A stretch of DNA of 64,000 bases from Raja brachyura. Taxonomy: Eukaryota. This document shows positions 1 to 64,000 of this stretch, piece after piece. Each line of letters begins with the position of its first letter. Position 1 is the first letter of the stretch. Under the pieces are notes generated by a model that was not told the origin of the DNA, made no database searches, and was given only the letters and a program-made list of their open reading frames with translations. The translations under genes and the position numbers were made by a program. Where the stretch lies: assembly GCA_963514005.1 (NCBI GenBank), contig OY740802.1, positions 14,818,001 through 14,882,000 of the forward strand, in the 5' to 3' direction.

Positions 1-3000
1 GTCCTCATTTTGTTTGGATGCAGTATAGAATCTTCTAATCTCCATGCAAGCTATTGAATACAAATATAGCAAATATCCATCTGCTTTGTTTTTATTTCAG
101 TTTCCCTTATGTTCAGTGTAAATATAAAAAAAATCCCAGATTCTCTGACTTCCTGCTGAGAAATAGTATTTTACAATCCAAAAGTCAAGGTTTCTAAAAT
201 AGTCTGAGTCATTAAGTAAAATATCCCTTCAGTCTGGTAGGCAAAGGCTATAGCCTTACACAGATTTAATCTAGATTTTGTTAATAAACTAGTGGTGTTG
301 TTTGCAATGTCTTCTAACATTCTTTGATGTCACAAGGCCTTAAAAAAAATAAAATAATAGGTGAGGCTTGAAATAAAGTGTAGAATGTGTGGAATTATGC
401 TGTGCCTGTTAAAAGTACAACCCTTCATTGTAAGGGGATAGATAGTTCACTTTCTTTATATAACAAGGGAAAGTATAGTGCAGAACCCTGTAATTGAAAA
501 TGGATACTTTTTGGGCATCCTTGCTCTTCAAAAATCCAAGATGTCACATTATTATTTATAAAACAACAAAGAAATTGAAATATTTAGTCCAGTAGGCTTT
601 TTTGTGGGTTGCTTTGTAAGTTGAAGCGGTTACTAGTCTAGTGACTCTTTCCCACCCTTCCTTTCAGGGCTGTTTTTGATATACAAGCAGCCTCCTGTGT
701 TGTGCCGTTAAATTAAAAGCCACATCTGTCCTTCACATTAGGCATGTCAGCCTGCCTGTTGGGCTTGTGGATTATGACCTTGGTGACTTCATACACTTAT
801 TGAAAATGTAGATGTCTTTGCTGGTTTTAGACAGCATTGATGTTTGCATTACACATACATCCTGTACTGTAAAGTTTTTGGTTTAAATAGTTCCCTAAAT
901 TAGAGCCTATCATTGTCTTTTCAACAGCCTTGGTTTGTCATGTTTTGTAGCAGCATATTTTTTTTTTGTGGCAACTTAGGAGGTTGATTGCTATACATTT
1001 TATTGTATTGCTTTGTACTAGTTCACCTTGCACAGTTCCAGTCAATCTTATTTTTAATTTTTAATTGTTCCATTTGGTGTTTTTGCTGCCAACAGATTGA
1101 AACTGTAGCTGATAAATGTCCAGTGGTCTGTGCTATCAAACTTGGAAGGTTTGATGGCTCATATTTGTTTCTGGGTAACTGCTGTGACTTTAGCCTGTAA
1201 ATGTGTAAATAATACAATAAGACTTTTATATCTTGTACATGAAGTAACCCCACCCATGTACTTTATTTAATGGAATGACTGTTATGCAAATTGCATACAG
1301 GTTGGACAAGAAAGGGCCCATTAAGCAAATGGCTTAAAATATCATTTTGAAATTTCTACTGTAGAAGTGGATCATAAATCCTCAATGTTGTGACTTAAAA
1401 TAACATGTTAAGATGGTCTTTGCAGCCAAAATCCAACAATTCGAAAAGTGTTCCTCTTTTCTAAATGTGTAGCAAAACACGTCTTGTGGGTTATCTATGT
1501 AAAACGCAAATATGAGTGAATTACTGTGAGGCAAAATGATAAGTTAGTTTTTTCCCCAATTCAACATTAACATTTTAAGAATTGTGACATTCAAAATTGT
1601 ATGCCAAAAAGCAGAAGTAGTTGTAGACACTGTTTCCAATAGGTACATTTCTAAAATTATTATATAGTTGAGCAATACAAAACCAAGAAAAAAAATTCCA
1701 ATCCCATTTGGGTTTTTCAGAGTATTCCACTGCCTTTCAACTAAATGTTGTGTCTTTTCCGAATTAAATGATCTCAGCCAAGGTGCCATTAAACATGCTT
1801 AAATTGGCATCCACATCAACAGTCTCAGACTTAAAGCTATTTACAAATATTTTTAATTATAGTTTTAAGAATAGCAATAGGGAATGTAGTTCAACATTCT
1901 TATTTATCCACCCAGTTTTAATTTCCTCTAGGTTTGAACTGATTTGAAAAACGTTTTTGTATTACATATTCAAAAGTTGAAGTTTGCATCAGTCATTCTT
2001 TCGGTGAACCTTTTATAAATGACATTCATCTTATTGGGACTGTTATTATGCAGTCAGAATGAGAATAGGCATTATTTAACTAAACTACTCAGAAAAATAC
2101 CTAACCCTTTATGAATTCCACTGTAGTGTGTAGATGTGCTTACAATGCAATCCTCTTGATCACTTATCAGCTTGAGGAAGCTTCATTTGAGGCTTTCAAG
2201 AGCTGGCATTTAGATGTTAATAGAATGGGGCCTGCTAATAAACCATTTGTGATTACATTTATAGTAATCATTAAGTTGTCTTTTTCGATATGGCAGTTAT
2301 TGTAAGAGTATGAGGAAGGACTTTTCACACAATACTACAAATATTTTTGTGTGTTTTTGCTGAGTGGCAGCACTTTTTTTTAGTTGTTGATATATAAGTA
2401 GTGAAATGCAGATGTAACCACAGTAGTAACAAGTACAGTGCCATCAGGAAATATTATTAAAACAAATCAGCATTAATTGCCACTGAACTAGCAATAGCTA
2501 CAATATTTAAATACCTATTTTACAGCATTTCAGATCTGTTTATGTCATAAATAAACCAGACTGATACTTCCCTGGTTTCCTTGATACCTACTTCCTCTTC
2601 TGTTGCCTGTCCTTTTGATCTTTTCATCAGATATTTTCTACTATAATGCTTTTTTTTTGCTATACTGGGTTGCATTCTCTTATAGCCTTTAATTTGTATC
2701 TGGGAAGAACTTAAAAAGAATGCAACATCCATTATTCTTTTTCTTGTAGGTTATAAGGTTAAGTTAAAGTGATACTTTGGAGGCAGTGATGGCTTTGGTA
2801 ATCTTGTTTTACTTGGGCATGTTTCCTTGAAAATTAAAGTATAATTTGGATTCGCTATTAGGTTTATGAAAATACATCCAAATATTCCTGAGGTATTTTG
2901 CAAGTTTTCAAACTTTGTTCTTATTTTTACAGTTTTAAGTACCGGTAAATCGCAACGAGTTACTTTTTTTTTTTTTTTTTTTTTTGTTTATCAAATTCTC

Positions 3001-5865
3001 TTGGACTTCTTTCTCTATCCGCATCCTGAAAATATTTAGTCCATGCTCAATTTGGGTAAGATTCAGTAAACACCAGTCACAGTAAAATCTCTTTAATAAT
3101 CATTCTTTTTGTCATACTATTTGCTCATTCAGTCAGTCCTGACCATTTCCTGTCCACTACCCATATAAAGTGCCAAAATAAATAACTAGATTGTAACCTG
3201 TAGTTGTAATTTTGACTGATTCCTTCCATATTCATCTAGGGATACAATTTTGAATGTATTGGCATAGCAGCTGAGAAATTAGTTAAGGATGACACATTGT
3301 GAATTGAATGCAAGATTTCCTTGTTTGTAATTTCCTCATGAATTTTTGATGAGGGGTCTGTGGTTGGGAGATTTGGTGATGTGAAATAGAAGGAAATTCA
3401 GTGACATCGAATCTATGGTATTTTTAAAAGCAACAAATTATTTTTTAAATGCAGACATTTTAATTTAAAAGTTAATTTTGTTGAATCTTAATTATTATAT
3501 TGAATAGTAATCTTCAAAGTTAGATTTCATCTACTGTATTTTGTTCATTGCAATCCACACCAGCATTGAGATGTCTTTATTGTACACACCAAACTGAAAG
3601 TCAGCAAAATCACAGATGGAGATTTAATCCAATAAATAAGTAGGTAAAATTGGTTGAAGTTATAACCTAAATATTAAAAGCAGCTTTTTCTTGAGTAGCT
3701 ACTTCCACATTTGCAAATCTGAAACATGGCATGGTTGAATTAAAGTTTTTTTTCTCTTTGCCACTTAAAGGTGTAATTGCACTTTAAGCTTGGCACTTGG
3801 GAAGCAAAAATGCTTAGAAGCCCCTTCCATCCTCTCAATAGCTGACAGGAAGAAAATGAATTAGTGAAGAGTTTGTCATTAAGGGGATAGTTGGTTTGTC
3901 GTATCTCATAATAAGGCAGATCAGACAGTATCTAAACTAGCTAAGTCCTTGGTGAGTTCTGCTAGCTTCCATCTCAAAGGATTGTGTGAATGCAGTATTA
4001 GCATTGAAATGCTGTAGTATATTGGTTACATAGAAGACATGATTCAAATATAAAGTTTACTGATTCATGGGCAATTGAAACCTGCTGTATTTCTTCTGAT
4101 CAGGCTCTTATCAATTTGGAAGGCTGACTTTACATTTATAATGTGTTGGTTGGAATATAACAGCTGAATCTGATGTAATGCAAATAGAATGTGGTTAAAC
4201 TATTAACTAGACAGCATGATTTCTTTCCATCCCACCCGTCTAGGAGCCATTTTAGGTGCTTACTGCTTGGGCATGGAGTATATTTGCTGTTCAGTTGTCC
4301 TTGTGAGTTTAAGTGGAATATGATCCAGTATAATGTATTGTGTTCATGAGCTTTACTGTTCCATTTAATATCTTGATCTTCTTGATACTGAGTTGGGAGT
4401 AAACAGACTGCAGTTAGTAGTCCTGGGGGTTTATTACTTGGTATAACAAGAGTGCTACTGATTATTGATGCAGATGTGGTCATAATAGTATGCATTATTA
4501 CACTTTTTGATAAAGTGATTAAATATCTGCATTTTTTTTCGAACAAAGAACATAAGCCACGAATATTTATTTTTATTTGGCATTAAATTCTGTGTAGAAC
4601 TCGATTACATTTTGTAGTTATAATCTTGCCCAATTCTGTGTAAAGTCATTTTGATATGACCATTTATGTACAGGAACATTGAATTTCTAATAATTTGAGG
4701 CATGAGGAAGAAGTATCACATGGCATGAAGCTTGAATCTTCTTTTTGAACCATGTTTAAAAGTGTCTTGGACAGGCGTTGTGCATGTACGCACTAAGACG
4801 ATGTCTATCAGCAGATTGAAGATGAAGCTGAGCAATGTTAATTTAAAACTCTAATGAGTACATGGTTCTAATAATGGACAGGGAGAAAACTATGTGGGTG
4901 CATATGATGCAGCATGTGGTATGGTCAGTTCACACCCAGAGAATCTCTAGGTTTGATTTCAGTTTTGTGAGCCATTTAATTGACTTCTGCAGCAAAAACA
5001 CACTAATTTGAACTTGGCAAACCTAAACTGTTGGATAAGAACAATAGGGGAAGGAAATATGGCAGGTTTTATTCCTGATCGGAAAGTGGTGTCGGTGGAA
5101 TTTGGGTTTGAATGTAGCTGATACTCCCTATAATTGGATAGTCGTCTGACAATTCTAACCATCAAATAGAGGTGACCATCGAGTTTTAGAGTCTTCTGGG
5201 TTATGGAAATTTGCTCTTGCAGAATTCAGAAATCACTGCCCAAAAAATGTGTGGTGTGGAACATAATTAATTCTCTCAGAATTTGTGGTTGGGAGAAAGT
5301 AAACAAATCAACACAATTTATTTTGCATTCAACTGACTTCTTCCTGCATGCGCAGATGATCTGGTCTCACATTACAGTTCATCACGATATGGATGGTTTT
5401 CTAAAATGTGGCCCCCTCCCATCCCCTGCAACACAGGGGTTTTGCCTGTGCTATGCCAAGCAGCCAGAGGGCGATTAGCCTTATTGACAATTTCCCATTG
5501 CCCTTTGTGAAGGCCCTGTGAGAACTGAGAAAATTGGGCAAGTTGATGAAAAGGAAGGCTGAATTTAATATGCAAATTGAAATGTTGGGTGACTGCTTAT
5601 CCATTGGGATGATTGAGGTGTATGGGAACTAAGTTTAACTTTGTAGGATATTAAATGATGATACAGTTCAAAGTTTAGAACGTTTGAAGCACAAACACCA
5701 TGTCTTCTCATGACTGCCACTGGTGATGTATTTCACCATTTGTTTTTTGTTGGTGTAACAATTACTTATTTTAAAAATGTTGCAAATATCTGGAATAACG
5801 GAGCCAAATTGTATTTTTATTTTTCCTGCACTTTAGCATCCATTTTCATTTTGCCTGCAGCTCTT

Positions 5866-5869
<4 letters not shown>

Positions 5870-5927
<58 letters not shown>
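5870..5927. repeat. (AT)n microsatellite
   Basis: Perfect alternating AT run of about 58 bp. Confidence 0.98.
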
Positions 5928-5931
<4 letters not shown>

Positions 5932-7117
5932 TTAAAGTGGTATTTCACTGTCTATCTTCCATTTTATTGGGGGTTTTTTAATTAACATCTGCACACTGAG
6001 ATTTTTGAATTCTGTTGCATCTTTGTTAACCTTTCTCAAAACTAGGGGAAATTTGAAATCAGTAGAGGTGCTCCATTACCATTTATTTGCATGTATTCAT
6101 AACTGAACTTGTATCACACCTGGCTTATATCCTTGAGCACCATATTAGATTGATGTGCATGTTATCTATTACAGGTGGTGGGAGATTCAGCTTTTGGTGC
6201 ACAACACATCCTAGGTTACCTCCCAGGCATGTTTTCAAATCAAACTTGATACTGAGCCATATGGTGCGGTTCATGACAAAATGGCTGGAGAAGTAAGTTT
6301 CAAAAAGTGCAAATACTTAAGGAAGGAATTAAAGTTCATAGTTTTGTCAGCTCAAGGCATAGCTGATAATGTTTGAGCAGTTTACTTTGGGCATTATCAA
6401 GAGGCTGGAATTATAGGAATGTGGAGATTAAGGCAGAGGGAAGTATAATATCGTGGAGCGGTTAGGAATCTATTCTGAAAATTTTAATCAGTACTTGGTA
6501 CAGATCGCTACTCAGAATGGACTCGATTGGGTATGGGTTAGTATACAGGAAGCAGATTATTTTTATTTCAGTTCCATGAGGTGGAATGAAGAGGGGTGGT
6601 TCGGAGGGCCACAGGAGTAGCAAGGGCAAAGGTGAGCCTATCATGAGCGGAACAGAGGCAGAAAGTGGCTGAGCAGTTTTACAAAGATGGAAGTAAGGGA
6701 TGATGATCATGGCATGGACGTGTGATTCAAAGCTTATCTCGGGTTAAAAATGACCTCAAGTTTGCAGAATTGAATTGGGCAGTGCACACTTGCAGGCAAG
6801 GGGAATGGATTAGTGTCCTAAAAGAGTTTGCTGTGGGCTTTGGTTTTTCAATATTTTACTTGTTCATTGCAGTGTCAGAGAAACAATCCAACTGTTTAGA
6901 GAATAGCTAAAAGGGCCAGAAGTGATGGTTTCCCCTGTGCTCTTATTTGCTGAAAAGCTTTCTGGATGAAAAAAGCAGACAAGAAAAGATGTGTTGTAAC
7001 ACCTGAGTGGGAAGAGACGATAAAAATCAAAAACGTTGTTAAGTTTCTGTTTCTTTATTTGACTATAGATTTTTGGAATTGTGTTCTGTTGTCTTCTGTA
7101 GCTAGTGTTATGGTTCA

Positions 7118-7479
7118 AAGGTTGCAAAGGTTATTTTATTGGTCACATACACCAATTGGTGTAGTGAAATATTTCTTGCCAATGCAGCACATAAAAAAGA
7201 ATACAGACATAACAATAATTAAGAGATTTTAAACATAAAAAACATTCCCCCACAATGGTTCCCATGATGAGGGAAGGCACAATGTCCAGTCCCCATCCCC
7301 ATGTCCTCCCATAGTCAGGCCTATTGAGGCCTCCGCAGTCGCCTTCACGGAGGCCCGATGTTCCAGGCCGTTCTCGCCGGGCGGTGGTGTTCCGGCGTTG
7401 GAAGAATCCTCTCAGCGGCTTGGGACACCTGGAACGGCCGCTTCCTTACTGTATATCATATGTATATCAAGGTTGCAAA
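7118..7479 (-). mobile_element. Short non-LTR retroposon (SINE-like or truncated LINE 3' end) with a GC-rich body
   Basis: CpG-rich body (7320-7445) in an AT-rich context. The minus-strand end is AATAAAATAACCTTTGCAACCTTTGAACC (poly(A)-signal-like hexamer plus short tandem tail). Flanked by the 11-bp direct repeat AAGGTTGCAAA (7118-7128, 7469-7479). Confidence 0.55.
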
Positions 7480-10400
7480 TATTGATTGCAAGCATGTATC
7501 AGAGGAAGGTATAGCAAATCACATGCAAATAGTCCAGTTTCTAAATTAAAAGGTGTTTATTTAGAGAATGTCATTGATGCATATACTTAAATCTATTTGT
7601 GAGTATAGGTGGCAGTCTAACGAGAGTATTTGAAATAGTCTGTATCAAAAGTCAAAAGCTATTCACATGTACTTTGTGTTCAGTGAATCTAGTCAACTGT
7701 TTATAGCCCACCCTAATTACCTGCATTGGGACCACCCTTAACTTGCAAGGAAGTGCACTTGAGATGTATGAAGTGATACTTTTATTTCTTTGTCATCTCA
7801 CCTGCAGACCAAGTAATTGAAGTGTTGTGCAAATCTGGTATACGACAAGCAGATGCTTAATCAGCAGTCGTCTGACTTTTGACTTTTAAAAACTTGGTTC
7901 TAAAACTTGGATGAAAGTCTCGTTTGCAAGTCTACACATCAGGAAAGAAAAGACAAATTGGATATGTATAGTACATGTTGCAACCTAGCAGTCCCGAAGT
8001 GATTTCAGGCAATCGGGATACACTTATGCTGATGTAAGGGTACCTCCAGAACCCCACAGATACCTGTATGTCAAAGATCAGTCTATGTTAGTGCCATTGA
8101 TCAAGTATTGGCTGGGTTGGGCCTCTTAAAAATGGTGGCAAGGGATCTTTTGTATTCACCTGAGAGTGCAAATATGACCTTGGTTTCATGTTTTATCTGA
8201 AGGAGGGTACCAACAATCATATTTTCCCCAGTTTAAAAACTAATTCATGAACTTAGATCTGTTTGTACTCTTATGTAATGTGAAGATGAGCAAAACCAGT
8301 AAGATAAGTGATATGGCATTCATTCCATAACAATGTATCAATTTTTACTAACATTTCTATTTCTATAAATGTACGTTAAACTTTGAGGCTCTGGTGCTGT
8401 TTTTGGCTTTAATCCACAGCCTGCCATCTTTTGAACGTTGTTTAAGCCAGTGATTTGTGATTGTAAAGTTTTGGGGAGGTTTGTGACCTCAAGTGTTAGC
8501 ACAGTCAGCAGGAAGAATATGCTGTGTTTATGCATTTCCAGCATATCGCAGCACTTCCAGTTTATTGTTACAAAGCATTACAGCAGAAGTGATTTGAGAA
8601 TGCATCTCCCTTTTCTTGAAATGTCGAATACGAGGAAGCTGGAGATGCATGCTGCACATCTGCTAAAGCACAGCTGTTGTTAAAAGTCAGTTCTGCTTTG
8701 TTTAGGTTTTGGTCAGTTAGTCCTTATGGCTTCTAGTTTCAAGACCAAACAAAACATGTGGTATTTTTGAAATATTGGCGTTTGTGTGCATAAACTAGTC
8801 GATCCTCCATCTCGAGATATTTGTGCTTAACAGTTTATCACATAGTATTTAAACTCGGCTGAGGAATGTTACTAACCACTCCCTTGAGTTTCTTGTTTGG
8901 TTGTTGCATTTGCCATGGGAGTGTCTACTATAGATTGGGCAATTTTTATTTTAATTGCTCCAAAGTGAAAAAAGATTGCCTGGTGCTCATGAGATCAATG
9001 AGCAAAGTTTCATGAGTTGAGGCAAGATGAAGGCTTGTAAAAACCTTAATTAGTCAAATTGAGATTTATTTTTTGAATTTTTCATTCATAAAATACAGAC
9101 AATAGGAAGAATAACAATTCCCGCAGTTACTTTGAGAAGGATTTTTCAATGAATGTGTTTTTAGGAAGGTCCCTATCATTTTATAACTCCTTTTATTTCC
9201 AAACTTTGGAATCAAAAATTAAATTAACGTTTTCATCTCAGGGTTTGACAGCTAGTTCAGGCTCTCTCAATTTGGCATTCAGAGCCTAAGTGTACAGATA
9301 ATTGTGAATTCTTATTCACTTGGCACAAAAGTTAATATTATAAACCCTGGTGGATAATATACTCATAATTTAATTTCTCTCACTTTTTCAATGTGTTTTT
9401 TTTACTTCATTCTCACTTTACAGTTCCCTGTTGGTGCCTTCCAGTTATATTTATCTCTATTGAAATGCTCAAGCATAAATGTAATCCCTTGTGTCTCTTG
9501 TTGAATGCACTGCATGTACTGAACTATACAAACCCGTGATTAGTTGATTATAACTGGGACTCTAAATCACACTTCCCAATTTATTTTTACCCTTTCCGCC
9601 CACATTAAAGCAGGAGTTTTGTTTTCGTGCCCACTATGCATCACTGTATTCCATTGGCTAAAAGCTATTTACTTCTATAATTGTATCCATGATTTCCACC
9701 CCCCACCCCCACTTAAATATGAAAGCCTGGCCATGATGGAACAGAGTAATTTGCCTGCTCTAAGAAGGGCGAGCATGAGAGTTCCCACATTTGAATGTGA
9801 CTTATCAGCAACATGTGGTGAATCCTGGTTTGAATTGGAGAGAGGTTCCAGAAGCTTAAATAACATAATGTTAAGGATTGGCAGCCTTGGGTATTTTTTT
9901 CATTTCATCCTTCATCCCCTTGCTGTGTAACACTTGCCTAGTTGTAATGCTGTTATCACAGTGTGTGGAGATGAAAAACCAACTTAACCCCTAGTTGAGT
10001 AATCAAACACTTCAGAAATAAGTGATAAATGAGTTGTAAGAAAAGAATGCAAGACAAAGAGCCAGGGAAAGCAAATTGAAGATGGTTTCCTGCTATTGAA
10101 CCATCAAAATTGATTCAGTGTTTTGCAGATTTTGTGCAATCTATGTTCAGGAAGGTGGGGAAACATGAATTTGTTGAAATTTGATTGGTAATTTCAAGTG
10201 TTGTTATTTGAGGTGTGATGGGTACTTCAGTGTCTCCGTTTGTGAAATAATTATCTTGAATTCTTCACAATATTAGCCAGTTACCTTTGGATACTGATAC
10301 TTAAGTAGTTTAAAAAAAATTGTGAAAAGTTGGGGACAATGGTATTAAATATATTAACATGATCATTCACAATTCAATTTTTATGCTTAAAAGCTCAGTT

Positions 10401-11105
10401 TTAAAGTAGCATAATTTTAGAAAGATAATAATAGCATTTAGTGAGAGATTTAGGGTGATACTTTAGGTTTTACTTAAAATAGTAGATGGGTGATAGAACC
10501 TTCCCTTTCTGAAGGCTATGTACTAATTGTCAGATTAGCTATTAACTGTTGCATAACTCTGCCTGTTCCTCAATACCTTTAAAAATTGAGCTGGATTTAT
10601 TCAAATTGTAATCTTTTGTCACATTTTATTTTAGCATTTTCAGTTGCCTACCTAATAAATACTATTTTCTATATCTCTTGAACAAACCCCTGATTGTGCA
10701 AGCCCAAAATACTGACAGCAATTGTAATGTTTAATCAGCCATTACAGTGTGTGTAGGGACTTCCTTCAACGGCAGAGGAGCACTGGAGGCATGGCTGGCT
10801 TCGAGTTGTAAGCTACTCCTATTTTTATAAATGATGTGGGTGCAGAAACAGTATTGTTTGCATGTAGTCCATTCCAGCGTTCATTTGGAAAAAGATGTTC
10901 AAACTTGTGCCCAGTGTGTGAAATAGAGCTCACAAAATGAATTCAAGGGTTTGAGATGAATAAGTACTGATGCAACTTTTAATTTACATAAAATAGTTTT
11001 GGGTCCATTGGTGTAATTTGTGTATCACTTTGCATATTATATAATTTGAGTTGTACATTTCTTTCTAGATCTTGTTTCTTGGTCTAGATCTTGGTCTAGA
11101 TCTAG

Positions 11106-13480
11106 ACCAACGAGAGAGCAGGCTATTCTAGACTGGGTATTGAGTAATGAGGAAGGGTTAGTTAGCAGTCTTGTTGTGCGTGGCCCCTTGGGCAAGAGTG
11201 ACCATAATATGGTTGAGTTCTTCATTAGGATGGAGAGTGACAAAATTAAGTCAGAAACAAGGGTTCTGAACTTGAACAAAGGTAACTTTGAAGGTATGAG
11301 ATGTGAATTGGCCAAGATAGACTGGCAGGTGATTCTTAAAGGGTTGACAGTGGATGTGCAATGGAAGGTATTTAAAGACTGCATGGATGAAGTACAAAAG
11401 TTGTTCATACCAGTTTGGCAAAAGAATAAATCGGGGAAGGTGGTGCATCCATGGATAACAAGGGAAATCAGGGATAGTATAAAAACAAAAGATGAGGCAT
11501 ACAAATTTGCCAGAAAAAGCAGCCTACCGGAGGACTGGGAGAAATTCAGAATCCAGCAGAGGAGGACAAAGGGCTTAATTAGGAAAGGGAAAATAGATTA
11601 TGAAAGGAAACTGGCAGGGAACATAAAAACTGACTGCAAAAGTTTTTATAGATATGTAAAGAGAAAGAGACTAGTTAAAACAAATGTTGGTCCTTTGCAG
11701 TCAGAAACAGGTGAATTGATCATGGGGAACAAGGACATGGCAGACCAATTGAATAACTACTTTGGTTCTGTCTTCACTAAGGAAGACATAAATAATCTGC
11801 CGGAAATAGCAGTGGAACGGGGGTCAAATAAGATGGAGGAACTGAGTGAAATCCAGGTTAGCCGGGAGGTGGTGTTGGGTAAATTGAACGGATTGAAGGC
11901 CGATAAATCCCCAGGGCCAGATAGTCTGCATCCCAGAGTACTCAAGGAGGTAGCCACAGAAATAGTGGATGCATTAGTGATAATTTTTCAAAATTCCTTA
12001 GATTCTGGAGTAGTTCCTGAGGATTGGAGGGTAGCTAATGTAACCCCACTTTTTAAAAAAGGAGGGAGAGAGAAAGCGGGGAATTACAGACCAGTTAGTC
12101 TAACATCGGTAGTGGGGAAACTGCTAGAGTCAGTTATTAAAGATGGGATAGCAGCGCATTTGGAAAGTGGTGAAATCATTGGACAAAGTCAGCACGGATT
12201 TACGAAAGGTAAATCATGTCTGACAAATCTGATAGAATTTTTCGAGGATGTAACTAGTAGAGTGGATAAGGGAGAACCAGTGGATGTGTTATATTTAGAC
12301 TTTCAGAAGGCTTTCGACAAGGTCCCGCATAAGAGATTAGCATACAAACTTAAAGCACACGGTATTGGGGGTTCAGTATTGATGTGGATAGAGAACTGGC
12401 TAGCAGACAGGAGGCAAAGGGTAGGAGTAAACGGGTCCTTTTCAGAATGGCAGGCAGTGACTAGTGGGGTGCCGCAAGGCTCAGTGCTGGGACCCCAGCT
12501 ATTTACAATATATATTAATGATTTGGACGAGGGAATTCAATGCAACATCTCCAAATTTGCAGATGATACCAAGCTGGGGGGTATAGTTAGGTGTGAGGAG
12601 GATGCTTGGAGGCTGCAGGGTGATTTGGATAGGCTGAGTGAATGGGCAGATGCATGGCAGATGCAGTACAATGTGGATAAATGTGAGGTTATCCACTTTG
12701 GTGGCAAAAACATGAGGGTAGACTATTATCTGAATGGTGGCAGATTAGGTAAGGGGGAGATGCAACGAGACCTGGGTGTCATGGTACACCAGTCATTGAA
12801 AGTAGGCATGCAGGTGCAGCAGGCAGTGAAGAAAGCAAATGGTATGTTAGCATTCATAGCGAAAGGATTTGAGTATAGGAGCAGGGAGGTTCTACTGCAG
12901 TTGTACAGGGTTTTGGTGAGGCCACACCTGGAGTACTGCGTACAGTTTTGGTCTCCAAATCTGAGGAAAGACATCCTTGCCATAGAGGGGGTACAGAGAA
13001 GATTCACCAGACTGATTCCTGGGATGTCAGGACTTTCATATGAGGAAAGATTGGATAGACTCGGTTTGTACTCGATGGAATTTAGAAGATTGAGGGGGGA
13101 TCTTATAGAAACCTACAAAATTCTTAAGGGGTTGGACAAGCTAGATGCTGGAAGATTGTTCCCGATGTTGGGGGAGTCCAGAACAAGGGGTCACAGTCTA
13201 AGGATAAGGGGGAATTCCTTTAGGACCGAAATGAGGAAAACATTCTTTACACAGAGAGTGGTGAGTCTCTGGAATTCTCTGCCACAGAAGGTAGTTGAGG
13301 CCAGTTCATTGGCTATATTTAAGAGGGCGTTAGATGTGGCACTTGTGGCTAAAGGGATCAGGGGGTATGGAGAGAAGGCAGGTACGGGATACTGAGTTGG
13401 ATGATCAGCCATGATCACATTGAATGGCGGTGCAGGCTCGAAGGGCCGAATGGCCTACTCCTGCACCTATTTTCTATGTT
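11106..13480 (+). mobile_element. 5'-truncated young CR1-clade LINE (elasmobranch HER1-like)
   Basis: ORF2 from the end of the endonuclease (PTREQAILDWVLSN..LGKSDHN) through the RT to its stop at 13395. Followed by the CR1 3'UTR GATCAGCCATGATC..GAAGGGCCGAATGGCCTACTCCTGCACC and a TTCTATGT tail. Confidence 0.95.
11140..13395 (+). CDS. CR1 ORF2 remnant: uninterrupted reverse transcriptase frame (751 codons, native start and most of the APE domain missing)
   Basis: Motifs [80 protein letters not shown]. No stops or frameshifts. Confidence 0.85.
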   Translation: MSNEEGLVSSLVVRGPLGKSDHNMVEFFIRMESDKIKSETRVLNLNKGNFEGMRCELAKIDWQVILKGLTVDVQWKVFKDCMDEVQKLFIPVWQKNKSGKVVHPWITREIRDSIKTKDEAYKFARKSSLPEDWEKFRIQQRRTKGLIRKGKIDYERKLAGNIKTDCKSFYRYVKRKRLVKTNVGPLQSETGELIMGNKDMADQLNNYFGSVFTKEDINNLPEIAVERGSNKMEELSEIQVSREVVLGKLNGLKADKSPGPDSLHPRVLKEVATEIVDALVIIFQNSLDSGVVPEDWRVANVTPLFKKGGREKAGNYRPVSLTSVVGKLLESVIKDGIAAHLESGEIIGQSQHGFTKGKSCLTNLIEFFEDVTSRVDKGEPVDVLYLDFQKAFDKVPHKRLAYKLKAHGIGGSVLMWIENWLADRRQRVGVNGSFSEWQAVTSGVPQGSVLGPQLFTIYINDLDEGIQCNISKFADDTKLGGIVRCEEDAWRLQGDLDRLSEWADAWQMQYNVDKCEVIHFGGKNMRVDYYLNGGRLGKGEMQRDLGVMVHQSLKVGMQVQQAVKKANGMLAFIAKGFEYRSREVLLQLYRVLVRPHLEYCVQFWSPNLRKDILAIEGVQRRFTRLIPGMSGLSYEERLDRLGLYSMEFRRLRGDLIETYKILKGLDKLDAGRLFPMLGESRTRGHSLRIRGNSFRTEMRKTFFTQRVVSLWNSLPQKVVEASSLAIFKRALDVALVAKGIRGYGEKAGTGY

Positions 13481-14485
13481 TGTTTTAAAAAGTCTTGTGG
13501 AAAAAAAAATCTTGGCATATTTGCATCCCAGGTTATTTGGTCATTTTTTTCACACTTTAATAGTAACACCATCAGAAAGACATTTTTAAAAATTTCCTTT
13601 ACTAACCTTTGGGTACCATCATTGCAGTCTTTTTTCCTAAAAAGCGAAAGGATTATGTTCTGTTCAATATAAAACAAACCAAACTGTCTTAGGGAGCTAA
13701 ATTTTGCATAGTACTGTGTTCTTAGATGTATAAAAATGGAACTGCCTTGTGGTTAATATATAAAATTATAGATTGCAATTATCTTTGGTGGAGTGCAAGG
13801 GATTTACCATGCATTGGTGATAGAAAACTCTTCCAGCTGTTTGTTCTGTTTTGCTTATTTCATTACCTGAAGTCGCAGTCTGTTCAACACTTGACCAATT
13901 TGAAGATAGCAGTGAAATGTTTTTGAGCAGGGTGTGGGTGGTAGACCTGTCTCCTAATAATCACACTGGTCTGTTTTAGTTGATTTTGTATTGAGACTGT
14001 CGTAATTCAGATTCCCAAGGTGATGTCATCAATGTGGCACCTTGGTGTTTATGCACATTTCTTTTGGTAGACCTGAGAGAATGGACAACTGGATTAACGG
14101 CATAACTTGAGAGCTGTGGTATTTGGTCTGTCATAATATGCATTAACATTGAGCCAATATAAAAGCAGTTTTTTTTCCTTCCAATTTGAACTTGTAAGTT
14201 AATTGCATTCTTCAGATGAAATAAGATGCTCACTAAACCCTTAGGATTGGATTTTTTGACAATATTTCAAATCTGTATGGTAACATGAAAAATAAACATG
14301 TGTCAATGCCCTCCAAGATATAATACTCCCTATGTTATGAAGAACTAACATATGTTACATGTCAATAGAGCAAAGTAATGTTTTGATTCTCTGTACTGCG
14401 CATTTAGAAATGACTTTCAATGATCCTCTACTAAACACTTGGCTCTTTAATTAAAGTAAGGTTTCAACACACATCCTCTCTCATT

Positions 14486-14774
14486 GTTCAGTTTAGAGAT
14501 ACAGCATGGAAATGGGCTCTACACCGACCAATGATCACCTGTACATGTTATCCCAGTTTTGCATCCTACACACTAGGGGCGATTTACAGAAGCAAATTTA
14601 TTTACAAAACTACATGTCTTTGCAATGTGGGAGGAAACTAGAGCACTCAGCGAAAGCCCGTGTGGCCACAGGGAGAATATACAAACTCCAAACAGACATC
14701 ACCCCCTCGTAGTCTGGATCGAAACCGGGTCTCGGGGGCTGGAAGACAGGAATTCTACCGCTGTGCCACTGTGC
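14486..14774 (-). mobile_element. tRNA-derived HE1/V-SINE-like SINE
   Basis: The minus strand begins with a tRNA-like head (A box TGGCACAGCGG, B box GGTTTCGATCC), has the central GGAGTTTGTA block and ends in a CR1-type tail (GCTGTATCTCTAAAC). Similar to the copies at 19.6, 26.0, 32.1, 45.2 and 46.4 kb. Confidence 0.8.
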
Positions 14775-14956
14775 TAGCCCAGCTCAAGGCACACTTTTCC
14801 ATATTGGCACTTTGACACGAAGCAGTAAAGAAATACCTGGCATTCTGAAAAGGCCATTTGGCCCATTAAGTCTGTGCTGACTCCCTGGTTCCTTGGTCTT
14901 TTCAGTCCCATTGCTCTTGATCTAGTAAACTTATTATTTATCCAATTCCTAGAGTC

Positions 14957-15116
14957 AAGACACAAAAGTGCTTGAGTAACTCGGTGGGTCACGCAGCACC
15001 TCTAGCGGACATGGATAGGTGATGTTTTGAAGAGGAGCCGCAAACTGAAATGTCACCTATCCATATTACCAGTGCTGCTACCTGACCTACTGAGTTACTC
15101 CAGCACTCGGTGTCTT
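14957..15116. mobile_element. Palindromic Penelope-derived short element (hammerhead cores degenerate)
   Basis: Inverted arms GACACAAAAGTGCTTGAGTAACTC ... GAGTTACTCCAGCACTCGGTGTC. Confidence 0.7.
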
Positions 15117-15289
15117 TTTAATTGTGAAAGACTGTCTCCAGTCTCTCCCGGAATGCGGAGTAGTGCACAGAAGTGGGCTGCCTTCCTCACTATGTCCATG
15201 CAGGCTGTTTGGTCCATCCATCTACACTCATTCTATTTTCTTGCACTCGATCTGTATCTTTCTATGCTTTGCTTTAAGTTCCTCTCTAA

Positions 15290-15900
15290 ATGTTTTTGAA
15301 ACCTATCTGATTGCACCACCACCTCTGGTAGCATGTCCCAGTTATCAATAACTTTTTTATAAAGTACATTTCCTCACAAATCCTCTTAACTCCTTTTACC
15401 CCACCTTAAACCTGTGCCCATTTGTTTATGGTATCCATATCATTGGAAGGGGGTTGGGGAGAATTTCTGGCATTTGCCCAATTCTGACGTCTACTCAATG
15501 CGTATACCTCTCAGATCACTCCTATGCACCAGATAAGCTAAATCCAGTCTATCCAATCACTCCCCATAACTAAAGACGTCTAATTTGCACATTCTGGTGA
15601 ATCTCCTCTACACGTTGTCGATGCAACCTGTCCTTTCTTTTGTGACTACTGGAATTACAATAATGCTCCTAAATGCATATCTTCTAAATGTGCGACATAT
15701 TTTCCCAACTTATACCATATGCCAACTTCACGATCTACCTGTGCTGAAATTTTCCGGGAAATGTGGACTTGAAGCCTAGCTCTGTTCATCAACAATCCTT
15801 AGCATCCTGCCATTTACAGTATATCTACTATTCTTATTTGACTTCCTGATTCTATTGTTTCCACCTCTCCCTAGTATGAGTTTCCGATCGTTTCTCACTG
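15290..15900 (-). mobile_element. Highly degraded CR1-like LINE fragment
   Basis: Scattered reverse-complement matches to the CR1 ORF2 3' part (e.g. ccttaaacctgtgccc, cattctggtgaatctcctct). No open frame. Confidence 0.45.
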
Positions 15901-16651
15901 CACTGCAGCAAAGTTTTTTGTTTTCTTTGCATTCCTTCTTGCAATGTGACGTTTGGTCCAATTTTTGTCCCCTTCCAATGTCACAATTACCTCTGCCGAC
16001 ACTCCTCTCTCAATGCCTCAGTTTTGGATCTAGCAAGTCTCTCAACAATTCCCAGCTCGAGTAGTGTTGTGGATCTAAGAGGATGATGAACCTGTCTTTT
16101 CTGTGTTCTCTTAGTTGTTTTGTCTGCCTGTGGAGCCATCTTACTATCAGATCATACCTTCCCCATAGCTTCTGTTTCAATCCACAAATGACGGGTCTGA
16201 GTCCAGTCTCGAATGTGCTTCCATTGTAAACATAACGATGTGATGTGACTTTTTTTTAAACTCCACTCCAGCTGTGAAGTCTGACACTGGAGCTGCTTTT
16301 GGGCAAAAGCCTAGCTTTTGTTCAACACTCTTGAGGCTTTTTAATGTTTCAAACTTTAGAGACTTGTGTATGGCTTATCTGGCAGTATTTTTCCTGTGTT
16401 TGTACAATCAATGGCATAAGCACCATGTAGTACACGTTTGCCCATACAGAGCTCTGAAGATATAAAGGTTGCTTGGAAGTAAGACAACTATTCTTTTATA
16501 TTGATCACTCGTATAAAGAAATGTACAAAACAATGCAGGAATTTTCTCTTGCAGAATAAAAAAATCTTTCTTTCATGAAGTTAATAAAATTCAGTCCAGT
16601 GGGGAACGCAAAATCCATTGAGGAAATAAACAAATTAAATGTTGACTTGTT

Positions 16652-16744
16652 GACATAAATGCTGGAGAAACTCAGCGGGTGAGGCAGTATCTATGGAGCA
16701 AAGGAAATAGGCAACGTTTCGGGCCGAAATCCTTCTTCAGAAGG
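16652..16744 (-). mobile_element. Single arm of the palindromic family with a minus-strand hammerhead motif (16709-16741)
   Basis: Minus strand reads CTGAAGA-A-GGATTTCGGCCC-GAAA-CG-TT-GCCT. The core is intact, with one stem II mismatch. Confidence 0.7.
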
Positions 16745-17734
16745 TTGACTTGTGTCATGTTAAGGGATTCATACCATAATTTTGTTGTTACTTCCTGATC
16801 TGTCATGTTTTTTTTAAACTGATTTACAGCAGATGTGGTAGGAGTTAGAAATTTTGTTTATTTCATCAGAATTCCAAATGTGATCTGACTTTGAATAAAA
16901 TTGATGTTATACCTGGGATCCATCCATGTAGAAATGAGATTGCTGAGGAAACTTGTACTGTCTCCAGACAAATCGAGTACTTCTCCACATTGCCAATGCT
17001 AAATATGTTGAAAAGGTGTTGCAAAAATAACTTTGTACTGTATAAATCTAATAATATGCAAATATATTTAGGTTATTCTATGGTGTATTGTCTTGAAGCG
17101 GTTGGCTGTTCTGATTTTTTTTTTGATTTTTACCATATTGTTTGAAAGATGTACTTTTTTGTGAAAAATAAACATTTCGTGAGCGAGTTGAAATGCTAGT
17201 TTACTTTAGAAAATAAGGATTCATTAAATTGTGACAAGCAGCATATCTAAACCCGTTTCATCATCACCTTTTATTCAACGTGATTTTGTTTTTAAAATAA
17301 ACAATCCGTTCATTCAAGAAAGGATATATTCACAAGATAATTTTCACTTATCATGCAAATGAATTGGATTCGATTAGACTTGAACACATGTGGTGGTGGA
17401 AATTTGGAACTCCCTTTCATAAAATGCAGCTGATGCTGGATCAGTTAATTCTGCATTAATTCTACCGGTTAGCAAAATAAATTAGGTAATGTAGAACAAA
17501 GGCAAATATAAAGTTAGAGACAGATTGGCCATTTTATAATATAGTCGAGGACAGGCTCAAGGGGTTAAATGACCTATTCTTGGTCTTGTGTTTCAAATAT
17601 CAGAATATATTTTCAGCTGTGGCTGTTTCCATTTTATAAGATGGTTATTTAAATTGTATTGGTAATGGTGCTTTTAAAATTCCCCAGGCTGCCACTGCTG
17701 GTAAATGGGTAAAGCTGATATTTACTTTCTCTCT

Positions 17735-17912
17735 GTTTAAGAAAGAACTGCAGATGCTGGATAAATAGAAGGTGTACAAAAATGCTGGATAAACTCAGCG
17801 GGTGAGGCAGTATCTATGGAGCGAAGGAATAGGTGATGAAATGGCTCCTATTTCCTGCGCTCCATAGATGCTGCCTCACCCGTTGAGTTTCTCCAGTGTT
17901 TTTGTCTACCTT
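17735..17912. mobile_element. Palindromic family copy with the centre (both hammerheads) deleted
   Basis: Arms AACTCAGCGGGTGAGGCAGTATCTATGGAGCG and CGCTCCATAGATGCTGCCTCACCCGTTGAGTT. Confidence 0.8.
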
Positions 17913-19573
17913 TATTTTCTCTCTGCTAGGGATGCTAACGCCCCCGAACTATGGTCTGCAGTGTGTGAGAATTATACAGCTTATGGCAATGATAAACCAA
18001 TACCTGTACAAAGGTGCAATGGAAAATGTTTGTTTTGCATGATATCGAGGGAAATCATATCCGACATGAGTATAACAAGTAGTGCAAAGTGGAAAGGAAA
18101 CAGATTGTAGAATATAGTGTTACAGCTGTGGAGTCAGATAATGTTTTTTTTTAAAGTGCTAACAAGTTGGATTGAGAGATCACGAATATGTCCTTTGTGT
18201 AAGAGAGCTCCGTGGTAACCGTTGGGAAGAAGCTGTTCTTGTTTTCATTCATTTCACCATCTACATCTCTATTTCCTTTTCCCCTGACTTTCAGTCTGAA
18301 GAGGGGTCTCATTCCTTTTTTACACAGATCCTGAGCTATTCCAACATTTTGTGTCTAACTTGCATTTGGTAATAAGGTTTTCCAAGCCTTTGTATCTATT
18401 GCTTGATATGGGGTGGGGGGGGGGGGGGGGGGAGGGAAGAGAGGAGTGAGCGTGAACAGTTCTTGATTACGTTGACTACTAGAGGCACTGGCGTGGCTTT
18501 CTTGGCCCAATCTCAGTGTAAATTCTTGGGTTCATTTATATAAGGTCACTTGTAGCAACTTTGTACGAAATCATCAAGTTTATTTTCAGGTTGTTTATTG
18601 CCTAACACTACAAGCCATTAATGGTAACATCTCAATAAAGGAGCAAATGACCCTGAATAGAGTCTGAAAGATGAATTTGCATTTTGAGGCGGGGACTATT
18701 GAATCTCTTCCAGGAAATTTGGCACTTTTCTAAGCAAAAGAAAAGTTAGAGCAAAATTATGGAGTAAGTTTTGAGTTACTTAAGCAAAAAATAGACACAA
18801 GAGATAGGCCTAATAGTGGTCTGTGCAACATGTGGCTTAATAATTTATACTGAATGGATGGTTCTGTTTGTGAAGGGGTGCTGCTTTGCCAGCTAATCAT
18901 AAACCTGTCAGTTTTAATTTGAAAGTCTTATTAGATTCTATGCATTCTTTTATTGCTCCCTTTGGATCATTTAATTTAAAAAGAGGTTTAGATCGTTGAA
19001 TTGTGTTTGCATTTTTTTTAATGGGAGGGGCAGTGTGTGGTTCTGGTGCCTCTTGTGGAATGTGGCACTAACACATCTCAATCCCGTAGCACTTGCAGTT
19101 GTATTAGTCACTTGCTATTCGGATACTCGCAGGATACAGAGGCCGATGTATGGTGCTTGTGTTTTTCCTAAAGCAAAATTGATTTATGCTACAATTTTGA
19201 AAAGTTTTATTTTCCCAGCAGAAGGGTGTGGGAACTCGGTGAAAGTAAAGTATTGGTTCAACATCATCCTTGTTGAGTCCCTCCCCCTCCTGCAGTCTTT
19301 GGGTTCACCGTCCTGATTCAGAATCAGAATCGCAGTTTCCAATAACTTTTCACCTTTTTTCAGGCACAGGTCAGATATATGGTGAAATGCTCTTCATTTG
19401 TGTGGTTGAATGCAGCTGCAATAACACTTGCAGCTTCTCTGTCTCCTCATCTGTTACTCTAAACATTCACTCCCTCCACCACTGTGGTAATGTGCACCAG
19501 TTAACAGACCATCTATAAAATGCTGAAGAAAGAACTGCAGATGCTGGAAAAATCGAAGGTAGACAGAAATCGA

Positions 19574-19748
19574 CCAATTAACCTACAAACCTGTACATCT
19601 TTGGAGGAAACCTGAGCACCCAGGGAAACCCCCCGGGAGTCACAGGGGGAACGTACAAACTCTGTAAAAACAGCACCCATTGTCGGGATCGAACACGGGT
19701 CTCTGGCGCTTTAAGGCAGCAACTCTACCACTGCTCCACCATACCACC
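19574..19748 (-). mobile_element. HE1/V-SINE-like SINE (3'-truncated), abutting a fragment of the palindromic family (19524-19570)
   Basis: Minus strand has GGTAGAGTTGCTGCCTTAAAGCGCCAGAGACCCGTGTTCGATCCC and GAGTTTGTACGTTCCCCCTGTGAC. Confidence 0.8.
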
Positions 19749-21121
19749 TGTTAAGCACTTGGCCCTCTTGCATTTGGAAGTGTTACCAACTGCAATTCCC
19801 TGCCCTCTAATTAATCCACAGCTTTGTTACTTTAAAATATCCAGTGATTTGCCATCACGTTGTTTAAATTCTGGCACTCCACAACCAATGATAAAGGTGA
19901 CAAACACAATGGGTTATCAATACCAGGAGGATTGCAGTGTTTCGAGGTGGGCCAGCCTCAAGTTTCAGTGTATTTGGCAATGGGAAAGGAAGGTTAGCTT
20001 TGCCCAAGACGCCTATATTCCATAGTTGGATAATTATAACAGGTGTTTAAATTTTTTTTGGAGGTCCAGGCATACTGAGTAAAATCCTGACAATGAAAGA
20101 AATGTTCAACAACCTGTACAGTTACAGTATTCTGCTTTACAAAATATCCCCCATACCTTTTGCATTATTGTTGAACGCTCGCTTGAAATAATGGGACCCT
20201 TGAGAGATGTATAAAAATGTGAGGATAGTTATGCCGTTTAAGTCTACATGCAGACTTATCATTGGACAAATAATAGTTTGGAAGAAATCGGTTGGAAAGA
20301 GGCTATTCCATGCAAATTATTGCTAATATTACTAAAAAGATTTTCATGACATGCCTGCCTTGGTCCATTGACTATAGTTTGACAGTAATGTAGAATTGAA
20401 CATTTTCAGCATATGAGCTATTTACTAAATGTTGGTGTGCCTTGATTTTACCATTGCAGTTTTTGTTTTCCATCACTAGAGGGACTTCATTTGGCTTACA
20501 ATTCCAAATGTTTTGCTACAAGCTGGTGGTTCAAATAAAGTTCTCTGGGAGAACCTGTGCCATTTTAAAGTTCATTATGTTGACAATTTCATAGTTTGGT
20601 AAATAAAGTTGACATGACCCGAACCTGGAAGCTTGCGATATATTCAATTACAATACAGGTTACCACAACTGTTGAGATGGTGGTTATGTTCCTCAAATGA
20701 TCTGCTTTGCTATTTTCCATAACACAAAGCTGCTTCATCTACGAATGCAAGAAGAAAAAAATTATTTACTTTTAACAAACTCCACGGGTGAATTTTATTC
20801 CTTATCTCAAATTTTGGGTAGTGATTTGTGAATTCTGCGAGGCCGAATGTCTATTTAACCTAATGTTGCTAACGTGGAGGTCGTCTGTATCATTCTTATC
20901 TGATTTAGTTAGTTAAAACCGGGGGGGGGGGGGGGGGGGGGGGAACATTTCTGACTGCAATTTGATTTGTTAGTGGACTTTGATGCAAGTACTTGACGAC
21001 ATGACTGAATGTTGGTCATTAACGTCAAGAACACTTGACAAATTGAGGTAATTGAGGTATGTTTTGCAGGTAATACTTTTTCTTTTGGGTTAAAAATTTT
21101 GATCGCACTCAGAGCCATGAG

Positions 21122-21237
21122 AAGGGGGGGGGAAAATTATAAGTGTAAATAATAGTTTCCATTTTGGCTTCATTTAATTGAGGGGGGGCGGAATTATAAG
21201 TGTAAATAATAATTTCCATTTTGGTTTAATTTAATTC
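21122..21237. repeat. Two-copy tandem duplication of about 58 bp
   Basis: AG(n)..AATTATAAGTGTAAATAATARTTTCCATTTTGGYTTMATTTAATT occurs twice with few substitutions. Confidence 0.9.
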
Positions 21238-21339
21238 CGGTTGCTGCACAACTCTTCTTTAGGCATTATCTGCCTGCGGATACATTAATGATAAATAAAA
21301 ATTCCCTTTTGTTGTGGACCAGCATCAGCTGATTGCAAC

Positions 21340-22400
21340 TTGAGTGTGCCACTGTTGTTCAAAAAAGGAGCGGAGAAAGTAAAATCTATTGGCTAGTTAA
21401 TCAATATGCAAAAATACAGGAATCTATTGCTTAATATCTGCTCATAGAGCATTTAAATAGAATGCTTTGGGTTGATTTAACTTCGTATAATGAAAGGGAA
21501 AATTGTTCTTGGCAAATTGTAAAGCTTTACTAGTTGATAAGAGGGAGCCAGTGAATAGTAGTATGTCTGAATTTTCAGAAGGCATTTGATAAGATACCGT
21601 ATCAAAGGTTGATGAAATAGCAGTTCATGGTGTTGGGAGGTAATACTGAAGGACAGAAAACTGGAAACTAAGCTTATTTTTTTAGGTTAGTGGAATGTCA
21701 CAACCACTCGTGTGGAGCCATTTGCGGTTTATACATTAATCTTATTTATAATTAAAGGACAATGTTATGTATCTAGTTTAGATAGTATGAAGTCTGATGG
21801 GGGAACAAATTGTGAAATTTGCTGTTGGATTAAATGGTGGCAGACAAAATATAATGTGGGCCTATGCAAGGTTAATCATTGCAGGAAGAAAAAGAGAAAA
21901 GTAGCAAGATGTTAATGTTGGTGGAAGAATCATGTGCTGATTCACGGAATGTTGAATGTCAAATATGAAGCAATTAGGTGAATAATGTGTTGGTAATGAT
22001 TGCAACTGAGGCAGAGTATAAAAGTTCAGATGTCTGATTTGATAGGTTTGTGTTGAAAATAACACACCAGGAATCCTGTAGTTTTGGTGATCTAGATGAA
22101 CACAGGATTTTTTTTTTCCTTCTGAATTGGTGAACCCAGGCTGGATTGTTTTCTGCTACGAGTGGGTTGCTCTAAGAATAGTGCACATTTGGTCAACATT
22201 GAAGCGAGATCAGAAGAATAATGGCTGATCTCAAAGGTTGTGAGGATTGTTGAGGCTGTTTTGCCAGACTAGAGATTGTTTCATGAGCAGCTTAAGACTA
22301 TTTGAGATGAACATTATTGTGTCCACATAGGTCTTCAGAATTATTTTAACTAAAAGGTTGCAAATGTTCCCTTGGAGCTGCGATAGGTAGATATTTGAAG
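21340..22400 (+). mobile_element. Old degraded CR1 ORF2 fragment
   Basis: Collinear remnants of the 11-13 kb copy: ccactgttgttcaaaaaaggag, gataagagggagccagtg, ttttcagaaggcatttgataag (FQKAFDK), tggcagacaaaatataatgtg. Many indels. Confidence 0.7.
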
Positions 22401-23269
22401 TTTGAGTTTAGTTTATGGTCATGTGACGAAAAATGTATAATGAAAAACTTGTTAAAGACAATACACAATTACTATCGAGCAATCAAAATGTACAGATACT
22501 TGATAAAGGGAATAACGTGAATGATAAAGGAAATATCGTGTTGGGAATCGGATGGAAAAGAAGATTTGAGGTGCTTTGTCAAAATCTTACTAAATGTTAG
22601 AGCAAGTACCTTGCCATTGAGCACAAGTCAGTGTAAGCTTAAACTATTCTCGTTTCTAGAATAAACTCTGTAATATGCATACTGTTATTTGTTTTTTAAA
22701 TGCTATCCTTGTGTGCAATGTTCTCTATTTCCATCAGGCACTGTTCCATGCAGTTTGTTTTCTTCACCCTGTTTCTGCGTTTGTGGTGAATCACAGAAAG
22801 GACTCTATTGAATGCTATAATGTACAAGCCATGTCTTGGAAAAAGAACTGCAGAGGCTGATGACCTATTTAAAATGCTACAGGGCTGCCCACAGTATTTT
22901 ATTACAGTATCAATGGCCTTTGTCATCCATGCTTCAACAAAAGTATTAGAATTTTAATTCAGATACTTCATTGGAATTGCTTTAAAGCTGTCAGAAATCC
23001 TTTGCCAATAGATAAAAGTGAACATGCCAAATATTTCAGTCAAGAGTATTTAATTGTCATGCACTGGGATGAGAACAATGACATTCTTACTTGCTGCAGC
23101 CTTGTAAGCTGGTTCAGAGTGGGGAGTAGTGGAGATAATTGTTGTTACGATCTTGGAGTCCTTTAGCCAAAGAGAAGGCACATTTACAACTTTTTCTAAT
23201 CTGAAGATGGCTGAAATTGTAAATGAACTATTCATCGGAAGCAACTAATAGGTAGCTGATAGTAATGGG

Positions 23270-23375
23270 GGGTACACAAAATGCTGGAGAAACTCAGCGG
23301 GTGCAGCAGCATCTATGGAGCGAAGGAGATGGGCAACGTTTCGGGCGGAAACCCTTCTTCAGACTGATGGGGGGG
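23270..23375 (-). mobile_element. Single arm of the palindromic Penelope-derived family
   Basis: GGTACACAAAATGCTGGAGAAACTCAGCGGGTGCAGCAGCATCTATGGAGCGAAGG followed by the hammerhead module. Confidence 0.8.
23331..23366 (-). ncRNA. Minimal hammerhead ribozyme motif (best-preserved copy)
   Basis: Minus strand cagt-CTGAAGA-A-GGGT-ttcc-GCCC-GAAA-CG-TT-gccc has all conserved core residues (CUGAnGA, GAAA, UH), a 4-bp stem II, and palindromic AACGTT in place of stem III. Stem I is only about 2 bp. Activity untested. Confidence 0.55.
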
Positions 23376-23984
23376 TCTAGCTGATAATAATGGATGGATT
23401 GGACCAGAATAATTAATTTTTCTTATTTCTGTTACATCATTTGAAACCACTCATTATGTATAGTCTGGTGTCCCAGATGATGTGGAACAAATTTAATGAA
23501 ACTGAGTATGTGTCTATTCTAAGTACATCAGTAATTTAATGCTCTACTATATCTCGTAACCTGGTCAGTTAATTTTGCTATACTATCCATGAAAATGCCA
23601 GGTTTAAACATGTTGCCTATTTGCTGATCTTGCTATCTTGCACCCCCTTACGGTGAATGTGTGAGAGTGTTAGATGAGGGAGGATAAGATCCTGATTTGC
23701 TTGATACACTCATACCAGACCATTTTAATACACGAGGAATAGCTATTGGGGCTGAAGCAGAACCTTATTAAATTGTGCCCCAGATAGAAATGGTGGGAGA
23801 TGATTTGAGGTGACTGGTTTTGGGAAGAAATACTTTGTTCTGAATGATTCAAGTATTGCCATTGTGTATATGACGGGGGGGGGGGGGCACTGGTCTATTT
23901 TTAAATGACGACAGGAGAAATGGGTGTAAAATAGAAAATAAACAAGTGCAGAACCTGGTGATACAGCTGCAGAGAGAAACCAAT

Positions 23985-24630
23985 ATTAAAAGTGTTGAAG
24001 ACAGCAATGAGGTAGATTGGGAATTCATCCTTGCTCAAAAGTCTTATAACAGCAGAAAATAAGCTGTTCTTTTATCTGGTTCTACATGCTTTCACGTTTT
24101 TGTACGTTTTGCTTTATAGAGGGAAGAAAAGAATGACCAGGGTGTGAATGTATTGGCTGGTTTGCATGTTGTGCTGGGCTATCTATACAACTCTACACTT
24201 TCTATACAGTTTTGGGCAGAGTAGATGCTACACTAAGTTTGATGCATCCAGATAGAATGCTTTCTATTGTACTTCTTTAGAAATTGGTAAGACTCATTGG
24301 ATCCTTGCCAAATGTTCTTAGTTGTCTGAGGAAGTACAGGTGTTGGTGTGCTTTCTTAGTTGTAATGTCAATTTGGTTGGACCAGAACAAATTGTTGGTG
24401 ATATTGATGCCTAGAAACCTGAAGTAATTGATTCACTTCACAAGCTCCATTGATGAAGGCTGGCGCATGTACTCTTCTCCACTTCCTGAGGTCATTGACC
24501 AGCTCCTTTGTTTTGATGTTGAGGGAGAAGTTGTGGTTTTGACACCATAGTATTAAACACTATCTTATTCCTGTACTTCATTTCATTATTTGAGATCTGG
24601 TCCACCCATGGTAGTGCCATCTACAAATGT
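23985..24630 (-). mobile_element. Degraded Rex1/Babar-type LINE fragment
   Basis: The minus strand encodes remnants WCQNHNFSLNI..KELVNDLRK..FRFLGINITNNLFWSNQIDITTKKAHQHLYFLRQLRTFG, typical of the Rex1/Babar RT C-terminal region. Confidence 0.75.
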
Positions 24631-25822
24631 ATCGACTCTATGCTTTTTCTGGATTGTGTGCAAAAACAAAGAATTTCACTGGGAATCATTGAGTTACAGC
24701 AGAATTTGAGCAGTAAAGTAGGATGAAAAATGTCCAACTCCCCAGAGATTATTATAAATCACCTTAACTGCAGCCAGATTCATGAATATTATGTCTCGCA
24801 GTAGAAAGAGGAACAAAATCCAAGTTTTATTCATCTTATGAGAGAGCATACAGAACAAAAAATGTAAAAATGTGCATTTTCTATGCCTCAAGGTCAGTAT
24901 GCTACTGTATTGCAGTCTTGCACTGATATGAAGAGGAAATGAAGGTTAACCGTCGAGTTTCTCCCTGTCATATTGACACGGTCTTGTATGTTTTGGCAAT
25001 TCAAAATTTGTGCTCCGAGCATTATGCATCTGCAGCTTTTCTGTTGACACCTTTAACTGTTATGTCATTGCTGTCACAAATGCTGTTCTTGAATGCTAAT
25101 CTCAATCATGGAAATCTGTTTAAGCTAACTTGATTTAGATAAAATGATTAGCACTTTAGCTAAACTGTCTAGCTGGTATTAGTCATAAACTGGAATTGAA
25201 AGCATCTATTGTGGATATTGTAAATTAACATCCTTGAGTTAGAATAGTCTGTACTAGTTGCACGTCTGGTATCAGTAGCAAAGCTGTTTTTCTTCCTTGA
25301 CATTCCACCACGGTCAAATATTGAATAATATCGTGAGTAGATTAAACAAAAGAATGGTAGGTCAGTCACTGTTGCAGTGTGTGGAAATTCAGTTATGCTG
25401 AATGGATGGGTATTTAGATTTCAGTGATTTAATTCTGACAGTTTTTGCTTGCTTATTTTTAGTTTCCTTAAATTTTGATTTGAACAATTGACATTGTCAA
25501 TTATTCTGTTTCTGTGGATTTTGTTGGAATATCCTCCATACCAAATCTAAAAAATTTCTTCATGCTAGCAATTTTGATGTTGAATATTAATGTCATTTGA
25601 ATAAGTGTGTAGAATTTGTGAAGCTGGCCTGCCTTGTCAGATATCAGAACTGGCAAATTATATGTGACGTCTGCCAGATTAGAGAGCCCTGCATGTAATG
25701 GAAATGTGTTTATTTTCAGAATTAATATCACATTTCGAATTATGTCCAGTAGATATTACTGACTAATCATGGGCATGAGTGGCAACTATTTTTTGGGGCA
25801 AGAAAAAACTAACATTCAAATG

Positions 25823-26400
25823 GGTGACATCATGCATTATATAGTGTTACGGCAGCCTTGGGTTTAATCCTGATTTCTCGTGTTGTCTGTTTGGAGTTTG
25901 CAAGTTTAGTTGAGGGAAACAGCATGGAAACGTGTCCTTCATCCCACCAAGTCCTCACTAATCATATATTCACATTACTTTTACGATTTCCCACTCTCTG
26001 ATCTATTCTTGCACACTCGCGGTGATTTAGAGGCCAATCAACCGACAAACCTGCACACCGTTGCAATGTGGGAGGAAACCGGGTCGCAGGGAGGAGGTGC
26101 AAGCTCCACTTCGATAGTGCCCGAGGTCAGGATCGAACTTCCAACTGCTGTGCCACTGACTACATTTTCAATGGGTTCTTGCTGCGATTGTGTAGGTTTT
26201 CCCTGGAAGGTCCAATTTCTTCCCACATTCCAATGGTTTGCCTAATTCGTTATTTGTAAATTACCTCTCGTTTTGATGGTAAGAAAAGTATCATGGAGTC
26301 AGTGGGCTTGTGAATGGTTATAGACTGCGGAATGGAACTCTGGGAATGCTCAGAGAGCAGGCAAAGACTCTTTGGGCCAAGTGGCGACCTCCTATAACAT
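25823..26400. mobile_element. Nested SINEs: minus-strand HE1-like copy (25904-26158) inserted into an older plus-strand copy
   Basis: The plus-strand head GGGTTTAATCCTGA..GTCTGTTTGGAGTTTGCA stops at 25903 and resumes near 26175 (GGTTTTCCCTGG..TTCTTCCCACATTCCAA). The interval is an inverted copy of the same family. Confidence 0.65.
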
Positions 26401-26434
26401 TAGAGAGTATGATGTGATGGAAGGTAGTGTTTTG

Positions 26435-26630
26435 GTGACACAGGAGTCTGCAGATGCTGGAATATAGAGGAAATGCAAAATACTGGAGGAACTCTGCAAG
26501 TCAGGCAGCATCTGGGGATTGAATGGACAGGCACGCTTTGAGCCTGAACCTATCTTTGGGCCCAAAACATTGTCTATCCATTCCCTCTCAATTTGCTGTC
26601 CGGCCCACTGATTTCTCTAGCACTTTGTAC
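26435..26630. mobile_element. Old diverged palindromic family copy
   Basis: CTGCAGATGCTGGAAT..CTGGAGGAACTC..CAGGCAGCATCTG arm with a diverged inverted arm ending CTAGCACTTTGTA. Confidence 0.6.
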
Positions 26631-29600
26631 TCTGTTTGTTATCATTTATTCTTAATCTTTACCGTCTTTCACTTTTGATTGAATTTTAGATTGCAGGCAC
26701 ACTAGATTATGATGAACAAAGGCACAGGTGTGGAGAATAATCCAGGAATGGAATTAGCTCGGTGCCCAGTTAATACTGCACTATAGGCTTTCAATCTGAG
26801 TAATTAAGTAGATTTACTGTTCTAACTTTTTAATGTGAGACAGAATATTGAGCTTGGTTTAACACTTCTGGCTCTGATATAGTAACAGTTAATACAACAT
26901 AGTGCTTCCCATCAATAATCACTATGCACATTGATTCTGAGGTTGACGCAGGAAGTGTGGTCAATGTTACTTCCTCCAACAATGCAAATGTGTGAAAGCA
27001 ATATTAGGAACAGGAGGAATCTGTTAACGCTTGAGCCAGTTCTGTCATTCAATGAGATCATGGTTGATATGTGATCCTAGCTTTAAATATCCATATTATT
27101 TTATACCCTCAAGTCTTTGGGAATAAAACTGGTTTTACCATTACAATGACAACAGTTAATTCTGGAGGTATTTAAAGAGAAATTATGTCCTGAATATTTT
27201 CCTTCTAAATATATGGTCTGTGGAACCTATAATATTTCAGGCTTTTGTTTGCTTCTACTTGGGATCGATTTAAAAAAAAATGTTGACCTACTGATGCTAA
27301 AAGTGTGCAATTTAACACATGTCACAGTTAAAAGTTACTTTTAAATTCCTTGCAGTTCTGCACAAATTCTTTTTGGTTGTTCAGCAACATAAATTTACTT
27401 TAAAGATTTTACCGCTGCCATTTTGTCCAATGTGTGGAATTTTTACAGTGGCTGCTAACCTGTGTGAGGGCTTGCTAGTTTTGTTTATCCAAGTTGGCAC
27501 AAAAAACACTTTGCTGGGTCTTTCAATAGTCTGATGTATGTTGTCAGTGTGCCAGGGAGTTTCTACTCGTATGAAAGTATTGCACCTTAAGATTGACGTA
27601 GTGATTTGCTTACCTCAAAAGTAATATTTTGAAAGATCCTAATATCAATGGTTTGACCTCGACATCTGCCCCGGTTATGTGGACTATTAAAGCATCAATA
27701 CTACATGTATCCAGGTGATAAAAGAATTGGGTAGACTCTGTATCCATTGGCTTTGCAATATGCTTGGTAATGCTCAAATACTACATCTGGTCACGGTTTT
27801 TAGACTGCTTTTGACTATTGCAAAAGCTGTTTCTCAAAAGGTATTTTTAATCTTTGATCTGCTTATTTACATGAATCAAACACCAAAAATCCAAATATCT
27901 ATCAATAGGCCAATGGGGGGAAAAAATAGAATTAGCTGTTTCAATAAAATGCCAGAAGAGTAGTTATTTTTAACATACACTTTTTGTGTTGAACCATTTT
28001 TGGGAAGAGCTATTATTCCAACTAAAATGGCCCTGTTTTTTTGTTTTTGGAAAACCTTGATCATTTCTGCAGTTTCTTTCTTGAATACTTATGTATTGCG
28101 GGTCTACTCCACGTATGGACACCATTCCCATGTTTACTGTTGATGGAAATGGATGCATGTGCTTTACCAGATACAAGATATACTCTCTCTCCAGGACAAG
28201 AACAGTGACTTATTTTGAAACTTTTAAGTACAGGACCAGTATGTTGCAACAGAATAATAATGGGCTGTGTTGTAAACTTGGCAGATCTGTAAGGACCACC
28301 TGCTGTACAAAGCACTTTGTGTGCAGTTAGGTTCCAACAGTACCATCACAAATGAATTGAGAAATACTGCTGCAATTTCTCTTTTTTTTCTCTCTCCTCT
28401 CAACAGTTGTGTCAGATTTTCACAGCACAACAGTACACTGATTTAAAAATGTGTCCAATGTACTTGGTTATTTCACCACCACAGTCGTTTTGTCCTGTCG
28501 TGTTCACTCAAAGGTTCAGATTGCAATACATAAAGTAACTCTTAGCTGAGACTTAGTGGACCCTGAAAGTTGTTGCCTGACTAATTGAAAGAACACATAG
28601 GATTTTCTCTGTTCTCAGAATCAAATAATAGTTTTTTTTAAAGGACTATTGTACATGTGGATGTTATTGTAGCAACATGCCTGCATAGGTTATTTGGCTG
28701 AATGGCATTATTTGAGGAGAGAAAGAAAACTATTCAACCTAGTTTTGAATTGGAGTCCTAGGGACTTCTGTACTCCACTTCATGAACCTAGTATTTCAGT
28801 AACTAATTAGGGTTAAAGATTTGTTATGTAAAGCTTTAAGTGGCCAAGTGTGAAAATTTGACATCTAGAAAGAAGCCTTTAAAATATTTTATCTTAAAAT
28901 TATCATTGTGGCAGTAGCATAACTTGAAGTTTTTAACTGGTACTTTTTTTAATTGTCAAAATGTGTGTTTGTAAATGTTTCAAACTTTTATTTGAGTATT
29001 CTCACTTTGTTCTTGTCCTTTTTGGTTTAAACTCCCATTTTGAATTTTATACCAGTCTCTATTTATGACTTCCTGTAATAATCAGAAGTGGTTATAGTTT
29101 GGTCACAAAATTCCTGACCCACACATGCTGAGCAACACAAAGTGCATTATACATTCAAACTACCACATTGTTCCTGCTGATGTTGGTTCTTTTGAATAAG
29201 GGATTTCCAGATACCCAAGGTCTGCTAGTATTCATGCTGACAAATATTTGTCAACTTGTTGGACTTTGAATATGAATTGGCAGAGGAATCTGAGGATAGA
29301 TAATCCCTCTGCGGTGTGATTGCACAATTGATCGTAGTTTTTGTAGAAAACATGCCTAGTAAGATATTGAATGTAGCCAAACAGTGTACTAAAATGTGAG
29401 GTGTATGAATGTACTAAACCACTTGGTCGTTAAGTACACAGATACCCTTTAATCTTGAGTGACAGTGGTGAAGATGAAAGTTGCATTCTGTGATGAGAGT
29501 GGGTGGATTTGTTTTATTGAAGGCAATGTCATCAAAGTTGAGAGTTCAGAGTTGCAAAAAAAATAAAACCTTTAGGATTTATACTGCTGTCATGGGCCGC

Positions 29601-30434
29601 ATAAGGGTTTAATTTTCTGAAGTGGATGCAGGTTGCACAAGCTTTGTTTTACACACAATCACTGAGCACATACAATAACAAGCAAATAGTTATGCCCAAC
29701 ACTGTCTGCATGAGTAAACTGAAATGCTTTTTGACTCTGAATAAATTTGTTTTCAGTACATTAATTGTCTTTCCATTACAAATTTAGAAAATAATGTGGT
29801 CCATATACATTAAACGTTTGTATCATTTTTTTTTAAAAGAGACTACTGTATCACATACGTTGACACTTCTGCTTTCCACACTCAGTGGGCCGAATCGAAG
29901 TGACTGATGACAGCCGTTCTCTAAGACACAGCAGCTGCGAGTTGTTCAGACCTCTTGGACTTGTGTACATGCTTAGCCCAATGGAGAAGCTTGAACTGAC
30001 CCAGAGGTTAGATCCCAGTGCCCCTGACCTCTTGTTTTACTGCTGGACTCTCCTTTTGATGGCCACAGTGGAGCACTAACTGTGTGTATGTTCTCCGTAC
30101 CTTCCTATTCCCCATTTCACTTTTTAGTGTTTAATTATGCACCAGTATTTTAAATAGTTTATTTGATTAGTTTTAATATCTTTTGATCGGTGAAATTATA
30201 AAATCCTTTGACAGTGGCTATCTGGGTGCACTGGGGTCTATGCAGTTGTTTGGCTGAAGCCTATCTACTGCATAGAAATCATTCCAACCGCATAGTGGCC
30301 TTGCCCCATTCCTAAATAGTCTTCCCAAGGATATTTGCACTGATCGGTTCCTTTTACATTTGTGCTTTATTGTAAGGGCAGTGACTTTGACTATTCACCT
30401 TTTTTTTGAAAGCCACATCATTATCCATTTCACT

Positions 30435-30637
30435 GTTTAAGAAGGAACTGCAGATGCTGGAAAATCAACGGTAGACAAAAATGCTGGAGAAACTCAGCGG
30501 GTGAGGCAGCATCTATGGAGCGAAGGAAATAGGCAAAGTTTCGGGTCAAAACCCTTCTTCAGAGGGTTTCGACCCAAAGCGTTGCCTATTTCCTTCGCTG
30601 CCTCACCCGCTGAGTTTCTCCAGCATTTGTGTCTACC
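30435..30637. mobile_element. Near-complete palindromic family copy; minus-strand hammerhead core at 30531-30563
   Basis: Long inverted arms. The minus strand reads CTGAAGA-A-GGGT-tttg-ACCC-GAAA-CT-TT. The plus-strand motif lacks CTGAAGA and has GAAA changed to AAAG. Confidence 0.85.
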
Positions 30638-31539
30638 ATCCATCTCACTGTACTGGTTTGGAACTAAGATTATGGGAGGAATCAACACTGCAGATTGTAA
30701 GAGAGCTTACTTTTTTTCTTGGAGCACTTAATTATAGTGTCACCAAGTGGCAGAATTTGGAATTGCAGACGTAGGGTTTTGTTATTTTCTGGTGTTAATT
30801 TTTGAACACAAGTTAGCCATTTTATTTTAAGACCATAACCACCACCCTTCCACACAAGGTCCTTTCACTCTTCCAAATCTACTACTCTCGACTCCATAAC
30901 CTAAACTTTTCTCTGTAACTCTGGATGTGGCAATGATCTTGATTTTCATTTCCTACTTCCTACTGCAGCACCGTGACCTTGAATTTGCCCTTGTCAGCAG
31001 GTGTAACAACAAAATCAGGGATGATGTCCTTGTTGGTAATTTAACCGTTGCCTTGTGGAGGTTGAATGGTTATTATAGTCCCTCTGGGGCATCAAGCTCT
31101 GCTTTCTCATATTATTGCTGGACTCTACCTTGCAGATAAAATGTTTTAAAGATGTTTGAACAATACAGGCACCTTATCTTTTACGTATGTTTGATTTTGT
31201 GCATTTTTGAAATAACACTCTTGTTCAATTAGTACAAAAAGCTAATTTACATCCTAATTTAAAAAAAGAACATGCTCATATGTTTGCCTGTGTAAATGTG
31301 TTTGATTTGTATGTTTTTGAATTAAACGCTGCTTTTCAGGAGCGTTATCCCTACATAAAACACAAGGTGTTTATACTTGCATGGGAAGGGTGTGGAGGGA
31401 TCAAGGCCGAATGGAGGCGTGTGATTATTGTAGATGGGTATCATGGTTGGCATTGATGAGGAGAGATGAATGGGTGCGTTTCGATGGTTCTGAAGAATGG
31501 ACTCTGTTGGAATTGTTTGTCCCATTTCTGCTAGCACTC

Positions 31540-32470
31540 ATCCCCATGACTTCCAAGTCTGCAATTCCATCACCCTCCATATTCAATGGATTGCTTCCCG
31601 TGTACTTTCGTCATACCACCAGAAAACACATTGTCCCCTGTTCCTTTCATTATCATTTGGAACATTCTTGATTGCCCCACAAACCATTGCACTGGCCTTG
31701 CAAGTGCTGGAGATGCTGTGCCATTTCCTCTTCCTCAAGGCCCCAAACACTCCTCCCAAGTGAAGCAATAGTTAACTTGGGTGGAACTTAGCACAAGATC
31801 TCTTGCACTGTTAACTTGAGGAACTGCAACCACCTTATCTTTTCATTTACACCACATTTATTCTGAATTCAAATTGAGTTTGCAATTTTAGAATACGCCT
31901 ACTACTTCCATTAACTACTCGCAACCTTTTTTCCTATTATTGTTGTGTTTAGTTTAGAGACACAATGTGGAAACGGGTCCTTCGTCCCACCGTGTCTGCA
32001 CCGACCAGTGATCCCCGCACATTAACACTATCCGACGCACACTCGTGACAATTTACACTTGTACCAAGCCAATTAACCTACAAACCTGTACGTCTTTAGA
32101 ATGTGGGAGGAACGGAGAGAATGTACAAACTCCGTACAGACAGCACCCGTAGTCGAGGTCGAACCCAGGTCTCTGGTGCTGCAAGCGCTGTACGGCAGCA
32201 ACTGTACAACTGAGCCACCGAGCCACCCTCTAGCATGGACATTGGTTTTAATACTTCTGTCATTCTACTCAATAGTGTCCATTCTGTACTTAATTCTCCA
32301 TTCCACACAGTGCAAACTGCCCTCTCCCAATTGACTTATTTCTTTCTTTGCATTGACTAATAAATTGCCTATCAAAATTCTTCCAGTTCTACAGGAGGGA
32401 ATTTGACCTGAAAACATTTTTCTCTGCACAGATGCTGCTCAGTCAGCAAAGTTGAAACATTTGTTTTATT
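31540..32470 (+). mobile_element. Decayed Penelope-like retroelement 3' portion (ORF remnants plus terminal repeat), split by a SINE
   Basis: Frameshifted remnants in the order I recall for vertebrate PLE ORFs: TLHIQWI..FRH..HI, QGPKHSSQVKQ, LEE..HLIF, IEF..FR. These are followed at 32370-32470 by a degenerate single copy of the hammerhead-bearing arm (gacctgaaaacatttttctctgcacagatgctgc). Confidence 0.55.
31947..32228 (-). mobile_element. HE1/V-SINE-like SINE
   Basis: Minus strand GGGTGGCTCGGTGGCTCAG..CCTGGGTTCGACCTC..GCTGTCTGTACGGAGTTTGTAC, with a tail ending CTCTAAACTAAAC. Confidence 0.85.
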
Positions 32471-32524
32471 GAACAATTAAAAGCTGACAGAATGACCAAA
32501 ATAAACATGCACAACTTTTAGTGC

Positions 32525-32622
32525 CAGTCTGTCTGAAGAAGGGTCCCAACTCAAAATGTTGCATATCCATGTTCTCTAGAGATGCTGCCTGACCAGCTGA
32601 GTTACTCCAGCATTCTGTGTCC
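32525..32622 (+). mobile_element. Single arm of the palindromic family (plus-strand hammerhead, GAAA changed to AAAA)
   Basis: gtCTGAAGAAGGGTCCCAACTCAAAATGTT..GAGATGCTGCCTGACCAGCTGAGTTACTCCAGCATT. Confidence 0.75.
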
Positions 32623-33371
32623 TTAAGTGGCAGTCAGCTTGTTTAGAAGTTAGTAAAAACCTATTGTGATGTGTTTAGTAATATTTCAACTGAAATTGAA
32701 ATAAGGGCTTTTTAAGGGGGGGGGAAAAATGTTAGTGAACATTTAATATTTATCACCAGCTTCATGTCTACTGAGACTTTTGGATAAAGTATTCGTGCAA
32801 TGGTGGTGCAAAACAACTTGGACAATAACTTAAGTGTTTTTTCTATTGCAAACCATTAAGATGCTGTTAAAGAGAAGTTGGGTTTAACTTGCATTTGGAC
32901 AGTTGGTGCTTTATCATTACGATTGCAAAATCCAGTGAGCTCCAAAGAGGGAAAAAAAGAGTCAAATAAACAGGTCTCCATTTCAGTAGAAGCCACTGCA
33001 GAAATGAATGTTTACTGAGTTCTGTGATGAGCTGTCCTCTGGTCTATAAAGAGCAACTTGATTCAGATTTTCTAATCTTTGTTCCCGACATTTATATAGC
33101 AGTGGAAAGTAATTCTATGTATGTGGAAAGTGTTACTGTTTTGATTATGGTTAGACAAGTAGTTCCAACGTTTTTTGTTTTTTTTAAAGTGCTAAAGCAT
33201 AATTTTAAACCAGATGTTTGTGGAAGAGTGACAATTTTGATTCAGTTTTTGAATGCTCTGTGTTCTGCTTTCAGCATTTGGAACTTCTACATCACTAAGT
33301 GCAAGGAAAGGGACAAGCCAGGTGCTCAAGCTTGAAATCGAAGCTCTAAGGCTTTCTATTGTCTCAATGTG

Positions 33372-35130
33372 ATGAGAATACAATATCAAGACGACCAAGA
33401 AAGAACATCTGAAGAAGAGCTTATGCCTTGGTTTACTGACCAGCCGCATGAATTTGTGGTAAAGCCCTCAGAGAGCGTGATAATGAAAACATCTGGTGTC
33501 CAAGACGACGATGTAAACGCAACGCTCGATTTTACGGATGCAAAAAATTCGTTTGAACACCACTGTTCAATTTGTGATCAATACTTTCCTTTTAGCAGTC
33601 TTTTGGCACAACACATGACCATGCACACAAATAAAAAGCCATTTAACTGTCCCTTCTGCAACCATAAAACTTCTCAAAAAGCCCATTTGAAAATTCACCT
33701 CCGAAAGCACAAACTAGACCATTTACAAGGAGAAAAAATGGGAAGGAATAAGGCCAACTTGTCGCCCATAAATTTTGATATCGCACATCCGGTGTCTGAT
33801 GGTATCGCGACTAATGAGGCAGGTGTGACTGAGATTGATGTTAAACCGGTTAACGGCGTTACTTTGTCCCTTGAGAGCTTGGAAGGAAAGGTAGTCCAAG
33901 CTGAAGCGTGCCCACCTCTCCCGTGTATGTTCTGCAAAAAAAGCTTTCAACACTCAGATGATCTCCATCACCATGTGGTCATTCAGCACAAGCCTACACT
34001 CTGTGAGCCAGCAGTCCTTCGAGTAGAGGAAGGTTTGAGCCCCGTTGAAGAGGGGCATGACGCTGTAAGTTCTCCAGAACAGGAGGCAATGGATGAAAAT
34101 GATGATGGTGAGCTGAGCTGCAAAGTTTGTGGCCTGTCCTGTGAGAGTGCTTTGAGCCTGGAAACTCACATGAGGAAACACAAGGATTCCTTTACCTATG
34201 GCTGCAATGTATGTGGCCGGCGTTTTAAGGAGCCTTGGTTTCTAAAAAACCACATGAGGACACACTCGAGTAAAGCCAAGGGAAAATCGCAGCAGGATCC
34301 AGAAGGTCCTGCAACGATCAATAATGTTGCTATGCAGGAGCCAATTTTGGGGAACGCTGCTTCTCCCTACAAAATGTGTATGGTGTGCGGATTTCTTTTC
34401 CCTAACAAAGACAGCTTAAAGGAACACAGCAAAGTTCACAACAAAGATTTGACGGAGAAGTTGGATGATCACTCCATAAATCCAGAACCCGCTCTGTCGC
34501 AGGATGGATTCCTACAGATGCTGAATTTGAGTCCTTTCCTGTCGCAAAATTGTAACAAATCTGCAAAGCTGGGGAAATGGATACCTGAGCTTGATCCCTT
34601 CAACACCTACCAAGCTTGGCAACTGGCCACTAAAGGGAAAGTGGCAGTAGGCCGTGAGAATGTGAAAGATCCAGGGCAAATAGCAAACTCTGAGAATGAG
34701 GAGGAACCGTCGGACAAAGAGGATTCCAGTGAACAATGGGCCATGGATAAAGCCAATCAGGGTACGACCTTGGAGAATCTTGACAAGGCTAAAATCAAGC
34801 ACAACGGCGTAGGGCAGAATGGGTCGCCTCCATTGGGAGAAGTGGATGTTGATCCAAAATTATCTCAGAACAAACTTAAACCAACCAACTGCACAGTATG
34901 TGGTAAGATATTCAGAACCTACCATCAGTTAGTGCTGCACTCCAGAGTACACAGGAAAGGCAGGAAAAGTGTGGAGAATCCATCAAGTTCAGTCGATGGT
35001 GGTGATCCTGGCACTCAGTCGATAGACTCTATCACAGGGGTGGAAGACCGCAGCCCAGGGACTGACAAGCCTGAGGAAGGCTCTGAAGAGGGCTCAGAAG
35101 ATGGAGTACTAGGCGAAGGACCTTCATCAG
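33372..35130 (+). CDS. znf217: Zinc finger protein 217 orthologue, coding exon 1 (7 C2H2 fingers)
   Basis: Open frame with ZNF217-diagnostic blocks recalled from the human protein: CMFC..F.HS.DL..HV..QH.PTLCEPAVLRVE, HKDSFTYGCNVCGRRFKEPWFLKNHMRTH, KWIPELDPFNTYQAWQLATKGKVA, CGKIFRTYHQLVLHSRVH. In-frame upstream stop at 33333-33335 and first ATG at 33372 (the ORF-track start at 33369 is GTG). Donor CAG|GTAGGT at 35130/35131, phase 1. The 5' acceptor is uncertain (AG ending 33189 or 33274). Confidence 0.93.
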
Positions 35131-35179
35131 GTAGGTGGCTATAAGTCCATTGAACATCTGTGTTATGCTATTTGTCATT

Positions 35180-35417
35180 GTGACAAACATAGTGTTGGAG
35201 TAACTCAACAGGACAGGCAGCATAGGTGATGTTTCAGAAAGGGCCCCAACCCGAAACAAAACCTGTCCATTTTCTCCAGAGATACGATACAACTCTATTT
35301 ATCCCAGAGAGAAATTGGTCTGCCATCAGTCAAAATATACAGTTACAAAGCGTTGTAACTGCCTGACCTGTTGAGTTACTCCAGCACTTTGTCTTTTCAT
35401 TTTGTCTGCAGTTCCTT
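35180..35417. mobile_element. Palindromic family copy interrupted by an unrelated ~75-bp retroposon tail
   Basis: Arms GGAGTAACTCAACAGGACAGGCAG and CTGCCTGACCTGTTGAGTTACTCC. The insert GATACGATACAACTCTATTTATCCCAG lies at about 35283-35357. Starts 50 bp after the exon 1 donor. Confidence 0.7.
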
Positions 35418-35610
35418 GTGACTCATTTTTAAACTTGCATTTATCAGCCATTTGGTCTTCTATGTAGACATCTATGTAGACATTTGCCACTTTTTTTTGA
35501 TTATTTTTCTTTTTGGTATTCCTGCAGTCAAATAATTCATAGACTTTAAAATTGCCCAACTCTAGCATATAATCATTGAGAGTAGTGGACACACCCAATA
35601 CATAAGTTTC

Positions 35611-36359
35611 AAGTTGGGAAAAGGGGAAGTACAATGGGATCTGGGGGTCCTTGTTCATCGGTCAATGAAAGTAAGCATGCAGGTACAGCAGGCAGTGAAG
35701 AAAGCGAATGGCATGTTGGCCTTCATAACAAGAGGAGTTGAGTATAGGAGCAAAGAGGTCGTCATGCAGTTGTACAGCGCACTAGTGATACCACACCTGG
35801 AGTATTGTGTGCAGTTTTGGTCCCCAAATTTGAGGAAGGACAGTTTTGGTCTCCAAATCTGAGGAAGGGCATTCTTGCCATGGTTCACAAGGTTAATTCC
35901 CAGGATGGCAAGATTGCCATATGCTGAGAGAATGCAGCGGCTGGGCTTGTATACTCTGGAATTTAAAAGGATGAGAGGGGATCTTACTGCAACATATAAG
36001 ATTATTAAGGGTTTGGACATGCTGGAGGCAGGAAACATGTTCCTGATGTTGGGGGAGTCCAGAACCAGGGGCCACCATTTAAGAATAAGGGGTAAGCTAT
36101 TTAGAACGGAGGTGAGGAAACACTTTTTCACACAAAGTTGTGAGTCTGTGGAATTCTCTGCCTCGGAGGGCGGTGGAGGCTGGTTTTCGGGATACTTTCA
36201 AGTGATAGCTAGATCGGGCTCTTAATGATAGCGGAGTCAGGGGCTATGGGGAGAAGGCAGGAACGGGGTACTGATTGGGGATGATCAGCCATGATCACAT
36301 TGAATGGCGGTGCTAGCTCTAAGGGCCGAATGGCTTACTCCTGCACCTATTGTCTATGT
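35611..36359 (+). mobile_element. CR1 LINE 3' fragment (frameshifted)
   Basis: [35 protein letters not shown], followed by the same 3'UTR as the 11-13 kb copy. Confidence 0.92.
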
Positions 36360-36519
36360 GGTGGAACATTTGGTGCTGTTTGAGACCCACTGAGGTGGTT
36401 TGGGCGCATATCATTAAAAAAGTAAAAGAGACAAGACCATGGGCTCGCAGGTTTGAGATGCTTGTGGATGAGTGTTGTGGATTGATAGAAAGGTTGAAAG
36501 TACGTTCTAGAGGATGTAA

Positions 36520-37205
36520 AGGGCCTGTCCCACTTGCGCGTTCTTGGCTTGCAAATTACGCGACCTCATGGTCGCGTTGAGCCGAGACAGTCGAGCGAAG
36601 GTCGGGCACGATTTCATGCATACGCACAGCCGTCTGGAGTGCGTGACGTCTTTTGAAGATGGACACCAAGCTGGAGTAACTCAGCGGGACCGGCAGCAAT
36701 TCTGAAGAGAAGGAATGGGTGACATTTCGTGTTGAGACTCTTATTCAGTATGAAAGAAGGCTCTTGACCCGAAACGTCACCCATTGCTTCTCTCCAGAGC
36801 TGCTGTCGGTCCCGCTGAGTTACTCCAGCATTTTGTGTCTATCTTCAATTTTCTTGGCCGTGCTCTGGGAGCAGAAGTGGGGGTGGATCCGGACCGCAAC
36901 GGCTGTGAGCCCCAGGCCGAGTTCGGCAATCGTTTGCCTGCTTCTGCTTGAAGGTGAGACGTTGCTTCGAGCCAGGGTCATGGGCCTGTTCCACTTTGGC
37001 CGGCCAGTTCTGCGACCGGCTGTTGGCGCGCGAAGATTTCGTTCACTGCAAGAGTTTTGGAGCCCCGCGTGATGTCGGGAACTACATACCTCTCCGCGCT
37101 TCTAAGTGGGACCTGCCCCGCGCGGCCATATGGTGCCCGTGCGCCTCAAGCGACCACGAGGTCGCGTAATTTGCGAGCCAAGGACGCACAAGTGAGACAG
37201 GACTT
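36520..37205. mobile_element. Non-autonomous PIF/Harbinger-type DNA transposon (MITE) with ~62-bp TIRs and TAA target duplication
   Basis: TAA|AGGGCCTGTCCCACTTGCGCGTTCTTGGCTTGCAAATTACGCGACCTC ... GAGGTCGCGTAATTTGCGAGCCAAGGACGCACAAGTGAGACAGGACTT|TAA. CpG-rich and non-coding. Confidence 0.8.
36655..36846. mobile_element. Palindromic family copy nested inside the Harbinger-type MITE
   Basis: Arms GAAGATGGACAC..GCTGGAGTAACTCAGCGGGACCGGCAGCA and TGCTGTCGGTCCCGCTGAGTTACTCCAGC..GTGTCTATCTTC. The centre retains GACCCGAAACGTCACCC. Confidence 0.85.
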
Positions 37206-37254
37206 TAAGGCACTGAATTCGGAACAAGAAATCTTGTCCCAAGGGATTGGTGCT

Positions 37255-37640
37255 GGTTTATTATTTTTGCGTGTACTAAGATACAGTGAAAAATATTTTG
37301 TTTTGCATGCTATCCAGGCAAATACCATACGCGAATGCGTTCATTCAAGTCACACCCAAGCATGTACAAAGAGAAAAATACCAAAGTGCAGAATATAGAG
37401 TTATTGCAATATAGTGTTACATAAAGATCCAAGGTCAACAGTGAGGCAGTTTGGAAGACAGGAACTACACCCTAGCTTATGGGAGATCTGTTCAGTAGTC
37501 TAATAACAATGGGGAAGAAGCTGTTCCTGTAATGTACTTTTAAGCTTTGTATCTTCTGCCTGATGGGAAAGGGGAGAAGAGGGATTGACTGTGGTCTAAG
37601 TGGTTCTGGACTTTTGGCTGCCTTCCCAAGATCACTTATT
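37255..37640 (-). mobile_element. Rex1/Babar-type LINE 3' fragment
   Basis: Minus-strand NSFFPIVIRLLN C-terminal motif followed by a 3'UTR ending near AATAA. Related fragments at about 18000-18480, 46655-46880 and 49113-49400. Confidence 0.6.
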
Positions 37641-38034
37641 TTGTGATGATATGCATAACTGGCCATGGAATGTCACTTGAGGGGCTACTGCAGCATAGTT
37701 GGGGAGCGCTGGGACTGCCCAGGCAAGGGTTTGATGAAGGCTGATGGGGTAGTGCTGTGCTCCCAGTGCGCAAAGGGCATCTTGGGATCTGAGGTGGGTA
37801 TTAATGAGTCAGTTGAGCCTGCGATCAATAGGTGTACAGTTCAGGAAAGATTGGATTGGGAAATCAAACCGCAGATGACTGTTCTTTGGGAAGGTGTGGG
37901 TGGGGTGGATGGAGGTGAATAAAGGAGAATGGATAAGTATTTGTGCAAAAATATTCTAATTTTGTGCACATCAACGGCACAGAATGTTAGATCTGGAGAG
38001 GAACAGTTTGTAATGAAGTGAGCATTTAAAAAAC

Positions 38035-38152
38035 CTGCACCTACTGGAAATCTGAAATAAAAACAGAAAATGCTGGAACCTCTTAACAGGTCTGGTAACA
38101 TCTGTAGAAAGAGAAACTGGTCACATTTCAAGTTGGAGAATTTTTGTCAGAG
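38035..38152 (-). mobile_element. Old single arm of the palindromic family
   Basis: CTGGAAATCTGAAATAAAAACAGAAAATGCTGGAA..CAGGTCTGGTAACATCTGTAGA..CATTTC..GTCAG. Confidence 0.6.
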
Positions 38153-40677
38153 CAGCTTAGGATGGTGAGTGTTTATATCACTTTATTGTTTTGTGATAGG
38201 AAGCACTCGGTCTAATTTTGGACAAATCTATGAACTATATGTAATTCTACAAAATACTTTTTTTTATAATGGTGTTCCTGGGGAGTAATGTGTGTAATGG
38301 GGTAAATGGTGTTATCACTGAAAATGAAGAAAATCATTTGTGATTACATTTCTAGGTCATGGTTTCTTAACAGAAATGTGCAATCTAATTATCTCCATTC
38401 AATACAAAAAATAAGGGGGTAGGGGGTTGGCAGCAGTGTGTGGTTTAAACCACATGTGGAGTTTTGTTTTCTTTTATATTTGTAAGGTGAATTTTTAGGC
38501 TGCAAAATTGTTCTTTAAATTTTAGGTTGTTAAACTCTCTTGTCTCTTTGTTCCAGGACCTGCTTTAGAGTATGTTGTCTTTCCTTTTAAGTAGCTTTTT
38601 TGTTGGACCTATGGTTTTTCTGTTGTGGGTTTCTAACCTTCAGCTAATCTTCATTATAATGATTAAATCAGCCTTACCGAGAGATCGTAGTGCATTGCAG
38701 ATTTTAATTATTTTTAAAGGTATTTTTTAAGCTTCTTTGCTTACATCATCAAATTTGGCAAAGATACTCAGGAAAGGTGGTGGTGGGGTGGAAAAATCGT
38801 TTATTACAGAACAGTTCTGCACATCAGTTGCAAACATTCTAACTACTTATGGAAGTATCTTAATTACAGCTGCTATTAATGGCACATCCCTTTTTAAAAT
38901 TCGTCAACATAACACTAAACTATTGATGCCTATGAAATATGAGAAGTACATGAAAGCACAGATAATGGCTCTCGGGTGCTTTGAGCTTGTTCCAGATTTA
39001 CCTGTTATCCAAGTCAGTAAAGTGCGTATTTTTCTTTGTTATTTCTGTAGATTTTTAGATGTTTGTACACCTTTTACAATGTCTTGGAGGAAAGGCACTG
39101 AATAAACACATTGTACAGCTAAGCCTGCAAGCAATGCAAAATGCCTTTGCCTCATGTTTTTATCCCTTGACAGTAAGTGAGTCATTTTGTTTTGGAATTA
39201 AAATCGTGGTGAAAATTAGATACCTGTATGATGAGGGGCTAATGCGTAAGTTGTTGTGCATTGGGTGAAATTGTTCCTAGTTTTAAAACTTAAAAAATAA
39301 TTGCTTTCTTGTGGTGGTGTCAGTTGAATGTAATGTGATCACCTCTAATATGTATACCTCTTTAAAATGGCCTCAGTGGCACAGAATGCCAAACAATACA
39401 ACAGCGTTTAACAAGACAATGATACCTTGTGCTTTTGGGTCATTACTTATGTTTTAAATGTAGAGGTAAAAAATATCTTGTTGATGTTACTCCAGGTGCA
39501 GTGAATTGATTGCAATAAACATTGATCTAGAATTAGCTTGAACCTTTTTACCAATGATGGATAATATTGACCAACACATCCCTCAGCCATTTTACTTCAG
39601 AGTCAAGATGTTGAAGGTAGAGCTGTTGATTATTGCAGCTGTTGGTAATGGTGTGACTGCAGGATCTTGATAATGACTTTCCTTCATATAGTATCTTTAA
39701 TTGTAGCTGTAGCAGAGGTAGTTCAGTTTATCAGCAAACTGTTTGCCAGCTGCATCATAGCATATGAGGCGATATCAGCAGATAATGATGCCTATTTGAA
39801 AAAGGGGGCATGCTTTGTAAGAAAGAGTCGCAAGCTTTAGGAAAGAACTCCAGACTTGGCAACCATAACTGCCAACGGTGGAACATTTATATTGGGGGTT
39901 AAGCAAGGGACCAGATACTGAGAAGCTCTGATCTGAGTGTTTAGAGAGCTGGAGGCAATTACAGGGCAAGTCCATGGTAAAAATTGAAAAAAACTAAGAT
40001 GGACATTTTTTGGTCAATGCTTACTTGTCCTGAAGCAATGCGGATAAAAAAATACTAATACTGACCGGTGAATGTCACGATGCAAGTTGCAACATGGCCA
40101 GCAGTGTTGGTTTGGGGTTGTCAGGACCTCCCTTAAGCAAGGGCTGTATTAAAATGGCAATTTAAATGTAATGAAAGGTAAGCATGAGGGTTTCTGTGGA
40201 CATTGAGCAGGCCAAGACCAGTATCAGAGGAGAGAATAGCTGGCCTTGATGATAGTATGAGAATAGATTTCTGAAACCTGATTCTAGGTGGGATGCGACT
40301 TGAGATTTGTGAGCATTACCTTCTCGGTTTCACACTGTTTTGATAGAGAGAGATGGTCGGCAAGGAACTGACTTTGTGAAAAGGATTGGAATGTTGAATC
40401 TTACCAATATTTGGAAGAAATGTGTGCTCTCCCCTGATGGACTTGGGGCAAGCTCTCTGGAGAATTTGGTGATTATGGCAGTGTTGAGAGGAGATGACTA
40501 AGGTAGAACTGGGTGTTCCCCTTCTTCCTGGTTTTGATCTTTTCAGTTTAATCTTTTCAATCTACCAGTGAACATGAGTGGTAAGAAATCAAGCTTAGGT
40601 AAAGCCATTGCAGGTGGCTTAATGGCATTGGCAAGAGAACTGAATACAATCCAAACTAGCTAGATAACGCCGTTAAA

Positions 40678-41000
40678 CTCACCGTTTGACCTGTTTTTAC
40701 AATATGTTAAATGGTCAGCTAGACATAGATCACAAGACCTACACCAACCCCAAACCAATTAGGAGCAGACGAGGGCATTCGATCCAATTTGTGGTCCCAG
40801 ATGTGTACAGCAATTCGTTCTTTCCACACACTATTAAAGCATGGAATAATCTCCACCAAGCCACGGTTGCCCAGCCAGATGCAACTAAAATTAAAGTGGC
40901 ACTTTCTTCCCAATAACCCTCTCTGGTTAAACCCCTCCCTTCAGCACCTCCAGTTTAAATTCCAGTTGGAATATTTTGGAGGACCAAGGAACCAAGAACA
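40678..41000 (+). mobile_element. 3' end of a distinct CR1-group LINE (not the HER1-like family)
   Basis: Open frame RLTCFYNMLNGQLDID..RSRRGHS..YSNSFFPHTIKAWNNL..FKVAL-like end (stop at 40916), a short 3'UTR and a CCAAG(G)AA tandem tail. Confidence 0.7.
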
Positions 41001-41740
41001 CCAAAGGCTGCAGAAAGCCATGGAAAAACAAATTGCCTTGGGCTGACTCAAAACCCTGATTGGATCAAACATGAAGCTCCAGTAAGTTGAACGAGAAGAT
41101 GCAGTGGTGTGGACCCTGCTCTGTTTATTCCTTCCATTATAATCATATATTATACTAGTTATATATTTTGATAATTTCAAAATTATTTTTACTTTGACCT
41201 GTCATTGAAAACGTCGATGTGTCCCTTTCATCGAAAACTTGCAATTTTTATGGGAACACGAAAAGAACGCTAACAAATAAGCTGTATTGTAGGATTTATA
41301 AACTTTAAATGATTTTGGAATTCCGGTATATATAATTTCTTAAATTGGTGCCTAAGGTCAAGGGAATTTGCCACGACAAATGTAAAATTTAGACCGACTC
41401 TTATTCTAATATTCAATTCAATAACTCAATTTTCTTTCCAAATAATTTTAAGATTATGGTGCAATTGCACCATCTAGTGCTCAGCCACTTGTATTACAGT
41501 AAAATTTACCAAACTCCTCATTCAACCGGAATGCATGAATCATTTAAATACTTATGTTGAAAAAATGGCCTTCAACTGGTTGCGTCTCAGTGAGGCTTGT
41601 TACTGGGGAAAATTGGGAAGCACTGTTGCTGGGCTATCCTGATACTTCCATGCAGCAGATTATTTATTTTAATGGAAACTTAACATTTGTAATTTGCTCA
41701 ATTGAAAATGTTCCTTTTACACTCCTTGAATTTGCAATCA

Positions 41741-41889
41741 NNNNNNNNNNNNNNNNNNNNNNNNNNNNNNNNNNNNNNNNNNNNNNNNNNNNNNNNNNNN
41801 NNNNNNNNNNNNNNNNNNNNNNNNNNNNNNNNNNNNNNNNNNNNNNNNNNNNNNNNNNNNNNNNNNNNNNNNNNNNNNNNNNNNNNNNN
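41741..41889. other. Assembly gap (149 N)
   Basis: Run of N in znf217 coding intron 1. Confidence 1.
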
Positions 41890-42703
41890 GATGTGTATTG
41901 TGATGTGAACATTAATTGTCATGAATAACACTGCAGGCCTTTTAGATAATGGCTTAAACAATTAAACTTTTAGTTTTGACATTAATCGGATGTTAAGTTG
42001 GGGGAAATCATCAGTTCTGCGCACAGATCTACCTTGTGGCCACATAGTGTAACTACATCATGGATAGCACAAAATGAATGCTCTATCATTTATGGGGATG
42101 ATTGTTTGTATCTCTGGCAACACTGGTGTATTATCGCTCAGTACCAGAGGCTATAAGTGGACTTTTCCCTGTAATTCAAAATGTGAAATGCAAAATCACA
42201 TGTATACAATTCTTAATTTAATGGCAACTGCCTTTGTTTGCTGTCTTAATGCAGCTGCAACTCGCCCACCACCTAAACCATTATAATAGTTAAAGCCTGA
42301 CTTTTTAAGCAACGTTACCACTGTGTTTTGCCCATAGGGATTGATGGATAACATTTAGCTGCAAAATTCCTGCCTTTACAAAGAACATCTTGCAAAGAAC
42401 ATTAACCCTGTGGATGCTCAGAGTTTCAAATCTGGGATTAGCCTGTTCGGTTCACTGCTGCATTGCCCTTTTTTCCCCCTGCAGTTTCATTGTAACTCTT
42501 TGAATTAAATCACAATATAAGTGATATTGCCAAGCAGGGATATTTTCAATTGGCATTAGTTAAGCACAGAAGTCGCTCAATGCATGATTGCTTTTACTGC
42601 CATGTTGGCCAGATGTAAAGGATCTAATTAATCAATTGGATTTTTTTCCCCTTGTGCTCTTACCAAGTTAAATTAACGTGAATTATGGACCACAGTTGGA
42701 CAG

Positions 42704-43397
42704 TCTATACATAACTAAAATTCTGATCTTGTTATCTTCCGGTTTGGCGGTCATTCTATTTGCGCAAAAACGGTACGCGATAGCACTACCATTTTTCTCC
42801 ATCTTACTCACCGTTCTCCTATGCTGTGATTGCACCAAGTCTCGTTCGGATCGGTGGAAGCTGGTAAGAGTTATCGAGGTTTAAAAATCTTTAAAAACTG
42901 CGCGTGCGCAGATCGATTTGCTCTCCTGCCATTCAGCAGCAGGCGGATTGGTCCCTTCTGTCACTCCGCGGGGCGGTCCGTCCCTTCCTGCGCCATCCTG
43001 TCTTTACTGCTGTTGCGGGAGGCAGTGATGGCCGGCGAAGGTCTCCAACCGGACACCATTTTCGGAGGATCGGAAACGGCCTGACCCGACCTCAGCCCAG
43101 CCCATCCAGCGCGGAGTCGGAGATGGCGCTGATGTCGCCCTCCCCCCCCCCCCCCCCCGTATACCCCTCCCCACCCACAAACCCCTCCTCCACAACACCC
43201 CCTGCCCACAACCTCCCTCCCCCCACACCCCCCCCTCCCACACATAACACCCACCCCTCCCCAAAACCACCCCGTCCCACATCCTCCCCTCCCCCCCCTC
43301 GCAAACCCCTCCCACCCACATACGCACTTCCCCCACGACACACCCCCCGTGGTGACTGGGGTCACCAGTGGTAAATGCATTTTACCACTTAGTCTAG
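42704..43397 (+). mobile_element. Non-autonomous Helitron-like element
   Basis: Begins TCTATACATAACTAAAA and ends CACTTAGTCTAG|T with subterminal hairpins. No TIR or TSD; CpG-rich body. The 5' flanking base is G rather than the canonical A. Confidence 0.65.
43138..43348. repeat. C-rich low-complexity tract inside the Helitron-like element
   Basis: About 210 bp of C runs separated by A/T. The minus strand has many G3+ runs (G-quadruplex potential). Confidence 0.9.
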
Positions 43398-43764
43398 TGG
43401 TAAATACATTTCTCGAGATGGAAATACGCATGTGTGCTGCACACCTGATTAGGGAACTTTTGTAATTGGATGAATATTTCAGTTGGTGATTCAGGCGTTG
43501 ATTTATGATTGCACAATGTTGTGCACTGCATACATTGTATGGGTCTGCTTGCGGGGACCAAGGTTGCTGGTCATTGCGTTCGTTGTTGGGTAAGGTACAA
43601 GAAATAAAGGAGAACCAGGCTTGATCTGGCCGCAAATTTGCGATGGGAGATGGTTCAGTCAAAGGCCTCTGGAGTTTTATAGATTAGCATCCATTCACTT
43701 TAATACCATTGCAAACATATTGTAGAGAGCGGCAATCACTTATTCTAAGATTAGGGATAGCGCA

Positions 43765-44075
43765 CTTTTACAACAGGTAATGTTGTTGCCTCAATTCTCC
43801 AGTGACCAAGTTTGATGCTGACATCTAGTGCTGGCTATGTGGAGTCTTTACCTTCACCATGTGACAGTGTGGGTTTCCTCAAAGTGGTTGGTTTACTCCC
43901 ACATCATAAAGTTTGTATGTTAGTTGAATATTGTAAAGTATCCCCAGTGTGGCTGGGCTGGGTAGGAGAATTGGGAAGTGGATGGGAGTATATGCATGTG
44001 AAAGACTACAAGATCCAAGGAAACCAGCAGAGAATTCCAGTTGTGTAGATTCAGTGGGCTGAGTGGTCTTAATTT
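43765..44075 (+). mobile_element. Old plus-strand HE1/V-SINE-like copy
   Basis: GGTAATGTTGTTGCCTCA..CTATGTGGAGT..GTGACAGTGTGGGTTTCCTC..GGTTTACTCCCACATC..CAGTGGGCTGAGTGGTCT. Confidence 0.6.
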
Positions 44076-44273
44076 TGTAAAGTTATATAGAATTTAAAAC
44101 ATTTTACAGTCCATCTTCAATATTTTCATGATCCATTTATCTTGTCATTCTTAAATGTACTTTATAAACTTTCTTTGTTGTAGATAGAATGTGTATTGAC
44201 TCACTCTTTTGGATTAAGATAAAGTTGCCAGATATATGGATGCGATGATTTGGGAGGAGAGATGGACGATTAA

Positions 44274-44441
<168 letters not shown>

Positions 44442-44605
44442 TGAAATAGTTGCATTGGTTGCAAAGCTACAAAGGAACGTTGGGTTGAGCATGGTGGGTC
44501 GAAACCTACACACATATATAATTTCCTCAAGTATATTAAAGGGGAGACCTTTACAGTCGGATCCCCTTTGTCACTCTACCACTAACAGTTGCCCAGTTTT
44601 TGCCG

Positions 44606-44700
44606 AAGATAGTCCCAAAAAGCTGGAGCAACTCAGCGGCTCAGACAGCATCTCTGGAGAAAAGGAATAGGTGACATTTTGGGTCGAGACACTTTCCTTC
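44606..44700 (-). mobile_element. Single arm of the palindromic family (hammerhead degenerate)
   Basis: GCTGGAGCAACTCAGCGGCTCAGACAGCATCTCTGGAGAAAAGGAATAGGTGACATTTTGGGTCGAGAC. Confidence 0.75.
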
Positions 44701-45086
44701 CTGTTTTTTATTTGTTCACTGCAGCATAAAGAGGAATATCGAAACATGTTGAATATCTGTAACCACAAGCACTGTGTTTACTGCTATGTTGAGGTAAAGG
44801 CCTAATGAGCAAAATCGGTTTTAGTTTACATCATTATTTTAAAGCAGCGCGGTCATTCTTAATGTAGATGGTGATCCATTTTATTCTCATACTATCGGTT
44901 AACCCACCTCTCTGTAATCCTGTTTCACATGTCCTGCTTTCCTATTAACAATTGAATAATAGTCTTTTCTCAAAGCTGCTTAATTTTGAACTAATGCTCT
45001 CTAGTCTTGTGCAGGACCTCCATCCTGCCTTTCATTTGTATTTATTTTTAAGTAATTGTTCATATATTATATTTTATTATAATAAA

Positions 45087-45378
45087 AGAGTGCAGAACAG
45101 GCCCACTGATTCTGCACCGACCAGCAATCCTTGCACATTAACACTATCCTGCACACAATAGGGATAATTTACATTTATACCAAGCCAATTAACCTACAAA
45201 CCTGTATGTCTTTGGAGTATGATGTGAGAGGAAACCAAAGTTCTTGGAGAAAACCCATGTAGGTCACGGGGAGAACGTACAAACTTCATGCAGCCAAGCA
45301 TCCGTCCAAGGCCGGTCAGGATCGAACTCGGGTCTCTGGCGCTGTAAGGCAGCAACTCTACCGCTGCACCATCATGCT
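45087..45378 (-). mobile_element. HE1/V-SINE-like SINE
   Basis: Minus strand TGGTGCAGCGGTAGAGTTGCTGCCTTACAGCGCCAGAGACCCGAGTTCGATCCTGACC..GTTTGTACGTTCTCCCCGTGACC. Confidence 0.85.
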
Positions 45379-45983
45379 CCCCATAACTCAAGTATTTCCT
45401 GTTGACCATTGAAGGCCTCGGGTATGGTCACTCATGAACCTCTTTCCAAAAAATCCATATTCTTATTCGGTTGTTTAACCCAGAATTACGTGCCATGCTC
45501 CTTAATTGGGTGTTCGATTTAAATAGAACTTACTTTGAGTTGCCTTGTGCATCCAGTAGACTTTGCCTTATTACTGCCCCTATGCTTTCAGTCTATTATC
45601 CATCAAGCAATCTTCTGTTCTAACCTTTGCACTTGACCTGTACAATCACCGAAAAAAGCCCTTTGTGTTATGCATTTTTATTGCAACGTACCAGTAATTG
45701 ATTACTCTCCCATTCGTTAAATTAAAATCCATCAGACTACTCCAAACCTTTCCACTTAAATGGGCCATATCTCTATGACAATAAGCAAGGGTTTATTAAC
45801 TTTTGGTAGTAGCTAATTAGTAGTGTGTTATACTCCAAGCTTATTTAGTTAACAACCCACCTCTTCCATCTATTGCCAACTTTCCCTGTTGGCTTTTGTC
45901 ACTCTATTCAATTTCATACATTAATTCAAATGTTTCCTTAGATAGAATTTTCCCCATCATTGATCCCCTGAGAGATTTCATGA

Positions 45984-46257
45984 TCATAGTCATACAGCGT
46001 GAAAACAGGCCCTTCTGCCCAATTTGCCCACACTGACCAACGTGCCCCATCTACACTAGTCCTACTTACCTGCCTGTGTTTGGCCCATATCCCTTTTTAA
46101 ATGTGATAGTACCTGCCTCAACTCCCAACCCCCCCCCCCCCCCCCCCACCCCCCCCCCAGCAGCTCATTCCATATATCTGCCACGCTCTGTTGAAACAAA
46201 AAGCACTTCGGGTTCTTATTGAATCTTTCCCTCTCGCCATAAACCTATGTCCTCTGT
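45984..46257 (-). mobile_element. 3' end of a second CR1 subfamily, containing a poly-C expansion
   Basis: The minus strand ends TTGGGCAGAAGGGCCTGTTTTCACGCTGTATGACTATGA. The upstream part matches the CR1 ORF2 end (AGAGGACATAGGTTTA..CAACAGAGCGTGG..TGGAATGAGCTGC). Confidence 0.7.
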
Positions 46258-46291
46258 GAAACTTCATGAATGATGTAGACAAGTGATATAC

Positions 46292-46562
46292 GTTAGTTTA
46301 GAGATACAGCGCAGAAACCGGCCCTTTGGCCCACTGAGTCTGCTCCGACCAGCGATTTCACCCACACTAGCATTATCCTGCACACTAGGAACAATTTACA
46401 ATTTTACCGAAGCCAATTAACGTACAAACTTGTACATCTTTGGAATATAGGAGGAAACCGGAGCACCCGGAGAAAACCCATGCAGTCATGGGGAGAACGT
46501 ACAAATAACACATTCTTGGCGCTGTAAGGCAGCAACTCTACCACTATGCCACCGTGCCACCC
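46292..46562 (-). mobile_element. HE1/V-SINE-like SINE (internal deletion removes the B box)
   Basis: Minus strand GGGTGGCACGGTGGCATAGTGGTAGAGTTGCTGCCTTACAGCGCCA, with tail GTGGGCCAAAGGGCCGGTTTCTGCGCTGTATCTCTAAACTAAC. Confidence 0.85.
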
Positions 46563-46931
46563 CAAATCCTTTCAAAATAATGGATATGTAGAGTTGGGGT
46601 TACAAATCACATTGAGTGATGGAACATGCTTGCAAAGCTAAATATCCTGTACCTTTTTGTTTATTGTCATGTGTACAGAGGTACAGTGCAAAGCTTTAGT
46701 TGCGTGCTAGCCAGTCAGCGGAAAGACAATAAATTATTACAGTCAAGCCATCTAGAGTGTACAAATATATGATAAAGAGAATAATGTTTAGTGCAAGGTA
46801 AAGTCAGATCAAAGATAGTCCGAGGGTCTCAAATGAAGTAGATAGTAGCTCAGGACTGCTCTCTAGTTGTTGGTAGGATGGTTTAAAATTAGTAAAAATA
46901 TTTAAAATGAGTAAATTATTTTTTGTTTCAG

Positions 46932-48662
46932 GTGAAAAACCCCATCGATGTCCCCTCTGTGACTATGCTGCAGCTCAGAAAACCTCACTTAAGTATCACT
47001 TGGAACGGCATCATAAGGGTGAGCAGAAAAGGACTGAAGAAAAGAATGATCCACTGAAGAATTCATTGACATCTCCAAAATTGGAAGTAGCACCAAAAGA
47101 AAGTGATGAATCTGTTCAGGAATCTCTTCAAGACTCCAAGAGGTTTTTTACAGATTCTTTGGGCGGAGCCAAAGATTTAGATGCGAACTTTCCTCGGGGG
47201 AAACAGAAAAGGATTCTTTCGTCTACTAGTCCAATTTTTCAAAATGCCGAGTTTTCAAATATGAGTAGAGAATTCCCGGACCTGAAGATCCATCACGGTC
47301 GACGAATCTTCTGCAGTGCACTGTTGCCAATGTCGCCAATGTCTCACGCTGAGAAATCAATGGATGAAAAGTTGATAGTTGAGTTCCAGAGATGTAACTC
47401 TGATGCAAAGGCTATTATCGAACTTGACGATTCCAATGTTGTGGAGGAAAGCTCAATGGAGGAACTTGCAGAAAACTATACGCAACAGAATAATGCTAGA
47501 AGTATGAAGGTGGAACCCATTCCTATAAATGACCAATGCTATATTAGTACTAGACGTAACAGGGAGGACTACTGTGATAAGTATGAATTCAGTTTATTGG
47601 AAAAGCCTTTGAATCTTTGTACCACAATATATCGGCAAAGCCTGTGCAGCGCTGGTAGTCCTCAGGGAAATGTATCTACCTCATTTTCCAAGAGTGCCTT
47701 ACTGAGCAATGTGTGCCCATTTTGTACCTACAGAACTTTGTACCCAGAGGTCTTAGTGATGCACCAAAGGTTGGTACACAAATATATTCCTGAACCGAGT
47801 TCGATAAATGGATTTCGAAATGCTTTTCATAGTGGGTCACTTAAAAGCAGACGCACTGGATGCCCTCCTGCACTATTAGGTCAAGATGTTTCTTCTTTGC
47901 TTGCCACCAAAGAAATGAGCAAAAGGTTTTCTCGTCGGACCAATTCGCCATTACCAGCAGCTCCAACTGATGCTTCTGACTTGCTACCTGGAAAGGCAAA
48001 ATTATCATCTTCCTCACACCAGTCCCTGTGCAATAATCTCCTTCCCTCTGCAGCAGAAGCTAGATCTTCCAGTGACTTTAATGCCTTCAAGATGACCCAG
48101 AGTCCTAACATGCAACTTGAAAGCTATGGATCTATACATTCTGAAACAAGGCAGATGCCAGAGGTGGTGCAAAAAGCAGAAAGGAATGGTTCTTCAGAAG
48201 CTGGTACCAGTAAGAGAAATGTGTCTGAAAAGTCTGGTACTAAATTGGACTATGAATCTGATGGACCCAGGGAACATTTGTTTAGATATGATGGTCATTG
48301 GGCTCCCAATGTTAGCAAAATGTGTCTTACTAATATATCTGAGAATCAGGGAGGTTTGGACTCGCATGAGCCTACAGCTAAAAGAATGAAAATAAATAGT
48401 CCTTTAAGAAACGATCAGCTTTCATTTGGAATAAGGAGGAGTGTTCAAGGAAGAAATATAAAATTATCTCAGGAGATGTCCCCTCTTCAGGCAAGAAGCA
48501 CAGGGATATCGACTAAGCCAGGATCAGCCTTGGATTCAAATGGAATTGATTCTCGTTGGAATGTATTGAAAATTTTGAATTCCTACAACCCACAAGATCT
48601 CGCTTCACTGTACAGTACTTGTGGACCCAGTAACAGTAGAGATACTAATATTGCTCAAGAAG
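46932..48662 (+). CDS. znf217: znf217 coding exon 3 (1731 bp; fingers 9-10, CtBP-binding PLNL and RRT motifs)
   Basis: Acceptor ttttgtttcAG|GTGAAAAACCC gives GEKPHRCPLCDYAAAQKTSLKYHLERHHK. Also contains KPLNLC (PLNLC at 47606-47620), CPFCTYRTLYPEVLVMHQRLVH and RRTGCPPAL (47849-47875). Donor GAAG|GTACGA at 48662/48663, phase 1. Confidence 0.93.
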
Positions 48663-51396
48663 GTACGAATGATTTGTTAAATTTTACTTCAGACACTTTA
48701 AATCAATATTGTATGAAGGTATTTAAAATGGTTTCTGAAGGCTGAGTGTTGAGATTTCTAAATAGGAACCTAATGGAGATTTAATTCCGGGGAACCAAAA
48801 GTAGTTAATGTTGCTTAAAATGGCCATTCTGGTAATTTTGCGCAGTCCCAGGGGTCTGATTTTATTTTCATCCAAGGTGCCACCGACTAAAGCAGTGTTA
48901 TTTCTAATTTTGCAGTCTTTTTCACTGTAATCCCACCTGCCCTCACATAGTATCCTGAAACCAAGTACAAGCACGACAAACTAGTTTGGCTTTCAAATGA
49001 CTCTAGTGTTTCAGTCATCAGCTACACACTGACCACTTTTTATTTGTTTATTCTGTTTGAGGAATTTGTAAAATATCACTACCATTATAAAATATCGTAT
49101 GGACAAACATTAAGCAAGAGATGTGTTTTATTGTCATATGTCCCAGATAGAACAATGAAATTATTGCAGCAGCACAACAGAATATATAAACATAGTACAC
49201 TATAAACTGTATAATACATGAGAAAAAGTTCAGTGTGTGTATATATACGTGCACGCACACGCATATCTATGTAGTTCAGAGCTTATTGAAGGTTGTAATG
49301 TTTAATAGCCTGATGGCTGTAGGTAAGAAGCTGTTCTTGAACCTGGATGTTACAGTTTTCAGGCTCCTGTACCTTTTTCCCGATGGTAGGGGTGTGAGTG
49401 TGTGGTCAGTGCGGTGAATACCCAGGGAGCAGAACATATACCTAAAACAAATCGGTGTTTACACGGCCTGAACGGCTGACAACGCCATCTGCTTTGCGCC
49501 GGCAACTTCTTCGTGATTGCCTCTGTACTTGTCCACAAACTGCTGATCTTTAGTTGTGTTGAAGTCAATTATTGACTTGCAAATGTGATGGATTAAATGA
49601 AGATTCATATTAAATCTGCAACATCAATCTTCCGATTAAATGTGTGGCATCTCTGTATTGGAGGGCTGGAAATTGGTAAGATGCAAGTCTGAGGACTAAT
49701 CACTGCTAAATCTTTTAACAGCATTCCCACTAGAAATAATATTGAATGAGAGGTCTCACGGACCCAACTTTCAGTTTGCACTTGCTAACGTAGGCAGTAG
49801 GAAATGCTACACGTCTTCAAGCCCAAAGTATCCTAAAGCACTTTGAATTACAAGCAGGCCTTGTTGGTCTGTGACAGAATTCTCCCGGCTGAGTATTGTG
49901 TTGGATGAAAGATCAGAAGTGACATGGGAAATGCATTACACTCAGCAAACTTGATTAGCCCATGATGTTTCCAACCACTGCTTGTTCATCAGGCTTTTTT
50001 TTTTTTTGCCCAGAGGAGACAGGGAAGTTCTGGTGCCACTCATTTCCTGTTATTTTTTGCATCAGTTGCCCCGATCAAGGTGGCGACTTTCCATCTTGCC
50101 TGACTTGCTGGTTGATGTCTGAAAAATAAAGCCAGCTGCTCGGAAAGGATCATGTCTGACAAGACTATGATGCTACTGTAGAGATTTATCAAGCTTGTGG
50201 CTTTTAATTTAATGCAATTTATTCATACTTGCTGCCGTGCACTTTGCAGGGATTGTCAGCACTGGTGACAATGAAGGCTGTCAAATAGTCATATAAGCCA
50301 GAGAAGGGCCCTGGCAGATCAGAAATGCTAATGACATCTTCCTGTCCTGAATTTTAACATGATCATTTTCCCCTGCTGTGTGCTGGTCATATCGCAACTT
50401 GGGATACATATAGGGCATTGAGAGTTGTCAGCAGAGGGTATGGAAAAACTGATTATTTTTGCAAAGCAACTGTTCACATTTTCCAGCCAATTATTTGGTA
50501 TACTTTAAGGATGCAATTGGTTGGATGTGGCTCTGTGTTTATTATGTACAGTGTTTCAGCTTTAGAAGATAGAATTGGTATGCCATTTGTATAACGTCAG
50601 AAAGTCTTCATTCTGAAAACATTGTTTGTATTTAAAAGCCTGTATAGTAATTGGGAGCCTTTGGACAGCCACTATTCCCTGAAAAGAAAAACGTATTTGA
50701 TTTCAGCTGTTGTGCTGGGAAAAGGTGGGGCTAGTTGTTGAAATCAATGTTCCTTTTCATACAATGAGGCAATGGCTGGTTTAACGGCTTATTTTCAATA
50801 ATTTTATATTTTGCAAGATTCGCGCCTATTTCCAAAAGTTCAGGGCTTTTCAAAAGACCATCAGTGTTTCAGAAGAAGGTATTTTAATCTGCCTCCTGTT
50901 CAGTAAAAAGAGCATTAATTTTGTGTTGTTCAGCATTGCAATGATCAATGCTGCCACTAACTATTGTGGCTATGTTGAAGCCAGACACTCCTTCATTATA
51001 CTGTTCTAAGTCTCTTGAAGCTTTATGACATATCAAAAATTGCCATTTGGGAAAAGTACAGTGCCCTCCATAATGTTTGGGCCAGCCTCATCATTTATTT
51101 ATTTGCCTCTGTACTCCAATTTGAGATTTGTAACAGAAAAAAATCACATGTGGTTAAAGTGCACATTGTCAGATTCTAATAAAGGGTAATTTTATACATT
51201 TTGGTTACACCATGTAGAAATTACAGCTGTGCTTATACATAGTCCCCCCCATTTCAGGGTACCATAATGTTTGGGACGCATGTCTTCACAGGCATTTGTA
51301 ATTGCCTCCTTAATGCAGGTATAAGAGTCTCTCAGCACCTAGTCTTTCCTCCAGTCTTTCCATCAGATTTGGACATTTCTATTGCTGTTTATCAAC

Positions 51397-52319
51397 ATGA
51401 GGACCAATGTTGTGCCAATGAAAGACAAAGTAGCCATTATGAAACTGAGAAACAAGAATAAAACTGTTAGAGACATCAGCCAAACCTTAGACTCACCAAA
51501 ATCAACTGTTTGGATCATCATTAAGAAGAAAGAGAGCTCTGGTGAGCTTACCAATCGCAAAGGGACTGGCAGGCCAAGGAAGACCTCCACAGCTGATGAC
51601 AGAAGAATTCTCTCTATAATTTAAAACAAACAAACACCTGTCCGACAGATCAGAAACACTCTTCAGGAATCGGGTGTGGATTTGTCAATGACCACTGTCC
51701 GCAGAAGACTTCATGAACAGAAATACAGAGGTTACATTGCAAGATGCAAACCACTGATTAGCTTATATCAGAGTGATGGCAAAAGCAAAGTATGGAGGAG
51801 AGAAGGTACTGCCCAATTTCCAAAACATACCACCTGTTCTGTGAAACACATTGGTGGGGGGGGTGTTAAGACCTGGGTTGTGGCTGCTGAAGGTACTGGC
51901 TCACTTATCTTCATTGATGATACAACTGCTGATGGTAGTAGCATAATGAATTCTGAAGTGTATGGACACATCCTATGAAACAAATGCCTCAACTCATTGG
52001 CCGGCGGTTCATTCTACAGCAAGGCAATGATCCCAAACGTACTGCTAAAGCAACAAAGGAGTTTTTCAAAGCTAAAAAAATGTTAATTCGTGAGTGGCCA
52101 AGTCAATCACCCAATCTGAACCCAATTGAACATGCCTTTTATATGTTGAAGAGAAAACTGAAGGGAACTAGCCCCCAAAACAAGCATAAGCTAAAGATGG
52201 CTGCTATACAGGTCTGGCAGAGCATCACCAGAGAAGACACCCAGCAACTGGTGATGTCCATGAATAGCAGACTTCGAGCAGTCATCATTACATGCAAAGG
52301 ATATGCAACAAAATACTAA
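51397..52319 (+). pseudogene. Tc1 transposase pseudogene
   Basis: Paired-like HTH (TVRDISQTLDSPKSTVWIII), GRPRKT, TVRRRL, VKHIGGG, QQGNDPK and WPSQSPNLNPIEH. Broken by stops and frameshifts. The segment carrying the first catalytic Asp appears deleted and QDND is changed to QGND. Confidence 0.9.
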
Positions 52320-52535
52320 ACATGACTGCTTTCATTTACATGACATTGCTCTGTCACAGACATTATGGTGCCCTGAAATGGGGGATTGTATAAACACTAC
52401 TGTAATTTCTACATGGTAAAAACAAAATATATAAAAATTGCATTCATTAAAATCTGACAATGTGCACTTTAACCACATGTGATTTTTTTTTAAATTACAA
52501 ATCTCAAATTGTGGAGTACAGAGGCAAATAAATAA

Positions 52536-53117
52536 ATAGAAATAGGTGCAGGAGGAGGCCATTAGGCCCTTCGACCCAGCACCTCCATTCATTGTGATCA
52601 TGGCTGACCGTCCGCTATCAATAACCCGTGCCTGCCTTCTCCCCATATCCCTTGACTCCACTAGCCCCCTAGAGCTCTATCCAACTCTCTCTGAAATCCA
52701 TCGAGTGATTTGGCCTCCACTGCCCTCTGTGGCAGGGAATGCCATCAATTCACAACTCTCTGGGTGAAAAAGTTTTTTCTCACCTCCGTCTTAAATGACC
52801 TCCCCTTTATTCTAAGACTGTGGCCCCTGGTTCTGGACTCGCCCAACATTGGGAACATTTTTCCTGCATCTAGCTTGTCCGGTCCTTTTATAATTTTATG
52901 TTTCTATAAGATTTCCCCCTCATCCTTCTAAACTCCAGTGAATACAAGCCTAGTCTTTTCAAGCTTTCCTCATATGACAGCCCCGCCATCCCAGGGATCA
53001 ATCTTGTGAACCTACGCTGCACTGCCTCAATCACAAGGATGTCCTTCCTCAAATTAGGAGACCAAAACTGTACACAATACTCCAGATGTGGTCTCACCAG
53101 AGCCCTATACAACTGCA
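52536..53117 (-). mobile_element. CR1 LINE 3' fragment inserted in the Tc1 right TIR
   Basis: Minus strand [27 protein letters not shown] through the CR1 3'UTR. The TIR sequence AGGCAAATAAATAAAT resumes as AAATGATG after the insert. Confidence 0.92.
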
Positions 53118-54104
53118 CTATACAAATGATGGGTCTTTGTCCCAAACATTATGGAGGCACTGTATCAGCCTATATAGTAAATGTCAATGGGATGCTTGAA
53201 GGAAGCACTAGCTAATTCAATTTTTGCCACTATCCTGAGAGGGACCACTCCAATGTGAATTAGGTGAGCCAATTTTCTTGGTGAAAAAAATACAATTTTA
53301 TGATTTACAACTTTATGCTCCCATATATCTAAAAGATTAAATATAACTTTGGCAAGAGCTATATCCCTTGGAATGAAGCTGGCATGATTATGACAGCTAT
53401 CCGCAAAGGTTTTAAATGCCAGCAAAGTTATTTTCAAAAACTGTATGATCAGAATCATGTCAGTTAATTGGGTAACTTAAGTTAAAATAAGTGTCGCCCT
53501 AGATTCAGTCGGTATCTGACCTTGGTCTTAATTTTACGTACATTCATACAAACAGTCATCTCCATGTGCCGTACAAAAGCAAATGTAATTTGCATTCCAA
53601 TTTGAGTTTTATGGAAAAGGCAGTGTCGGAGAAGATTGGCTTGGTGCCCAAATGAAGGAAGGGTTGGTAGGTTGTTTTCTAACAACTCTGCGGGAAGTGC
53701 ATGTGGGTTCTGCTTGGTTGAGGACCTAATGGGCCTATATGGTCAAGTATCCAGATGCTCCTGTGGTCTAAAAGCTGGTCGGAGTTAATATGATTAATAG
53801 CCCCTTGAAAATGTAATTGCTCTTCCATATCTTAGCATGCAAATGGCTTGACCATCAAACCTGAGAGTTAAATTCATTAAGGTCTAAGCATTATTTTTTA
53901 TTCTTTTGAATATTGTAATGGTGCATTGTACCACACTTTATTTGCTTTTGGCTTAAATCTAAATATTGAGTGTTTACTAATTCACAAAGACATAAGGGTT
54001 TCCTGACAAAGATTGATCTTAAATTATTGCCATTTTCCCTCTGGAGATGACAAGAAAATAATTTATTTTAACCCCCTGGGTAGTTGATATTATTCTCATT
54101 GACG

Positions 54105-54285
54105 ATAGATACAAAAAGCTGGAGTAACTCAGCGGGTCAGACAGCATCTCTGGAGAAAAGGAATGGGCGATGTTGCGGGTTGAGATCCTTCTTCAGACTC
54201 TTTTGTGTCTCAAACCGAAATGCTGAGTTACTCCAACTTCTGTGTCCATCTTCAGTTTGAGCCAGCATCTGCAGATCTGTCATAC
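54105..54285. mobile_element. Palindromic family copy, right arm partly deleted
   Basis: GCTGGAGTAACTCAGCGGGTCAGACAGCATCTCTGGAG..CCTTCTTCAGACT..GCTGAGTTACTCCAAC..CCAGCATCTGCAG. Confidence 0.8.
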
Positions 54286-54380
54286 ACCACAGGTCAGCTA
54301 GTTCCATCCTTGCCTTCACATTTAATCTGGATCGATAGTGTGATTTATAGCTTGGGTGCAGATAATGTGGTGAATGACCG

Positions 54381-54715
54381 AATAGTGAAAGGCTTGACTA
54401 GAGAGGATGTTGCCACTAGTGGGGGAGTCCAGGACCAGATGTCATATCCTCAGAATAAAAGAACGTTCCCTTAGGAAGGAGATGAAGAGGAATTACTTAG
54501 TCGGAGAGTGATTCATTGCAACAGAAGACTGTGGAGGCCACATCAATGGATATTTTAAAGGCAGAGCTAGATAGATTCTTGATTAGCATGGGTGTCGCGT
54601 TTTAGGGAGAAGGCAGGACAATGGGTTGAGAGGGAGAGATAGATTAGCCATGATTTGAATGGCAGAGTAGACTTGATTGGCCAAATGGCCTAATTCAGCT
54701 CCTATTACGTATGAA
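54381..54715 (+). mobile_element. Diverged CR1 3' fragment
   Basis: GGGGAGTCCAGGACCAGA..CTCAGAATAAAAG..GATTAGCCATGATTTGAATGGCAGAGTAGAC..AATGGCCTAATTC. Confidence 0.8.
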
Positions 54716-55112
54716 CCAGTTGTTTATCTTGCTCTTTTTTGTTTAAACTGTCAATAGACTAGTAAGCACATTAAAAATGAATGAAAACAATATTTTAATG
54801 CTGATATATCTAGAATAGTGTTTTGTGGGCACCCTCCTCTTTTGAAAATGTAACCTAGATTGTTACTGAATTTAATTCAAAATGTCTTAAAAGTGTTTCT
54901 TTGTTTTATTTTTGGAGAATTGGATTTGCATAAAATCCTTGTCTTTTAATAAGTGTAACATGTGGGCATTTATTGAAATGTAGGGACTTGTATTCTAAGT
55001 AATCTTGGCATTCTCTACTTTTTTTACTTAGATGGGAAAAGGAAAAGAACCAGACTCAAATGCCATGTTAAACTTTGGGCAGTTGTATCGGTAATTTGAC
55101 ATTAATCGTCTC

Positions 55113-55285
55113 AAGGTAGACACAAAATGCTGGATTAACTCAACGGGACATTTCGGGTTGAGACCCTTCTTCAGACTCTACCCAAAACATCACCCATTCC
55201 TTCTCTCCAGAGATGCTGCCTGTCCCGCCGAGTTACTCCAGCATTTTGTGTCTACCTTCAACTAGCATCTGCAGTTTTTTCCTAC
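55113..55285. mobile_element. Palindromic family copy; minus-strand hammerhead core at 55145-55177
   Basis: Minus strand agt-CTGAAGA-A-GGGT-ctca-ACCC-GAAA-TG-TC. The plus-strand motif is truncated. Ends about 120 bp before the last coding exon acceptor. Confidence 0.85.
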
Positions 55286-55407
55286 ATATTTATCATCTCA
55301 AAGTGTGTATGATGGCCAATTAATAACTTTAAATTGAAAGCTTGGCAAAGGATGGCGATTTAATCAGCTTTTAACAAATTTGTGTTTTTTACATTTTTTT
55401 TTAAAAG

Positions 55408-55514
55408 GGAAGAGGTCGCTCCAATATCTACAACATTCTAACAGTACGTCACAAAAGCGGAGCATTAATCACACTCTTGGTGGATCTTTAGACAAAGAGT
55501 ACATGACCCATTGA
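55408..55514 (+). CDS. znf217: znf217 last coding exon (GKRSLQYLQHSNSTSQKRSINHTLGGSLDKEYMTH*)
   Basis: Poly-T tract then aaaAG| acceptor. The phase-1 translation resembles the human ZNF217 C-terminus GKRPVSYQHLSNSMAQKR. TGA at 55512-55514. The exon continues to a donor AAG|GTAATT at 55530/55531. Summed CDS is 3723 nt = 1240 aa plus stop. Confidence 0.85.
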
Positions 55515-56476
55515 AGCCTGTTAATTGAAGGTAATTGCATGGAATACAATCACTTGATATTGTAATGACTTCAATCCATTCAGTTTTATATCTTGAGCTG
55601 TAATATTGCATTTTCTCATTTGGTATCACTCCTATCATTCTAGACATGTAGAATGTCACCACTAACAGACTTGTTGCTGCGCGTGCCATCTACAAAATGC
55701 ACTCTAGTTGGTCTTATGGCACCTACCAAACCAATGACCTTTTTTGCATTAGGATAGACGGGGGCAGCAGGAGTATTGGAATACCACTACCACCGGGTTT
55801 CATCCTAGTTTCATTCCTTTATAACTTACAAACGTGTTCTGCACGTTTTTAATTGTTATTGGAACATTACACCAAACTATCTTGAGTCCCAGATCATAGA
55901 AATAAGCTCTTCGGCCCAATCTTTAGTGATTCCCTTCACTGGAAAGAGTTTGGTGGTTTACCACCACCTTCCCAAGGGTAATTAGAGATAGATAATAAAT
56001 ATTGGCCTTTTCAGTCATTCCTACAAGATGCATTGTCTTTATCGTATACATGAATGAATTAATCAATAGCATTACCAGCTTTCATTGTATCACCCTAAAT
56101 TGAGGAGGTAATTTGGAACCAAGTCAAGTCACTTTATGACGTCTTGAAATTTCAATCTATCAGGTCTTTAACGATTTAAATGCAACTTGAAAAAAAGCTG
56201 GAGATTTCCATGGCAGTTCATTCTCAATCCATGATTTTTGCTTGATTCATTGTTATACATTTTCATCGGAAGGTATAAGAGGGAAACAAAGAAAACCAAA
56301 TTATGGATGGCTTCTTTACTTCCAACGAGCTTCAATGTATTTAATATAGTATATTGCTGAAGTAACCCTTTCTGTGCTAATAGTATAACTCCATTAATTT
56401 TTTAATTTTTTGGGTTATATTTAGAAATAGTGATTGGCCACTATTTTCTAACATTTTTGTGTGCTCTTAACCTTAG

Positions 56477-59400
56477 ATCTGTTGAACGCTGTGAATGGAA
56501 TACTCCTGCATCAAAACTGAAAGTTCAAAAGGGGTGTCAGCTGGTCCACTGGTGAAATCTAATCACATTCGAAGTACAGAATGCACATCCAATAAGCTGT
56601 GATTTGTACATGTATAGAACACTACTATTCCATTTATTCTGGATTGCATTTTTTATTCATGCCTAAAAATGTAATCAGAGACTATATAAATATATATGAA
56701 ATTGCTTTGTATTCCATTTTGATTCTGAACTTGAAATTGTACCATTTCTAATTAAAATTATCAAGTGTTTCTGTTTTTGCAATAACTATATTGATTACTT
56801 GGCACTAATGTATGGGCCATCAATTCTGGAATGTTGGGCTCTTTTTGTTTTGAAAGATCTTTCAAGCAGAGAACAGATTTTTGGTACCTGAAGTTTAATA
56901 TTTCTGGGAAATTGTGTAACTCTTACTGAGGCTTTTCTTCTACATTGGAAAATTGAGCAATAAATTGTATAACCTGTGGTAATGCTTCAAGCTTCGGTCT
57001 TCCAACTCTTTTTGTATACTATCTAGTCTTGGGTGGAACAGCTGTGGCAAGCAATACTTAACATTGTTTAGTTCCCTTTACATTTGGGTGTGACATTAAG
57101 TCTTAGTTTGGTTAAATTGCACCAACAGTGTGTCTAGATGTTGTATGAGAAGTCCAGGCAATCACAAATTTTGGTTGCACTGTGCCCTGCAAAAGTGCAG
57201 CATCTGATAATCAATAGTGAACCTGGTAGACAAACTAAAATGCATTATATTGATCTGAAACGTGGAAGCTACTCAAAAATCATACTCAAGGGTGCAACAA
57301 AAACCCCAATCTTATTGGGTCTGATGTTCAAATTTATTTTGCACACAATGATGGAATATCAGTATAGAAATTTAGTGTAAAATGAAGTTTGATTTTGTAT
57401 GATTTGAATTACTATGTGTTTTGACTATATAAATGGTTTCTTTAGCCCTACTCAATTTCAGACCATGTTTCCACGTATCCATGATTATAAGCAGTTTGCT
57501 AAGGTGGTGCAGAATGATGAACCCTTGACTTCCCTCGTGGCTCAGTTAAAATTATGTATAATTATCAACAAAACTGCACTGTGGAATACCTTGTCATGAC
57601 TTTTTCTCGCAAGGTTAATTATTCCAGCATCTAAACTCTTGGATAAAACCAGCTAATTGTGGGCTCCTCGGGCCTTCCCTTTGCCCAGGTGACACATTGG
57701 ATTATTACACCGTAATGGGTCAGGGATTGAACCAGTATGTCACAGGAGTTATGTGTTTCAAAGATTGCAACAAAAAATAACTCTTGACTGGAAATGTAAA
57801 ACTGAGCGTGATTAAATACTTTTACAATGAACAAAATTGGTGTCCTGAAGAGAAATGGAAAGATTTTAATTGAAAATGCCTGGATTGCATTAACATCTTT
57901 TTGTTGAGGGAGCCTACTAATTATACTGCTGATTCTACCTGATTTTTTTTTGGTGCTTCTTTAAAGTAAAATCTTAATTTGCTGAACACTGTTTAAAATT
58001 CTACTAATGCTGAGTGTTCATCTCATTTTCCCAAAATTAAGTCTCGCTCAGTAGACATTGGGGATAATGGGACTCATCATTTGAATATTTCCCATTATTG
58101 TATTGGGTGAATTTAGTTTTACTTTGAAATAACTGAAGGTATTGCTGTATAATGGTGCTCTGCTTTGAATAAAGATTTATTGACCAGTCCCATCTTGTGC
58201 AAGCTCATTTATGGCACAACGTTTTGGAGGCAAAAGCAAACATTGTTGCTGTGATTTTTCCGAGTAAATAAGTGAGTGGAATGCACAACTTCAGTAAGTG
58301 CATCTGTCGTTTAGTCAACACAGCTACAAACAACTCTACCAAACTCTGTTCAATTAGATCAAGTATTGCATTGTATCCACATTTGCTAATCATGCATTAA
58401 CAGTTCCAAGCTTTACCATCTTAAGTAGTGCTCATCACAGCTGTACTTGGATTTGTTGTGTTAATCAAAATTCAGTGAATTGAACTTTTAAGACCATGGC
58501 CAAGTACATGTAAAACAATGAGTAATGTTCTTTGTGGTGGAAAAGTTAAATGTGTAATTCTACTAAAGACGGTTAGTTTATTGAATTTGCCACATTTATG
58601 CCCAATATCCTACTTTTGATGTTTAATGCACGTTATAAACCTGTTTATAAATTGTATTTTGATTTATTGAAGATGATAATTGTATTTTGGTTACTGAAAT
58701 GGACAGAGTAATCCAGTTTTAAAACTCTGTGAATTAGGTAGTTTGACTGAGAGCCAGGGTCAAAGTTATTTAGAATCCACATTTCCAAAGCTGTTCATTG
58801 TTCCAGAGTAAAATGCACTATATTGCTCTTGTGCGGGCAAGGTAGAAGCAAGCAATTGTGATTATTGAAGCATTCAATTGGATTTCAAGATTTTAGTAAT
58901 TGATTTGGCGGTCTTGCCTATATTTGCGATATCTTACCCGAAGTTCATGAGGGATTTGTGAGCAAGAATATTCTGTTAAAAAAAATTAGGTTTGAGGCCA
59001 TTTGTACATACTGCACTAGTGAGAGGATCCCTGTCAATGTATGTGTCCTTTACCCAGAATCAGAAGTTATATTAAAAAAAATTAAGACTATTTTAATTTG
59101 ACTCGGGTAATTGACCAGTGTCGATCTTTTGAATTAGAAACATAGAAAATAGGTGCCAGAGTAGGCCATTTGGCCCTTCGAGCCAGCACCACCATTCAAT
59201 ATGATCATGGCTGATCATCCAAAATCAGTAGCCTGTTCCGGATCTTTCCCCATATCCCTTGATTCCCTTTGCCCTCGGAGCTAAATCTAATTCTTGAAAA
59301 CTTGTGGAACAAGGTAGATGATGGCCTCGATTTTTGATATTTTTTTATATAAATGTAAATCTGGTAATCTAACATTTACATGCAAGTACAATTTAGGCTG

Positions 59401-60440
59401 CTAAATTGGCTATTCACAAGTATGGTCAACTGGGTGAAGGGGATTGATACTTTAGGATTGCAGGCAGTTTTTTATGAAGTGAATGAAGCTTTTGGCTAGC
59501 ATTTAGTTTTCTTTAGAATTGAACTAATGGTGTTTTATTTTAATAGACTAGTTCAAAGCAATCTTTGTTTTTGAGTGAAAGGATCTTGAATGTGCAGCAT
59601 CCATAGAATGTTGCAATGTCCGCCAGCTCGTAACTGCTGCTGACATAATGAAGCCATTGGACAAATGTACACTTCTCAAACTGTTTAATAGCTGTTCGGC
59701 TGATGGGCGGCTAAGGTTTATAAAAGTAAATTCATTAAAACTCCTTTCAACATTCCAGTGGTGATATGAATAAAGTATTAGCTATGCAGTGGGAGAATGT
59801 GTTCACGTGTGTATGTGTTTGGTTTAAATATTTGCCCAAACACTTCATGTAAAGTATCTGAATGGTGACGCATTTTACCAAGATCCCAAACTCTTAATAT
59901 TCTAGGGGGGGGGGGGGGGGGGGGGAAGAGAACTGCCCAATATACTGAGCATTTTTTGAGTTGCTTGGGGTTTGTAATGTTGACACTACTGACCTCCTAT
60001 GACCATTGGTTCTGATGTTTTTTTCCTTTTTACCAACCTCAACCTCTGGAGAAGACTGAGCCATGTGTAATTATGCGAGAAAATGTTTTGTAGTTGTACT
60101 ATTATAGTGCATTTTTGACATTGTTGTGCAGAAAATACTTGATTACAAGCGAAATGTTGCTTGATTATTCCAGATTATAAAATTATTGCTTGCGGGTGCA
60201 TGCTCAATTTAATTAATTTCTATAATATAAAATTTTGGACATTATCATTTGCAATGACATTTTTAGGGAATTCACATACATGATTTTTGTTTTGATCGCT
60301 CAGTGTTACTTTATTAGAAGTTTGCAGTTGGCCGCACTCTGATATGCATATTAAGGTGTCTTTTATTTAATTCAGTTTTCTTTTTGTATTTATTACATGT
60401 TTGGACCTTTCTGATTTCCTTAAAACCATGTTTAACCATA
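56477..60440 (+). other. znf217: Probable terminal non-coding exon / long AU-rich 3'UTR of znf217 (3' end uncertain)
   Basis: Acceptor ttttctaacatttttgtgtgctcttaaccttAG| ending 56476, downstream of an unpaired donor at 55531. The following sequence is repeat-poor and U-rich, with AATAAA at 56959, 58168 and 59769. Confidence 0.5.
59135..59301 (-). mobile_element. CR1 3' tail fragment
   Basis: Reverse complement of the CR1 3'UTR, including the TTCTATGT-type tail (TAGAAACATAGAAAATAGGTGC). Confidence 0.85.
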
Positions 60441-61314
60441 CAAGTGTTTCATGCTGTCTTTAATTTATAATGTACCATTGTTTGATGTACATTCATTCAA
60501 TTTTGGAATACATTTGGTGTTTTACATCTCTGGTTCTGTTGAAGTTTTTTTTATTCTCCTTGGAAATTATTGTTGCAGTTTGTCTGTGTGCAAAATTTTA
60601 TTTTCCAATGATTTCACTGCTACAGCCTTTCGTTCCAATTTCCAGATTGTGTCGCTTTCTGAAGTTTGTCACCGTGTAAATTTTCACGGAAGTGTCAGGC
60701 ATACTTTGAGTTGAAAACATGTTGAGTTGCACGTCCATTAGTTTCTCTATTCAGCAAAAATATAGGTTTTGAATTAAAATAGTACATAATGACAGACAGT
60801 ATTTGCAGAAAATATTGGATAGAATATTTTATGATTCAATAACCTGATCAGAGGCTCTGCAATACGCCAGCAAATGCAAATAAGTCAGCATAATATTTAA
60901 TTGAGCATATGCCAAGCTTTAAACAATGTACCAATTCATCTGCATATGTCTTAAGATGGTGGGAGCTTGTGCACTAGGATTTATCCACCATCTATGGAAT
61001 AGCATTGAAATGTGAGTAATAAAACTCATGAAATTTAAATCCGTTTGCTTTATCAACTCATCCCATAAAACAAATATTGCTTATAACTGCTGCTGAGATG
61101 TAAAATGTTACTGGTCCACTCATTCAATCTTAAAATAAATAGACGTGATTTGGGGCTTTAGTTTTTTTTTAAGATCTAATTCATCTTTTTAATTTTGAAC
61201 TTAGTTTGAAAGCAGTAGCAATATAAACTTCACAGTGGGTATACATTCAGGGATTGGTTAAGTAAGGAATGGAGAATATGCAACTATAATGTTAAAAAAA
61301 AACAAAAATAGCCT

Positions 61315-61572
61315 GTGTAGGAAGGAACTGCAGATGCTGGTTTAAATTGAAGATGGACTCAAAGCTGGAGTAACTCAGCCGATCAGACATTATTTCTGAA
61401 AAAAAGGAATAAGTGATGTTTTGGGATAAGACCCTTCTTCACTCTGAGTCGGGTTTTCCTTTCCACTGGCTCGGTCTGAAGAAGGGTCCCGACCCAAAAT
61501 GTCACCTATTCCTTTTCTCCAGAGATGCTGCCTGACCTGCTGAGTTACTCCATCTTTTTGCATCTATCTTCA
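61315..61572. mobile_element. Full-length palindromic family copy with a central spacer
   Basis: Both arms plus a spacer. The plus-strand motif ggt-CTGAAGA-A-GGGTC-cc-GACCC-AAAA-TG-TC-acc (61473-61506) shows stem I (GGT/ACC) and stem II but has G12 changed to A. Confidence 0.85.
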
Positions 61573-64000
61573 ACAAAAATTACCTAGCTGAAAGTGATAA
61601 TACTTAAAAGTTGAGTTTATTAAATATTCTAATTGTTATTACCATTGTACCTACTTGGAATGGTAATTGATGCTACACTACCTGCTAATTGAACAGTGGC
61701 GTTAGTCTGGACAATAGTTGGACTGCCCTGACCCTTGCTAAATGGGGCAATGGATCTTGTGTTTATCCAATAAGGCAGAAAAGTGTAAAGATATCTCAAA
61801 GCTTTTGCACTGCACAACATTGAAGATGATGTGCATAGTGCATTTTACTAAAGTCTGTTTAATCGCGACGAAAGACTGAAATTGTATAAACTACTTTTCC
61901 GAATGGGCCCAAATCGCTACTTGAGTCAGCAGCTCCTAAATGGAAACTTGTGTATTTAAGTCTCCATGGGGCTCTGTGGCAAGAAAACCCCTAGTGAAAC
62001 TAAGGCTGAGTGCTGAATGTACCAAGGCAATTGGGGGGAGGGGGGGGTGTCATGTACATCTGCTGCTTGGATTTGGTTGAATTCTGTTCTAAGATGTAAT
62101 GATATCTGAACCATGAATTGCAAGTCAGACACCTAACTGGTGGCGATGTAGTAATTCAGCTGCTATGTACATACTCTAGTTGTTCGAAAGCTACAACACT
62201 GGCCTGGGGCTTTATACAGTATGTCCTAATTATTTTCCATCAAAGGGTATGCTCTTCACAGTTGAAATATTTTGCCTGATCTGCACATTTTTTTTCGTTT
62301 TTACTTAAGATGATTCTAATGTGACTATGTTTGCAGGGGCTTTTCGACAACGGTTCTTAATTTGCACGATAAAAACTCAAATTGTGTCGCTACACCAGAC
62401 GTAGTGCATTTTATTTTAAACATGGTGGATTTCTCTGTTCCCTTGCTTCCTATTTGCTCCAACCCTAACTCAATAGGCCATGACTGTAATATGATTTTCA
62501 GGACCATTGCAGGAAAGTTCACTCTAGGTCAGCCGCATCTATACTCCCTTCATTTCACATACAATTTGGATTGCTTTTTTAAATCTAATCTTCAACAGTT
62601 TGAGTCCACATAAAGAACTGATAGAATTAGAACCTTGCAGGCTTGGTTGAATCGGTTTCAGGCCAATAATGGGAGATGTTGAAATGATGCATAGGTTTAA
62701 CTGACTTCCGGAATAATTTAAAACCTTAAAATTACTTGAACTCGCATGTTTTTGTACATTATAGCTCTGGGCTAATATAGGTATTGGATTTGATCATCTG
62801 ATTTTTGAGACCTAGCCTCAACCATTTTTATTTTTAACTGCTACACATGTACCAACACGTAGACTGCTTGCACTGATTCAGTTTGAGCATCATTTTGGAT
62901 GCAGCATTTAATGAAAGTAGATTTTCCCCACGGAGCAGGGTTTGGGTCCGCTGGTGTATCTAATTGAAATATAGGGGGGAGAGGTCATTGACAATTTTCC
63001 ACATGTTCTGCCTATGAAAATGTAATTAAAATCTGCAATTGCTATGCCTTATTGCAAAAGTTTTTGAGTTTTCAGATGAGTACCATTTTCATACTCATTT
63101 AAATCCTCAACAGAGCACCTCTTTCGAAAAAACCTAGTAACCCACACTTTTGTATCCGGCTGACTCCTGTCGTTCTGATGTGTGTCTTACTATTTAAACT
63201 TGTTTCTAGAAGTGTCATCTGGTGTGAAACATATTTTAAAAGGTTTCTGTGCAAGGAGTCCACCTTGTGTACATTTTGCCAATTGTTCTGGTGGGGTGTT
63301 AGCTAACAGATCTCTATTGTGGGGGCAATTACTTTGGGGATATCCACTACTGCGTAGCTCAGGAACTGTTTAGGATGTTAAAAAAAATGTATTATGAATA
63401 AAAATAAATTATTTTTCTACATAAACTTGTACTGTTCCCCATCAAATCCCAGAATCGTTTCACATTCTTAATTCTATTAAATGAATTGGGTTAATGTCTC
63501 TTTTTAAAATTAAAAAAAAAAAAAAAAAAAAAAATCTATTCATTAAATTTCTTTCTAAGTAAGAGTGTAATATTTGCATCCAATTTAAAACAGTGCAGTC
63601 GAATCTTATTTGAAGGGAAAATGTTTGTCATATTGCCACAAAATTTATGTGTGTACCAGCTATATTTTGACCCTGGCACATCTGGAGCTTTTGTAACCTT
63701 TATTAGAAATCTTAACCATTTTGTGGTGGTTGTTGATTTTACTTTTAAAATGCAACATCCATGTGTATGTTTTACCATGACTGGATTCCAATGAATCATC
63801 TATGTACTTGCTTCATATTGGAACTGAGGTTAAAGCCTTTTGTTCAAAAATGGCGATAAGTGTAAATAAGCTCTTCTAAGCTTTCCCTCTTTCTCCCCCC
63901 CCCCCCCCCCCCCCCCCCAGTCTAGTTCAGTCAATAAAACACCGATTCAAGCACTGGAACAACTAAACTTTATTTTTGGATAGCACAACAAATTACCCTA

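Follow-up and report, generated by a model that had tools for sequence, protein, structure and literature searches.

The short palindromic repeats dispersed through the chondrichthyan ZNF217 region of Raja brachyura are probably insertion products of a Penelope-like retroelement (PLE), with the palindromes built at insertion. The PLE origin is very likely, and the chance that the palindromes arose by two-strand priming is put slightly above even. Decayed end-repeat footprints of a Penelope-type element are an already known kind of structure. The hammerhead ribozymes that mark the repeat are, in all likelihood, almost all dead; the family matters little as a source of ribozyme activity, and the anatomy of its copies records how such elements insert.

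Distribution of the repeat family

The preliminary description had listed 16 dispersed loci of 90-260 bp, and the profile search showed that all of them carry the repeat, which occupies 3.7% of the window (the whole 64-kb stretch of DNA analysed) at a density of about one copy per 4 kb. A profile built from 17 arms returned 25 segments at E<0.01, eight of them outside the training set, and no segment in any of 20 dinucleotide shuffles; matching the 19.5 kb piece required a profile that included the tail (E=8e-5), and 32.4 kb holds a weak 17th locus. Two arms are present at nine of the 16 loci and one arm at six, the remaining locus (19.5 kb) being a tail-only fragment. The 23 aligned arms discussed below are the set without 35.3R, 19.5 and 32.4.

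Little-skate gene models contain the family too, and the repeat sequence lies within RefSeq skate gene models. Among 63 repeat-bearing proteins, at least 13 hold two-arm copies. Translated arms matched gene models and unnamed ORFs containing the repeat and no PLE reverse transcriptase (RT); tandem-repeat matches P0125, P0141 and P0142 were dropped as probably unrelated. Neither the parent element nor a PLE reading frame was found, and a PLE-type RT or GIY-YIG domain was present in none of the 58 repeat-bearing proteins scanned. Stray copies were found neither by motif scans of prokaryotic genome contigs nor by BLAST against phage and plasmid sequences. Six repeat motifs sought in the full texts of papers gave no hit, and no published description of the family in skates or sharks was found in the literature searched, most of it outside subscription journals.

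Table 1. Coordinates of repeat copies, their TSDs and the host gene in the window.
Feature	Position	Strand	Remarks
Older-variant two-arm copy	14957..15117	.	without tail; TSD not found; cores broken
Solo arm	16651..16740	-	core bases all kept; stem II mismatch; without stem I
13-bp TSD of 16.7 kb solo arm	16638-16650 / 16741-16753
Two-arm copy	17736..17910	.	tail left; first core box (CUGAnGA) missing from both arms
15-bp TSD of 17.8 kb copy	17721-17735 / 17911-17925
Solo arm	18270..18366	+	internal deletions
Tail-only fragment	19521..19570	-	adjoins piece of another repeat; without hammerhead sequence
Solo arm, best preserved	23269..23377	-	16-bp TSD 23253-23268 / 23378-23393
Only candidate ribozyme	23333..23364	-	C3 at 23362; 4-bp stem II; ACGU palindrome; 2-bp stem I
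Predicted cut in 23.3 kb candidate ribozyme	between 23335 and 23334	-
Diverged two-arm copy	26448..26628	.	partial tail left; TSD not found
Two-arm copy	30437..30637	.	tail left; left core complete, palindrome broken; right arm truncated
14-bp TSD of 30.5 kb copy	30423-30436 / 30638-30651
Weak arm remnant, possibly very old	32395..32453	+	E=0.045
Solo arm with G12>A	32530..32622	+	13-bp TSD 32517-32529 / 32623-32635
Two-arm copy in ZNF217 intron	35185..35412	.	partial tail right; 10-bp TSD; right arm split by ~74 bp of other sequence
Near-symmetric two-arm copy, intronic	36653..36848	.	without tail; TSD not found
Diverged solo arm, intronic	38030..38137	-	tail diverged as well
Solo arm, intronic	44602..44695	-	core truncated and mutated; 9-bp TSD borderline
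Two-arm copy	54098..54287	.	tail right; internal deletion; left A13>C; TSD not found
Two-arm copy	55115..55287	.	tail right; left core complete, deletion after; TSD ~14 bp
Two-arm copy, longest	61315..61571	.	tail left; G12>A in both cores
14-bp TSD (9 bp exact) of 61.4 kb copy	61301-61314 / 61572-61585
Host gene ZNF217 (context only)	33336..55505	+	coding exons ~33.3-35.13, 44.3-44.42, 46.9-48.7 kb
ZNF217 further coding exon, weakly supported	55.4-55.5 kb	+

Anatomy of the insertions

Each copy would correspond to the last 60-145 nt of a PLE terminal repeat (pLTR), and an arm appears to comprise the minimal-hammerhead motif followed by ~65 nt and, optionally, a ~35-nt tail. TSDs of 10-16 bp with an A+T content of 54-71% flank eight of the 16 loci, three of them single-arm copies. 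Six loci scored above every one of 240 mismatched flank pairs, while two more reached p ~0.02 (overall permutation p=1e-5), in a test whose locus boundaries were set after viewing the sequences and whose nulls were given the same +/-8 nt slack; the TSD was borderline at one locus and not found at seven of the 16. The TSD-bounded inserts measure 90-257 bp and hold no RT plus GIY-YIG frame of the autonomous PLE kind. Because three single arms have their own TSD, the single-arm copies, previously regarded as exposed halves of full palindromes, are mostly primary insertions.

All nine two-arm copies are head-to-head, with the 3' ends outward and the hammerhead ends meeting at the centre. Their nine centre junctions are all different, also within subfamilies, which makes the fixed non-autonomous palindromic element proposed earlier doubtful. 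Later centre deletions could also make junctions diverse, which counts against building at insertion. The ~35-bp tail stands at exactly one end in seven of the nine (partial in two) and at both ends in none, a pattern that is not significant by itself (P=0.14). Arm 3' ends fall into two zones ~35 nt apart, at columns +87..+102 or, in the five full tails, at +129..+131, and the outer ends of tail-less arms lie in the same zone as solo-arm 3' ends. The partner arm is not in every copy the closest match, and only three of eight pairs have a rare variant in common, both of which count against the favoured explanation.

At the 5' side, the start points of the 23 arms span 50 nt, from -26 to +24 relative to C3, and this clustering is tighter than simple truncation of a long RNA predicts, which counts against the favoured explanation. 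The longest 5' extension, 26 nt and pyrimidine-rich, belongs to the 18.3 kb arm; 18.3R and 61.5R both extend into this common upstream sequence. Every arm reaches 5' of the cleavage site. Cleaved RNA was rejected as the template, in that cleavage would give a start at +28 and 0/23 arms start at the cut site.

Decay of the hammerhead core

The inner-end consensus is the hammerhead core, as described earlier, and agrees with the published PLE minimal-hammerhead (min-HHR) consensus; the features in common include the palindromic 15.2-16.2 pair, G10.1-C11.1 and an additional base following A9. The window holds four matches to a relaxed core pattern, whereas 500 shuffles averaged 0.02 and never exceeded one. 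The proposal of hammerheads on both arms did not hold: all 11 invariant core bases are intact in only four of the 23 aligned arms (16.7L, 23.3L, 30.5L and 55.1L), and none of the nine two-arm copies has two intact cores. In the 61.5 kb arm, the earlier example of stem I, the GGT/ACC pairing is present, but the arm has G12>A, has lost the CG palindrome and forms its third pair with a G found in that arm only. The copies appear to decay neutrally, the core no slower than the arm body: across 14 arms from two subfamilies, mismatches amount to 14/107 in the core and 85/854 in the body (p=0.31). Of the 20 arms covering both bases of that CpG, nine have lost G12.

The varying stem II loop with mostly kept pairing, noted earlier, is decay, with no stem covariation seen: two-sided change was observed at 0/4 stem II pairs among 17 related arms, a sample of low power, and the covariation score of 0.125 compares with 0.122 after shuffling, 197 of 500 shuffles being equal or higher. 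The published Cervera descriptor (core boxes, stem II >=3 bp, stem I >=3 bp) had no match in the window because the family's stem I is only 2 bp, and relaxing stem I to 2 bp gave one match, 23.3L. Rfam hammerhead families gave no match at E<=10, whether the window or 23250-23420 alone was searched; the search otherwise returned only sub-threshold miRNA-type hairpins and other weak matches. Fold prediction for 23.3L, with tertiary contacts ignored, gave probabilities of 0.04 for stem II and 0.004 for stem I; as a homodimer hammerhead it was rejected, the predicted homodimer having a different fold. All four intact cores are antisense to ZNF217; a strand bias (minus 4/8, plus 0/4) was discarded as not significant (p=0.21).

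Since the motif is mostly decayed, the copies are probably no working ribozymes, and the supposed major source of self-cleaving motifs shrinks to at most one weak candidate in 64 kb. The suggested dsRNA potential was supported by predicted helices of 29-33 bp in the two-arm copies at 17.8, 30.5 and 36.7 kb.

Insertion mechanism and alternatives

Under the favoured two-strand priming, the PLE protein would nick both target strands 10-16 nt apart. Where only one nick primed reverse transcription, a solo arm would result; where both nicks primed on uncleaved RNA, often at two different start sites, two cDNAs would be made and joined at their truncated ends. Each such event would create a fresh head-to-head palindrome, tailed on a single side and with a junction of its own. 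Once inserted, the copy would decay neutrally, CpG sites first; the ribozyme is presumably a relic, and the copies would affect host RNA, if at all, as hairpin dsRNA rather than by cleavage.

The form given in the preliminary description, a short non-autonomous palindromic master RNA copied by PLE proteins, appears unlikely. It would account for arms that all end near the hammerhead, none of them long, and for the frequency of two-arm copies here (9/16) and elsewhere; the positions at which the two arms begin also show a weak correlation (r=0.65, p=0.06; Spearman p=0.5). On this view the junctions would vary because RT skips at the hairpin or because the centre was deleted later, and a solo arm would be a copy whose synthesis stalled at the centre. 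However, no junction is common to any of the nine copies even within a subfamily, tail-less arms end in the solo-arm 3'-end zone, and a few copies (18.3R, 61.5R) run into common upstream sequence. Somewhat less improbable, though still a minority reading, is a PLE origin in which the second arm arises by fold-back self-priming or from an antisense template, a route suggested for the Penelope elements of rotifers (PMC3846280). The tail arm extends further 5' than its partner at 26.5, 30.5 and 35.3 kb, as fold-back copying predicts, and inspection by eye revealed overlaps of 1-3 nt at several junctions. At 54.2 and 55.2 kb, in contrast, each arm has sequence missing from the other, and the tail-less arm holds 11-16 nt of 5' sequence absent from the tail arm, so that, barring later deletion, it is not a copy of that arm. 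Both of these copies carry other deletions.

A MITE moved by a DNA transposase, its hammerhead-like sequence incidental or inherited, is largely refuted and has hardly any probability left. Short, non-coding, dense copies with inverted arms, nearly symmetric at 15.0 and 36.7 kb, would suit it; TSDs of variable length (10 to 16 bp), solo arms with TSDs of their own, asymmetric ends in 7/9 and a variable centre and size do not, and the variable TSDs, one-sided tail and TSD-flanked solo arms uphold the earlier assignment to Penelope-like elements. A reservoir of active or selected ribozymes cutting host RNA is very improbable. The 23.3 kb arm keeps the core, stem II and the palindrome, and four arms keep the core, but excess core conservation and covariation are absent, G12 is frequently lost, the stems of 23.3L are poorly predicted, the intact cores lie antisense to ZNF217, and PLE min-HHRs cleave poorly even as dimers (PMC4209133). 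It is also conceivable, if rather doubtful, that the skate hammerhead is mainly a structural signal: two uncleaved RNAs would pair via the ACGU palindrome, as in the fold of the dimeric ribozyme, on a dimeric PLE protein, each templating one nicked target strand, with cDNA synthesis stopping at the paired hammerheads, which would explain mini-palindromes, the one-sided tail and arms ending at the ribozyme. If so, the family would be a dedicated parasite of PLEs, ultra-short in form, and its copies would record two-strand priming on a genome scale.

Significance

PLE inverted repeats with one-sided tails have been called undefined (PMC8557442), and self-priming has been offered as the source of such structures (PMC3846280). 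No description of twin priming in Penelope elements was found in the literature searched, mostly outside subscription journals. The densely spaced 90-260 bp insertions, in which TSDs, 3' ends and junctions can be read, make the family a convenient dataset for testing models against the in vitro results for the Anolis element PAc. The family also bears on annotation, as it resembles a MITE and has leaked into RefSeq skate gene models.

Comparison with known systems

Non-LTR retrozymes (PMC7229834), which the preliminary description had invoked, are likewise PLE-related, non-coding and equipped with a type I hammerhead, and a preprint reports retrozymes in one chondrichthyan (bioRxiv 10.64898/2026.07.22.740005). 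Retrozymes are head-to-tail tandem units with a ribozyme in each, expressed as circles, whereas the skate copies are dispersed, inverted or solo; no tandem array of the repeat was found in the window, and the copies, not being tandem, are therefore not retrozymes.

The minimal hammerheads of metazoan PLEs (Cervera and de la Pena 2014, PMC4209133) share CUGAnGA plus an extra base, G10.1-C11.1 and the GAAA-CG-UH palindrome; that study reported solo motifs genome-wide and opposite-strand pairs ~100-700 bp apart, some examples with a 2-bp stem I, and chondrichthyans are absent from its alignment S3 and table S1. The skate motifs differ in their 2-bp stem I, in escaping the descriptor and in their decay.

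PLEs have been described as leaving inverted 5'-truncated pLTRs that bear a tail of 30-40 bp at one end and are flanked by TSDs of 8-10 bp (PMC8557442; PMC3846280). Insertions of Adineta Pen2/Pen2a, which are EN+ PLEs (PMC3846280; general scheme in PMC8557442), have in common with the skate copies the head-to-head inverted repeats, the 30-40 bp tail at one end, the whole-unit TSD and 5' truncation. In contrast to them, the skate insertions have no ORF between the arms, measure only 90-260 bp, carry longer TSDs (10-16 vs 8-10 bp) and occur about once per 4 kb.

The Anolis Poseidon element PAc (PMC11167929) is autonomous, with an ORF starting at stem II, whereas no frame of the skate repeat led to an RT protein. 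Its purified protein nicks and extends both strands, starting at two sites that bracket the tail and using uncleaved RNA as template. Both systems have two 3' end zones downstream of the hammerhead and AT-rich targets, and an uncleaved RNA template is likewise probable for the skate copies.

Repeat family and genomic setting

A profile built from 17 arms, each the end of a Penelope-like element (PLE) terminal repeat (pLTR), detected 25 segments at E<0.01 in the window and 0 in 20 shuffles, and a tail-inclusive profile added a fragment at 19.5 kb and a weak remnant at 32.4 kb. The dispersed palindromic repeat family claimed in the preliminary description is thus real. It totals 2,388 bp (3.7% of the window), splits into at least two visible subfamilies and occupies 16 loci, nine with two arms, six with one arm and one with a tail only.

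The window carries ZNF217 on the plus strand, whose closest relative is that of Callorhinchus milii (67%; others ~50%, in a comparison set of proteins of 321-1022 residues). Its introns hold six of the 16 repeat loci, the gene's 5' end not being located. The copy at 35185 begins ~54 bp past a ZNF217 splice donor, and the copy ending at 55287 lies ~120 bp upstream of the last exon's acceptor. The translated repeat matched RefSeq gene models of Leucoraja erinacea (P0121, P0138 and P0144) with identity up to 85%, and likewise a fourth RefSeq model, P0123; the repeat pieces inside these four models are probably mis-predicted exons. Together with the ZNF217 relative, these matches would place the host among the cartilaginous fishes, probably with the skates.

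Among other repeats, the LINE at 11050-13481, which we take to be CR1-like, has an intact 781-aa frame that suggests a young copy. The second dispersed family is probably a tRNA-derived SINE in antisense; ARAGORN found no tRNA in it. One of its copies adjoins the 19.5 kb tail fragment.

Features of the window and their coordinates
Feature	Position	Strand	Remarks
ZNF217 coding exons	~33.3-35.13, 44.3-44.42, 46.9-48.7 kb; 55.4-55.5 kb	+	55.4-55.5 kb weakly supported
Intact hammerhead cores (four)	16740, 23362, 30562, 55174	-	all antisense to ZNF217; bias not significant, p=0.21
LINE-type reverse transcriptase	11050-13481	+	781-aa open frame; Pfam RVT_1
LINE fragments	35614-36359, 52540-53120, 54407-54713, 59132-59294
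Tc1-type DNA transposon remnant	51093-52537		~185-bp inverted ends, transposase pieces
Second dispersed family	14564-14775, 19574-19748, 25904-26093, 31947-32228, 45100-45382, 46293-46562		up to ~280 bp
Imperfect palindrome	30218-30295		unrelated to the repeat family
Inverted pair	36519-36584, 37142-37206		66 bp, around the 36.7 kb copy

Insertion anatomy and proposed mechanism

With element boundaries fixed after sequence inspection, eight of the 16 loci were flanked by direct repeats of 10-16 bp, taken as target-site duplications (TSDs; permutation p=1e-5), and one further locus was borderline. Among the eight are the solo arms of 16.7, 23.3 and 32.5 kb. All nine two-arm copies place their hammerhead ends centrally and their 3' ends outward, and their nine centre junctions are all distinct. 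Arm 3' ends fall in two zones of the alignment, ~+87 to +102 or, in full tails, ~+130, and the extra 35 nt occurs on one side in seven two-arm copies and on both sides in none, a pattern that taken alone has P=0.14. Because of the TSDs, outward 3' ends, two end zones with a one-sided tail and differing junctions, an ordinary MITE is excluded. These features match the PLE scheme of PMC8557442 and PMC3846280, in which an inverted 5'-truncated pLTR with a 30-40 bp tail on one side forms a unit enclosed by a TSD, and the proposed Penelope derivation gains support accordingly.

For an Anolis PLE protein, PMC11167929 describes nicking and extension of both strands, two start sites that define the tail, and no requirement for ribozyme cleavage. 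Nicking, two-strand priming and joining may be combined into one mechanism for the copies in the window: staggered target nicks would yield two 3'-OH ends, each able to prime its own cDNA; joining of two truncated cDNAs would give a head-to-head repeat enclosed by a TSD, and a single cDNA a solo arm. At tail ends (17721-17736, 30423-30437, 61301-61315 and 55285-55290) the target's last TG/TGT overlaps the element's terminal ACA, which suggests 2-3 nt pairing during priming. Formation of the second arm by fold-back is improbable: at 54.2 and 55.2 kb each arm has sequence that the other lacks, which favours two-cDNA joining, although later deletion could account for these differences. A palindromic master RNA giving two-arm copies by hairpin skipping seems slightly less probable still.

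Arm starts are confined to -26 to +24 of core position C3 in 23/23 arms. Since no arm starts where cleavage would occur (+28), uncut RNA served as the template. The remaining surprise is that these ends are all held within 50 nt around the hammerhead. At 18270-18295 (+) and 61456-61475 (+) a common pyrimidine-rich stretch lies upstream of the core. In the 18.3 kb copy it closes with a CAG that resembles a splice acceptor and sits one base before C3; an intron of Drosophila Penelope has its end at helix I (PMC4209133). Beyond the window, 63 proteins bearing the repeat (three tandem-repeat matches dropped, two bacterial matches left out) include at least 13 with an antisense arm directly upstream. 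A parent element sought through such proteins was not found.

Decay of the hammerhead core

The consensus at the arms' inner end agrees with the PLE minimal hammerhead published in PMC4209133, and a relaxed core pattern occurred 4 times in the window against 0.02 expected. Ribozymes on both arms, as previously described, did not hold up: all 11 core bases are intact in only 4 of 23 aligned arms, never twice in one two-arm copy. The hammerhead scan proposed earlier gave 0 matches in the window with the descriptor of the PMC4209133 authors, and none in Rfam; relaxation of that descriptor to a 2-bp stem I gave a single match, in the minus-strand arm at 23.3 kb. For this arm (23.3L), a fold model without tertiary contacts predicted a stem II probability of 0.04, making the hammerhead shape unlikely. 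The 61.5 kb arm, previously cited for stem I, bears G12>A. At 61465-61475 (+) two close A>G differences from other arms, one making a third stem I pair, reflect either chance or RNA editing.

The core shows neither conservation nor covariation. Stem II pairing is 81% with zero two-sided changes, and stem covariation equalled the shuffled level. Across 14 arms drawn from two subfamilies, mismatches were no rarer in the core than in the arm body (14/107 vs 85/854; 9/94 vs 69/787 with CpG sites excluded). Both core CpGs have decayed in both directions (first: CA 9, CG 8, TG 3; second: TG 8, CA 7, CG 5). The hammerhead in the repeat is ancestral, not current. A single hammerhead-like core beyond the family, at 49967-49992 (-) and without stem I, is consistent with chance.

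As to the self-cleaving or dsRNA motifs anticipated for the family, only the dsRNA potential is supported. Two-arm copies are predicted to fold as long hairpins (longest helices 33 bp at 17.8 kb, 32 bp at 30.5 kb and 29 bp at 36.7 kb), which makes dsRNA in pre-mRNA plausible. Self-cleavage of consequence for host RNA is unlikely, because there is one weak candidate only, antisense to the gene.

Comparison with known systems

Genome-wide solo minimal hammerheads and opposite-strand pairs have been reported since 2014 (PMC4209133). No description of the skate repeat family was found in the literature searched; being so abundant, the family is probably already present in repeat libraries. The earlier retrozyme-like label does not apply, since retrozymes need tandem units according to PMC7229834 and bioRxiv 10.64898/2026.07.22.740005. 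The repeat, neither an autonomous PLE nor a MITE, behaves as a PLE terminal-repeat insertion does.
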